Assembly (NCBI GenBank): GCA_021613535.1
Contig: CP075496.1
Span: forward strand, 14,694,001-14,758,000
Direction: 5' to 3'
Origin: Adineta vaga
Taxonomy: Eukaryota; Animalia; Rotifera
DNA length: 64,000 nt
This document shows positions 1 through 64,000 of this stretch, piece by piece (the first letter of the stretch is position 1; every line of letters begins with the position of its first letter). The notes beneath the pieces were generated by a model. The model searched no databases, was not told the origin of the DNA, and worked only from the letters and a program-made list of their open reading frames with translations. Both the position numbers and the translations under genes were made by a program.

Positions 1-613
1 TCGAAGAGCTATGGCTGTTAAACGTTGATGTAAATAATCTCTTGATAAAGATTGTGGTGAGAGTTGATTTCTTTTTTGAATTTGAATACAATCAGAACAT
101 ATTTGTGGTCCAAGAACTGAACATGTTTCTTTTTCAATTGTATTTGTATTCGATGAATAAGCACGTTGACAACGTTGTTCTATTGTTGTTGTTGTTGTTG
201 TGAATGAAGTTCTTCGAGATGAATAATTATCTTTTAATAGAATTGTTGTTGTTAAGGAATTTGAACTATTTGAAATAAAATCTTCAGAATTTGGATTTGA
301 TGTTAAGAATGTTTTGAAAGATGTAGCTGAATTTCGATGATTGACAGGTAAAGATTTATTCTATTTATTGATTAAAACAAAAAAATTAAATTTTAAATTA
401 AAATAAAAAGAAGAATAAAAACACCTGTTTAGAGATTTGTTTTTCATTTGATTTTTTAGGTAAATGAAATGTTTTATATTTATCTTGTTTTTCCAAATTT
501 GTTTTTTGATTATTTTGAGAATTTTTTGTTAAAGATTTTAATCTTTGTAAGTACCATTTTGTATTAATGTCATTGATTTGAGTATTTTCTACATGAAGAT
601 CAGATTTGATCAT
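1..613 (-). CDS. Hypothetical protein, 5' part (runs off the window start); exons 613-425 and 360-<1
   Basis: ORF MIKSDLHV...EKQISKQ ends at a GT donor (424) and resumes in phase after an AG (361) as NKSLPVNHRN...CSVLGPQICSDC...TAIALR, open to the window edge. Confidence 0.6.
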
Positions 614-1126
614 GATGGAAATTTATATTTTGCTTAGAAATAAATGAAATACTGTTTTTTTCTTCTTTCAAACATATTCTTATTCGTTTAAGAGACTTTT
701 AAATAATGATTAGAAGAAGAGAAAAAAACAAATATTCCTTCGTTTTTAATGAGAAAGAAAAAGAAAACGTATCGAGTTTTGTTGCAAAGAAAAGTTGTTG
801 AAGGTCAAAAAAAATGAAAAAAGAATTTTGATTTTTCTCTCAATTAGAAATTGATCATTAAAAACGACGAAATTTCTTTTATGATTTCGTATAAAATAAC
901 ATTTAATTCTCCTCAGTTTCAATTTGAAATGCATAAAGTTTTATGCATTAATTTCATATATTTATTCAAAATGAGCTGGGTTAGATAAAAATCATCATTG
1001 GAGAATGTTTAGTTTATCTTTCTTTCGGTCAATTCATATATTGAATGAAATAGAAAAGAATAATATTGAGAAGAAATTCATTGATGCATAACGATTAACC
1101 TTTTTAATTCAATAAGAATAAAATTT

Positions 1127-2850
1127 TCAAATAAATTCAATAAAAACATGTCCACATTGAGTTGATTTAAAATCTTCTATTTGAATAAAATAATTTTTTT
1201 TATTAAAAAAATGTTTTTCAATAATTCGTGATAAAATTCCTTGTAAATTCATTTCATCTCGTTCTAAATAACAACCAACTTGAATTTGTTTTAAATAAAT
1301 TAATTGACTTTTTAATAATTCATCTAAAATATATATTATTGATATTGGACGAGATTTATGATGACATTGATTTGAAAGAAATGATCTTGTTGGTCCTTCA
1401 TTATCACTTTTTAATGTTTTTAAAATTAAATAATGAAGATTATGAAATGAATTTAATATTTCATGAAAATATTCTCGTTGAAATGAATAAATTGTTAATT
1501 TTCGAATTGATATTAAATCTGATGATGTTATTTGTTCAAGAAGTTTATTTAATAAAATTTGATTTAATATTAAATGATTTAAATTAGGTAATAAACGAAT
1601 AAATAACAATTGATTTCGACATGTTGAATCAAAAATAAGTGTTCGAATAGATTTTAAATAATAACGATGTTGACGAAATAATGGTGGTGGGGATATATAT
1701 TCAACATTTGATGATGAAAAACGTATAGATTTTAATAATGGAAATGATTCTTTTAAATAATTTAATAAATTTAATGTTATATTACAAGATAAATCAAGAT
1801 GTTTAATAGATTTCATTTGAAAATTTTCTTTTTCAATTGATTGAAAAAACAATTCATCAATACATTGATCAAGACGATGAAATTTTATTGGTAATGTAAA
1901 TAAATAATTCATATTTGTTTTCTCATTTCTATAAAAAGTAAATTTCCAATGAAAATTTTTAAATTCATCAATTGATTCAATTAATTTTTCACCATATGTT
2001 TGTAAAAAGTAATGAAATTCTTTTAATTTTGGTAAATTATTAAAAAAATTTAATTTTAAACGTTCAGAATTCATTTGTAAATTTAAACATCCAATTATAT
2101 AAAGTTTAAGTTTTTCTAAAGATTTGATTTGTTTAATTAAATATTCAATTTGATTATAATTAATTACAAAATAAACTAAACCATGATAAGAATTAATTTC
2201 ATAGGAAAAATTAATTAATTTTTTTGAAATATTTATTAATTGATTTGAACATGTTTCATCCGAACTAAAAATTTTAATTAGAAAAAAAAAGTTTTAAAAG
2301 ATTTATTTTACTTTGTTACTTCATAATTAATTTTAACATGAAATATTTCAATATTTGGTAAAGAATTTAATAAATCAATAAGATCAGAATGAGTTTTTAA
2401 ATGAATTGATATTTGTTTTAAATAAATACATTGAATAAATGATTTATCAAATGTTAATGATTGATTTTCAATTTTTAATATTTCTAAATTTTCAAATAAA
2501 TATTGTTCATTAGATTTTATATGATAATTAGTTTGAAAATTTAAATATAAAGATTTTAATGAATTCTTTTTTGGAAATTTTATTAATTTTAATTGTTTAT
2601 CTGTTAATTGAATTGATTTTAATTTTGAAATTAAATCTTTTTGTAAACAATAATATTGAAAAACATTTGAATTTAATTTTATTAAATTTATTCGATTTAT
2701 TTTCAAATTTAAATATATTTTTAATAAAATATTTATTCGTTTATTTAAATTAATAAATGAATAAAGTAAATCAATTGGATTTAAATAATCAAATAATAAT
2801 AAATATAATTCATTTGGTATTAAATCAAATCTATTCACTAATAGAGACAT
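1127..2850 (-). CDS. F-box/LRR-like protein, two exons (2850-2312, 2264-1127)
   Basis: N-terminal F-box-like FDLIPNELYLLLFDYL...LLYSFINLNKRIN; repeated LxxLxL motifs; a 47-nt GT-AG intron (2265-2311) joins the two track ORFs. Confidence 0.8.
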
Positions 2851-3372
2851 ATTCTGCTTTTTTCTTTCTTTCTTTGCAATAAATCTATCGATCGTTCGAT
2901 TTTCAATTTATTTTATTTTCAACTTTGGAATTGTTGCTTAGTTATTCTATCGAAGAAAAATAAATTCGTTTTTCTTCAATATAGATGTCATTAGTTAATA
3001 CTTTTTATAAAAAATCTTTCGAAATAGTGCCATATCGAAGGCCTGGCGGCGTTTAACTACTGGGAACATTTTTTTAAATTATATTATGGTAGAAGTTACG
3101 CAAGACTGTAAAAGGGTGGGTGTGGATGTACATGAGACTATTTTCCTACTTGAGAAAGTGAAAGATTGCAAACTGATTTTGAATTATTAGAAAATTATCA
3201 AGAGTACAATGCATAGATTTTATAAATGATGTAAGACGTCTCCAGGCCACCTACTAAATCCTAGATACGTCGTCACTATTCGTAAAGAACCGAACGAAAA
3301 AAGAATCATAATTAAAAAAATGAAAATATTTAATTTGATTAAACTAGAAGTTTTTTGAAAATAATTAAAATG

Positions 3373-5352
3373 TTAAATTGTACAATAACGTAAATTACAA
3401 ACAGGTGGTGCACTAAGATAATAAACATAAAATCCATTACAATTTGTAACTTGAATTGAATTTGACCAATTACATGTATTTCCACTCCAATTATAACAAA
3501 CAGTTCCAGATGTTGTTGATCCAGCAGTTGATGGATGAATTCCACTATACCAACCAGATGCTTGTGTACTACAACGATTTATAACAACAGAACAACTTGC
3601 AAGCACTGTTCCACTTGCGCCTGAAAATCGATACCAACCAGTAACTGATAATGGACCTGATTGATCACAGCTTGAACCGGCAACTGTATAACCAGCATTT
3701 CGTGTATTATCATTTATTACTGTTGCTGTTGAACATTGAGATGGTAGTGAACTTGATGTTACTGTTGTTGTTATAGCTGTCGTTGAACAAACCGTTGTTC
3801 CAAGTGTTGCTTTTTTAGGGAAAAAAGAAAATTTTTATAAAAATAAAATAAATGCGGAAACTTCGGATTTTATCCGCGAGTTATGTGTACTGCAAAAAGC
3901 GTATGGGAGAGATGAACCATTCTAGAATGTCTACGCATCAAAATTACCACGAGAGATTTTTCGATGAGCAAGATTTTTCATGTTGAGTTATGAATGAATT
4001 TTTGTATTGGAATCTATCGAAATAACGGTCATATGCAACCTCATGAATCTATAAAAGATCTATGATAGATACACATATCAGCATTTTCATAATAGATCAT
4101 TAATATCAATAGGTTTGGAGATCAGGTTTTTCTCTTTTGATAGTCGTTCCGACTAGCTACAAAACCAAGCATTTGGGAAACTCCCAAACTACAGATCATA
4201 TGAAACGTATTTAGGCAATTCGGTGTTTAAATACAGCTTGTGCGCATTTTGAGACCTTTTTTAAGCATTTTTTCATTAGTACACTACGATTTGACTCAAA
4301 ATCAATATCAGATTCGGAATCAGCGTTAAAAACTGAGTCGATTCATACATGTTTTAAATAATTTTGAGAGAAAATGTTTTTTCAGAAAAACCCTGTATCC
4401 CCCTCAGGGATGGTCTGGTCAAAAATGACAATTTTTTTCGATAACTCAGCCATTTCTTGAGAGATCATTCTCATCTTCGAACTCAACCGAGATATTGATG
4501 ATACAATTATGTGCACAAAGTTTCAGCTCAATCGAATGTAGTTGTGAAGAGTTATTGGATAAACGGACGAACATACAGACCGATTATAGTAGTGTACTCA
4601 CTTTTTGAGTACACTAAAAAGAAAAGAAAATGAGTTTTTATCTTTACTTGATGCTGATGTTGTTGAGGTGCTTGTTGTACTCGAGGTACTGGATGTGCTC
4701 GTAGTTCTTGTTGTGCTTGTGGTACTTGTTGTGCTTGTGGTACTTGATGTGCTCGTAGTACTTGTTGTGCTCGTGGTACTTGTTGTGCTCGTAGTAGCTG
4801 TTGTACTTGTAGTACTTGTTGTCGTTGTCGTTGTCGTTGTTGATTCTGAGTAATAAATTAGGAAAAATAAAACAAATGAGTTTTTGAGATAAAAATTCTT
4901 ACTCATAAATACGTTTAATGTTAAAAATGGAAGAGCAATGGCTACTCCTAAGAGAATACAACAAATAAAACCAAAGAGAATTTTCCACCAACGACGTTGA
5001 CAACTTTGAAATAAACAAATAAAAAATAAGATTTTTAAAAGACAAAAGATTTTAGAAAGAATACAATGATTTTGGTGAATCTTCTAACATTTGATTGGTT
5101 TGAAAATTAATTTGAGTTGGTGATTTGAATACTCGTTGAAGTTCTTCATCATGATCATTATCAATTTCTTGAATTGGATTCGATCTTTGAAATGAATTTG
5201 GTTGAGAATTTCGAATTTGTTGTTGAACTATCGGATGCTTTTGATAAATAGAAAAAAGAGATTTAATAAAAAGAAAAACAAAGAAGATATTAAATAAATA
5301 CATTAAGATAAACGAATTGTGGTTCAGGATAAATTGGATATCGATAATCCAT
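3373..5352 (-). CDS. Type II membrane protein with Thr/Ser mucin-like stalk and C-terminal uromodulin/GP2/OIT3-type D8C Cys-rich domain (5 exons)
   Basis: Start MDYRYPIYPEPQ at 5352; TM segment WWKILFGFICCILLGVAIALPF; poly-T/S exon ~4850-4648; last exon CDQ...GWYRFSG...CSTQASGW...VCYNW...IQVTNCNGFYVYYL...CNLRYC. Confidence 0.8.
3851..4619 (-). mobile_element. DINE-1/HINE-like non-autonomous Helentron-type element in an intron
   Basis: Perfect 11-bp hairpin TAGTGTACTCA-CTTTT-TGAGTACACTA (4590-4616) next to a GTCT/GTCC-like microsatellite; stem-loop GCGGA...TCCGC at the other end; A-tract flanks. Confidence 0.55.
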
Positions 5353-5799
5353 TTCTTTTCAAGAAAATCTTTATCAACTGAATTCTTTTTAAGTAAAAAA
5401 CAAATGGATAAAAAGACTTGTTCTTTCTTTCAAGAGAAAAAAGAATAGCAATCGAAAAGATAAATAAAATCGTTTTAAATTCTTCAAATCTTAATTGAGA
5501 ATGTAAAAACAACGAATGTTATTTTATTTCACGTTTTCTCATCATTTGATTAAAACGCTTTCAGTGCACAAAACTCCTCCCTTTTTTTTTCAACTCATCT
5601 TTAATGAAATTCATTCGTCATTTCTCTAATATATATCATACTGAACTTTTAGTCATAAAAAAAGAACGTAAATTCATCGAAGAAAAGATATGTTCATGAT
5701 ATGATTTTATCTAAATCTTAACAAAGATAAATAAGTAACGAAAAAAATGATCAATTTTTTTTCTATGTCAAATCAAAGTTTCGAGATAAGTTATTTATA

Positions 5800-5990
5800 A
5801 TATATAGTGAAACATTATTTGCACTTTGTAATGCTTGTTATATTGTTATTGTTGCTGAAAAGAAAAGTTATTAAAAATGTTTATCATGTAAAGATTTTGT
5901 TGTTTGTGCCCAATGTTTACCATTAACAAAAACGAAACATTCGTTAGAACATAAATTCTCCTCCCAAAAAAAGAATTCCAAATCAATTAA
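5800..5990 (+). pseudogene. Decayed partial copy of the 5' part of the ZZ-finger gene at 7293
   Basis: Near-identical to ~7315-7500 (tgtttatcatgtaaagattttgttgtttgtgcccaatgtttaccattaac) with a TAT>TAA stop and indels. Confidence 0.85.
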
Positions 5991-7292
5991 TAAAAAGAAT
6001 TTGATTTTGTTAAGCTAATAGGATATTTATATTTCGAATAATAGATGATTCTCTTCGATATTATCGACTATTTCAACATATCATATCGTTCTTCAACAAA
6101 GATACAGTATTGAATGCAGCTTTTTAATATCGATATTATTTAACGAATTATTAAGTATTATTCACACATAGATGGTGTCGTATCGTCTCTTACCAACGAT
6201 GGATAATAAAACATTACTTTTTATGAATATGATTATTTTCTTTATCTAATAATACAACAAGATTGAACAGAATAATTCTATATATCAAACTTTCTTATGA
6301 ACAAAAACATTTGTCAATTAAAACTTGACGAATTCAAAGTTATTTATGTTCAATTGAATATCATAAACGCTCATGAAATATAAAGCGTTACAATAGGATT
6401 TATTTGTCTTATAAATTCTCGGATCAAAAGATTAGAAAGTTAATCTGTATAAGAACTGCTTTATATTATTGATAAATACAAACCCATTCATTAAAATACA
6501 TTGTTTCGATATACAATCTTATTTACGAGAATAAAACAAATCGTTTCATGTTTCTTATTTATTAAACAACAAATATGATATTTTATCATTGAATATATCA
6601 TTCATTTTATTGATTTCTTTGTATTATGGTAATATGATTTATTTTCTTTAGAACAATTATAAAACCTTAAGAATAAGCCAATTAGAAATAAAATGAATGA
6701 TATTTATCATAATCTAATTATTTACGAAATTAATTTTAGTATTTACAATATTATTTTCCATTAAAGATTTGATTTCGTTTTACTTTCAATTAAGAATGTT
6801 AAAAAGAAAAATAGTTTACTTATTTAATCCTAATTATATTTAAATAAGATATTGTCAAAAATCAGATACGATTTCTTATTCTGTTTCTTAATTCATTTTC
6901 TAAAATATATTAAAGATTGAAATGGATAATTTCATCTTACAGTTGATCAAATTAAATCATAACAAATAATATTTATACATTCGATCAAATATCTGTTCTG
7001 TTCACCTACACGTTATCCTTGTAGTCTTTTTTGATGTTTTCATATAACATAATTTGAATGTTATGTTTCATTAATTAATATCGATACTATTTACGTGACA
7101 ACAAATTAATATGCATAACACACATAGAAGATTTTATCTTCAGTTAAAAATAAATATTAATAGTTCCATATAATTTATCAATGAGAAAAATTTGTTTTTT
7201 CTCTTTTTTAATATAAGTTCAAAAATCGAGGTAAGAAAAGTAACTCTTGTTTGTTTTAAATAGATCATAATTTAGAAAAGTAAAAAATAGCG

Positions 7293-8060
7293 ATGTCAAT
7301 ATTAGACGATGAAAAATATAGTCAAACATTATTTGCTTTTTGTGATATTTGTTATATTGTTATTGATGCTGAAAAAGAAAGTTATTATAAATGTTTATCA
7401 TGTAAAGATTTTGTTGTTTGTGCCCAATGTTTACCATTAACAAAAACGAAACATTCGTTAGAACATAAATTTTCCTCCCGAAAAGGAATTCCAAATCAAT
7501 TTTTATGGATTGAAAAAAATGTTGGAATAACATGTGATCGATGTTTTCGTCGAGATTTTCCAGGTCGTCTTTATCACTGTACAACATGTAATGAATTTAA
7601 TGTTTGTGAAAAATGTTTTCCATATGTTTCTTTATGTCATCATTTAAAATTAAAACCAAATACAATGAAAGCAAAATTAAATCATAAATTAATGATTCGA
7701 CGTGCTGTTGCTGCATTAACAAATCCTGATTCACCTTTTTATGGACAACCATTTGATGTTGTTATTGATTGGCCATTAACTGCAACACGTCATTCAGTTA
7801 ATGAACAAGAAAATAAGCTTATTTTTCAAGATGTTTTACATTTACAAGGACAATTAAAAAATTCTGATTTTAGTGAAAAAATGCGAAAGAAAATTCATCA
7901 AGATAATATTCAAGAGAAAAATTGCAAATCAAAATCTAATAATCAACGAATTAAAGATACAAATTTGCAAAAAGAACAACTTAGAAAACGACGTTTACAA
8001 GATTATCAACAAAGACAACATTTACTTAAAGATGTTGAGATTATTACTGGAACTGGATAA
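7293..8060 (+). CDS. Protein with two ZZ-type zinc fingers and a coiled-coil-like C-terminus
   Basis: CDIC...YKCLSCKDFVVCAQC...H and ITCDRC...GRLYHCTTCNEFNVCEKC...HH motifs in a 255-aa ORF. Confidence 0.85.
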   Translation: MSILDDEKYSQTLFAFCDICYIVIDAEKESYYKCLSCKDFVVCAQCLPLTKTKHSLEHKFSSRKGIPNQFLWIEKNVGITCDRCFRRDFPGRLYHCTTCNEFNVCEKCFPYVSLCHHLKLKPNTMKAKLNHKLMIRRAVAALTNPDSPFYGQPFDVVIDWPLTATRHSVNEQENKLIFQDVLHLQGQLKNSDFSEKMRKKIHQDNIQEKNCKSKSNNQRIKDTNLQKEQLRKRRLQDYQQRQHLLKDVEIITGTG

Positions 8061-8957
8061 TTTGTTTTTCAATTGTAAATTAATCGTTTTATTTTTCAAA
8101 AATTTTTAAACAAATATTTTTACAAAAATATTTTGTCAATCAAATATTATTATTTATGAAATATATTTTTTCATTACAGTTTTTTTTTAAAAGATAATTC
8201 ATTCAAAAATATCTTCAGTTTCTCAATCAAAATAAACTATACACAAATTATAATGAAATAGTTTCATCGTTTTTACTTTTGTTTTCAATAAATTCTTCTC
8301 AATTTTTATATTTCTTACTAATAATCAAGTGGATTGAAAATGTCCATGTGATTAATACAATGTAAGACAATTAATTATTATTTGTCAAATTTCAATTGTT
8401 AATTATTTATTAATATATTAAATTAAGATAAAAATATCATCTTTATAATATCGATATTATTAAAATGATTATTATGGAAGAAAGAAGTTTTTCCTTAGAT
8501 TTGTTTTTAAAAATAATATTCATTTTTCCTTCTGAATTTATCTTTTATGATGGTGTAATAATTGTTATATAGTTGTATTTGAAAAGTTTTATTAAACATC
8601 TTTTTCCTAATAATCATTCTTTTATTTCGTCTTCTTTGAAATCTATTTGTTTTTTCCTTTGAGAAAATTGTTGGGTGAGTATAGGCGCGTTGCCTATCCA
8701 TATCGTACATTGATCATGCCATTGAATAGGCAACTCACATACTATTTTTCTGTCATTATTTCTAACAGATAATATGAAAACTTTATACGAAATCGATATA
8801 CACAAACTATATTAACAAATAGAAAAATATGAGTTGCAAATGGTAAAAATAATGCTAATAATTTATACAAGTATTTGAATAAAACAATATTAATTAGTTA
8901 TGGTTATGTTAAATTATTTCAATTGAAATGAAAAGAGAAAAAAAGAAAAAGTGAAAA

Positions 8958-9650
8958 TTAATTTCTAATTTTATTAATTCGAAGATCATGATCTAAAGAA
9001 GTAAGATGACGTTGTTCAGGTAATTGATTATCATTTTGTTGATTAAAATTTGGTGATGCTTGTCGATTAATTAAATCAAAAGTCATATAAGATATTTCAA
9101 TAATACTTAAAAGAAAATAATTAAAAATATTTTCTAAACGAATTAAACGATTTTGTTGATTACATTGATTATTTGTTGTTGTATCACGTTCAAAATAAAT
9201 AATCATAACAAGTATATGAAGTGATAAAATAAGAATTAAAAATAATTGTAATAATGAATAATATGTTATTTTAATATTTGAACGAATTTGTATATTTTCC
9301 CATCGACGTATAAGAAGAATAAATAAACAAATATAAAATAAAACAATTATTGATATAAATATTAAATCAAGAATTTTTAAAAAACGTAATTGTTTATTTT
9401 CATAAATACAATAATTTATATTTGAAAAACATGAATAACCTTTTGATGATGCTTGATAAACAACAGGAATTTCATTATATGCATTATAAACATGTAATTC
9501 AGGTGAAAACATATGAAGACTATTAAAGATTAATGAACCAACTTCAACACAAAATAAAATAAAAATAAATTTTGGATCTAATGTATGATGACGATTTAAT
9601 GGAAGATTTATTTGAATACTTTTAAACATTTTTTTCAAATTTTCATTTAT
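8958..9650 (-). CDS. Multi-pass membrane protein of unknown function (probably has an upstream exon)
   Basis: 226-aa ORF with about 4 hydrophobic segments, preceded by a polypyrimidine-AG acceptor at ~9651. Confidence 0.65.
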   Translation of the reverse strand: MNENLKKMFKSIQINLPLNRHHTLDPKFIFILFCVEVGSLIFNSLHMFSPELHVYNAYNEIPVVYQASSKGYSCFSNINYCIYENKQLRFLKILDLIFISIIVLFYICLFILLIRRWENIQIRSNIKITYYSLLQLFLILILSLHILVMIIYFERDTTTNNQCNQQNRLIRLENIFNYFLLSIIEISYMTFDLINRQASPNFNQQNDNQLPEQRHLTSLDHDLRINKIRN

Positions 9651-10240
9651 CTAAAAAAGAAAAAGAAGAAAATATTTCCTTTGTTTTTATTTAAAATCAT
9701 AAGACATAACATTGATTTTGTTCTTTGTTATTGAAATATTAAATAGAAAAGAAGAAAGACATGAAGTGTGAAGAGAAGAAATAAGTCTAGTCAAAATAAT
9801 ATGCCATTCATATTTGTTCCTTTTTCATTATCGAAATTAGATGTGTTTTTTTTTTCATCGTTCTCTCATTTTGTATTTATTCATGTGGAAAGATTTCTTC
9901 GTACCTTTTTCTTTTCTTCACAGAGAAGATTCAAACAAAAATCAAATGTCTATTTCTACTAATTTCTTTTCTCATTGATATTTATCAAGGACTTTTTATA
10001 GACGAACATACAAAATAAAACAAAAAAGATGATTTTTAATGATGGAATTAAGATTTCATTTGTCGATATATGAAGAATTTGTGTATTTAAATATAATCTA
10101 CTTGAATGGTTTCTAATTTGATTTTTTTTTGTGAAAGAAAAAATGTAATTGAGTTCATTTTTTAAAAGAGAAAAATATTATATTTTGTAATCATTACTGA
10201 TTTTGTTGGATAGTTGCAAATTGTGTTATAAATATTTATA

Positions 10241-11294
10241 ATGGTTAAAGTCATTTGTATTAATGAAATTGATTCAAATGAGAAATTCAAAAGGGTAATT
10301 TATTCAAAAGAATTTTTAAAATATATAAATTTAATATTTCAATTATAGAATCAATTAAATAATAAAGAAAGAAAATTATGTAAAAATATATTTAAATGTG
10401 TTGTATTTTTATGGTTAAAACTACGTTATTGTTGTCTAATATGTTTAGTTCTTATATTTTTTGGAGGAATTATTTCTATGATTGTTCTTCTTTCTAAAAA
10501 TAATTCTTCAAGTACAAATATTGTTATTCCTATTACAACTTCTTCTACTGTTACAATATCACCAATAATCATAACTACATATTCAACGTTTTCAACAACG
10601 ACAACTACAATAAATAATTGTATTTGATTTCTCAAATCATTTTAAAACTATTAAAGATTATTTATTATATTTAGCATCACGATCTAATTGGTTGATAAAT
10701 GGTGATGCTGAAACTGGACCATGTGAAACAGGTAATAGTGTTACACATCCAACAGGATGGTTTTATAATGGAACAATAACACAAGTATATTATAATAATA
10801 GTTATGCTGATCTGTTTTATACAGATCCAGGACCAAAGTAAAATATAGAGATATATATATATATTTATCAATTGCTTATATTTTCTTTCGATAGTGATCG
10901 TGGTCAATGTTACTTTTATGGTGAAAAACCAACATCAGTCACTTCTATGTGGCAATATGTCAATATGACCAGTTCAATCGATCCTATTTTAATTGATAAT
11001 CAAACTATTTATTTCAATTTTTCCGCATGGATTGGTGGTTATAGTTCTCAAGCTGATCATGCACAAGTATCATTAATATTTATCAATCAAATCAATCAAA
11101 AGATAGGTAGTACTGTTATCCTTGGTCCAGTCACAAATACACATCGTTTAAGTATAACTTCATTACTTTTTCGACAAGCTAATGGATTAGTTCCTATCGG
11201 TGCTCGTTCTTGTCTCGTAACAGTTACAATTACTCGTGTATATGGACCGACAGCAGATGGTGATGTCGATAATATAGTACTTTATCTATATTAA
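10241..11294 (+). CDS. Type II membrane protein with Thr-rich stalk and a putative carbohydrate-binding beta-sandwich domain (4 exons)
   Basis: Exons 10241-10294, 10349-10619, 10675-~10837, ~10895-11294 splice in frame; TM CCLICLVLIFFGGIISMIVLL; ectodomain LINGDAETGPC...FSAWIGGYSSQAD...DGDVDNIVL. Confidence 0.75.
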
Positions 11295-12357
11295 TAAATA
11301 TGTATTATTATAATACATAAAAGCACAAAAATCAGTCAGATGATGACTGAATTTGGAAACTACAAAACTAGAGTTCGAACAATACAACAGAATTCGGTCT
11401 CTTCTAAAAAGACTATCATTACATCACACCCTTGTTTTTAAAGATGATTTTGTAAAATCTATGTACATCGTTTTGACAGTAGATGAAGATACAATTTTCA
11501 ACTGATTATTCAGTTTCGAAAGAAGTTTAAACCAAATTCTATATGTTGACTATATGAAAATAGTACGAAAAGATTGATCTGACTACGTATTTATATGTTT
11601 AATATTTTTCTTTTCATATCGATTCTACATCGTAACATATAGAAAGGAAAAATATTTACGAAGGTTACTTACCACTTTTTTGCTTAGGCAGTCATGCTTC
11701 ATCGATTTTTCTCTTTTCTCTATCATCATGGTCAAATATAAACGTTCGTAAGTTAAAAGTATTTTTTGTTAAGCATTATTTCGTCTCATCGCCACAAATA
11801 ATATATACGGAAGTGTAAGTAAATCCTTGATGTAGATATCAGTGCAATATGTATTATTTTTCACTTTTTATTTAGTTGAAGAAGCGACCTGATGTTATTC
11901 TTTTGCCATCAACTTACGAATACGTTTTGTATCATTTTCATTTGATTTTACCTTTTTTGGCACCATAGTTCCGTAGAATTTCTTCTTCATATGTTTGCGA
12001 AATACAATCAATCACAAATATTTATACGAACCGAAAACTATGCCTGATTTCAATTTAAACACCTCACCTCTCTGGTAAATCTTCAATTTTTTCGCATAAG
12101 AAACTGATCATCTCATGGTTTGGTGTGCGAAATAGGACGTTAATTGCATCGAAATCAATATATAAAAGAAGGTTTGAATTACAAATGTATATTATCTTTC
12201 TTACAGATGGTATGTGAAGATAATCTTTGGAGAAACTTCTTATTGATCACATCAGACGCGAACATATAATATCATGTTTTGTTTTTTAAATTATTTCTTT
12301 TTGTAATTTTTGTTGACTCTTTCATATTCCGTAGAATATCTGCGATAGAATTAGAGA

Positions 12358-12498
12358 AGTCACCGCATCAGTCTGCGGTGCGGACACCATAGTGTCGGCA
12401 AATAAGTCACCGTAACAGCCAACGGTGCGGACACCATTGTGTCGGCAAGTCAATAACCGTCACAGCCAACGGTTCCGGCACCATTGTGTCGGAGAGTC
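12358..12498. repeat. Three ~47-bp GC-rich tandem units, each with two small hairpins
   Basis: CACCG-N10-CGGTG followed by GACAC-CAT(A/T)-GTGTC repeated three times. Confidence 0.8.
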
Positions 12499-13399
12499 AG
12501 TCGTTTTAAAAGGTACCAGTCAGAATATTATCAAAGCATATCAATGTACCAGCATTAGATTCATCTGAGAGACTAATAATTGTTTATATAAGAATGTAAG
12601 AGTATACTCGTATCGTGATACAATTTGATCAGATGTATCGCTGTTAATGATGACTGGACAATTAAATGATCAATCCAAAGTGGACGTATTGGTAAGTAAC
12701 TTTATATTTGTAACAATCGATTGAATTGAAGTATATGATATAATAACTGTAACATAAGTTATTCTAAACACGGTAAACTACTTGAAACTTGATTGCTCAT
12801 GTTACCCAAACTTCTTTCGCAATAAGTTGAAACTCCAAAGCTTTCAAACTTACTTTTATGAAGAAAATCAAGAAATACCTTGAGTGCTTTAGATGTTGAT
12901 AAGTTACCTGTCTAATTTGCTACGGATGATTTTTGACATGACGAATTGTACTAAATTTAACGTTTATTTTCTACAATTATGGCAGAAAGTACTCTATCTT
13001 AACTTTATGTAGCTGGAAAGGCTTCTAAAATAGATAGTGAAAACTCTGGTTCGAAAACTAGCATCATCGCGTCACATTGATAAAATCGATTTTTCATAAG
13101 TATTCCGAAAACTGGATTTAGCTATAAACATATCGAGATGTGAGCTGCAAAATATCAAATGAATGTCTCTTTTGATGTATCCTTAATTCGCAGAAAAATA
13201 GCAAAGAAGCATAGCACTATCAGAATTTTTTCGTTTTTTCATCATCGTGTTATAACATGTATTTCATCAATAACTTTCAAATGGTGCATTCAAATGAGCT
13301 GATGTTTTTAGGACTTATAGATGACTATGAGGTATATATTCTAGCAAAAAAAAGAAAATTTTTAAACTCACTAGTCTATGAGAAAAGATGCGTACCCTC

Positions 13400-13760
13400 C
13401 GCCAAAACTTCATTGCATCACGCGCGTTTAAGCCGATATGTACACTATTTACAGTACTCCTAACCGATATATTGACTGTAATGGCGAATGATAGAGGAAC
13501 GGGAAACTGATACCTGCACAACTTAAAAGGCAAACATGTGTCTGAGGGTGTTAAACTAATTCTTGGTATGAGAATTCGGTTTTCTTTGTTCGATCACGTC
13601 ACAACTTTACAACCGATAGTGTGATTACGTAGTTGTCTCACAATAAGTCGAGTTCCACTGCAGAGTCCTTGATGAAAATTTCCTACAAGAATCATTATTT
13701 TCTCTCCAAAAGATACATTTACGTTGATTAGGTCTCTTAGTAGTATATCAACGGCCTTCA
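13400..13760 (-). mobile_element. Helitron PIF1-like helicase C-terminal remnant
   Basis: GLCSGTRLIV...ILIPRISLTPSD.LPFKLCRYQFPVPLSFAITVN matches the Helitron helicase GLCNGTRL/RRQFPVRLAFAMTINK motifs; contains stops. Confidence 0.75.
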
Positions 13761-14322
13761 GAGCATACGACGATGCTATTAGTTCTATCGTCAGGCAATG
13801 AATTAACAGCTATTCAGATCTGTGTAACTGTTTTTATGACCATGAATAGACGAAAAAAGGTGTGTGCAACTTTGTTGTCATTATTTGTTGACTTACATCT
13901 TTTATCATGAGTAAGAATGATGCAGCATATGACCGAGCGTGTTACAAAAAGGTATATAGACAAACATCATTCTTGTAAACGAGAATACTGGTGACAAAAC
14001 AGAATCAACTTTGTAAAGAAAACAACGGCTGGCAAGTGAAAGTAAGTGTTCAAAAACGAAAATGAGTTTAGTATTGATCCGCATAATTAGAAAATGGTTT
14101 AGCTAAAAAATATAGTGAATAGAAATGAATTTTACAAATTATAGACGTTCAACTTTTAGCGAATAAAACCATGATCAAACTGCTTACTTATATTGTAAAT
14201 GAGAAATTATAGTATTTATGTCTAATACAGTTTAGTTGTTGGCTTACGTGTATTCACATATTTAAGCATTTTAAATAAAATTAATCAAATAAAATTTCTT
14301 CCTTTTTAATTCTAGTTTTATC

Positions 14323-15153
14323 ATGACGTATTCATATGGCTTAAGTTTTCTTTTTTTTCTTCTAATAATTGACTTTGGTGCAAGTCTGATTTGTTATCAA
14401 TGTGATAAAATGGTAGTCACACCTTCGAATATAACAGCACCATCGAATTGCATGAAAACAAATGTAGATCAAATGTTTTGTACGATAGAAATTGATTTTC
14501 ATAATGGTGAACTTGGATATCTAACAATTAAATCAGAAACAGCTCATCAAGCATTTGGTTACAAAGAAGATTTTGCTCTACTCGGTTTATATATTAAAAA
14601 TGATGGATCTTACGTATATGGTATTACTTATCATTGTTTGACTGACGGTTGTAATGAACCAAAACTCAGTAAATTATTATTTGAATCAACGACGATAGAT
14701 CATAATGCAACAGCTATTGTACCATTATTATACACATCACAACCTCCTGTTCCAGTAGCATGTGAAAAATATACAAATTTTACAAATCCTGATACATGTT
14801 ATTCAAAAGAGCCAGTTGGTGATTTATGTTTAAGATGTTTAGCATCGATCGATGGAATAACAAATTCAATGTGTGCTTATTGTTTAAAAAATGTGGAAAT
14901 AGTTACTAATCTTCTTGATGATGAACGAGCATATTTTGTGAAAACAAGAAAAACAAGCAATCATGAATTGATAATACGATGTAATATTCCAGATTGCAAT
15001 AGAATGAATAATATTCAGCAAATTCAAAAATTGTATCGTTATAATTTTGATTATGATAAATTCAATAGTCGATCTACATCAGCTTTGGTATTCTATAATA
15101 AGAATATAATTTACTTTTTTGCCATTATTCTATTAATTTGGAATAAATTTTGA
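14323..15153 (+). CDS. Secreted or GPI-anchored Cys-rich protein, two-domain Ly6/uPAR (three-finger)-like
   Basis: Signal peptide then LICYQC; HCLTDGCN and CNIPDCN domain-end motifs; hydrophobic C-terminal tail. Confidence 0.75.
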   Translation: MTYSYGLSFLFFLLIIDFGASLICYQCDKMVVTPSNITAPSNCMKTNVDQMFCTIEIDFHNGELGYLTIKSETAHQAFGYKEDFALLGLYIKNDGSYVYGITYHCLTDGCNEPKLSKLLFESTTIDHNATAIVPLLYTSQPPVPVACEKYTNFTNPDTCYSKEPVGDLCLRCLASIDGITNSMCAYCLKNVEIVTNLLDDERAYFVKTRKTSNHELIIRCNIPDCNRMNNIQQIQKLYRYNFDYDKFNSRSTSALVFYNKNIIYFFAIILLIWNKF

Positions 15154-16156
15154 AATGTATTATTCATATAGCGTGATATCTGTGTGTATATAATGCTTTT
15201 AAGATTTTGTTTTTCTCGAAGTGAATCTTGTGGAAGATATACGAATGTAATTACATTTACATTCAGTGATTAATTGTATTTTGTTTATATTTTGGGCGAG
15301 AAAGTAAGGTCTCTCCTCAGAAAAGGTTTTCCATGTCTATGATTCTTTCAATCTGAAATTCTCAGGGATAAATGATCCTGGTGAGAAATGCTTCTAATGA
15401 ACACTTTAGTTTGATCGATCGTACTATACTGTATTTACAGCAAATTCGGCCAGGTTTCGTTCCATGAAGCAGTTGAATTTCACGAACTGTTTTATCGAAA
15501 CTATAGATAATGAGTTTTTAGCATATGCATTGAAAAATATACATTTGTTTTTGTATTCGCACATGGTTCATCGACAAAAAAAGACCGATGTTGCTTTCGC
15601 TTTTCTAAAAGCTAACCGTTACCGATCATTGTATGAGGTTATTAGTCAAATAAAGTCTCTTTATAACAAAGATAAAACAGTATAAGCGCTCAAGTATTCT
15701 CTAAATATCACTCATCGACGAAAGCGTATGTGTTTTGCGTACGTCATCCTTTTGCTTATCATAACAGAACGGGAAGTATTTCACCTGGCGTTAGTATATA
15801 TGAATGAGGAAAATATAATTTTATGAGTTTTACGGTAACTAAAACCCATTTTACTTTATACATTATATTCAATGAAATGCTTCGAGATTCAAGTGATTCT
15901 TATAGATTTCATATTGATGATGAATGTTCTGTAGGAGTTAACTATACAAAGAGATATTGCAATTATCATGCAAAAAATATCATACATCGTAGCATTACTG
16001 TTTTTTTCATCAAGTAAGAATTCTTTCTCTTCACAAACAAATCTCTCGTGTGTGAGCTATGTTTTACTCGTTCTCTTTCTGATCATTTCAGTTAACTTTT
16101 GTTATTTCGTACACTACCTTTTTGAAAAAGTTCTTGACCAGTATTCATCATCGATG

Positions 16157-16670
16157 TGATGCAAGCAACGACAATAGTAATGAGAAAATTGTTGGAGGTT
16201 ACTGGTTGCTCCATCTCCTATTCGTATACGCGATATTAATACATATTATAATCTAATCTATTTGTTCCATGCACGACCTGTCGGTGAACGATCAGAAACA
16301 GCTCATGAGATCTATTTTAATCTGTCGGACTATAGAAGAAGTGCACAAAATCAGTAAAGTTGGTCAATAGTGTTGTTGCTCTCTATCAACAATTCGGTGG
16401 TTTTGACGGATTAGATTGGAATACATTTGAAGCTGATCAAGACCTAGATACAGATGAAATGATTTATATCAGTATCGAATTGAAACGTCTTTACATCCAG
16501 ACTTTCTTATTACCGTACCACCTGCTCCTTGGAATCTTCGTGATATGGCGTTTTGTCAAGCAATGGTACAAGCAAATGCAACGGATCACGTAGCTCCCCG
16601 ATATTATGATTGTCCTGACTTGGCTGTATAATACTATGTTGTGAATAATAGCAACCAATGGATTCAATTA
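16157..16670 (+). pseudogene. Frameshifted GH18 chitinase-like pseudogene
   Basis: Fragments KIVGGYW, IRDINTYYNLIYLFHA, GGFDGLDWNTFE and PDFLITVPPAPW...APRYYD lie in shifting frames; an internal deletion is likely. Confidence 0.6.
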
Positions 16671-17046
16671 CTCAGCGCATAACATGTGTTTATTGCGTTT
16701 AGTGTAGCGGCCAGTACGTGGAATCAAGTTCAAAGCATAAATCCAACAGTTCGAGGTGTATTCTATTAGGATATTTGTACAGATGAAACCCAAGACTGGG
16801 TGTTTGCCAATAATATCGAGCGTCTTGTGACTGACAATACTATATCTAGTCAACAGAGAAAACTTACCAATGAAAAAACTTCTCTTCTTGAGAAAAAGTA
16901 TTTCGTAACATTAAATATCAAATTTATTTTTTCTTAGTTATTTTCAAGAGTGTTATCGATAGATAGACATAAATAACAATCCTCACCCTTATTTATGTTG
17001 TTGATGCTGTTATAAAGAAAAAAAGAAGACACTGAAATGTTCATTT

Positions 17047-18315
17047 CTAAACAAGTGGATAACTAGCCCAGTTTGCGATTCCACATTGATTATTTTTGTT
17101 GCGACTCATCCAAATATAGCCATGCCAGCCCCATGATTCACCCCAAGAATTTTTTACTATATAATAATCCTGTTTCGTTGTGCCATTATTAAATGTATCA
17201 TATCCGACAACAGTCATCGTGTGAGACCAATCTTTAGTTGAACATGCTGGTTCATCATAGACACCTGATGAGTAGAAGTAGAAAGAATCATGTAAATCGT
17301 CAATCGCCACTCCGATAGGACCCACAGTAGCAATAGCTATTTGTAAGGCTGTTTCATTTCCTTTTGCAATCTTAACAAAACCCTACAGGATGAATAGAAC
17401 AGCGAATAGAAAAGAATTTGGCATAGATGTAATATTTACTGTAGCATTTGCACCCACGGTCGATTGATTGAAGCGACATTTGCGTTGCACTGCTTCATAT
17501 GGATAGCTTGCTTCTGTATCCACACCTTTGTTAACTTTGATGTATTGAAATGCAGCATTGACTAGTCCTCCGTTACAGCCTTCATTACCAAATTTATCCG
17601 AACAATCCAACAGATTCTGAGCAGAAAGTCGCACTAGTTTGCCTGTCTTAAGAAAATGTTGCCCTTCTAGTGCGGTCGTTGCTGTATAAGCCCAATCTGA
17701 ACCACATTCACCTTGACTCTCAATTACCGAAGTAACAGCACCTTTCTTACGCCAATCTACAAATACTTATTAAATTAAAAAGAATTCGGTTAATAGAGAC
17801 AGACCAACAGCAGCTGGTATCAATGGATTCATATTCAATGGCGGACGAAATATATGTCGATTAGATTTAGTTGATATTTCAGTTGCTCGATTCATTTTAA
17901 ATTTATTCGACATAGTTCGCACGATCTCGTCACGTGTCTACATATGAAAAATAACTCTCCTTTAGATATTCATGAGAATAGAATTGAAAGTAAACGATTT
18001 ATAGTTATACCATATCAGCGAATTGATTAATCTTCAGTGTATAAGTATACAAGCCCAAATCAGCTGCAAGATTATGTCGATTAATCATGACGACTCTGTC
18101 GTTAAAGATATTTCGACTGGAAAGATTGCAAGATTTAATAATATAAATACTCTTCATTCTAATTTCCTATCTTACCGATAGTTTTCTTCTTCAACATTGA
18201 CATACTGTTTTATGTAAACACGTTTGAACAAATTCCAGAGTTCTGGTGATGTAAACTCATCGGATTTTGCTCCAGTAAAGGATAAAATAACGATGAGTAT
18301 GTAAACTAAATGCAT
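17047..18315 (-). CDS. Cathepsin L-like (papain C1A) preproprotein with catalytic Cys replaced by Asp (5 exons)
   Basis: Signal peptide, ERFNIN/GNFD-like prodomain, [39 protein letters not shown]; four short GT-AG introns. Confidence 0.9.
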
Positions 18316-18469
18316 GTCAGTAAGTGACTCTGCACTAAGTTATGATAACACACGAAAACTTTCACATCACTTTAAATAGACAAAAGATAACAGCTATGCT
18401 GACTTTCATAACTTATTAAAAATTTATGTCACGTATTACGAAGTATTTTACTATTTCTTTCAAGAAAAC

Positions 18470-19200
18470 CATCTTGAGGGTGTGGGTGTGGGTGTGGGTG
18501 TGAGTGATGGCATTGATATGCAATCCTCAAACCACACCCACACGCACACCTTAAATCGAAACAATATTTGCAATTTATCTGATATCATTTATTTAATTCT
18601 GAAGCATCTCCATTCCATTCTATTTGTCATCAAAAGTGCGAGTGTTGATCGTTCAATCTATGCAGAAAAAGATTACGAACGTGATCGGGCATGCTTAGCA
18701 CAATTGAAACAAATGGAAGACCAATATAAGCAACCAAATAATATGGAAATAGATGAACAGTGTAATTTGCTTGGATCTGGAGATGACGAAGAACTTAAAA
18801 ATAAACGCAAAAGTATGGGTTATTAAGCATGTTTTCTGTCGTATGGCGTAGTGATTGAATTTATTGAATAAATCAATCATGTGCGTATAATATGTGCAAG
18901 ACAGTTACTAATGCTGATTGTTTATCAAATGGCAGTGATGATGTTTACAATGGAATTAATTCAGTTATAGCAGAACAATCATTTCGTTATCTAACCGAAT
19001 TTAAACTCTCAATACGTCGTTTAGCTTATCCAAAGTCAACAATTTTTAGTATATTCTTGTTGCATCTATGCAATTATCGTAACACAAAAATATCACCTGA
19101 TTGTACCGGCTTGGGAAGTAAATGCCTTCCTAAGACATTCAAACCGCTATATTTAAAATATTGCATCTTTGAAACAACTGAACGATACTAGAAATAATCT
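18470..19200 (+). mobile_element. Remnant of a KDZ (Kyakuja/Dileera/Zisupton)-like transposon with a telomere-hexamer hairpin at its left end
   Basis: C...NGINSVIAEQSFRYLTEFK resembles the KDZ NSxxxEQxFxxL motif; begins CATCTTGAGGG(TGTGGG)n. Confidence 0.45.
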
Positions 19201-22200
19201 GGTTCAACATTTTCCTTAATGTATATTCCGGAAGGAAACGATGATAAATAAACTATAATTGTTTCGTAAATTTAGAAAAATATGCTTGGAATTCTGATGA
19301 AGAAAACTTTAATGGTATTGATAACTAATTAAAGCTGATATTAAAGTGAGTTTTTCTAAATTATTTTCTCGGTTGCTACTCACGTAAGATTTTAATGTAG
19401 AATTTTCAAACAACGACTTTCTCTAAGACAATTTTCTGGCTAACCGTTGTATCCATTCATTGAAGGAGAACATACTTTTTCTCTATTTTCAGCTTCTACA
19501 ACTCCTTTCTTTGTAATACAGTTACTTAGAACATTGCGAGAACATTATGTTTGATAATTAATTGTCTTACATCGTATGAGTAATCAGTTTTTTTGTATAA
19601 TTATCTATCTTGTTCATGTGTTTGGTCTATTATTGCTTCAATAGTTCAACTACCTCGTTCAGTTTGTATAACTGTTATTCTGCATATTTTCTTAAATCTC
19701 TTATGGAACTATATTAATATCTCTTTAGTGATACTTAATTTTTACAATCAATTGATATATACAAATAAATATATTTCATCTACTGTGAAAGGAGGGTATG
19801 CACAGAATGGCTTCATTTCAAGAGTTCTCGCAGGCATCGATGTCGGAATAAAATTCGAGAAAAATCAAATACGTGTGAGGAATCACCACATATGCCCTAT
19901 GTGTATTAATCCAGGAAACAGTGCTTCCTGTTGAGTTCCTTTTCAGTGACGTATTGATAAAAGACCAGAAACTACTCGAGAAACACTCAAATGAAATTAA
20001 CTTATTCTTTTTCGAAATTTGACTACCAATGAATTGTATAGTGATGATAAACGTTGAAGCGGCTAGTTGCTCCCCAAACAATCGATACAAAGTAAATCTT
20101 GAAAATTAAGAAGAATATTTTTTCCTAGCTTAACACTAGCGTTCGTCTCGACACAAACTAAGCTGTTCCTCTTCAGCTAACTTCAGAAGAGTTATTTCTC
20201 AGATCCGATGATCATCAAAAGTAATCGATACCAAGAATATGACTATTCGAGAAAAAACCGAATCATATTTCTACTAAGAACTAAACGATTACGATGAATG
20301 AGGAAAAAATGTTTAATGAATTGTAGAAGTACTACCAACTTGACGAAAGAATTAGTACTGATCAACACCTCTGTCTGTTAGAGCTGTTTGAAACATGGTT
20401 TTGAACCCATCGAGGAGTGATTTTGATACAATTTATCTCCAAAGATATTCAGTAACCTAAGAATTCATAAGTCTAAGTGAAGCGTAATGTGTTTATGCAA
20501 GAAAACCTACGAAAGTAGACATGTGATTGTCATTTTCAGCATATTTATTCATTTCAGCCATGTTAGTATTCTCTTGTTCCATTATACTTCTAAATGAGTC
20601 AATAGCATTGTTTTATGATTGTTAATCTCTTTATACAACTATAGTCGTCAGTGCCGTCACTGAACATTATTCTCATATGTGATTCTATTAAAGTTACTCG
20701 ATAATTTGTTAGATATTGATAACCGACTGCAAGATGTCTGCTCAGACTCATTTAAGTGCGATCTGATGGAACGATGAAGGACCATGTCCTTCGAAAAAAC
20801 AAATAGAAGTAGTCACACAGTCGTGTATCTTTTTTTTCAGGACAAATTTAACAAATCGAAAGTACAATTTAACATGGTTTTTTTTACAACTATTGAGCCA
20901 AAATAAATGTAGTACCAAGCTTGCTTTCAAGAATATTCAGATCGTATTCTGATATCTTTTCTACATTTAAAGTTTCGTCGAACACTGATTGGTGTATTCC
21001 TCTTATTCGTTTCTGATTGTTAGTTGTGAATATCTTGCAACTGACGAAGTCGACATTTTTAAATATTGTACTAATATCAAAACATATTCACAAGAAACAG
21101 TGAAAGCAAAGCGGTAATACATGATAAGAATCACAGTATGTCGAGTCATGATTTTTCAAAGTGGATATGAATACTCAAGACACTATCCTGATTTTTCTGA
21201 AAAGGATCAATAAAGTCAAACGATGAGCGCCACTTCTTTACAACTGCATAACGTAAAAGTATAAAAAATTAAAGCCGACGGAACAATTTTTGAGAATGAG
21301 GCGTACTATTAGAATTATTCAGAAAAATAGAGATATATCTTGATTGCCAAGATCTAACATGAACAAATAGGTGACAGCCCGATCTTATTAACGGAACGGC
21401 AAACATCGGATTTCTTGATAGAATCTGGCACGTACAATTGAAACTTAGTTTTCTCATTAAACGCATACCGACTGCACCTTGGAAATGAGAAGACGATTTT
21501 GAGTAAAGAGTTAGCAACGCTTACGTTGCGTTACTTGTACACTTTGCAGTACACACAACTTTCAGGTGAAATCCAAAACGTCCGTATTTATTGTATATTA
21601 ACGTAGTTTTCAGCACTGGCGTAGTTTCAAACTCATAAGTTCGTAAGATAGGGAATATGTACATTGAACTGTATAAATAAATTTATTTGTCCTTTGTAAA
21701 CTTATAATCATTTACTTATATTCAACCATACTTTAGAATAAGCACGCAATTAATTTTGTTGGCACTGACTTTTCTGATACTCTAATGTTTTCTTTGTCGA
21801 GCATGTTATTTATTCAGCTTGAAGCGCATATACTGGCATTACTCTTTTTTCCATGATCTTATAATTAGCATATATTAATCTTTTAACCTTATACGAAAGT
21901 GTTCATGTTTCAACATGAGCACATGTCACCGTTCGTTATAATTAACATATACCTTCTTAGACAAGAAGAATCCAAATGACGTCTAATGAGATAATCAAAG
22001 TAAATCTGTTTTTCTTTAATATCTGCTGTGCACTTTGTATATATGTATTCATTGATTAACACAATAAATCATAATTGAAAGGATTAGCCTACACTATAAC
22101 CATTTTCTTAAATCAAATATCATGCGAAATAAAAGTAAGTTCCCTCGCCTGTAGGGAGGGTCATATGAAAATAATAGTTTGTCTGTCTGTCTTTCTGTGG

Positions 22201-22556
22201 GTTTATGTCAGGGTCAACGGTCAAGGATAAAAAACATCAGTGAAGGCTCGTTAAACGAGCCTCGTTTGAAATCATGGGTGGGGATATAGACCTCAGTGTG
22301 GGGTGAAAGCATATATAGGTGTGGATGTTAGTGAGAAAAAAATTTGAATCGTTTCCTCGTATATAAAGTTGCTAGATCAATTCGTCTCACTGTTGGTACA
22401 CGCAGAAAACACCTGGCTTTCACAGCCAAAAATAAAGTCAACCGGCACGACGAGCGTTACTTGTCTATATTTATACAAAAACGAAAGAGAATTGTTTTTC
22501 TAAATTATAAAATCAATTATTTTGTTGGAAAATATAAACAATAAGTTTAACAGTAT

Positions 22557-25500
22557 CTAATAAGAACCTCTTGCTTGAAAGAGTTCATGGCAACTAGTGC
22601 ATGCTCGTTTCGTTAATTCATCCGTGCAGGCCATACGAAGTCGCTCAACAGTCGCTGGTGAATTCATTGGAAAATACCCTGAATAACCTTGCTCTTCTCG
22701 GTAAACCATACAAGCGCTTTTAAGTGCAAAAAAGGCTGAAGCACCAAGAAAAAATGGAGGTTCACCCACAGCTTTTGATGAATATATAGCTTTAGGATTG
22801 GGTGCATTAGAAAGAAGCTCTATACGCATATCCAATGGAATATCATTAAATGACGGAATTTTATATGTTCCAGGTCCACGAGTAAATAAATTGCCTGGTT
22901 TTATCCATTTGTGTTGTGTATCATCGCCCCATGCGAGTTCTTCCATTGTAAACATACCGAGACCTTGAATAAAAGCACCTTCTATTTGACCAATATCAAT
23001 TTGAGGGTTGAGTGATGTACCAACATCCTGAAGTTACAAAATGATAATTCAACAAAAAGTAATGCTGAATATCCCAAAAACCATGAACTTGGTATTTTCT
23101 ATATTTCTCCTGTATTATCTAGTGAACTACACGATCGTTGTTTTCTGTTTTCAATTATGATCAGAGCCACGAAAGTAAAGAGCTTAGGATCAAGATTACC
23201 ATTAACATATTCTACACTGGCAACAACAATAACTGTCATACTGAACCATGTTTGCAAAAATATCAAAAGTCTTTGATAGATTTCGTACTAATATAGGGCG
23301 CATCCACCGTGAAATTCTAAGTGATTTTTTCGGACACAATTCTTTGTCTTCAGTGTGGAGATAAATCTCGCAACAAGACGTAGCAGAGTTAGAACCGGTC
23401 TGAATCTCCATACAGACTGGCAAAATAACGACGAAAACTTGTCGTTCAGAACTTATAACTTTACCGGTGTAGAACCGGTGCATCTTATACATTAAATGAA
23501 TAATTACTCCATTGGAGATAGAGGTTTTTACGTTAATCTGACGCGGATAAGCACTATTAAAGTAGAAACTTTTCTACTTTCTATTAGTAACAACTGGTCT
23601 TTTAACCTAATTTATTTGAGTTCTAATATTGAGGATTAGCGAAGATTTGATTTCTCTCAAACTAATTTAACTGAGAATTGAGGAAAACTAATACTATCCT
23701 ATCTTTGGCTATATTTTGGTTGGCTGTTCTCAATGACAATATGATTGATTGATTGACAAATGATCGTGTATTTCATATGAAATAATTATTTAACACATCG
23801 AAACATATTTCAATCCATCAAACGGATAGTTCTACATAATAATGGACGAACTAAGATATAAAGCAGAGTTTATCATAAGAAAATTCCTGAACAAAGTTTG
23901 TTGACAGAAGTATTTTCGCAGTTATATGATAAGAGGCGCGAATGCAATTTTCCAAACAGAATGTATTTTTTCTAATATTTTGTCATGAGAAGAACTAGAA
24001 AATACTAGCTGTTGAGATTTTATGAGTGGACCAAAAAAGACGAGACAAACGAGTTCCAAGTTACAATGTCGAGAATCTATAGTGTAAGTCGATGCTATCT
24101 TCAAATATCTGTTAAGCTTTGAGCGTGAATAAGAAAATCGACTCGACAACTTTTGACGATCTCATTCTGTAATGGGGAAGCAAGTCAAGCCCTCCTCCTC
24201 GCGGTGTTTCCTGGATAACGCTAACGGGTCTCTGCAAATCTTTCATGCTGAACACAATATATGGAAATCGTACCTCTCCCCGAGGTGGGATACCGGATCT
24301 AACCCGAAAAAGTTACGGGTACCAAAAACCAATTGCCAACTTGAAGCTAGCGATCGTCTCGCCAAACATCTTAGCACACACGAGGAGAAAGCGCGATGCC
24401 CCAAGGGCACGTTCAGTACAAATAAACATCGAAAGCGACTACAACAACATCATCACGTAATCAATATTGGCACATGGAACGTTACATCGGTAACTGGTAA
24501 GGAAATGGAAGTGGTTGAAGAAGCGCAAAAATATCGTTTTGACATACTTGGCACATCAACAAAAAGAAAAAACAAAGGATCAGTAACGTTAAACAATGGG
24601 TGACATTTATACTACTCTGGTGTTGACACAACAACTTATGCTCAAGCTGGAGTTGCAATGCTGGTAAATCCACGGTTAGTAGACTCAATCATCGAATAGA
24701 AACCAGCCAACGAAAGAGTCGCTCTCCTACGACTTCAACTAAAAAGAGCTACTCTAACGGTCATTCAAATATATGCACCAAATAATGAAACAGACTATTC
24801 AACATGTCTTGATGTTGTCTTTAGAACCATTGAAAATGTATCTGACGGTAGACTTTGTATTACTCATTCATGATTTCAATGCACATATGGGAAATGACTT
24901 ACAAACATGGAATGGTGTTATTGGATCAAATACTGATAAGAATGGCAACAACCAAGGTCCTCAACTACTAGATTTTTGCGCAAATAGCGGATTCTCAATA
25001 ATGAACACATTCTTCCAACACAAAGACATACACAAATATACACGGTACAAGGTAGGTGGTCAAGTAACTCAGAAATTCTTGGTTGACTACATCATTACAT
25101 CGGATAACATTAAACGAAAAGTTATGAATGTACGAGTCAAACTAGGGGCTGAGCTATCTACTGATCATCATCTGGCTATCTGTGTCTTACAGCTATCACA
25201 GAATGCTCTCAAACAACGAATACAAACAAAGAAAGTGTTCAGAATAAAATGAGAAGCACTAGGGGATACGAAAATTAGACAAAAATTCGCAAACAAGGTA
25301 GATCAAGAATATTCCCAAGTACCAAGGCAAGAAGGTGATATTGATTCGGAGTGGCTCCTATTCCAAATAGGTTTAATTAGTGCAGCAGCTGATACATGTG
25401 GCCTGAAACGACTTGGCTTAGTAAATGGTCAAAAAAGAACGGCATGGTGGACAGAAGAAATCCCCCAAATCATAAGCAAAATCAAAGTCGTCGGAAAATT

Positions 25501-28500
25501 CTGGATATCAAATCGAATCAAATTATCATTCGGCGACTAAAGTGTTTTAGCAAACAATTCGACGATTACGCAAAGATGAACTAAAACAAATACGATGAGT
25601 AAAAAATACAAATTGCGAACTCTTATCACGCGAGGAAGAATATTTTGCAGAACTATACAATCCGACCAACAGTCATGGCAACGACATAAACCAGCAAATA
25701 TCAGGTGTTCCAAATGGTATTACAGTGGGTGAAGTCTCATCTGCAATCAAATCATTAAAATCTAGTAAAACGGCTAGTATTGATGAAATTATACCGGAGA
25801 TGTTGAAAGCACTTAACAATGTGGAAAACGGTGGCTAACTCGAATCTGTGGAGTGATATGGAAAACTGGTGATCAAAGAGAGTACTCTAACTACAGAGGA
25901 ATCACTCTGCTGAGCCGTCCTGGTAAAGTTTTTACTAGAATTATTGAACGAAGTTGCTGGCAGATCGTCGAACCTCAAATCCAAGAAAATCAATGCGGCT
26001 TTCGTGCTGGCAGAAGCACAATCAACCAAATATTTACTTTACAACAAATAATCGAAACTCTTGGGAGTTCGCCCAACCAATCTATTCCCTACTCATAGAT
26101 TTGCAAAAAGGAATACGATCGAGTGCCACGTAATATACTTTGGAATGTACTAAAAAGAATTTAGTTTTCAAGATCAACTATTATCATGAATACAATCTCT
26201 GTACAAAAACTGTCAAAGCTGTGTTTGAATAAATGGAAGGAAATCGGACTACTTTCAAGTTCAAGTTGGTTTACGTCAAGGTGGATTCTCTTTTGTTTGC
26301 TGACTACATTGCGCGATTGGCGACATAAAAGAACAGTTTACAAATGACCCTCAATGAGATTTCTTGGTAGAATCTCTGGTTTAACACTACGCGACAAAAT
26401 ACGTAGTACAGTATCAGAGGATTTTTACTAATAGAAGCACTTTTTCAACATACTGAACGATCTCAACTACGATGACTCGAACATGTAATTAGAATGCAAC
26501 ACAATCAATTTTGGTACCAAATATTCGCAGCAAAACCAACCGAAGAAAGACCCGTTGAACCACCGCGAACAAGCTGGCGAAAATATTAAAAAAAACTGTC
26601 TGAAGCCTTTAAACCTCCAGTGGCGTGATTTACAACAAGCAGCAGTTGGTCGCATTCGATGGAAACCACTAGTGAGCGTGCTTATACCCAGACCCGCAAG
26701 GATAAGGGGAAGAAAATGAATGAATGAATTATTCTGTGATGTAACAAATAGCGAAGGTGTACAGCTAAGATTTCAAGAGAAGTCAAGGACTTGTCAACTA
26801 GCAACAGAAACTCGTATTTTATCATGAAAACCAATAACAATTAGAAAAATAGGCATTTTCAATGATTTGAATTTTTTTCTAAATGGAAAAGACCGGTAAA
26901 AACCGGTGAAGATCGGCCGATCTGAAAAGTTGAACTGGACTGAACCGATCCGGTTCCAAGTCTGAGACGTATTAGATAGTGCCTTTTTTCTCGAGCACAG
27001 TCACGATCATATGGTCATGTAATACATTAATATCATCCTATCCATCAAAACACTCTTTTTACCATCGTATAGAGCCTTAAATTCTTTTCAAAACTACACA
27101 CCAATACCTTCGAAAAACAATCTCAGTAGAACCGCTGATGAACACTTACTTTTTAATGGCATCGTCATGTGCCTTAAGAAACTACAATCAATAGCGATTT
27201 TTCTTGCACTGACATATCGATCATGTTAAACGTGATGTGCTAGTCTATAAACACGCCCTAACAAGCAGCAATAAAATGTTTAAGAATTAAGGGAATGTCG
27301 TGTCTTGCTGTTTCTTAAGTATAAACACAAGTTTTCTTCTGTAATTTTGTTAATGAAAATTCGATCATTCAAAATTTTGGTCATTTTTAAAATAAAGGGT
27401 GGAGATATATATATATAAAGAGTCTCATATAGATGTAGAACTTCTCACACTGAATCTGCTGACATATTTTGTTGCATCCTACGAAACAGTAATAAATAAA
27501 TAGAATGAAAACTGCCGTCATTCATAAATAGGCATGCAACCACACCGGTGAACCAGCGAGATTGGTGGTTTTATAGACAATGAATTGTCACTTACTTCTA
27601 AAGCAAAGTCATTGGCATGTTAACAGACCAAGATTTTTGTCAGGATCGCCATCTATAACAGACAGACGATCCTTAGCAAGTTAGTAGTTTATTCACTGTT
27701 TGTTTTCGTTCGCTCGTCTTTTTCATGAACAAAATAAAGGTTTTCCTAGATTTTTAACCACTTCTACAGCATTCTTTCGTTTTTCACAGGCATGGGTCCG
27801 AACAGTTTCCTGTTCTACCTTTTTAAACACACGTTTTAAAGAGGATCCTCTAGTACGTCATTAAAAAATTTATATTTTTATATGCAGATAGCAATGAATT
27901 TCATGAGTAGTATATTTGAAATTTATTGGACTGTAAACGTCAAAAAGAAAAGATAGATGCATTATTGGTCTGGACAATTTTAACGAAAGAAGAAAGATAC
28001 TCTTCGATTAATTTTTGAAAATACATTTACAGAAGATGTAAAGAACTAATTGATATACGTATGAGAAAATAATGGTAGTCTTCTAATCCCTCTCTTAGAT
28101 AATTTATTTCAAACGGATTTTTTTATTGAGGAATGGTCTTCTAATGATAGGTGTCTTCTAATATGTCCATGGCTTTAGAGCAACAAGATATTGCTGGACA
28201 TTTCAGTTACTATTAAATGAAAGACTCGAAGTATTTTTCGTTGGTTCATCGTCATTGTTGTATGCTTATTCATATTGTCCGTGTCGTCGCATTTTTATAG
28301 CTTTTCGTATCTCGTTAGTTTTATCCTTTTTCATATATTTCTAAAATAGTTTATTAGAGAATTTGAGGCGCTCTATTTTCAACGAAAAAGAATGTTTTAA
28401 TGAACGAAATAACCGGGCAGCAACATGAAAAATGTTCAGAGACTCATTTTTCGCAAGACATTCATTAGTTTGACATACTTACCATAAGAATATCAGCACG

Positions 28501-31500
28501 CAGAATATGCCAATCACCTGTTAATGCATCTAATTCAACTTCTGTGACAGCAGCACCTTGTGTAAAATAGTGAAAAGTTGCTTTATTTTGAAGAAAATCT
28601 GCACCTATTGGTTCTGGTGTTGCATAATGTCCATGTGCTGATAAACCAATACGTGAAAAATATGCTTTTTTAATAAGATCTTTCCATGACAGATCTGAAT
28701 CATCAACGAGAAGTTTATTTAATCGTTCACGTATTTCTTCACATGCAATCCGAATAGCCATACCATTCAAATCCGAAGAAGCCGATGCTGCGGTTGGACT
28801 TGTATTAGGTACTTTATCAGTTGCTGTTTCACTAATGTGTATTCGACTAACATCACAACCCAACACTTCAGCGGCTACAGATACCATTTTAGTATGAAGA
28901 CCTTGACCCATCTCTGTTCCTGAGTTTCAAAGAAAAGTCTATTTCTAATGTTCTCGAAAATGTTCTCATTTCATACCTCCGTGGCTAATTAATACCGACC
29001 CATCCTTATAGATATGAACTAAAGCACCTGCTTGATTAAGAAATTTCGCTGTAAATCCAATACCAAATTTTGTTGGAAGAATTGCCATACCTCGTTTTCT
29101 ATATTTATTTAATGTATTAAATTCTTCAATATTTTTCTGTCGTTGAATAAAATCACTTGATTTAAGAAGTTCATCCATTAACCGAGGTACGTTCCAGTGT
29201 TCTAACGTTTGACCAAAATGTGTTATATCTCCCTCTTTATACATATTTAAGCGGCGAATAACAAGTGGATCAAGTTTAAGATATGTTGCGACATGATCAA
29301 TAATTATCTCGCAACCAAAAAGACCTTGTGGGCCACCAAAACCACGAAAAGCTACATTAAGAAAAATTCTGAAATCGTAACTATATCGCACAAAATAAAC
29401 CTGTATTTGATGGTAGATGTGTCTTACATAAACGTCCGCGTACTCGAATATTTGGAAATCGATAAGTATTATCAACATGTAACATTGCACGCTGTAAAAT
29501 CGGTAATGACAAATCAAATGAGCATCCAGCGTTAGACCATAAAAACATATCAAGTGCTGTAAATAGACCTTGCTTTGTAAAACCAATTTTGTATTCAATT
29601 TTAAATGGATGACGTTGACCAGTAATAGTCATATCAACATCACGTTCTATATTTAAACGAACAGGACGAGCAACTTTTACAGCAGCTATAGCTATAGCCA
29701 CACATGGAGTAATTCTACATTAAAACTTTAAATATCGAACAAAAATTGGCAGATCCATTTCACTTACGATCTTGATTCTTTCCCGCCAAATCCTCCACCC
29801 ATACGTTTAACATAACATGTAACATGACTAACATCATAGCCAAGTGCTAATGCAGTTAATTCCTGAGTTTTACTTGGATTCTGTGTTGATGAATACAATG
29901 CAATTTCTAATCCATCATTTGATGGTATAGCCATGCAACAGTTTGTTTCTAAGTAGAAATGCTCTTGACCACCAATTAAAGTAGTTCCCTCAAGAATATG
30001 TTCAGCTTCATCAAGACTTCTTTCAACATCATTTTGTCGAAGACATTGCTGTTCTCCCAAATACGATTCATGTTTGATGGCACTATCAATTGTAAATACT
30101 GTTGGTGTTAGCAGTTCATACTCAATATGAACAAGATTAGCAGCTTTACGCGCATCTTGTTCATTTTCACATAAAACAACACCAATAATAGCACCAGCAC
30201 ATGGTGTTATTGATGAAACGAATATTTCTTCATCACATACAACATCACCTGTCATGTTACTACCACAAATATCATTATGATTAATAAATGAAATGAATCC
30301 AGGCACTTTAGATGCAGCGTCAAGACCTATTCAGAGTTAACAAGAATATTTTTTTGTTCAAATCAATATATAAAGACCCATTTTACCAATATGCTTTATT
30401 CTCGCATTTGGATGTGTTGCAAGTACTAACGCAGCATGCAGAGTATTAGGCAATGAAGGCATATCGTCAATATATTTCGCTTCACCTGTTGTGTGTAAAT
30501 AAGCTGAACGATGTGATAAAGATGAGCCTATGACTTTTAGTGAAGATGGTCGCGTAGGAAATGTCTGTTGACCATGAGATATTGTTCGTTCATAAGCATA
30601 AGCGGCTGAAATATCTCTCGAATCAACAGATGATTGATGTAATTCAGAACAAACATTAAGATAAAATTTAAGAAGAAATGATTGAACTAATGTGCGTCTG
30701 AAAAACAAACATACCATATATCATCATTAATTTATTCATAATAGTTTTGCGTAGTCTGCGGTACCTTTGCGAAGCCTTCAAAATTCTATATTACGGTACA
30801 GTTGTATGAGATATTAATTACTTTACTAAACCACCTTCCGGGTGGATGGAGTATAGTGTAAGGGTGTGAGTATCTCTCTTCTCTTCTCTTCACCTTCACT
30901 CACATCTTTGATATTTCATCGGTTGAACGTACCTGAATTTTTAAAATAGAAAGGTTCGAAATGATACAATCGATCTGATTCAAATTGTCAAGCTTTTTGA
31001 CAATGTATCGGGTAGTTTATTTCGTTTTTAATAAATAGTACTAAATGATACATTATCGACGTACGAAACAATAATTTAGGTTGTATCATCTATTTTTGCA
31101 AAAAAATTTAAACCACCTTTCTGTAATTTAGCAATTTTTACAGTAGGACGAAAGAAAATGAAATGAAAACAGTATGGTTTGGGAGAGTGATCGATTCCCA
31201 ATTCAAATGTATCAGAATACAGAATTCTCGTGTTTTTACATAGGTAAAGCAGACTACACAAAACCATTAACAATAACTTCATCATGGTGTATATAATTAC
31301 TATCATTAATATCAAATATTTCTTTAGAATATAGATACCTGTATTCTGGTCGACCGCCTGGAGTAATTTCATCTAGTGGCATTTCTTTTAATGCTAACTC
31401 ACACGCTTTATCAATACTTTCTTTTGCCCATATTTGTCCAGTTAATTCTTGTTGAGTATATTTTAGTAAAATTGTTGTTGGCCCCATCCCACCAAATGAA

Positions 31501-33495
31501 AATCGCGCATTAACTATGCGCCATTGTTGCGTATGTGAAGAATTTATTGATCGAAGTTCAACTTGAAGACCAGCACTAACGATACTAATGTCATCATTAC
31601 GACGACGTGCTTGTTTATATGAACGAAGAAATGTTTCATTTTTGGATGATGGAATCGGTATATGAACATAAACAAGTACTTCATCATCGGTCATTGCAAC
31701 ATGACGATAACCAAGAAAAAAATCTCGTAACGGTACAAACCGAACTAAATTTGCTTTAGTTCTATGCAATTCTACAGTAGCATCAGCAGCTTGAAGAATT
31801 GGATTAATATCAGAACTAAAACAAACAGAAGAATAATTTTAATTTTGCTTATTATTTGTATTGATTTACATTGGTGAAGCATTAACAATATTTCCTCCAA
31901 GCGAAGCAACATTTCGAATTTGTCTTGATGCAAAGTATTTTAATTGATCAATTAATGCTTGACATATTCCACCATCAACTTTTTGATTATTCCATTCTGT
32001 AAGTTTCACTTGTAAATGCGTTAATGTAACACCAGCACCAATAACTAATGATTTTGATGTGCGTTTAAATTGTTGAAGTTCTTCTATGCGTGTTAGAGAT
32101 ATGTAACGTGAGTATTTTAAACATTTCAGTTTGGTTTCGATCTCAACTTCTGTATTGCCAAAAATGAGTTTTGATGCGTTACCTGGATAAGTATGACGTA
32201 AATGAAGTAATTCGTTAAGATTAATAGGGCAGTACCATTCAAATAATGCCGCTGAATCAAAAGAAATATTTTAATTATATTCTATGATTAGTTTTTAATT
32301 AATAAACCTTTTATGTGTATTGATTGAGGAGTATCGTAAAATAATTCTTTAGGAAATTGCATTTGATTTAGTTCTTGATCATTTTCTTTAACAAATGAAA
32401 GGCATTTATCCAGTGTAGTTGATATTGGTTTCAACGTTAAAGGATCCTTCCCTGGTAATTTATAGATATCATTTGCAAATGTTTTTGCTGCATCAAGAAT
32501 TGGTCGATAGCCCGTACAACGACAAAGGTTTCCATCAAAAGCTTCTTCGATATCTCGTATTGTTAAACATGACTGTGAAGAATATGATGATGCTACTTTT
32601 CCATATAATGACATAACGATGCCAGGTGTACAAAAACCACACTGAGATCCATAAAAATCAGCTAGACGAGATTGAGTTGGATGAAGATTTGCTTTAGCAA
32701 CTGAACCTAAGCCTTCGACAGTCACTATGTGACATCCGTCGACGGAACCGATCGGTGTAAGACAAGCATTAACGGTTCGATGATCGAGAGAACCAGAATG
32801 TCGATCAAGACATTGAATTACTAGAACTGTGCATGCACCACATCCACCTTCACCACAACCCAATTTTGAACCAGTTAAATTCAATTCTATATACAATATA
32901 AATAGAGTAATTAAAAAGTTCTGCCATTTTCTCATATTGATACAGTGAAACGATATTGCATCTATCTTTCTAGACCATGTAGGCGAGACAGTTGTTGCAT
33001 TATTCTATGGAAAGTTTCATCTTTGTAGCTAACTACTAGTGTATCTTTCTGAATCAACGAATTGGTAAAAAACTGACTCTGTCGATTATTGATTAAAATT
33101 TACTAGACTGTTAACTGTTAGATATTTGATAAACTTCTAAGAACGAAGAGATTTTACGTGATGCTGTGAGGATGTGTGGGTATTTTTTTCTTTAATCACT
33201 CACACCCACACCCTTGCTGACTTTCTAGCTTAGCTAAAATTAAGAAAAATTTCACATCGAACACAATCAAAATTCTTCTTTCAAAAAAGGGACAGCAAAT
33301 TCTTAGAATGAGCGCTACTTATTTATACATAGCAAAATAACGGTACAATCGAAGAAGACTCTTACTATTTCTAAGGTACCATAGAAGTGTCCAATTAGGC
33401 TCAATATAATCTTCAATAATTTTTTGTCCATTAACATAAAACAGAAGATAATCTTTTGATGAAGGTTTGGATTGTTGTCTTGTTTCTTCCATCAT
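22557..33495 (-). CDS. XDH: Xanthine dehydrogenase (molybdo-flavoenzyme), complete, 10 exons
   Basis: Exon 1 33495-33366 MMEE...FYVNG...WYLRN; 2Fe-2S KLGCGEGGCGAC, QCGFCTPG, GNLCRCTGY; FAD domain; Moco motifs GGQEHFYLE, GGGFGGKE, AFRGFGGPQ, GTEMGQG, AVGEPP; Glu802/Arg880/Glu1261 equivalents retained; last intron 23028-28482. Confidence 0.95.
23384..26964. mobile_element. hAT-type non-autonomous element in the last XDH intron, interrupted by a LINE
   Basis: TIR CAGAGTTAGAACCGG / CCGGTTCCAAGTCTG; 8-bp TSD AGACGTAG/AGACGTAT; subterminal ACCGG repeats. Confidence 0.7.
24175..26730 (+). mobile_element. Degenerate RTE-clade LINE (APE endonuclease + RT)
   Basis: IGTWNV, YAP, DFNAH, DYI, TDHH endonuclease motifs; NYRGITLLS..GKVF and QCGFRAGRST..QIFTL RT motifs; (TGAA)n tail; TSD ATTCTGTAATG/ATTCTGTGATG; many frameshifts. 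Confidence 0.9.
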
Positions 33496-34447
33496 TCAGT
33501 TCGAGTTTTATTCTAAATACATTTAAGGATTAATTCTGAGGGAAACCAAAGGGGATTTTTTGTGCGAAAAAGCAAATGTCGAACCAGTTTTTTGCGCTGA
33601 TTCATTATACGCCAATAATTTAGAGGGCTTATCCTACGAAGTAGGTCGAAATCTGTCAAACCTTGGAGAAAGCGTAGGAAATATGGTATGAAAAACTGTA
33701 CGATCAACTATATTTCACGTAGCAAACTCGGTAGACTATGACATCCTTCACAAAGTTTCGAGATCTATATGACATGAAAATCCGATAAAAAATACAGAAA
33801 CAGGTATTTTGTTTTTTTCGAGATAATGTGCAAAGACTAGGTTATCAAGCACCATATGAGGCGATAAAGAGGTGATAATTCGAGAAACTACCTCTTTTAC
33901 TCACTTGTACTACTTTAGAATCTCAAGAATATTAATTATTGTGTACAGTGGTATTAGTTTTTGAATCCTCTGTGAGAGTGCCAGTGATATTTCTTGAAGA
34001 TATGCATGTGTAAGTAGGATATTGTATGATGAAAATCATGGAAATTACACTCAAACGCTATGTACAACTGAGGCTTCATTTTCGCTAAAAATGTAGATCA
34101 GAAACAACCAAAATTATTGTAGTGTTCTCCGAATCGAAATCTATCGATGTATGTAGTTTCTAAAAGTTTCCGCCGACAAAAAAGTGAGTGCGCCGATTTA
34201 CGGTCTTAAAGGCCTCCGTCCTTTCCTGCCCTTAAATGCTTCAACGCTCTTTTCATATCGTGTTTCACCAAAACCTCTAAAGATTTTTCACCAATCTAAT
34301 ATCTTTTTTTCTTAAACAGAAAAACGAGTAAGTCATATCATGAGATAAATAATACATGAATGTTGTTTTTCTTTTATTTTGCCCGTCTCACCTCTTTTTT
34401 GACGACTGCATCGCAACTAAGGCGCAGTTATCGCTTTCCTCTAGGAA

Positions 34448-36344
34448 GCATTGCACGTAAGCGGCACCTTACGCTGCGCGATGATCATCTCCGATGGGGC
34501 TCACATTTTCACAGTAGGTAGACCATACTGAGTTATGAAAAAGTCCAACGTTTCAGCACAATCGAACAAGCCGTTCTTGAGATATAAGCATAATGTGTAG
34601 TGCATATTTGAAGGCATTCTTAGTCGAAATGTTAAGACTAAAATTTCAATATGTCAAGAATGATAAAAGATAGAACCGAGATATTTTTATCATAAACACT
34701 ACTAGTGGTGGGCTATTGGTCTAACTTTTCCCCTTTGGTAGTACACGCCCCCTGGGGTAGGTATCCAGAGCACATTGATAGGATCAGCGAAGTGTATTAT
34801 TTTAAGACTATAGTCTCATCTGGAAGAGCACATCAGAATGCATCGATTTATGTCTTCAAAAGTTTGTACAAATGAATTTTTTTATAGAAAAGTTTTCAAC
34901 AAGGTGTATCATGTCACATAGGATGACGGTAAATAGTAGCACTCAATATTTTAAGAGTCCTTTGAGAAAAATGTTTTGCTCTTCAAAAACTAACTTCATA
35001 TTCTGATAGCCCATGAAAGTCTGAACCGTCTGATATCTAATTCAAATGACAAGATAGTGCCCATCCATGTTCTGTATAACTCATATTGTATACATCCACT
35101 GATAAATGCATGGAGAACGATTCATATTTAGCTACTTCAGCTTTATTGTAGCATCTGAGAAAAAAATTAATGTTATCTTCAGAATCAGCGTGAAAAACTG
35201 TAGCAAGAAACATGCTTTTCTGAAAAACAAAAGAATTTTTATGCATATCAAGTCCGAGGGGGACCACAGTCCATTTTTTGGTGGAAAAGTCCTTGTAAAG
35301 GGGTACAGGCGAATTCTTCGATAGCTTTTTTTCATAAAATATATGCCATCTAGGGTTGTTTTTTGTGTTGATTCCGAATATGCCAGTTATTTTGTTAGAA
35401 ACGAGCCCAATATAATGAAAATGCCTAGATATTGATAATTTTAGACACTTTCCTCACTACATGCATCCAATATGAGTCCTATAAAACATTAGTCGGCACT
35501 AGAGGTGTAAGCCGACGTCTGGATCGGCGGCGGCGGCGGCAATTTTTCAGTCAGTTGCGTAAAATTCTTAAGCCAAAAACACGAAAAACTGTCATACAGA
35601 GTGTTATAATAAGAAACTAGACCAGAACAAATCTAAAAGCTGGTTTGGAACACTAGAAATAGAGAACGTCAGATCTTTTTATTTCTATCACGGCGGCGGC
35701 GGCTCAGCCGCCTGGCTTACACCTCTAATGGGCACTATCTTGTCATTTGAATTAGATATCAGACGGTTCAGACTTTCATGGGCTATCAGAATATGAAGTT
35801 AGTTTTTGAAGAGCAAAACATTTTTCTCAAAGGACTCTTAAAATATTGAGTGCTACTATTTACCGTCATCCTATGTGACATGATACACCTTGTTGAAAAC
35901 TTTTCTATAAAAAAATTCATTTGTACAAACTTTTGAAGACATAAATCGATGCATTCTGATGTGCTCTTCCAGATGAGACTATAGTCTTAAAATAATACAC
36001 TTCGCTGATCCTATCAATGTGCTCTGGATACCTACCCCAGGGGGCGTGTACTACCAAAGGGGAAAAGTTAGACCAATAGCCCACCACTAGTAGTGTTTAT
36101 GATAAAAATATCTCGGTTCTATCTTTTATCATTCTTGACATATTGAAATTTTAGTCTTAACATTTCGACTAAGAATGCCTTCAAATATGCACTACACATT
36201 ATGCTTATATCTCAAGAACGGCTTGTTCGATTGTGCTGAAACGTTGGACTTTTTCATAACTCAGTATGGTCTACCTACTGTGAAAATGTGAGCCCCATCG
36301 GAGATGATCATCGCGCAGCGTAAGGTGCCGCTTACGTGCAATGC
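34448..36344. repeat. Large inverted repeat: ~617-bp arms (34448-35064 / 35728-36344) with a 663-bp spacer
   Basis: GCATTGCACGTAAGCGG...GATAGTGCCCAT is mirrored by ATGGGCACTATC...CCGCTTACGTGCAATGC; no mismatches noticed by eye. Confidence 0.9.
35500..35727. mobile_element. 228-bp MITE, hAT-like
   Basis: Perfect 14-bp TIR TAGAGGTGTAAGCC; (CGG)n subterminal runs; imperfect 8-bp flanks GTCGGCAC/ATGGGCAC. Confidence 0.75.
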
Positions 36345-36620
36345 CTCCTGGATTATCTAGTGGATAATTTTGAATATTAATGAGTATGATCGTTTTTGAA
36401 GTATAAAATAAGATGTAATAGACATGCATGCTCGTTTTTTCGATTTTCACCTAACCGATCGCTTAGTATTTCACCTGCCAATTTTGAAAGGTAAGTGGTA
36501 CTAAACACATAAGAGTCAGTCATAGGTGAGTGGGCGTAGTTACTGCTAAGAATTGCGCCGTCAATGACACTGGCCCACTTTCGTATGTTATACGGTTAAT
36601 TATAGATATTTTTTGTATAT

Positions 36621-37625
36621 GGGTGTTTCCATCGTACTTGTGACACGTTTACACCGAACCTCACCAAATTGTTTGAAAGTTTCAGGGGTTGTGTAATAAC
36701 CATTTTTAAGACTTTTTCACTCTTGGACGAAAGTCATGCCACCTCTTGCTGAGGAACTGCAGCCCAAATACCATGTACTCTCCGGAACGATTTTTTCAAG
36801 CAATTTATCCGTATAAACGACGTAGTTTTGTACCACTCTATGCTATAGAAATTCTGATGATAGATTCGGATTCCTCATCACCAAGTCTATCAGAATCACT
36901 ATTTGTTTTTAAATTTTTGAAGGGGGGTTGCTAGAAATCCTATTATACAGGTGGCGTTTCCAGGCCCCAAAACTCGTTTAATAGAGGACTCTGGACATAG
37001 TGAAGTGTCACGTTTGATAGAGGAACAAAAGTTCTGTCGAAACATATATTTGCCGCCGGGAGGGAGTGAGTTTTTCCCGAAGTCGGATTTTCAACGACCT
37101 TCACATAGTTTTTTCTGACATCATAAATTTTTTTCCGTCAAAAATCCGACTTCGGGAAAAACTCACTCCCTCCCGGCGGCAAATATATGTTTCGACAGAA
37201 CTTTTGTTCCTCTATCAAACGTGACACTTCACTATGTCCAGAGTCCTCTATTAAACGAGTTTTGGGGCCTGGAAACGCCACCTGTATAATAGGATTTCTA
37301 GCAACCCCCCTTCAAAAATTTAAAAACAAATAGTGATTCTGATAGACTTGGTGATGAGGAATCCGAATCTATCATCAGAATTTCTATAGCATAGAGTGGT
37401 ACAAAACTACGTCGTTTATACGGATAAATTGCTTGAAAAAATCGTTCCGGAGAGTACATGGTATTTGGGCTGCAGTTCCTCAGCAAGAGGTGGCATGACT
37501 TTCGTCCAAGAGTGAAAAAGTCTTAAAAATGGTTATTACACAACCCCTGAAACTTTCAAACAATTTGGTGAGGTTCGGTGTAAACGTGTCACAACTTGTG
37601 ACTCACAAGTACGATGGAAACACCC
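36621..37625. mobile_element. Foldback element, ~470-bp TIRs and a 49-bp spacer
   Basis: GGGTGTTTCCATCG...GTCGGATTTT mirrored from 37141; ATAT (or TA) direct flanks; 14-bp extra insert in the right arm; identical ORFs on both strands in the track. Confidence 0.85.
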
Positions 37626-37915
37626 ATATTCTGTTTCTTTTCAAATTTTTAATAAATATGAGGGAATAAATTATAACCAGTCTTAATTTGGGCAGTTTTA
37701 TAATCAATGATTACGATAATAATGATTAGAATAATGTCGAAATATGAATGAGCGATAATACGATCATTACGCCGCAACTGCGGTACAACTGCGATTTGTT
37801 TTCGCAATTTTATTGCAATCGAAAAGACGGGTAGCCTTCATTTAGTTTTAATATAAAACTCGCGCGCTGCATAACGATATGTATCCTATCAGTATACGAA
37901 TCGATAACTTCGTCA

Positions 37916-38734
37916 ATGAGCGAGAAGGAGACGGAGCCTACATCGGCGCAAAAAGAACAACACAGAGCAGTCAGTAATTATGACGAGGATGCGCTCGCCG
38001 ATCAATACGCCAATGCCACCCATAAAACAAATCTCTACCGTCAAATCATGGACACTTTTAATATCAAACAGCTAATTGGCCGTGTTTGTCCACGTTCTTC
38101 TCAACCAATTGAAAAGATTCTTGATGTAGGCTGCGGTCAGGGTTCAGTCGCAAGACAATTAGTCCAAGATGGGGTTGCCAAATTCGTAGTTGGCGCAGAT
38201 GTGTCTAAGGACATGATTCGTTTGGCTATCGAAGCAAGCAAGGAAGATAATGAGAATTATAAATATCTAGTCCAAGATGTTCGCGACTTAACATCAAATA
38301 CAATAGGCGGTACATTTCCCATCGTCATATCGATTTATGTGTTGCAATATGCTCAAACGACCGATGATCTTTTTTCTATGTTATCTGGGATTCGTCGAGT
38401 ATGCAGCGAATTCTTCGTTGGCATCATTCCTAATCCCTTTTTCTTAACACATCAAGCTCACAAGTTCAACAAATACGGACTCAAGGTTCTTTTTCCCGAC
38501 CAACTCAAGGATGGTACCAGCTTTTCAGTTACGTTTGACTTCGATAAGCCGAACTCGTTTACAGTTACTAACTTTTGGTATACTGCTGAAACATACGAAA
38601 ATATGTTTCGAAAAGCTGGCTTTCGTACATTCGAATGGGTCGATATGCATGTCAATACCCAAGCAACGGAGGAGCAAAAAGTATTTTTCGCCGACTTTGC
38701 ACAAAAGGGTATAGGATTCGTCGCTGGCGTGTAA
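37916..38734 (+). CDS. Intronless class I SAM-dependent small-molecule methyltransferase, ToxA-like
   Basis: Motif I ILDVGCGQG, motif II VVGADVSKDMI, YLVQDV, YVLQYA, KYG and the C-terminal TYENMFRKAGFRTFEW; 272 aa, no introns. Confidence 0.85.
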   Translation: MSEKETEPTSAQKEQHRAVSNYDEDALADQYANATHKTNLYRQIMDTFNIKQLIGRVCPRSSQPIEKILDVGCGQGSVARQLVQDGVAKFVVGADVSKDMIRLAIEASKEDNENYKYLVQDVRDLTSNTIGGTFPIVISIYVLQYAQTTDDLFSMLSGIRRVCSEFFVGIIPNPFFLTHQAHKFNKYGLKVLFPDQLKDGTSFSVTFDFDKPNSFTVTNFWYTAETYENMFRKAGFRTFEWVDMHVNTQATEEQKVFFADFAQKGIGFVAGV

Positions 38735-40078
38735 CTTAATAACATGAGCTGGAAACTTTAAAGCCCTCATATATTATTGGCAGAAAAGTTAATAGACTTA
38801 GCTATCATTTGAACAACTCATACACTAACGCAGCTAGCAACTTAATATTTCCAAAAAATAAAAGAGAAGAATAAGTTTAATTATTTATGCAAAACTCGCG
38901 GTGATCATACTATCCGCTGGCGCCAAAAGAAGTCAAACTTTTTACACATTTCTATGGAAGATACAAAAGTGTTTTCCGAAAAAGAAATCCCAGTCATGCA
39001 TAAAAGAAATGTGAATCGGGTGAGGCGAGCATTCTACGACACAATTCAACTAGGATTAGTCATATGATGCGTTATAGCGGTTTCCTAGATATTGTGTGTA
39101 TTTGGCAAATCGCATGAACATCCGAAGATTCAAAAAGTATTCTTCAAACAGTTCTATTAGTCAAATTAGTCATCGTATATCTAATCGGAATTATTGCGAT
39201 TGAGGGTGCTTCGGAACCACTGAGAAAGATGTATCTCGACCGAGGTTGCCTTGGAACATAATGAATATAACGAAAAATTTCCTAATTTCCCATTGTGTCG
39301 ATTATATTCAATTATGGCAGTCACATATGAAGCCCGTTTATTCTCTCATACAGCTTTAGAAACAATGAATCTTCCGAAAAACGCTTAACGCATCTTATAG
39401 AATTAGTAGTCTCCTCAGATAGTTACCACTAAGTCATCGATCAAAATGATCCCAAGATCGCAAATATGCTACTTTACCGAGTGCACTTCAAAAAAATCTA
39501 GAAACGAATTTCAGGAAGCAATTGGCGTTATGAGCGTGAGAATGGGCAGTCTTATACAGTCCTCATCCTCATCCCGAAAAAACACTCATGCTATCTGATG
39601 ATGTGGGCGAGGGTGTGAGGATCAATGGTTAACCCTTTTCTACACTCTCACCCACCCTCAAGATCCAGATAAAATGTTTCAACAATCTAAAATTAAAACG
39701 AGAAAAGATCGAAAACAAGCCTAATAAAGACAAATTCTTATCCTGCAGCACAGAACGAAAACAAGAGATTATATGATCGACGACATTATATCTATTATTC
39801 TACAAAAGTATCATCATCATATGTATCAAAACTGTAAATATAGAAAATCAACTTCTTTTCCTGCGTTAGACTTCTATACAAAATCGACAGATCCTCCAAA
39901 AATTTCACTTTCTCTTAACTCGCCTTTCGATATCACCAGGTCTAGGATACAAATCGGAACGATCGCGCGAGACCCTACGGTTTTTACATAAAAATAATTC
40001 AACGAAACAATGATTGGAAATAATCAACCGATAACAATTCTTATCAGAAATTACCAGACCAGATATATCAGTAGTAAC

Positions 40079-41103
40079 CCTATTCCTCCATGTTGCACAT
40101 TCCGAAATCGCTACGAATCGCTAGGAACTCCCTGAAAATTCGCCTTGATCCAATCTCGGAGTTAGTTCCCCGAATCAGGTCGTGTACAAATCGTTCGATC
40201 ACTCAGCACGTAGCAATAGGTGAGCCGGGGTAATAACGGTGTAATTACAGTTACAAAATCGCTAGGAATTCCCTGAAAATTCGCCTTGATCCAATCTCGG
40301 AGTTAGTTCCCCGAATTAGATGGTGTACAAATCGTTCGATCACTCAGCACGTAGCAATAGGTGAGCCGGGGTAATAACGGTGTAATTACAGTTACAAAAT
40401 CGCTAGGAATTCCATGAAAATTCGCCTTGATCCAATCTCGGAGTTAGTTCCCCGAATCAGGTCGTGTACAAATCGTTCGATCATTGAGCGCGTAGCAAAA
40501 GGCGAGTCTGAGTGATAAGGGTGTAATTGCGGTTACGAAATCGCTAGGAATCGCTAGGAATTCCATGAAAATTCGCCTTGATCCAATTTCGGAGTTAGTT
40601 CCCCGAATCAGGTCGTGTACAAATCGTTCGATCACTCAGCACGTAGCAATAGGTGAGCCGGGGTAATAACGGTGTAATTACAGTTACAAAATCGCTAGGA
40701 ATTCCATGAAAATTCGCCTTGATCCAATCTCGGAGTTAGTTCCCCGAATCAGGTCGTGTACAAATCGTTCGATCATTGAGCGCGTAGCAAAAGGCGAGTC
40801 TGAGTGATAAGGGTGTAATTCCGGTTACGAAATCGCTAGGAATCGCTAGGAATTGCGGCAAAATTCGCCTTGATCCAATCTCGGAATTTGGTCCCCGAAT
40901 TAGGTCGTGTACAAATCATTCGATCACATGGCGCACATAGCAATATATGACGGTTTGATTCGAGCACTTAATTGCAGAGTCGAGTGGAATTCGATGCTAC
41001 CTGATTCATTTGGTAATCGAAGCTGTTTGGGAATGCCGGGAATGGGTTGTAACTGACTCCTTGGGTTGAATTGATTCCGAAATGTGCAACATCGTGGAAC
41101 AGG
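40079..41103. mobile_element. TIR element carrying an internal tandem array
   Basis: TIR CCTATTCCTCCATGTTGCACATTCCGAAATC vs GATTCCGAAATGTGCAACATCGTGGAACAGG. Confidence 0.7.
40110..40945 (+). repeat. Tandem array of about six 141/151-bp units
   Basis: AAAATTCGCCTTGATCCAATCTCGGAGTTAGTTCCCCGAATCAGGTCGTGTACAAATCG recurs six times; two unit variants. Confidence 0.95.
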
Positions 41104-41526
41104 AAGTAGTCTCAGATTTATTGCATCTCGTGCGCCACTGTTCGAGAGCATATTCTGCTTAGATATCCTTAGTTTGAGAAGAATGTTTAGTGAGTTAAAG
41201 TTTTTGGTTGAATTGAGCAATTCACGATTCCTTTTCGTTGAGTTCGGTAGGAAAACTTTTTATTGAAAGTTTGTAACATTTTTATACTCTGCCTAACGTC
41301 ATAAACGACAGATGTGCATCGGTTACATAAATTAGACATTAAAAGCTACCTTTCTATAATATATGAGCATATTTATTTTTAGTTTCGAACCTCGCGAAAA
41401 GTATTATATTTCGTCTGCTTCGGTTCAGTTAAATATCTTTATTTTGGCGAATTTTATCTAGATATTTTCGGGAGTAATGTTTAAAACATTTGAAAAGAAA
41501 ATGCCTCTATGATATTTATTTTTTAG

Positions 41527-44500
41527 ATGAATGTATTGTTAGAAACATTGTGGCAACGCTGGCGGGCCTCCAGATTACTTGTTATTATTATTTGTTTTGT
41601 TGCCTTTTTCCTCGAATATACATTATACATGTGTGTCAGTAAGTATGTTTTGATATTTGACTGAAGCTATTAGATATCACCCAAGTTGATAATTATTGTA
41701 TAAATACAACTTCCACGTACCAGAAATCTCTCGGGGTTGCAGAGGATTTTTAACTTTATTTTACTTCGAAAAACTAAAGGAAAGGAAAGAAGTTACTTCT
41801 TTGTAGCGGGTTAAGTAAAGTAAAGATGATATACTTTACTAAAAACGTACGATGATCCTATGTGTGGTCTTACCGACCCTGGCCCTTGTATTATATTCAA
41901 ATTCTTAATATCCAGATCACGTGGGTGAAGTTAGCCCGATATTCAACTGTTTCTTGTGGAGATACGTTAAAGAATTTATGGTGAGTGGATCATGGTGGTG
42001 TTAGTTTTAGAATTCGATTTTGTGTCGAATTATGGAATTGTCGAAGAGAATCATCGGGAAAACCAATTATCGCGCCTGTACTCAAATTTTCACTTCTAAT
42101 GATATCATCGAGAGTTACACTATTCAATAGATAATTAAGTTCTGAACCCAACACACTTAATTTTATACTCAGTACAAGTTCTCAAACTAATTCCGACTAA
42201 CTTTACTCGCGTGGCCTGGACTGCATTTTTATATAAAACCATAATATTGTCATATTTTGCCTTCTAAAAAGTCTTGGCATGCTTAAATTTGTAGAACTGA
42301 GGCCTGGCGAAACTAAAGCTTTTGCGACCGCACCTGAACCTGAAAGGGTCTGGGGCTATCTAGCGGGTTCTATCCGTGTTTCTACTTTGAGCATTTTATG
42401 TAAAATAGATAGGAAACTGAAGTACTTGAATGAATAGAGGTTTTCCACCTCTATAGTCAAAAATGTCTCGTTGATGTTACGCTCGAAAATGTTTCCTGAC
42501 TAAATATATTTTCGAATGCATAAGTTGTACATAGACGGAATCACCATTTGTTTTATGATGAGAATATGCGTACATCCGTTTTTAATCATTTTTTATTAAT
42601 GTTTTATAGCATTTTCGAAGAAATGTTTTATTGAGTTAGATTGAAGTAAGATGCACCCAGGGAAAATTTGCAGTAAAAAAAGTTCGCTTTTTATGACATC
42701 ATTCTATAGATTATGTGTTGCCGATCTCGAATGTCACGTCCCTGGCTGTCAACACTCTTTCCTTGCTGAGATATTTGCAAAATACAGAGAGAGACTGAAA
42801 AAAACCCAAAACACAACTTTTCAGTAAAATGGCCGTAGTTTTTTCCCAGTTTAGTCTTTTCCCTCAACTCAAAGCTTTTAGAATTCAGCATCAAAAGCTG
42901 AGACTAGACAAGTAGTTTTCAAACATCCAGACCTAAAAGTGGATTTGCAAAGGGACCAGAAATCGGATTGACTCGAAAACGTCTGACCAATTTTGCAATC
43001 CTAACACAGGTTTTTTAGAAGGTGTTCAAGCGATTATTCTTGCCTGGTTAGATCCGCACGATACTTAGCTACAAAACAACAAAAAGGGTTTTTTTAAATT
43101 TTGTTTCCTCGCTGAGAAAAACGGTTTTTACTAAGACCATGGCGAATCCAGTGAACATCTTATCGAGATCTCTAGAAAGGTTTCTGGAAGATTTTCGTAA
43201 AAAGTTCAGAAGGCTTAACAACTTTTCTGTAAACATAGAACTGTTTCCTTTAGCAGTAGACTGGAGATGTCTAAGTAAGGTATAGAAACAACATAATTTC
43301 CCTGCAGAATCAGCTTCTAATATATTCTCTCGGTTTTTGCACAACTAAAATCACAATCAACAGTAAAAAAACAGAAGATCATCGCTTCGAAATCAAACTA
43401 AATATACAGATTACTATTGCTAATCCTTGTATGTCTTCGAACTTTAATGGTTGCGTGTGATCATCGTCCTCGACTTCCATTCCTTCTTGTTCATCACTCG
43501 AAATCGTTTCGGATTCATTAGTGAGATTTGCGTTTGATGAACGGTTTTCCCGCATAGTGTGCAAGTGAGCATGAAGTTTTCGCTGTGGACCTATATTAAA
43601 CGGTAGAAGTTGTAAAAGTGATTTACTCTGGATTGTAGAATGGATGATAAGATCAGATAAATTTAGTTGTATTACACATAATCTACATGAACTGATACCG
43701 GTGTATTTATAGGCCGGAGCGACGGAAGGAACACTTGAATACCGAAGAGGGAGAGAGATATATCACGAAACAAAAATGTACTGATTATAAAGACCTGGAA
43801 AAGATAGTATGAATGCATAGAGAGGAGAGAGATATATTGAAAAGAACTGAAGAGACAAGGGTGACAGCGGTACCTATAAAAATTTATCAAAAACCACTTG
43901 AATGCCTCCGAAAATCCTCCAGAAACCTTCTAGAGATGTCGAACAGATGTTCAGTGGATTCACCATACTTCATTTCATCAGTGTGAAGCTAACACCACCT
44001 ATGAATCAACCAATCAGATGACATCCATATTGTACAATACCAATCCATATATTAACAACTGACTATTCCTTAGTTACCAGAAACACCTGTATTCCAAACG
44101 CACTTTTCTTAACTAATTCTCGATCCCCACGCGTAAAATGAAAGAAAAAACTGAAAACACTTAATATATTCACAAAAAGCACCAAACGCATTCCCGACTC
44201 ACATTTCGAAAAAAAATTATAACCATACTACGTTCTGAAACCTAATTAAACACAAGAAATATACAACTGCTACCGCCATACCGCGGCAAAACTTTCACAA
44301 GAAAGTAGTTCCGTTCAAAGGAATTCATTCTGAGGAGAAAAAAATCTCTCCTCCATCATATGCAATGACACATATATGAGTTCGAAGAAAAAAAAAAGAT
44401 TGTCTTTATTTCATCGAAGATTCGTTTTCCCGTGAATAGAACCTACTCTATCCGATGTAGAATTCGATTCTTCATCGACTGCAACAACTTTCATTCCCGG

Positions 44501-47500
44501 AAAACGAATCTTCGATGAAATTGATTCAGTTTGGTTTTCTTACATAGCGAGAAATGCGTCTTTAACCATGATCTCTGTGTTAAATGCTGTGTTAATAATG
44601 AACTGGGATGCAATGGGAATATGTGGATTGCACGGAAAATAGATGGCAGAATGGCTTGGAAGAAATGTAGTTGTATGAAGTATTTTATGTATTATGTTTG
44701 AATGAGTGATGCTTGAAATTGGAAATGAGTTATGGGAGTATCATTCGAAGATGCGATTGGGTTTCGAAATATGTGTTCGGTGACGATTTTTATGGAATGT
44801 GTGCGGTTAAATTTTGACAAGATGTTACTAGAAAATAGTGTTACTAGGGCGACCATGGTCCAATTCCTGGCCTCCATAATGGTGTTTCATGGTTTTGAAT
44901 TTTTTCATTGGCCGATTTTTCGGCCAGTTGGATTTTGTTTTACGTGTTGCTAGCGTTTCGTGGTGCTAGCTTCACACTGATCTTCATTTCGATCAAAAAT
45001 CTCAAAAAGACCAAAAACCGACTTGGCCGTTTCGGCATGGTCTTAGTAAAAACCGTTTTTCTCAGCGAGGAGTGAATCCGATTTCTGGTCCCTTTACAAA
45101 TCCATCTTTAGATCTGGATGTTCGAAAAGTACGGCCATTTTACTGAAATGTTGTGTTTTGCAAATATCTCAGCAAGGAAAGAGTGTTGACAGCCAGGGAC
45201 GTGACATTCGTGATCAGCAACCCATAACCTATAGAATGATGTAATAAAAAAGCGAACTTTTTTTTACTGCAAGCTTGCCCTGGGTGCACCATATATATAT
45301 ATATATGATTTTTGTCATAATTTATTTATAAATTTTGTCATTCTCGAGTTTTGGCTTGAAACTTCGTATACAGAGAGGTCTTAGTCAAGGTAGTTAATTG
45401 TGAAAGTTTTAGCTTTCCTGATGTTTCTCACTGGAGATATGAGCACTAATACTGGTATTTGCAAGTGGCATCAGGTATCACAGCTGTTTCTTCACACAGA
45501 AACAATGACTAGATCTAAAACTTTCACAATAAACTACTCTCACTTAGACCTTTCCTTGTACGAAGTTTCAAGCCAAAACTCGAGAATGAGTTTTTCTGAA
45601 ATCCCTGAGGGGGACCACGGCAGTGTGTTATCCCAGTACCTTAACAATACAATATCTCAACAACAAGAGAGCATGGGGAAAAATCCCTTTAGGGTTTCTA
45701 TTTATACTATGAGCCCTACTTATGGACAAAAAATCAGCTTGATCGGAGGGTGTCACCTGAGGAGGTTCCCTCGTAAGAGCCCAGTGGGCTTCTATTCTGG
45801 GAAAAGTTTAATCACTTTGTCTCTTCGATATTATTCTATGTTCTATTTTTGAAAAATAACAAATATCGAGCATAATAGCAAGCGTAATCGAAAACAAATT
45901 TCATTTTATTAATACAAATTTATTCAATCAAATCTTGTGTGCAAAAGCATTAGATAAAGAAAAAACAATCGCCGAGCAGTTTTGATAATTTTAGACAACA
46001 GAAACTCGAAATAGAACGTATTGAGTTTTTTTCTCTGATATTCAACCGAATGTAATAATCATTGATAAAACGTTATATATAAATATCTTTATTCCCCATT
46101 ATGCAAATATGAATGCAAGGGGAAACAACAGACTCGAGGACTCCATGGATTTTACAGCATTTCAAATTATCTCGGAGTCCTTTGGAGTCTATCGCAGTTC
46201 GTGAAGTCGGTGGACTCCTATAGGTTTGGAGTCCAATGTAGCCTATGGAGTCCCGGGATCCTGAAATATGCCGTTTCCCCTTGTATGAATGCGAGGCGCG
46301 AGATATTGTTTGAATAAAATTATGTTGAAAAATGAAATCTGTTTTCGGTTACGTTTGCTATTATGGTCGACATCACATACCTATGTCATCATTCCGATAT
46401 TTATCATTTTTCAGAAGTGGAAATTGGAATAAGATCAAAGAGCAGATGTGTAGAAAAAAGTGATTATACCGCTTTAAGAAACAGATGAGATAAAATATAG
46501 TCAGTTTTATGTATATGTATGCCCATACAGCGATCGACAAAAAAGGCTTATTAGAACAAACTTATGTTTAGTTTTGATCTAATTTAACCGATTATCTAAT
46601 TACTATATTAATGACGGCTAAAGAAAGAATTGATACAAGAAATATCTCGGTTAAAGTCTAACAATACATCTGCTTACTATTTATAGTTCCAATTATACCG
46701 AACTATCTGTATGAAACTGAGCACAAAACTCGTCAGAATATTGTAAACAACTGTTCGTTGAACTTTACTGGCAAGCTATCCTCAGCGGTAAGTAATATCA
46801 ACAATGATGTCCTTCGTCAAGACATAATATTATAACACCAGGTATGGAACAATGCGAACATTTCCTGTGTTTTCATACGGAACGAAACTCTACGATCCAC
46901 TCAATTGCAAGAGGTCAATAGAAAATGAAAATTTATTATATTAATTTTTATTCCGCTTTCTATTATTTCTATTCGTAAGTAGGAAGCTGCTCGCGTGGGT
47001 ACTCTAATGGCCGCAACAGGAGTTACACAGGTAATCTGAATTTATCTGACTTTTAGCACACGGTCTTCAGTTTGTTTCCAATGCATTAAGAATTTTTCAT
47101 ATCAGTCGACAAAATTTTAAAATACAAATTGTTCTTTGTTTCTATGTATGGCGATATACTTACTGGAGAGGAGTTTTATTGGTTACCGATAATTCTAAGA
47201 ACCAACTGACAAGTTGTCAGTGGATGATTTAACTTTGAAGAGGGTGGGCGTGGATAAGTGAGCGCGTGGATATGGATAAGGGTATTTATATAGATCAAAA
47301 TATTATATATACATACATTCCATATGCTCTCAACACTGAGGATACAATATACTGAACTATCGTAGTGTCTTAACGGGTGTTCTAAAAAGATGGGCCTCTC
47401 GGAACTTTTCAGGTCTCCCTTTGTTGTTTTTATAATTAAGATTTCTTTTTATCAAAAGATAGCGCTTGAAATTTTCTAGAGAAGTTTTTTTTAAATATTC

Positions 47501-50500
47501 CCTCGGCTGAAAGGAGCGTGTAGTACAAGAAATGGAAATGCGTTTGTATGTTTGCCTATTTACGATAGATTTTTCCATGCGAGAAAATACATGGTTCTAT
47601 CGGAATGATATAAGCATATTTGTGTAGCTACATTCACTCATAGTCTTGAATAACTTCAGCTAGTATAGAATCATCTACCTTCATCATAGTAAATGTAGAA
47701 GTCTCGGACTGAAATCCGAGTGTTATATGTATTTCAAAAAGTGATACTATTCCCTGTGAATCATTAAATTCTTGACAGATTCAATAGTTTACTAACTGTT
47801 TGAGTAGACAAAAAGAAGCTAGAAACTGTGAAGTAACCGTGAACACTGGGAGTGACTAGTTGTTCCTGATACTGCATCATGAATTAGGTGAAAATTTGGC
47901 CAACATGTTTATATAATGTAATCCATTGACTCATCCTAATATTGTACAACATTAATCTTTGTACATAAAGGATTCCAATATAAGGGGTGCGGCAAAATAA
48001 ATAGCAGGCTCATTGTTTCAACCACCGTTCTCTTATTTGTCGCCCTATTGAGCTGAACTTGTTCCAAAAAGATGCGTCGTGAAATTCTCTACAAAAGTGT
48101 ACATTTTATTTAATGCAAATAGTTTCCGCTGTTTTTTGACAAACGATGCAAACGATTAATCTAGCTAGCACAACTTTTTAACAGCACTTATCAGTTTATC
48201 GAGTAAAGTTTTTCTGATTGAATATTGTCCCATTTTATTTGCTCAACTAGTTCATCGCATATGCAATAGTCCAGAGGATTCATATTGGGACTATTTGGCG
48301 GCTAGCCATCTTTATCGATAAAATTCGGGAAATTGCTTTTACACCACTCTTGTGATAATCGATGAACATGTGGCTTTGCACCATCTTGTTGATAGGTCCA
48401 ATCATTCCCAAATACTTTATTTCCATACTTTTTGCCTACTGGTAAGACTTCCTTAATATAACGTTCATGATCAAGAGTTTCTTGCTCAAAAACAACTAAA
48501 TAGTGTCTCACCTTTAGAGCACACATTTAACCGAACCATCACCTTCTGTGGAAACTTTCGCTTTTGTTTAACACCAACTTCAGCATCGGCTTCAGCACAG
48601 TGGGCAGCCCATATTCTAACATTTTGAGCATCATACGTTCCATATAAATTAAACATCTTCTCATCGGAAAAAATAATTTCGATAGTTTGCTCTTTGGAAA
48701 ACCTGTTGCGTACCCGATTCGCAAATTTAATTCTTTTGATTTTTTGAATATCAGTAAGTAATGTTTCGACTCGTTGTTTATATGGTTGAAGTTTTGAATC
48801 TTCTTTTGATACTCGTCGTACTAATCTATCAGAAATACTAAAGTCTTTTGCATTTTAATCGATTTTTTCACTTTCGTTCTCATTTCCTTTATTTCGAGCA
48901 ACACGTGGATGACCGGTTGGACTCGATATATTAATTAAACCGGTTTCTCTGATTAACTTGCATCACGTTTCAATCGTTCTAGGACCAATAACAACGTATA
49001 AATGACGAAATATTCCTGTTACACTATCGCCGTTTTTGTAAAGAATTTCACGGCGCATCTTTTAAAAAAAGATCAGCTCAATAGGGTGAAAAATAAGCGA
49101 ACGGTGGTTGAAACAATGAGGCCACCATTTATTCTGCCACATCCGTTATTTCACATTAATTTTTCAATTAAGAGTCAAGTGAATCACTAACGAGGAGCGT
49201 TGTTTATAGATAATGCTCCTCGCTAGTGACGCATTCGATCCTTGACTGGATAATTAACATAAATGAACATTCTGAATAGTGTTGTTAAGCAGCTGAATGT
49301 TAGCCTGACATATTTTTATCCCATTTGTAAACAAAGTACACAATGGAAATAAGGTTCAAATCACAGTCTTTTAAGGACACTCGGTATTATCACAGCGTTG
49401 TGTCTACGCGGTATTGTGTTCATACAATATTTTTTTCACGTGATGCTCTTTTGCAACCGTTTGCTCACGACGATATCTCTAGTGACATTGATTCTGATCA
49501 TTTTGAGAAATATATTTCGTTAGATATGAGGCTTTGTAGAACTTTGATGTTTCTTTACTTTACTAGAAATGAATTGTTTTTTGGCTCGATACTATTTTTT
49601 TTCTAGTTACTTGGCAATTCTATGATTGGTATTATTACTCTTAGGTACAGTTATATCACTAGGTGTATAAAAAATGATGAAGCAATGTCAAAATAACTCT
49701 CATAGGATTGGGTACACAATACCAATGTTCCTTGGTTTTAGTTTGATGCTAACAACTATTATGAGTGAGTGCCAAGGATATTTTGATCATGATGATGTAG
49801 CCAGTGCTTGTATATAGTATTTATCTTTGCGACAACATATACATGGTTCGTGGTGGCGCGTGTAATTGAAGGTGTGGGAGCATCATTATCGTTCGCATCA
49901 GGTGATATATTCGCTGATGACTTTATCTCCATATTTTTTGTATTTTTTAGCTAGTGGAATGTTGTCTGAACGATTTCCAGATGATCATGAGCGTGGCATC
50001 ATACTCGGTCGCGCGCAGAGTGGTATGAGTTTGGGTGCAACGGGTAAGTAGGATTTTCATGATGTGGTGTTGCGTTAGCTATTAATATTCATGTTAATTA
50101 CTAGTTGGACCAATATATGGCGGTGTATTATATTATTACTTTGGTAAAACAGTGCCGTTTGCTATCCTCGCTGGAGTTGTGCTTATCGATGGACGTAAGT
50201 TTGAAACAGACCATTTTCATGTTCTTTTTCAATGATATTTTCTATCAGTACTTCGTTTAAGTATCATTTCAAAGAAGCCTGAAACAGACTACGAAAATTT
50301 CAGAAAGAAAAAGAATTTGGGTGGTTGCTCTACGTTAATGTTTCTTCAAGATCCATTAATACTCATTACTGTTGGTGAGTTTCTTCCATACTCTATAATG
50401 ATTATACCATACTATGCTCATTTTAGGTGCCATTATCGTGAGTCTAATCGGCATTAGAGCTCTTCAGTCCATCTTACCTATTCACATGATGATAGTATCA

Positions 50501-53500
50501 CCAACCATAACATCATTGCAAGAAGGTATTCATACATCGTGACATATTCGATAGCATGCACCATACAATGGTGTGGCTAACGGTTATTTAGTTCATAGTT
50601 TTAAGAGTGAGCGTGTGGATGTTAGTAATACTACAAAAGATATCTACAATAGGCATGAAAGATCGGCGATTTTTGGCGAGGGTGATGGTGTGTATATGAT
50701 TGTAGAGAGTAGCATCCACATTCACGCCGAGCCTCAACTTCTTTTAACGTTCACCACATTGTTTAACAAAAACACAATTTTTTCGTGAAATACGCATAAA
50801 CAAGTATAGTTCTCTAAATAAGCAGTCGATTGATGAGTGAGCGGCTTTATTCTCGGAAGAGAATCATTATATGATCCGTTTGAATAAAGTTTAAAAAAAA
50901 GGAACTATAACATCAATCGCTTCAGGAAATTGATAGGTGTGGGAGGGAGATCCTACAAAAATGCATGTTTTTGAAAGATCTCTTTCTAAATGATAGTGCA
51001 AAATGTTTCAGACCTTTTCATTTTTCCGATTTATACAGTTTTAACGACCGGCCGCTCTCTGACCGAACCAGATTGGTTGAAAAATTTTAGACTGCTTACA
51101 ATTCTGATACACATGACACTTCGATTGAATCCAAGGTTTCTGCATTTTTGGAAGTGTTATTCTGATGCAAAAGTGTATGAAAAATATTACTGATATAGTT
51201 GTCGTTTATGAGAATTTGTAAAAACGGATAAAGAGTATACGTGTTTGGGCAGATATTGTTGTACAATTTTTCACGTAGAAAAGTTCGCTGTCAATCTGTT
51301 CCTCTGTCCGATTAATACGGCTGTAATGTTAAGCTTCGAGATAAGCACTGTGAAAAACCCAAGGTATGTTTGTGGTCCACTCTTGCTGCTATTGAGCCTG
51401 ATTGTCACTGTATGAATATATGGAAATCAGGCATCTATAGCTATATATATATAACGAAGAGTGTTTGTCTGTCTGTTCGCTATGCATTCAGCCTCTATTA
51501 TAGCTAGCGTCACCAGACTGTCCATAAAACTACCGTATGTACAGGGAAAACTCGACAGGGTGTGGGAGACGGAAGGTAATTGAAATTCAATTCAATTTAT
51601 AGCAGCTGATTTGAACGTTCTTTAGAGTATCTATTACTATGCTTTTGACCTAATCTGCTTGTGTTACACAGAAGTGAGGGTGATTCAGAAGTAAGATACT
51701 CACCGCCACACAATAATTGTTGTACTATAGTGTTTCATCATGGACGTGCGCGTATTCGTGATAAATGAAACTTTAACTCGAAGTCTAAGACTTTTTAAGT
51801 GCGAACTGAAATGGAAGTAAAGCAGCGGTGGGATTCTGTTGGAAAATGGGTAGATGTGGAATGCTACATAGAATGAGTTGTACTATCTTAGATATGCGTG
51901 CCGGGATATGCAGTGACAAAGATGAAAATTTTCAAGAGCTACCTTCTGTGCGTCCTCCGTCGTTTTCTGACATATGAAGTTTTCAGTTTGGAAGGTTCTG
52001 GACCACTAACGGATACCTCCGCTAGTATTCTATGAAAACAGAGAACTATGAAGCTTTTGAGCATGCATTAGAAATTGTCTATAATTTATTGAGTTAGGTT
52101 TGATAATGGTACCATTAGCAATTGGCTTCGGCACAAGTCAAAACACATTGGGATCGCTTTCCTTCCGTGTGGGCCGGTACGTTTCATTTTAAATTGTGCT
52201 TAAAAAACAAAATTTTATTTCTTACACCTTCAGATGGTTATCCTGCCTCATTGGTTTGTGGATAATTGGTATTGGCTTCTTGATTGTAAACTAATGGCTG
52301 TAATTTATGCTATTAAAACCGTGTATTTATTCATATTGCTAGATGTCCTGGTGCGATTCGATTCCAGTGTTGCTTGTAGTAATCTATATAATAGGTTTTG
52401 GAGGCGGAACAGTTCTTGTTTCAGCAGCACCTATATTGCCGCGTTTGATCGAGCTCCGACATTCTTCATCCGACTTCGCAAGTGTTTTTGCTCTGTTTGA
52501 CTCTGCCATTTGTCTTGCAGCGATATTAGGTATGATGTAAAATAGTTCGTCGCTTGTAAACAGATATACGCCAGTACAATTTGACTGAATTTCTACAACA
52601 AAAGTATCGAATGATCCTTTAAACAGGGCTTGGCGGGGTCCCCTTGATTCTTATTTTTTCCTGAAATATATTTCAAGTATACGGAGTACGAAACTTCATT
52701 TTATAAATTCGAGCGCATTTTTCTGATTCAATAATTAATGCGACGCGAAGCACAGCATTTACGTAGTCCGTCGCGAGTTTTCTTTGTTCCTTTATCTATT
52801 TCTTCCTATCATCCGTACGCAACTGAATTTTTGATTTTCCGTGACGATGATCTTACGAACGGCACATCGAAAAGAAGAGGTGTCAGACGAAATCACAGAG
52901 GATTCCGTGCACTTAAAAAAGGTTTCGTAGTGTTCCAAGGAAACCTTGAAAACGGTAAGTGAGTGCTCGAGTGGTCTAATGAAAGCGTCTTTGGTTGGTA
53001 CAAATCTTTCAAAGGGTATGGATTTCGTTCCCAGGACGATTCAGTATAACAATCATTTTTCTATCCAGTGCAGATCAGAAAAAACTGATTTAAACGCGAA
53101 AATAAAATACCAAGACTAAACTCGGAAAATCTATTTTAGTAATTCAATTATGACAGTTGATTCATATAATCGATGACGATAGAAGAGACGAGTTTGTTTT
53201 CTGTTTTTTTCTGAGATAGTTAAAACGAGTTTTGAAACAAAAGTTAGGCGCTATTTTCATTTAAACATCTGTTTCACTGCTGAAGAAAAGTTAATTTTTT
53301 GTTGAAAACTTAAGTTCTACATCCAATCAACAGTGAAATTCGTGCTTCGTATCGCATTATTCGTACGAGTATGAAACTCACGTGCCATCTAGCTTTGATT
53401 ATAGCTGCTTCAAATCAGTTGTTAATCTATCGACTGAATGGAGGGTGTATTGCAGAAAAATAGAAATGCGTTTGTATGTTTGTCGTGGGTCATAGGTCAG

Positions 53501-54729
53501 CAGTACCAGTAGATGTAAATCTACTTGCCCTCATTCAATCCTTCAAGTCCTCAAGCCTTATACTAGGTACATACGAAACAAAAATGGTTGCTATACTGAA
53601 TCATTTTTGAAACGAAATCGAAACCCTTTGGTAAGTTTCTTATTAACCTAAGACGATTCTATTAGACTTGCTGAGGGATAACTAATATTTTCTGGAGGTT
53701 TCATTTGATCTGAAAGACGTTTTTAGATGGTCGTTGTTTACTATGAAACACTTTTTAAGTACAGGACAGCCTCTTTGATTTCGCCTACCACCATTTTTTT
53801 GTGAAACACGATCTGGAAGAGTGTTGAAGTGTACAAGGTGCAAAATTTGGACTCACAGACGTGACAGACTGGTTCAAAGACCCTTTCACAGACTTGAACG
53901 ACACTTCTACAAGTCCCATCACAGGCGTCACAGACTCAGAACCTTCTACAAAGATGGCCGACTGATTCAATTACTCTATGACTTCATCTTGAGGGTTTGG
54001 ACGTGGATGAGGATAGCCCATTTACACATCAAGTCTACCCACACTTATCCTCTCTATCAATATGGACAGATCTATGGTGTTTCACATTTTCAATCCCAAA
54101 AGGATTGCACTAAAAGCTTTTTAATGTTGGTAGATATCTAATCACGGGGTGGGTATGTGAGTAAGGGTAAGGATGCGGTATTCATTTCACACACATATCC
54201 TCAAGATGCGTCTACTAGAGCATTGACATGATCATAATCTATGGCAGAGTAAACATATTGACTTTAAAGCTAAAATTTCAGTTTCGGTATTGAAGCATGT
54301 CTTGATTAGTCCCAATCATAAATTATTTTTGCCATGGATATTCGACTTAGTTGCAGAATATCATGCCTCGTTGACTAGCTATGTCCATTTATGCGTTATT
54401 ATGCGAAATTTCATCTAATGTAGTAAATAAACAAAGTATGTGTGATTTGCGTTTATAGGAAACTCAATTGGTGGCTATCTAATGAATGTCATTGGCTTTT
54501 CATGGATATGTATTATGGCAGCTGTTCTGCAATTTTTGTATGCACCTCTCCTTATTTTTCTCCGTGTAGAAAAGGAAGCAAAATCGGAAGATGAACATCA
54601 AGTAACTCTAAATATCTATATAATTATATTATTTACTTGAACAAGTTATTTTTCTCTCTTTAGTCATTGATTAAAGACGAATCAATGACATCAATGGTCT
54701 CGCCCGATAGCTCTACTATCCCTCGATAA
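41527..54729 (+). CDS. MFS transporter, SLC18 (vesicular amine transporter)-like, ~16 exons
   Basis: Exon 1 41527-41638 SRLLVIIICFVAFFLEYTLYMCV joins IPIIPNYL (46687); RIGYTIPMFLG, ARVIEGVG, RFPDDHERG, GPIYGGVLY, QDPLILI, ELRHSSSDFASVFALFD; stop at 54729. Confidence 0.85.
41911..42220. mobile_element. Degenerate ~310-bp MITE
   Basis: Imperfect TIR TCCAGATCACGTGGGTGAAGTTAG / CTAACTTTACTCGCGTGGCCTGGA. Confidence 0.45.
42652..45288. mobile_element. Long-TIR non-autonomous DNA transposon (CCCAG termini, possibly CMC/EnSpm-like) in SLC18 intron 1
   Basis: Left arm 42652-~43210 mirrors ~43900-43967 plus ~45036-45288; TGCA flanks both CCCAG/CTGGG ends. Confidence 0.75.
43977..44981. mobile_element. 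MULE-type non-autonomous element nested in the right TIR of the previous element
   Basis: TIR ATCAGTGTGAAGCTA(A/G)CACCAC; perfect 9-bp TSD CTTCATTTC (43968-43976, 44982-44990). Confidence 0.85.
45338..45589. repeat. Imperfect ~250-bp palindrome (MITE core)
   Basis: TCATTCTCGAGTTTTGGCTTGAAACTTCGTA mirrored by TACGAAGTTTCAAGCCAAAACTCGAGAATGA. Confidence 0.75.
45806..46466. mobile_element. Degenerate foldback MITE hosting a hAT MITE
   Basis: CATAATAGCAAGCGTAATCGAAAACAAATTTCATTTT mirrored by AAAATGAAATCTGTTTTCGGTTACGTTTGCTATTATG. Confidence 0.55.
46116..46283. mobile_element. 168-bp hAT MITE
   Basis: TIR CAAGGGGAAAC; perfect 8-bp TSD TATGAATG; internal GGACTCC/GGAGTCC repeats. Confidence 0.85.
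47983..49146 (-). mobile_element. Decayed Tc1/mariner maT (DD37D) transposon in an SLC18 intron
   Basis: ~55-bp TIRs with TA flanks; FSDEKMF, WTYQQDGAKPH and PPNSP.MNPLDY with 37 residues between the second and third Asp; stops and frameshifts. Confidence 0.9.
51434..52025 (+). mobile_element. Non-autonomous Helitron
   Basis: A|TC start followed by (TA)n and GTTTGTCTGTCTGTTCGCTATGC; 3' hairpin CGGA-TACC-TCCG then CTAG|T. Confidence 0.75.
53985..54208. mobile_element. 224-bp element with CATCTTGAGG termini and telomere-hexamer hairpins at both ends
   Basis: CATCTTGAGGG...CCTCAAGATG inverted ends, each end carrying a degenerate GGGTGT.../...ACACCC cassette. Confidence 0.55.
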
Positions 54730-55379
54730 TCAACTTCATAACTGTAGACTTTTGATTCATTTTATATGAATCATTTTAAATGCCTCTATACTAATCGATG
54801 TGAAGCTAGCACGACTATCAATTAGAAGCAAGACAATAAGTGATCTATAGAAACTAATGTCACGTGGGAATGGCTTTTTCTAGTATATTCTCATTTAAAT
54901 TGAGAGAATTGGGAAAGGATCAGAAAGTGACGTTCCCTAATTCTTGACTAGTTTGTTTCTATATATATACGAATTTTTCTCTCCGTTAACTGTTTATATT
55001 CAATAATTTCTCTATTCATACGCAATAAGCAGAAGAACACAAATGGCTATCGACAGAAAATTAGGGATGCGCAATTTCAATAAACCGTGCACTGACATCA
55101 AAGAGGAAAGGACATACTTTTGTATTTCAACTTCTTTGAGCTACTTCCAAGGGTAATAATTGAAAACGTTGGAAAAAGAAGATTGGCGCAAACTTTGATC
55201 GAATAAAAAAGGTCCATTGAATGATGTATCAAAATGAATGAATAATAATGTATTCGATTAAAAAATTTTATTTTATTTATTCCACCAAATATTTATTCGT
55301 AAATGATAAGATTATATACTGAAAGATTCAATTGATAACCTTTATTAATACATTGTATTACATCACTTGCAGAATGCTT

Positions 55380-55790
55380 TTGCGACTAAAAGTGACAAGC
55401 CGTCTAATAATTTTTCTGCATCGGTTTCTTTTTTGTTAATATCGTTCGTTGAGAGTGTTCATTCTTTTTTGACTGGCATCGGTGGATTTAGATTTGGACA
55501 CATTTGTGAACCTGTGTTGATCTTGACGTATAAATGTTGAAATCGACTTTCTCTATTGATAATACATCTGATGAATGACCAAATATTTGCATGTGCTTGT
55601 TCGATACGTCGGTTCAATCGATTATGAAAACCTAAATATATGAATCGTAGCACAATGTTAATAAAGAATCAATAAACGTACCTTCGCAAACGTAGTTGGT
55701 CTTGTGTTGAGAACCATATACATTCTACATTTCTAATGGCACATTATTCATCCATAATCATCACAATATAACAATATAACAATGATTGAC
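55380..55790 (-). mobile_element. MULE transposase C-terminal remnant with an intron
   Basis: PLEM*NVYG..HKTNYVCE|GFHNRLNRRIEQAHANIWSFI matches the WNV..RTNN..EGWHNRFN..HPNIW motif. Confidence 0.7.
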
Positions 55791-56019
55791 GAAGAGCTTC
55801 TTTCACTCTTGGATTTGCTGTTTTTCGTAAATTTTAAAAAGAAGTTTCCACTTCTACAACTGGTAATAAGTTGTGGATATAGATGTGATGTGGGTGAGGG
55901 TTTCTTGTATTCAAAGTAACCCACACCCATCCCACTTTCAAATATGCACTACACATTATGCTTCTAATGCTGTTAGCGTCTGTGATGAATAACTCGACGC
56001 TAAAATCGATATTAAGTTG

Positions 56020-56092
56020 GTCTTTCTAGTCTAACTGGCTAGAACATCTGCCCGGATAGCAGAAGGTGTGGGTTCGAGTCCCACGAAGGTCA
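56020..56092 (+). tRNA. tRNA-like cloverleaf (GGA at anticodon position); likely pseudo-tRNA or SINE head
   Basis: A-box TAGTCTAACTGG; anticodon arm TCTGC-CCGGATA-GCAGA; T-arm GTGGG-TTCGAGT-CCCAC; 6/7 acceptor pairs; TTTTT follows. Confidence 0.65.
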
Positions 56093-56870
56093 CTTTTTCT
56101 CCATTTTCTCTTTCTTTCGTTCTCTTTCGCTGATGACCCTTTCATGGCTCATATATGAAGCTAACATATTCAATTTTTTAAAATTTTGTTCAATATGCTT
56201 CAGTAATTCTTTAATCAGTAACGATGCTTCTTCTTGTGATTTTAGTGATGGTTCACATTTTATTTTTATTGGTGGAAACCGTTCTTCAACAGCAAACTTC
56301 ATTGCATGTCGCGATACATATATATGATCGTTGACCATACTTTCCCAGCTTCCTTTTTCATTTTTTTTTCTCGTAACTTGTGTTTCTCTGTTCATTTTTA
56401 TTGTTATTAATCACGTGTTGGTCTCCGTTTGGAGTAGTGTATTGATTGTTGTCAAAATTTGGCAGCTGTTGATTATTTTGTCTTTCCTCCTTTTTTTGTT
56501 CTTCATCTTCTGATATATATCTAGCTGAATTTTGCTTTCTGTTCTACCATGTCCATATGTAGACGATCTTATTGTTCGACTGTGTATAAAGGATTCAGTG
56601 CGTGGTGTTTTGTTACTTCTTCTATTCGATATTGTTTGAATTTCCATTTATTTGCTTCATCTTCACTTTCATCTTCTTGACAATCTTCATATTCATCTTG
56701 ATTGTTATCCATTTTACTTTTAGTTCTTTTCAAGGACAATTTTTCATTAACATTGTTTACCGTGTCATATCTCTTGTTCAGTTTATGACTTTGTTTGATA
56801 ATACCATTGTTACACAGGTCATTCTTATCTTCTTTGCTCATATCTGCGTAATAATTGTAATTGTTCATTT
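56090..56870 (-). mobile_element. Frameshifted ORF1 (gag-like) remnant of a non-LTR retrotransposon, tentative
   Basis: Overlapping broken ORFs ending in FAVEERFPPIKIKCEPSL...LIKELLKHIEQNFKKLN; no RT follows; family call from recollected similarity only. Confidence 0.4.
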
Positions 56871-57433
56871 GTGTTTACGTAATTGATAATACAAGAAGTA
56901 AAGTTAAGTGAGTTTTACAAAGAAAAACTTTGTAATAATAATATACACGTTTGTCACACGATACTCGTGTGTCAGTAAAGGAGGAACGATACGTCTACCT
57001 TCGACGTGTAAAAGAGAGAAGTGATCTTTATTATTATTCGAGCTTCGTGCGATATCTTGAGGAATTACTAGAAAAAGAAGAACACAAATGCAATCAAAAC
57101 TTATAAATTCGCCATAAAAACTTTTTTGAACATTTCAACACGATTTTCAAGATCAGTACATTGTATTTTTCAAATTATTTATTACAATTTCTTTATCATC
57201 AATCGTATTTGTATCAACCAATTGAATTGGTCCTTGAGGATGTGGATGTCTGTGTAATAGTCAGATTCACCCGCGTTCTTACATTACACAAGATCTGTTG
57301 CAAAGTATTTTTGGACATGTATGTTTGGTATAAGTTTGAAGAAAACATTTTTGAACTACCTTTTCTCAGCGGTTTCCAGCGCTGCAGAATTGTTATCGAT
57401 GCCATAAAAATGATTCTTCTTCTGAACCAAAGG

Positions 57434-57495
57434 CAAGGGGGAAACGGCAGATTCCAGGACTCCATTGGACTCCTGGAGTCTGCTGTTTCCCCTTG
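57434..57495. mobile_element. 62-bp minimal hAT MITE, same family as 46116-46283
   Basis: CAAGGGG(G)AAAC...GTTTCCCCTTG; TSD ACCAAAGG/ACCAAATG. Confidence 0.8.
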
Positions 57496-58823
57496 ACCAA
57501 ATGGCTGCAGTCAAAGGTACGTAAAAGTCTGGTATGACCCATATTCATTTTTTACACGTGGGTTGTCATGAGAATAGAACTCTATACGTGGTTGATGTAG
57601 GGCGTGTATTGACGTTTTACTCGCTGAGATTTGCAAGGGCCGAATTGACTAAGGGGTAAAGTATCACAACAAACGGCTCGATCATTCTGTCACTCATAGA
57701 AGTGAGTCCTAACCCAAAGATCTACAACTGTTCAAAGTTTCATGTTAATCTAGGTTCTTCTTTCGGATGGACCGAAATGATAGAAAATGTGACGCATTCT
57801 TTAAACTATTTCAATCTGTTTTCAGCTATTCTTGAAATACATCTCCCGTTATGGCTGCAAGAGATAAAAGCAAACAACAAATTATTGGTTTACCATCAAA
57901 GAACAAAAGAGCTACTGTACGATAAGTTGGAAGATGATATCGGCAAAGTGTTGTCAAATTGCGACACTTAATTAAACAGGGATACGTAATACTTTACAAA
58001 GAATAACCAAACTTTAAACTTTACTCCATTTTCCAGACCCAATTCAGGTTGACTGCTATAAACTTAAATCTGTAGCTGTTTTACTAGCACTACGTTTTGA
58101 AAGTCTTGGATACGTCTTACTTCAACTCAGTTCATCTACCAACTGTTTGATGTCTTGAATCTTTTAGGAAAAAGAATGAAAAAAAGAGAGCGATCAAAAG
58201 AAAAATTCGAAGAGAAGGAAAGAAAGAGCGAAGAACAATATTACATATTACTGCAGTAGAAATGGAAGCTGTCATGCGACACTCTAAGTGAATAAACAAA
58301 TTTCGCGGAACCCATGAAAAAAGTTGCTTACGTGTGCAAAAATTCAACAGATTCAACGAAACATTTTTCAAAATTGTCGAAACTTAAAACGGATCTGACC
58401 ACGAGTACATACGCTTTGAATCATCTTCAACGAAACTATCTTTTGCTGTGCGAAATTTTAAAATGTTTTGTAAAAGATGATTCGGAGCGTGTACTCGCGG
58501 TCAGATCCTTTTTAAGTTTCGACAATTTTAAAAATCATTGCTTTGAATCTGTTGATGTATTAGGAGGGTGGGTGTGGGTACTATATTCATCTAACACTCA
58601 CACCCACCCACACCCATGCCAGTGATAGTAAAGAGGAACCCGATGAGCGAATGGTTTATATTCGAATTACACTGAAAAGAAAATCAATAAAAAAACCTTT
58701 TTCTCAAAGTAGCAGGTTTGAATGAGTTTTATATTGGATAAAATTTTCATATTCAAACAAATATTCTTTGTCACTGACTATCTTCAAATGTTCTTCATTT
58801 ATAGGTATGCAATGTAACTATGA

Positions 58824-59968
58824 CAGGGGCGGCGGAACGTTTCAAAATGAGGTGAGGCTCATTGAAATATTTCTAATAGTAAAGACAAAAACGTTATATA
58901 TTGATACATATATTACTTTTAGATATTACTGCATAAAGTTCAGGCAACGCTTGTTTCGAACCGTTCGAATAATCTTAACATGAACGTGACACTCATAACA
59001 AAAACATAGCCACATTTCATTCCATATGAACGCATGATAAGATGATTGCTCCATCACATACACCACATTCACTAAATAAAATAAAAGATGTCACTGAAAA
59101 TCATGATAATATCGATACTATACTTCTTTACGATCTCCGCTTTTTATTCTTCTTTAACTTATTAGATAAAAAAGCTTTCAGCGCAATCCCTTGTGGGATT
59201 AAAAATGTGAAACACGATAAAGCTGTTTCTATTATTGCAACGGAGATCTCTGATCGATAATTGTTCTGTGTTTACATTATTGCCAAAATCTGAGTTATCT
59301 GTGATAATTTTCATAGATAAATGCATAAGAAGCTGTAAGTGAATGAGGGTGAGTGTGGGTAAGCTTAAAGTGTAAATAAGCTACCCTCAACCGCGCCCGC
59401 ACGCTCAAAATGGGCTCATTGCATCTGCCGGTAACGCTGTTACGGGGTTGTCAGGCTGCCGGTCACGTCTGTGATAGGGATTTTAGGCTGTCGGTTACGT
59501 CTGTGATGGGATCATTAAGTCTGTAGGTCACGTCTGTAAGGGGATCATTGAGTCTGTCGGTAACGTCCGTGATGGATAATTGCCCCCTGTCGGTAACGTC
59601 TGTGATGAATCACTGATTGTGTCGGTCACGTCTGTGAGGCTCATTGACCCTGTTGGTCACATCTGTAAGGGGGCAATTTAAGCTGTCGGTAACGTCTGTG
59701 AGGGGTAATTTAGCTGGTCGGTGACGTATGTGGGGGGAGGGCGTAGCATTGCTTATCTGTCGGTGACGCCTGTGGGGGTGGATGCAAATTTCTGCCCTTA
59801 AACACTTCAACACTCTCTTTCAGATCGTGTTTCACAAAACTAAATATCGTATCAATTTCTATATCAACATACTTTTTTCGAGATAAATATTTAAAAATAT
59901 ATTGAGCTTTAAAACTATAATTCAGGTGAGGCTCAAGCCTTTTCAGCCTACACGCTCCGCTGCCTATG
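58824..59968. mobile_element. hAT non-autonomous element, 1145 bp
   Basis: TIR CAGGGGCGGCGGAACG / CGCTCCGCTGCCTATG; perfect 8-bp TSD AACTATGA. Confidence 0.85.
59425..59775 (+). repeat. ~30-bp minisatellite with conserved core CTGTCGGT(A/C)ACGTCTGTGA
   Basis: About 11 copies of the core with variable ~10-bp linkers; a related reverse-strand array lies at ~53850-53950. Confidence 0.85.
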
Positions 59969-60406
59969 AACTATGATGTAACTTCAGATGATCGTGCTTG
60001 GAATAAATATTTGAAAAAAAAGTATTTATTTTATATCGATTCTTTATCTATTATCTTAATGAACTTTTAATGTTTTAGTTGGTAATTGTATTAAAAAAAA
60101 GTCAATTTCAATCAATAAAAGCACGTGCTGGTTCAAAATGGTCCCTATCTACTCGACAGAAAAATAAGGGAAAGAGAAACAAACCGAAAACTATACAACA
60201 GACTAGTGTCAATGAAAAAATAACTCAAAAACTGACCGATGAAATTATGACAGAAGTCAAGATATCTATTAAAAAGGGGTGTGGGTGCGGGTGCGGGTGT
60301 TGTGTATTGATTCATCAATCTCACCCTCATACTTACACCCTTTAGTTTCCAATACGATGAGGCGTATAATACATTTATTTTACGCGGTTAAATTTTATTT
60401 ATAGAT

Positions 60407-60610
60407 ATGTTCGGTATCCAAAACTTTACATTAGTATTACTACTTATAATATTTATTACACATTTAAATGGCGGACCAGTGGCTTATTTGGCATGTGTTA
60501 CTACATCGGCCGCTGCATGCTCAGCAGGAACGGCTTTAACTGGCACTCCATTATGTCTGGCGGCTTGTCAAGCAATGTATGCACCATTATTAGCTGCTCC
60601 AACATCCTAA
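60407..60610 (+). CDS. Small secreted Cys/Ala-rich peptide (GPxAY..C...C..ACxxLLxAPT family)
   Basis: Signal peptide ending LNG, mature GPVAYLACVTTSAAACSAGTALTGTPLCLAACQAMYAPLLAAPTS; AATAAA at the stop. Confidence 0.75.
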   Translation: MFGIQNFTLVLLLIIFITHLNGGPVAYLACVTTSAAACSAGTALTGTPLCLAACQAMYAPLLAAPTS

Positions 60611-60732
60611 TAAACTTTGGTAAATACGGATAGTTTTTTCCCATAAGATAGAGTGTGATTGCAAAACAGACTTCCCTTGTTGTCTGGTTTTTCTGTTTTT
60701 CTAATTTTCTAATTTTCCTTCTGCTTTTTTAA

Positions 60733-60977
60733 CCCTTTCAGGACGGGTGGTACATCATATATACCACTCGTAGTGAATTGATCGGAAATCTTAGATACTT
60801 ATTTTTTTATTTATAACGGCAACCCACCTCGAGCTAATTGTTCAGATCAGTAATACATATATGTATTATCTACCTCAAAAGAATTCAGAGAAAAGGTCGA
60901 AGTTGAAAGTGGATTAATATGCAGTAACTTCGCATTTCATCATTCTATTCAGAAATATTATTCCCGTCACGAAAAGG
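60733..60977. mobile_element. piggyBac-type MITE, 245 bp
   Basis: TTAA on both sides; TIR CCCTTTCAGGACGGG / CCCGTCACGAAAAGG. Confidence 0.8.
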
Positions 60978-62258
60978 TTAATATTGTGCTTTTTATACTT
61001 TCATCGAATATTTTATAATGGAAACAGTATTTTCGAAAATATCATGATAAAATGGCTATGAATACTTTCCAGTGAATTTAGCTATCATGACTAGTTTTAT
61101 CTATCGAGCAAGAAAATCTATACAGATGGGTTTTAAATCATATATGATTAGGAATAACTATTTAACATGTGTTATAATCAAAGTTAGTTTGGGTTAAGAA
61201 ATGAAAGCGGCCTGATTTGCGGGGAGACAAGACGCATGGTTTATTTATTTATTGTTTTAGTATGCAAAATAGTTACAATTAAACTTTAGTTTAGGGAGAA
61301 CGGTGAAAAAAATAAGTCATAGGAGTAATCTTCGATGAATCATGTCCTAGAAAACAAGTAAATACATTGATGATTCACGTTATCTGTTTTTTTTGCTAAG
61401 ATATCCCGTGAAGTTTTTTATTAATAAAGAAAGAATCCGGTGAAGGGTGTGGATGTCGTATATTTATTCATCAATCCCACCCTCGCCCATGACAAAGACA
61501 TTGTTTATATTATGAAAACGAGAAATAAAGAGAATTAATAATAAATATATTGAAATCAAAATAGGCAATTAGACTAGATAAACCGATTATAAGCGAAGCT
61601 TTAGTATCCGATTAAACATTCATGTTTAAGAAGAAAATTTTGATGATATCAATTCATAAAAAGAAAAGAATAAGATGCTATTCATCGTTTAATTTTTACA
61701 GTCATTTATTCATGAAGAACGATCCAAAAATAATATGTAATATGAAAATCTATTTAAATTATAACGATATAGATTTTAGTTTTTTTTATATATAACCGAC
61801 AAGAAAAGATCAAAAAATCGAAAAAATGCACAAATAATATAAAATCTCTTCAGTTTATCAAAATACTTAAGTAATATTTTTTTTCAGTAAACAAACATTT
61901 TATTTCATATTTAAATAATTAAATAATTGGTTGATTATAAGGAAGAATAACTTTGACCTACAATTTTATAAATTCATTATCATTTTTTCTTTCATAATTC
62001 CGTTTCCGATTTTTTGTCTTCAATTATTATTATATCTTTAAAATTCTATGGTTTATTAAGAATGAAAGAAATAACAGTCACTCATTCTCATTAATTATTG
62101 TTAATAGATAATTAGAAGAAGTAACTTTTATTTCTTCTATCTTTATTAAAACTTTTCGGAAGAGATATTCAACTGTAATTCATTGTTAATTTTCTCTAAT
62201 TAATGTTCAAATATATATAAGATAAGAACATTCTTTTTTTTTTCTCATTATTATTTCT

Positions 62259-63209
62259 ATGTCTGTATCAGCAATACTATATGCTTTTCATAAAGATTTA
62301 TTTCAATTTGGTGGTCCAATCTTAATATTCTTTGGTAGTCTTGGTTGTTTAATAAATCTGTTAGTTTTTACAAAAGATTCTTTACGAAAAAATCCATGTA
62401 CAATCTGTTTTATAACGATTAATACAGTTAATTTAATTTGTTTTTATGCAGTTGTTCTTGTTACCACACTTAGTGTTGGTTATGATATTGATCCAAGTTC
62501 AAAAAATCTTTATTTTTGTCGATTTCGTTTTTATATTGCTTATGTTTTATCATCTTGGGAATCAACTTGTCTTATATTGGCATCAATTGATCGTACATTA
62601 GTTACGTCATCTAAAGCAAATACAAGAAAATTAAGTACACGTCGATCAATTTTAATAAGTTTAATTAGTTTACATTTATTTTGGATGATTTTTCATATTC
62701 ATTCATTTATATTTATGGAAATTCAAGAATTTCAACCAAATGTTTTTGTTTGTTATTATCAATCAGGTCGATATACATTATTTATAACTTATTATTTACT
62801 TATATTTAATGGATTTCTTCCACCATTATTAATGACAATATTTGGATGTTTAACAATAAAAAATATTCGTCAAGTTAGTCATAAAATAATTCCAACAAAT
62901 ATATCACAAATTGGAAGACAATATATTCTTCAATCAAAAGATCGACAATTAATTCGAATGTTATTTGTTGATATAATTAGTTATACAATTAGTAAACTTC
63001 CATATGCATTTTATTATCTTTATCAACAAATAACAAAATATGAAAATAAAAATATTGAACAACAATTAATTGAACAATCTATTCTTATTTTAATTTATTT
63101 TTTATTTTTTATTGAAAATAGTATTAGTGGTTATACGAATATTTTGGTATCAAAAACTTTTCGTACAGAAATAAAACGAATTATTTTAAATATATGTCAT
63201 ATCGATTAG
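62259..63209 (+). CDS. Intronless class A (rhodopsin-like) orphan GPCR
   Basis: Seven hydrophobic segments, LRKNPC, CRFR, ASIDRT, TM7-helix 8 TNILVSKTFRTEI. Confidence 0.9.
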   Translation: MSVSAILYAFHKDLFQFGGPILIFFGSLGCLINLLVFTKDSLRKNPCTICFITINTVNLICFYAVVLVTTLSVGYDIDPSSKNLYFCRFRFYIAYVLSSWESTCLILASIDRTLVTSSKANTRKLSTRRSILISLISLHLFWMIFHIHSFIFMEIQEFQPNVFVCYYQSGRYTLFITYYLLIFNGFLPPLLMTIFGCLTIKNIRQVSHKIIPTNISQIGRQYILQSKDRQLIRMLFVDIISYTISKLPYAFYYLYQQITKYENKNIEQQLIEQSILILIYFLFFIENSISGYTNILVSKTFRTEIKRIILNICHID

Positions 63210-64000
63210 AGAGACGTTATTTAGTATATGATTAAATTTGGAATTTTTGCATAAAATAAATAAAGAATAAATTAAAGTTAACTTTATTTCTTTTATTATT
63301 GAAAATCTTCATCTAGATGAACATATATTGTATTAACATTTAAATAAATCGTTGAATAACTGATGGTGTGAAAGTGTAGATAATAGATACATGCGAAATT
63401 CATATTCTCTTTCACACCCTATAGATGCTCTTAATACCCCCACTAAAAAATTATAGGCAAAACATTTTTCATAATATTAAAACATGTATTTCGAGATTTT
63501 TCAAATATTTCAGTGTGTTCTGTATATGGGTTGCACTTTACATTTACTTTACTATATAGTAACTATTTAAGTTACTAATTTATTGGGAACTATGATAACT
63601 ACTCAATAATGTATAGTATTACTAGTAATTAAGTAATTAATTTTGTATTTCAGTTTCTAAATAAAAGAGAGTATCACTATTATCTGAAGGAAACTTAATT
63701 GAGTTTATGCTTGTCTATACTGGCAGGTCCATCGGATTATAGAAGGATACAAAAAAAAATGTATTAAAAGATGATTTATTTTGAGAGGACGGTGTTTTGA
63801 TCTTGATATAAGAATCTATTTATGTGAGATTTATTATTTAACGCAATAAATTTTAGATATCTATTGAACCTGTCTTTGTATTCGTGATTGAAATAATTCA
63901 ACTAACAGCTCTGGAAAACTTTTTCTATGCTGTTTGATCATATCTAAACTAATATCATATAATAATAAACGTTCGATTCGTGCAGCGAATTGCATAATAT

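Follow-up and report, generated by a model that had tools for sequence, protein, structure and literature searches.

A possible old two-gene module of xanthine dehydrogenase and a ToxA/XrdM-type methyltransferase beside a VMAT-like gene in the bdelloid rotifer Adineta vaga

Introduction

Three consecutive genes near the end of contig 4 of Adineta vaga, which encode a xanthine dehydrogenase (XDH), a methyltransferase (MT) and an SLC18-like (VMAT-like) transporter, raise the question of whether they work together or are mere neighbours. An earlier note had proposed an animal gene cluster, assembled partly from foreign genes, in which an N-heterocyclic metabolite might be oxidised, methylated and sequestered. 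No other animals are known to carry as many foreign genes as bdelloids, and to our knowledge animals rarely have functionally linked pairs or clusters in which a native enzyme is joined with a horizontally acquired one. Our literature search yielded no paper tying bdelloids or Adineta to xanthine dehydrogenase. Subtelomeric regions were reported to be enriched in rearrangements, transposable elements (TEs) and foreign genes, and synteny of foreign genes was described between non-homoeologous chromosomes (Simion et al., 2021). The published homoeologue pairing in A. vaga joins chromosomes 1 and 4, 2 and 5, and 3 and 6.

Materials and Methods

The window, i.e., the whole stretch of 64,000 nucleotides that was analyzed (GCA_021613535.1, contig CP075496.1, positions 14,694,001 to 14,758,000, forward strand), lies about 0.5 Mb off the end of contig 4 in a genome of six contigs and 100.8 Mb. 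XDH and the SLC18-like gene were searched exon by exon, unjoined, and junction tests concern the existence of frame-preserving GT-AG introns. The picture of the MT family rests on an exhaustive protein search; a word-based protein search returned the window’s own MT alone, and a rotifer MT profile search returned four proteins. XDH was sought up to 10 kb on each side of MT loci in A. steineri (L011, L013) and Rotaria (L008–10, L020–21), and over less DNA in Didymodactylos carnosus (L018, about 6.4 kb upstream and 0.6 kb downstream) and on metagenome contigs (L015–17, about 0.4 kb upstream). Gene copies in the window and on contig 3 are denoted by the suffixes C4 and C3.

Results

Gene layout

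XDH, MT and the SLC18-like gene follow each other without any other recognisable gene in between (Table 1). The start codons of XDH and MT are 4,420 bp apart in head-to-head orientation, and 2,792 bp separate the MT stop codon from the SLC18 start codon, in agreement with the positions and spacings of the earlier note. Its description of the genes as intact holds at sequence level for XDH, where a frame-preserving GT-AG intron is possible at nine of nine junctions, and for MT, which is one open reading frame; the SLC18-like gene can be threaded by GT-AG introns across 13 junctions, with an ambiguous TM2 exon. The ‘decayed TE debris’ said to surround them was found in part, as broken ORFs with weak matches to Exo_endo_phos_2 (E 1.9e-4) and RVT_1 (E 9e-6) in the large XDH intron, whereas the elements in the spacer look young.

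Table 1. Features of the window on contig 4 (window positions) and of the second gene pair on contig 3 (contig positions).
Feature	Position	Strand	Basis or remark
XDH_C4, whole gene	22557..33495 (ATG 33495, stop 22557)	minus	Pfam domains, colinearity, junctions, residues
XDH_C4, coding blocks 1-5 (approx.)	33358-33495, 32306-32914, 31869-32240, 31335-31817, 30382-30708	minus	
XDH_C4, coding blocks 6-10 (approx.)	29767-30330, 29399-29719, 28969-29355, 28480-28920, 22557-23027	minus	
Large XDH intron, 5,455 bp	23028..28481	minus	single frame-preserving GT-AG solution, 28482 to 23027
Decayed non-LTR retrotransposon fragments in large XDH intron	ORFs 24157-26098	plus	weak Pfam, broken ORFs
Inverted-repeat element I1, XDH-MT spacer	34440..36352	unstranded	625-nt arms 100% complementary, 663-nt centre
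Inverted-repeat (foldback-like) element I2	36638..37594	unstranded	459-nt arms 100% complementary, 39-nt centre
MT_C4, single-exon ToxA/XrdM-type N-methyltransferase, 272 aa	37916..38734	plus	Pfam, PDB matches, AF2/Foldseek
Tandem array, units ~141-151 bp, families D1 and D2	39959..40927	unstranded	between MT and SLC18-like gene
VMAT-like SLC18 gene	41527..54640	plus	VMAT exon matches, GT-AG threading
SLC18, candidate coding blocks 1-3	41527-41638, 46687-46815, TM2 exon within 49354-49465	plus	frame of TM2 exon uncertain
SLC18, candidate coding blocks 4-8	~49683/49706-49764, 49818-49901, 49951-50043, 50105-50194, 50249-50374	plus	
SLC18, candidate coding blocks 9-13	50427-50494, 52094-52176, 52234-52285, 52343-52529, 54459-54640	plus	
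Second head-to-head pair, contig 3: MT	11592735-11593493	minus	gap to XDH 1.2 kb
Second head-to-head pair, contig 3: XDH	~11594776-11599115	plus	

Xanthine dehydrogenase

The exons of XDH_C4 matched, in order, the Pfam domains Fer2, Fer2_2, FAD_binding_5, CO_deh_flav_C, Ald_Xan_dh_C, MoCoBD_1 and MoCoBD_2. Some 1,370 codons are uninterrupted, and ten blocks are colinear with the complete XDH gene of another rotifer (L052) at 70–80% identity. Mammalian XOR was the best PDB match, with R. capsulatus XDH and aldehyde oxidases lower, and it outscored the aldehyde oxidases in each exon tested (e.g., 149 vs 92–101 bits). Alignments with bovine and human XOR located the equivalents of R912/F914, F1009/T1010 and Arg880. 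In bovine numbering Gln767, Glu802, Arg880, Arg912, Phe914, Phe1009, Thr1010 and Glu1261 are all kept, among which we take Glu802, Arg880, Phe914, Phe1009, Thr1010 and Glu1261 to be the purine-site residues of xanthine dehydrogenase; the motifs GGFGGKE, GGQEHFY and KAVGEP are present as well. Judged from its exons, XDH_C4 is a complete XDH paralogue, an XDH rather than an aldehyde oxidase, and its active site is that of a canonical purine hydroxylase. It resembles mammalian XOR (bovine 1FO4/3UNA, human 2CKJ) in that its seven domains lie on one chain and its catalytic residues are the same, but differs in being one among at least five XDH-type paralogues (the genome also carries one distant copy), in lying beside a methyltransferase gene and in its long branch, nested in a clade of rotifer sequences only.

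Within the family, XDH_C4 is nearest to the C2-type XDH (about 75% identity, vs 60% to the contig 3 copy), with which it groups in the tree, and XDH_C3 groups with Rotaria Silwood1. The terminal branch of XDH_C4 measures 0.31 vs 0.059 for the C2 copy, and among the sequences retrieved no orthologue was nearer to XDH_C4 than to the C2 copy. A ‘non-metazoan-type’, foreign XDH, as previously claimed, found no clear support: the best non-rotifer matches of the N-terminal exon were a mixture of fungi, dinoflagellates, crinoid, sponge and fish (51–59% identity), and in a tree of about 200 columns the rotifer sequences formed their own clade, apart from one clade with all others. In three rotifer genomes a Mo-cofactor sulfurase gene is followed directly in tandem by the conserved C2-type XDH paralogue. 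No sulfurase remnants were found near the window XDH or the contig 3 XDH, and no significant MT remnants in about 1.3–1.5 kb upstream of the C2, C3:10.41 and C5 XDH copies. An internally deleted XDH copy was observed in R. sordida.

Methyltransferase

MT_C4 matched Methyltransf_25/11/31/12/23 in Pfam and the PDB sequences of XrdM (8rdl, E 1.8e-18) and ToxA (E 8.5e-16). The AF2 model (pLDDT 92.3) predicts a class I SAM fold with a flap domain, and ranks 1–11 of the Foldseek PDB matches were all ToxA or XrdM (E ~1e-18; next family 1e-14). Residues Y22, Y31, Y141, Q144 and Y145 correspond to family positions 7, 14, 112, 115 and 116, the catalytic roles of which have been described for ToxA and XrdM (bioRxiv 10.1101/2024.01.12.575338). 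With ToxA of Burkholderia glumae (5JDZ–5JE6) and XrdM of Xenorhabdus (8RDL) MT_C4 shares the predicted fold, a related sequence (about 24–33% identity, 33% being an estimate from the alignment), the SAM motif, the mobile N-terminal Tyr (Y22), the aromatic residue at 14 (Y31), the stacking aromatic at 112 (Y141) and Tyr116 (Y145). It departs from them in Gln instead of Asn or His at position 115, a six-residue insertion before motif I, an N-terminal extension and its place in an animal genome, adjoining XDH. The name ‘ToxA-like’ thus agrees with sequence, predicted fold and most catalytic residues. Neither tox (toxBCDE) nor xrd genes occur among the window ORFs. As ToxA and XrdM reject each other’s substrates (bioRxiv 10.1101/2024.01.12.575338), the substrate of MT_C4 is not predictable from family membership.

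The family of MT_C4 is a bdelloid-only clade, beyond which scores drop steeply, to uncharacterised proteins of about 245 aa; these still outscore ToxA (up to about 96 vs 61–70 bits). The next relatives outside the clade include one Chitinophaga protein and metagenome proteins, one of them in a bacterial gene context that is ordinary and free of tox genes. Since these nearest relatives look bacterial, the bdelloid MT family appears foreign and an old horizontal acquisition from bacteria is suggested. The claim of a partly foreign assembly thus seems to hold for MT but has no clear support for XDH.

Intergenic elements

On contigs 5 and 1 the arms of I1 recur, again paired in inverse orientation (66–76% identity), and I2, whose end lies 321 bp upstream of the MT start codon, has 24 genome matches, many of them inverted pairs (71–94%). 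Both look like multi-copy elements, and the identity of their arms makes the insertions look young. Without I1 and I2 the shared upstream region of XDH and MT measures about 1.5 kb, compared with 1.2 kb in its counterpart on contig 3.

SLC18-like gene

Four exons of this gene matched VMAT1/VMAT2 as best or sole PDB families in colinear order, and weak MFS_1 matches were obtained in Pfam. It keeps Asp426 (VMAT2 numbering) and a closely similar C-terminal helix, as in VMAT1/VMAT2 (SLC18A1/2), but unlike them has Leu at 399 and Glu at 33, both Asp in VMAT2, and spans 13 kb with TE-filled introns; Glu313 is, by eye, apparently Gln. With Asp399 replaced by Leu, the transporter can fairly be called ‘remodelled’, as the earlier note had it. 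The ORFs at 48305–48854 (minus), mariner-like by eye, had no Pfam match. Other SLC18 paralogues are located at C2:16.17 Mb, C4:2.89 Mb and C1:9.31 Mb; none in the genome lies near an XDH or MT paralogue, and SLC18 is also missing at the contig 3 pair.

A second pair on contig 3

The contig 3 pair shares 60% (XDH) and 39% (MT) identity with the window pair. When 164 kb around the window were compared with 130 kb around the contig 3 locus, XDH and MT were the sole matches at E<1e-6, and E<1e-3 added weak family-level GPCR-type matches. MT_C4 grouped with A. steineri P0002 (support 96) and MT_C3 with Rotaria P0003 (support 92). As the two copies of MT, like those of XDH, group with different bdelloid sequences, the duplication is, by these trees, old and the contig 3 copy anciently diverged. 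Both MT genes of the bdelloid clade in this genome adjoin an XDH; two other MT matches are distant (28–30% identity). XDH_C3 carries Cys in place of Arg880, and positions 115/116 are Cys-His in MT_C3 vs Gln-Tyr in MT_C4. Ordinary homoeology of the two pairs was rejected in view of the published chromosome pairing and of a divergence far above the ~13% at nucleotide level that is typical. No XDH or MT copy was found on contig 1, the homoeologue of chromosome 4 if contig and chromosome numbers match. For a flanking DnaJ-like gene, too, the best paralogue is on contig 3 (74% identity).

Adjacency in other rotifers

No XDH was found in the DNA and gene tables available around six MT loci (A. steineri, Rotaria sp. 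Silwood2, D. carnosus, metagenome contig), nor was an MT found near four XDH loci (R. sordida and three metagenome contigs). The check on adjacency was therefore mixed: XDH and MT are paired twice within the genome but unpaired at about ten loci elsewhere, and SLC18 adjoins them in the window only.

Discussion

Our preferred reading, held tentatively and at somewhat less than an even chance, is that the window contains an old two-gene module of XDH and MT with an unrelated neighbour, and not a three-gene cluster. XDH and MT would be transcribed divergently from a short shared upstream region and act in sequence: XDH would hydroxylate a ring carbon adjoining nitrogen in a purine-like heterocycle, giving a lactam N-H next to a carbonyl, and MT would then N-methylate the new lactam, chemistry of the kind known for ToxA and XrdM with their respective substrates. 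Substrate use may have diverged between the two pairs, as the exchanges at Arg880 and at positions 115/116 could indicate, and the VMAT-like gene 2.8 kb downstream, which looks like a chance neighbour, would be a bystander. In Camellia, theacrine is formed by C8 oxidation of caffeine followed by N9-methylation of the methyluric acid. The proposed order, oxidation of a purine ring and then N-methylation of the new lactam, is the same, although this is an analogy only, as the N-methyltransferase of Camellia is from another family and we know of no divergent pair among the theacrine genes. The recurrence of the pair on contig 3, the age of the duplication, the intact XDH active site and the ToxA/XrdM-type fold and residues of MT speak for the two-gene module. 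Against it, adjacency is missing in the other bdelloids examined, young TEs now split the spacer, ToxA and XrdM differ in the substrates they accept, and the bacterial MT relative has an ordinary, tox-free context. Moreover, XDH_C4 is closest to the C2-type gene, which is preceded by Mo-cofactor sulfurase and not by MT, so that one ancestral pair needs several later separations.

Neutral retention is about as likely. A short segment with XDH and MT about 1.2 kb apart might have been duplicated long ago and never separated, with the enzymes belonging to unrelated pathways and SLC18 a chance neighbour. In other bdelloids and on rotifer-like contigs, about ten loci of MT or XDH lack the partner gene, as would be expected without selection, and the two recent TE insertions between XDH and MT, the contig 3 paralogue of the DnaJ-like gene and a position in a subtelomere-like region, of the kind rich in rearrangements, TEs and foreign genes (Simion et al., 2021), fit as well. 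However, both copies have the same head-to-head order while all other genes over more than 130 kb differ, both MT genes of the clade adjoin an XDH, and frequent separation in other species makes chance double retention in one lineage less expected.

Decay of at least one of the genes, as a copy no longer expressed amid the TEs of a chromosome end, is very improbable; XDH_C4 would then be a redundant duplicate that evolves fast and is being lost. Its long terminal branch, the want of a nearer orthologue among the sequences retrieved and the TE load of introns and spacer would agree with decay, which the deleted copy of R. sordida demonstrates for the XDH family; yet its codons are open, its junctions splice-compatible and every catalytic residue kept, and MT is a full ORF with SAM motif and catalytic tyrosines. 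Least probable of all is the three-step cluster, in which XDH, MT and the transporter would oxidise, methylate and sequester an N-heterocycle: the genes are consecutive and the transporter, having lost the VMAT-essential Asp399, may carry a different substrate, but only XDH and MT recur on contig 3, the other SLC18 paralogues lie far from XDH and MT, adjacency of the transporter is confined to this genome within the data reached, cross-species conservation was not found, and the transporter is a predicted gene with an uncertain TM2 exon.

A more far-reaching form of the two-gene module, which we consider unlikely, is that bdelloids built it and have kept it in at least two diverged versions, each joining an animal-genome XDH and a bacterially derived MT at one divergent promoter, and makes N-methylated oxo-heterocycles for defence or stress. 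The products might be methylated xanthines, urates or pterin-like lactams, with substrate tuning by Arg880/Cys in XDH and Gln-Tyr/Cys-His in MT.

Should XDH and MT indeed function together, they would offer a small and testable example of how a foreign enzyme became part of purine or heterocycle metabolism in an animal, and two natural variants could be compared. Even if the pair is a relic, the locus shows that XDH genes have multiplied across bdelloids, some copies having lost the purine-binding arginine, and documents a bdelloid-specific family of ToxA/XrdM-like methyltransferases as well as a conserved tandem of Mo-cofactor sulfurase and XDH.

The XDH and methyltransferase of the window

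The XDH gene of the window (XDH_C4) is composed of exon-sized open frames with the domain order Fer2/Fer2_2, FAD_binding_5, CO_deh_flav_C, Ald_Xan_dh_C, MoCoBD_1 and MoCoBD_2 and, compared with the complete XDH gene of a rotifer-like metagenome contig (L052), aligned in ten colinear blocks of 70-80% identity with nothing absent. All nine of its junctions can be bridged by at least one frame-preserving GT-AG intron; most of these candidate introns measure ~40-57 bp, two are mid-sized, and one of 5,455 bp encloses broken frames of non-LTR retrotransposons. The closest solved structures were mammalian xanthine oxidoreductases, whose score in one exon was 149 bits, while Rhodobacter XDH reached 99 and aldehyde oxidases 92-101. 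In the alignment to bovine numbering Arg912/Phe914 and Phe1009/Thr1010 could be placed, and Gln767, Glu802, Glu1261 and the equivalent of Arg880 are present. Judged by domain set, intact frames, best scores with xanthine oxidoreductases and active-site residues, the predicted product is an XDH-type enzyme, not one of the aldehyde-oxidase type, and the gene looks functional.

A single open frame encodes the methyltransferase (MT_C4), a 272-aa protein in which class I SAM-methyltransferase domains are recognised. Among solved structures, the closest in sequence were 8rdl (E 1.8e-18) and Burkholderia glumae ToxA (8.5e-16); 8rdl represents XrdM, which methylates an amide nitrogen in xenorhabdin biosynthesis (bioRxiv 10.1101/2024.01.12.575338). 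In a Foldseek search with its AlphaFold model (pLDDT 92.3) PDB ranks 1-11 were all occupied by ToxA/XrdM at E ~1e-18, the next family following at 1e-14. The functional residues of this family are Tyr7, located on a mobile N-terminal segment, Tyr/Phe14, Phe/Trp112, which stacks on the substrate, and His/Asn115 with Tyr116, which bond the carbonyl beside the target nitrogen (bioRxiv 10.1101/2024.01.12.575338); the positions 7, 14, 112, 115 and 116 correspond to Y22, Y31, Y141, Q144 and Y145 in MT_C4. The designation 'ToxA-like' in the earlier note thus holds for the family in sequence, predicted fold and most catalytic residues, but does not fix the substrate, since ToxA and XrdM do not accept each other's substrates (bioRxiv 10.1101/2024.01.12.575338) and uncharacterised proteins of ~245 aa match MT_C4 better (up to ~96 bits) than ToxA does (61-70 bits). 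One of these relatives lies in an ordinary dense bacterial neighbourhood downstream of an FAD-linked oxidase, with no tox genes around it. The public protein model of MT_C4 (P0001, 228 aa) takes in 84% of the frame and apparently begins at Met45, so that Y22 and Y31, aligned to the catalytic positions 7 and 14, would be lost; the true start is probably the ATG at 37916.

Locations of the features discussed
Feature	Location	Strand	Remarks
XDH_C4	window 22557-33495	minus	
MT_C4	window 37916-38734	plus	ATG at 37916, probable start
MT_C4 stretch affected by start choice	window 37916-38047	plus	
SLC18-like gene	window 41527-54640	plus	
Inverted-repeat element I1	window 34440-36352		arms 625 nt
Inverted-repeat element I2	window 36638-37594		arms 459 nt
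Tandem array	window 39959-40927		~six or seven units of 141-151 bp
Papain-family cysteine protease	window 17050-17766	minus	
Rhodopsin-type GPCR	window 62226-63206	plus	
Cys/His-rich ORF	window 7284-8057	plus	ZZ-type zinc fingers by eye
Duplicated gene pair	contig 4 ~14655700-14658630 and 14674120-14677030		L033, L035
MT_C3	contig 3 11592735-11593493	minus	
XDH loci	C4 (window), C2:11.19 Mb, C3:10.41 Mb, C3:11.59 Mb, C5:4.33 Mb, C6:12.2 Mb		
XDH paralogues without Arg880	C3:11597438-11597746; C5:4333460-4333768		L059, Cys; L060, Leu
SLC18 paralogues	C2:16.17 Mb, C4:2.89 Mb, C1:9.31 Mb		
Mo-cofactor-sulfurase-type gene upstream of XDH	L043:17-877 = C2:11185560-11186420; L052:7019-9544; L053:4821-7346; contig of P0190	same as XDH	
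Tandem A. steineri MT copies	L011:9821-10660 and 17224-17944		
R. sordida XDH copy	L050:9637-11542		

A second pair and the conservation of adjacency

The genome (100.8 Mb in six contigs) holds a single close paralogue of MT_C4, MT_C3 on contig 3 (39% identity), and 1.2 kb from it a compact XDH gene (XDH_C3), ~60% identical to XDH_C4, starts on the plus strand. The head-to-head arrangement of XDH and methyltransferase hence occurs twice in A. vaga, whereas the SLC18-like gene is outside the repeated unit. When all open frames in 164 kb around the window were compared with those in 130 kb around the contig-3 pair, XDH and methyltransferase alone matched at E<1e-6, so that the pair stands outside any wider colinear block; at E<1e-3 only weak receptor-family matches were added. 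The protease, the GPCR and the Cys/His-rich ORF of the window have no counterpart near the contig-3 pair. The window lies ~0.47-0.53 Mb short of the end of contig 4 (15,224,634 bp), and upstream of it ORF listings display a tandem-duplicated gene pair (ORFs of ~456 and 518 aa) with copies ~18 kb apart. Chromosomes 1, 2 and 3 are homoeologous with 4, 5 and 6 (Simion et al. 2021, PMC8494291); contig 1, the homoeologue of contig 4 if contig and chromosome numbers agree, gave zero XDH or methyltransferase matches.

Across species, synteny was surveyed in fragmentary assemblies, with flanks of up to 10 kb per side, or over the full contig if shorter. No XDH exons were detected by tblastn at the methyltransferase loci of A. 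steineri and Rotaria sp. Silwood2 (two subfamilies each), in ~6.4 kb upstream and 0.6 kb downstream of that of D. carnosus, or in ~0.4 kb upstream on a rotifer metagenome contig. Conversely, the DNA around the internally deleted XDH of R. sordida gave no significant methyltransferase match, and none is listed in the gene tables of three metagenome contigs bearing XDH. Adjacency across related genomes was therefore not borne out at the other loci reached. Of the R. sordida copy just the N-terminal exons and the final one survive, and the gene is annotated as a single 382-aa protein.

Two inverted-repeat elements lie in the 4.4-kb XDH–methyltransferase spacer of the window, each with arms that are 100% identical. 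Both are members of multi-copy families, with further copies placed as inverted pairs on other contigs, and for these reasons they are taken as real mobile elements, probably young ones of the foldback or TIR type. Excluding them, the spacer measures ~1.55 kb; I2 ends 321 bp 5' of the MT_C4 start. A tandem array separates MT_C4 from the SLC18-like gene.

Origin of the two families

In an exhaustive protein search with MT_C4, E<1e-30 was reached by eight representatives, and behind them the scores fell steeply to the ~245-aa proteins at ~30% identity. Of the seven whose source was retrieved, four belong to A. steineri, Rotaria sp. Silwood2 and D. carnosus, and the other three to metagenome contigs; another Rotaria protein and then one of Chitinophaga, the first named non-rotifer match, came directly below the cutoff. 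In the tree, whose outgroup consists mostly of unnamed metagenome proteins, a single clade with support 99 unites the rotifer-type sequences amid the others. At least three subclades are older than the Adineta/Rotaria split, and the simplest reading would be an old bacterial acquisition with subsequent bdelloid expansion. A. steineri carries two tandem copies, the second of which matches as two pieces in differing frames (17224-17655 and 17657-17944).

For XDH, the N-terminal exon of XDH_C4 alone served as query. It retrieved ~55 rotifer fragments first and then a mixture of Coemansia, dinoflagellates, crinoid, sponge and fish at 51-59% identity, and the one-exon tree, in which rotifers are a single clade (support 95) apart from a clade with all other sampled eukaryotes, is uninformative on origin. 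The earlier note's label 'non-metazoan-type' for this XDH was not supported by these matches or the tree. The genome possesses five XDH-type paralogues and one distant copy. Nearest to XDH_C4 is the contig-2 copy (~70-80% identity), to which XDH fragments of other rotifers are always closer; the branch of XDH_C4 is long (0.31 versus 0.059 for the contig-2 copy). Arg880 is retained in the C4, C2, C3:10.41 and C6 copies and replaced in the C3:11.59 and C5 copies, in which Glu802, Arg912/Phe914 and Glu1261 are still there; this suggests XDH-derived enzymes of new substrate range.

The conserved contig-2 paralogue starts ~450 bp past MOSC_N and MOSC domains encoded by a same-strand gene, and in two rotifer-like metagenome contigs the position 5' of XDH is taken by a complete Aminotran_5, MOSC_N and MOSC gene. 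Such a domain set is that of molybdenum-cofactor sulfurase, by which XDH is activated. As predicted from domains, the sulfurase-type gene and XDH are a conserved tandem of an enzyme with its activator, known to act together.

Weighing the explanations

That chance should twice have placed the two genes side by side in one and the same orientation is very unlikely, on the order of 1e-7 in a rough estimate from six XDH loci and ~32,000 genes. Tentatively, we slightly favour a working two-gene module of XDH and methyltransferase: both methyltransferase genes of the clade in the genome are paired with XDH, synteny around the two pairs is wholly gone, and the substrate-contact residues of both enzymes differ between the pairs (Arg880 versus Cys; Gln-Tyr versus Cys-His). 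Neutral retention is almost as probable, as two genes just 1.2 kb apart can stay together without selection. Possible histories are an ancestral pair that was duplicated and later split in many lineages or paralogues, or pairing that arose more than once; the former needs several separations, because XDH_C4 falls within the C2-type clade and the conserved member of that clade is preceded by another upstream neighbour. Decay of one member appears improbable.

The SLC18-like gene consists of small exons with VMAT1/VMAT2 as best or sole solved-structure matches, colinear on VMAT at residues 12-43, 145-185, 367-419 and 388-429. All candidate exons are joinable by frame-preserving GT-AG introns, given a TM2 exon in the frame of 49353-49520, and the gene is plausibly intact. 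It is clearly divergent in its predicted protein: compared with VMAT2, Asp399 is Leu and Asp33 is Glu, Asp426 is retained, and Glu313 is apparently Gln (by eye only). The earlier note had tentatively joined it to the other two genes in a cluster oxidising, methylating and sequestering an N-heterocycle, which is improbable, as the transporter is missing from the contig-3 unit and its paralogues are far from all XDH and methyltransferase copies.

In the two-gene module, hydroxylation by the XDH-family enzyme would create a lactam N-H beside a carbonyl, and by analogy the ToxA/XrdM-type methyltransferase may methylate such a lactam N-H, the group methylated by ToxA and XrdM.
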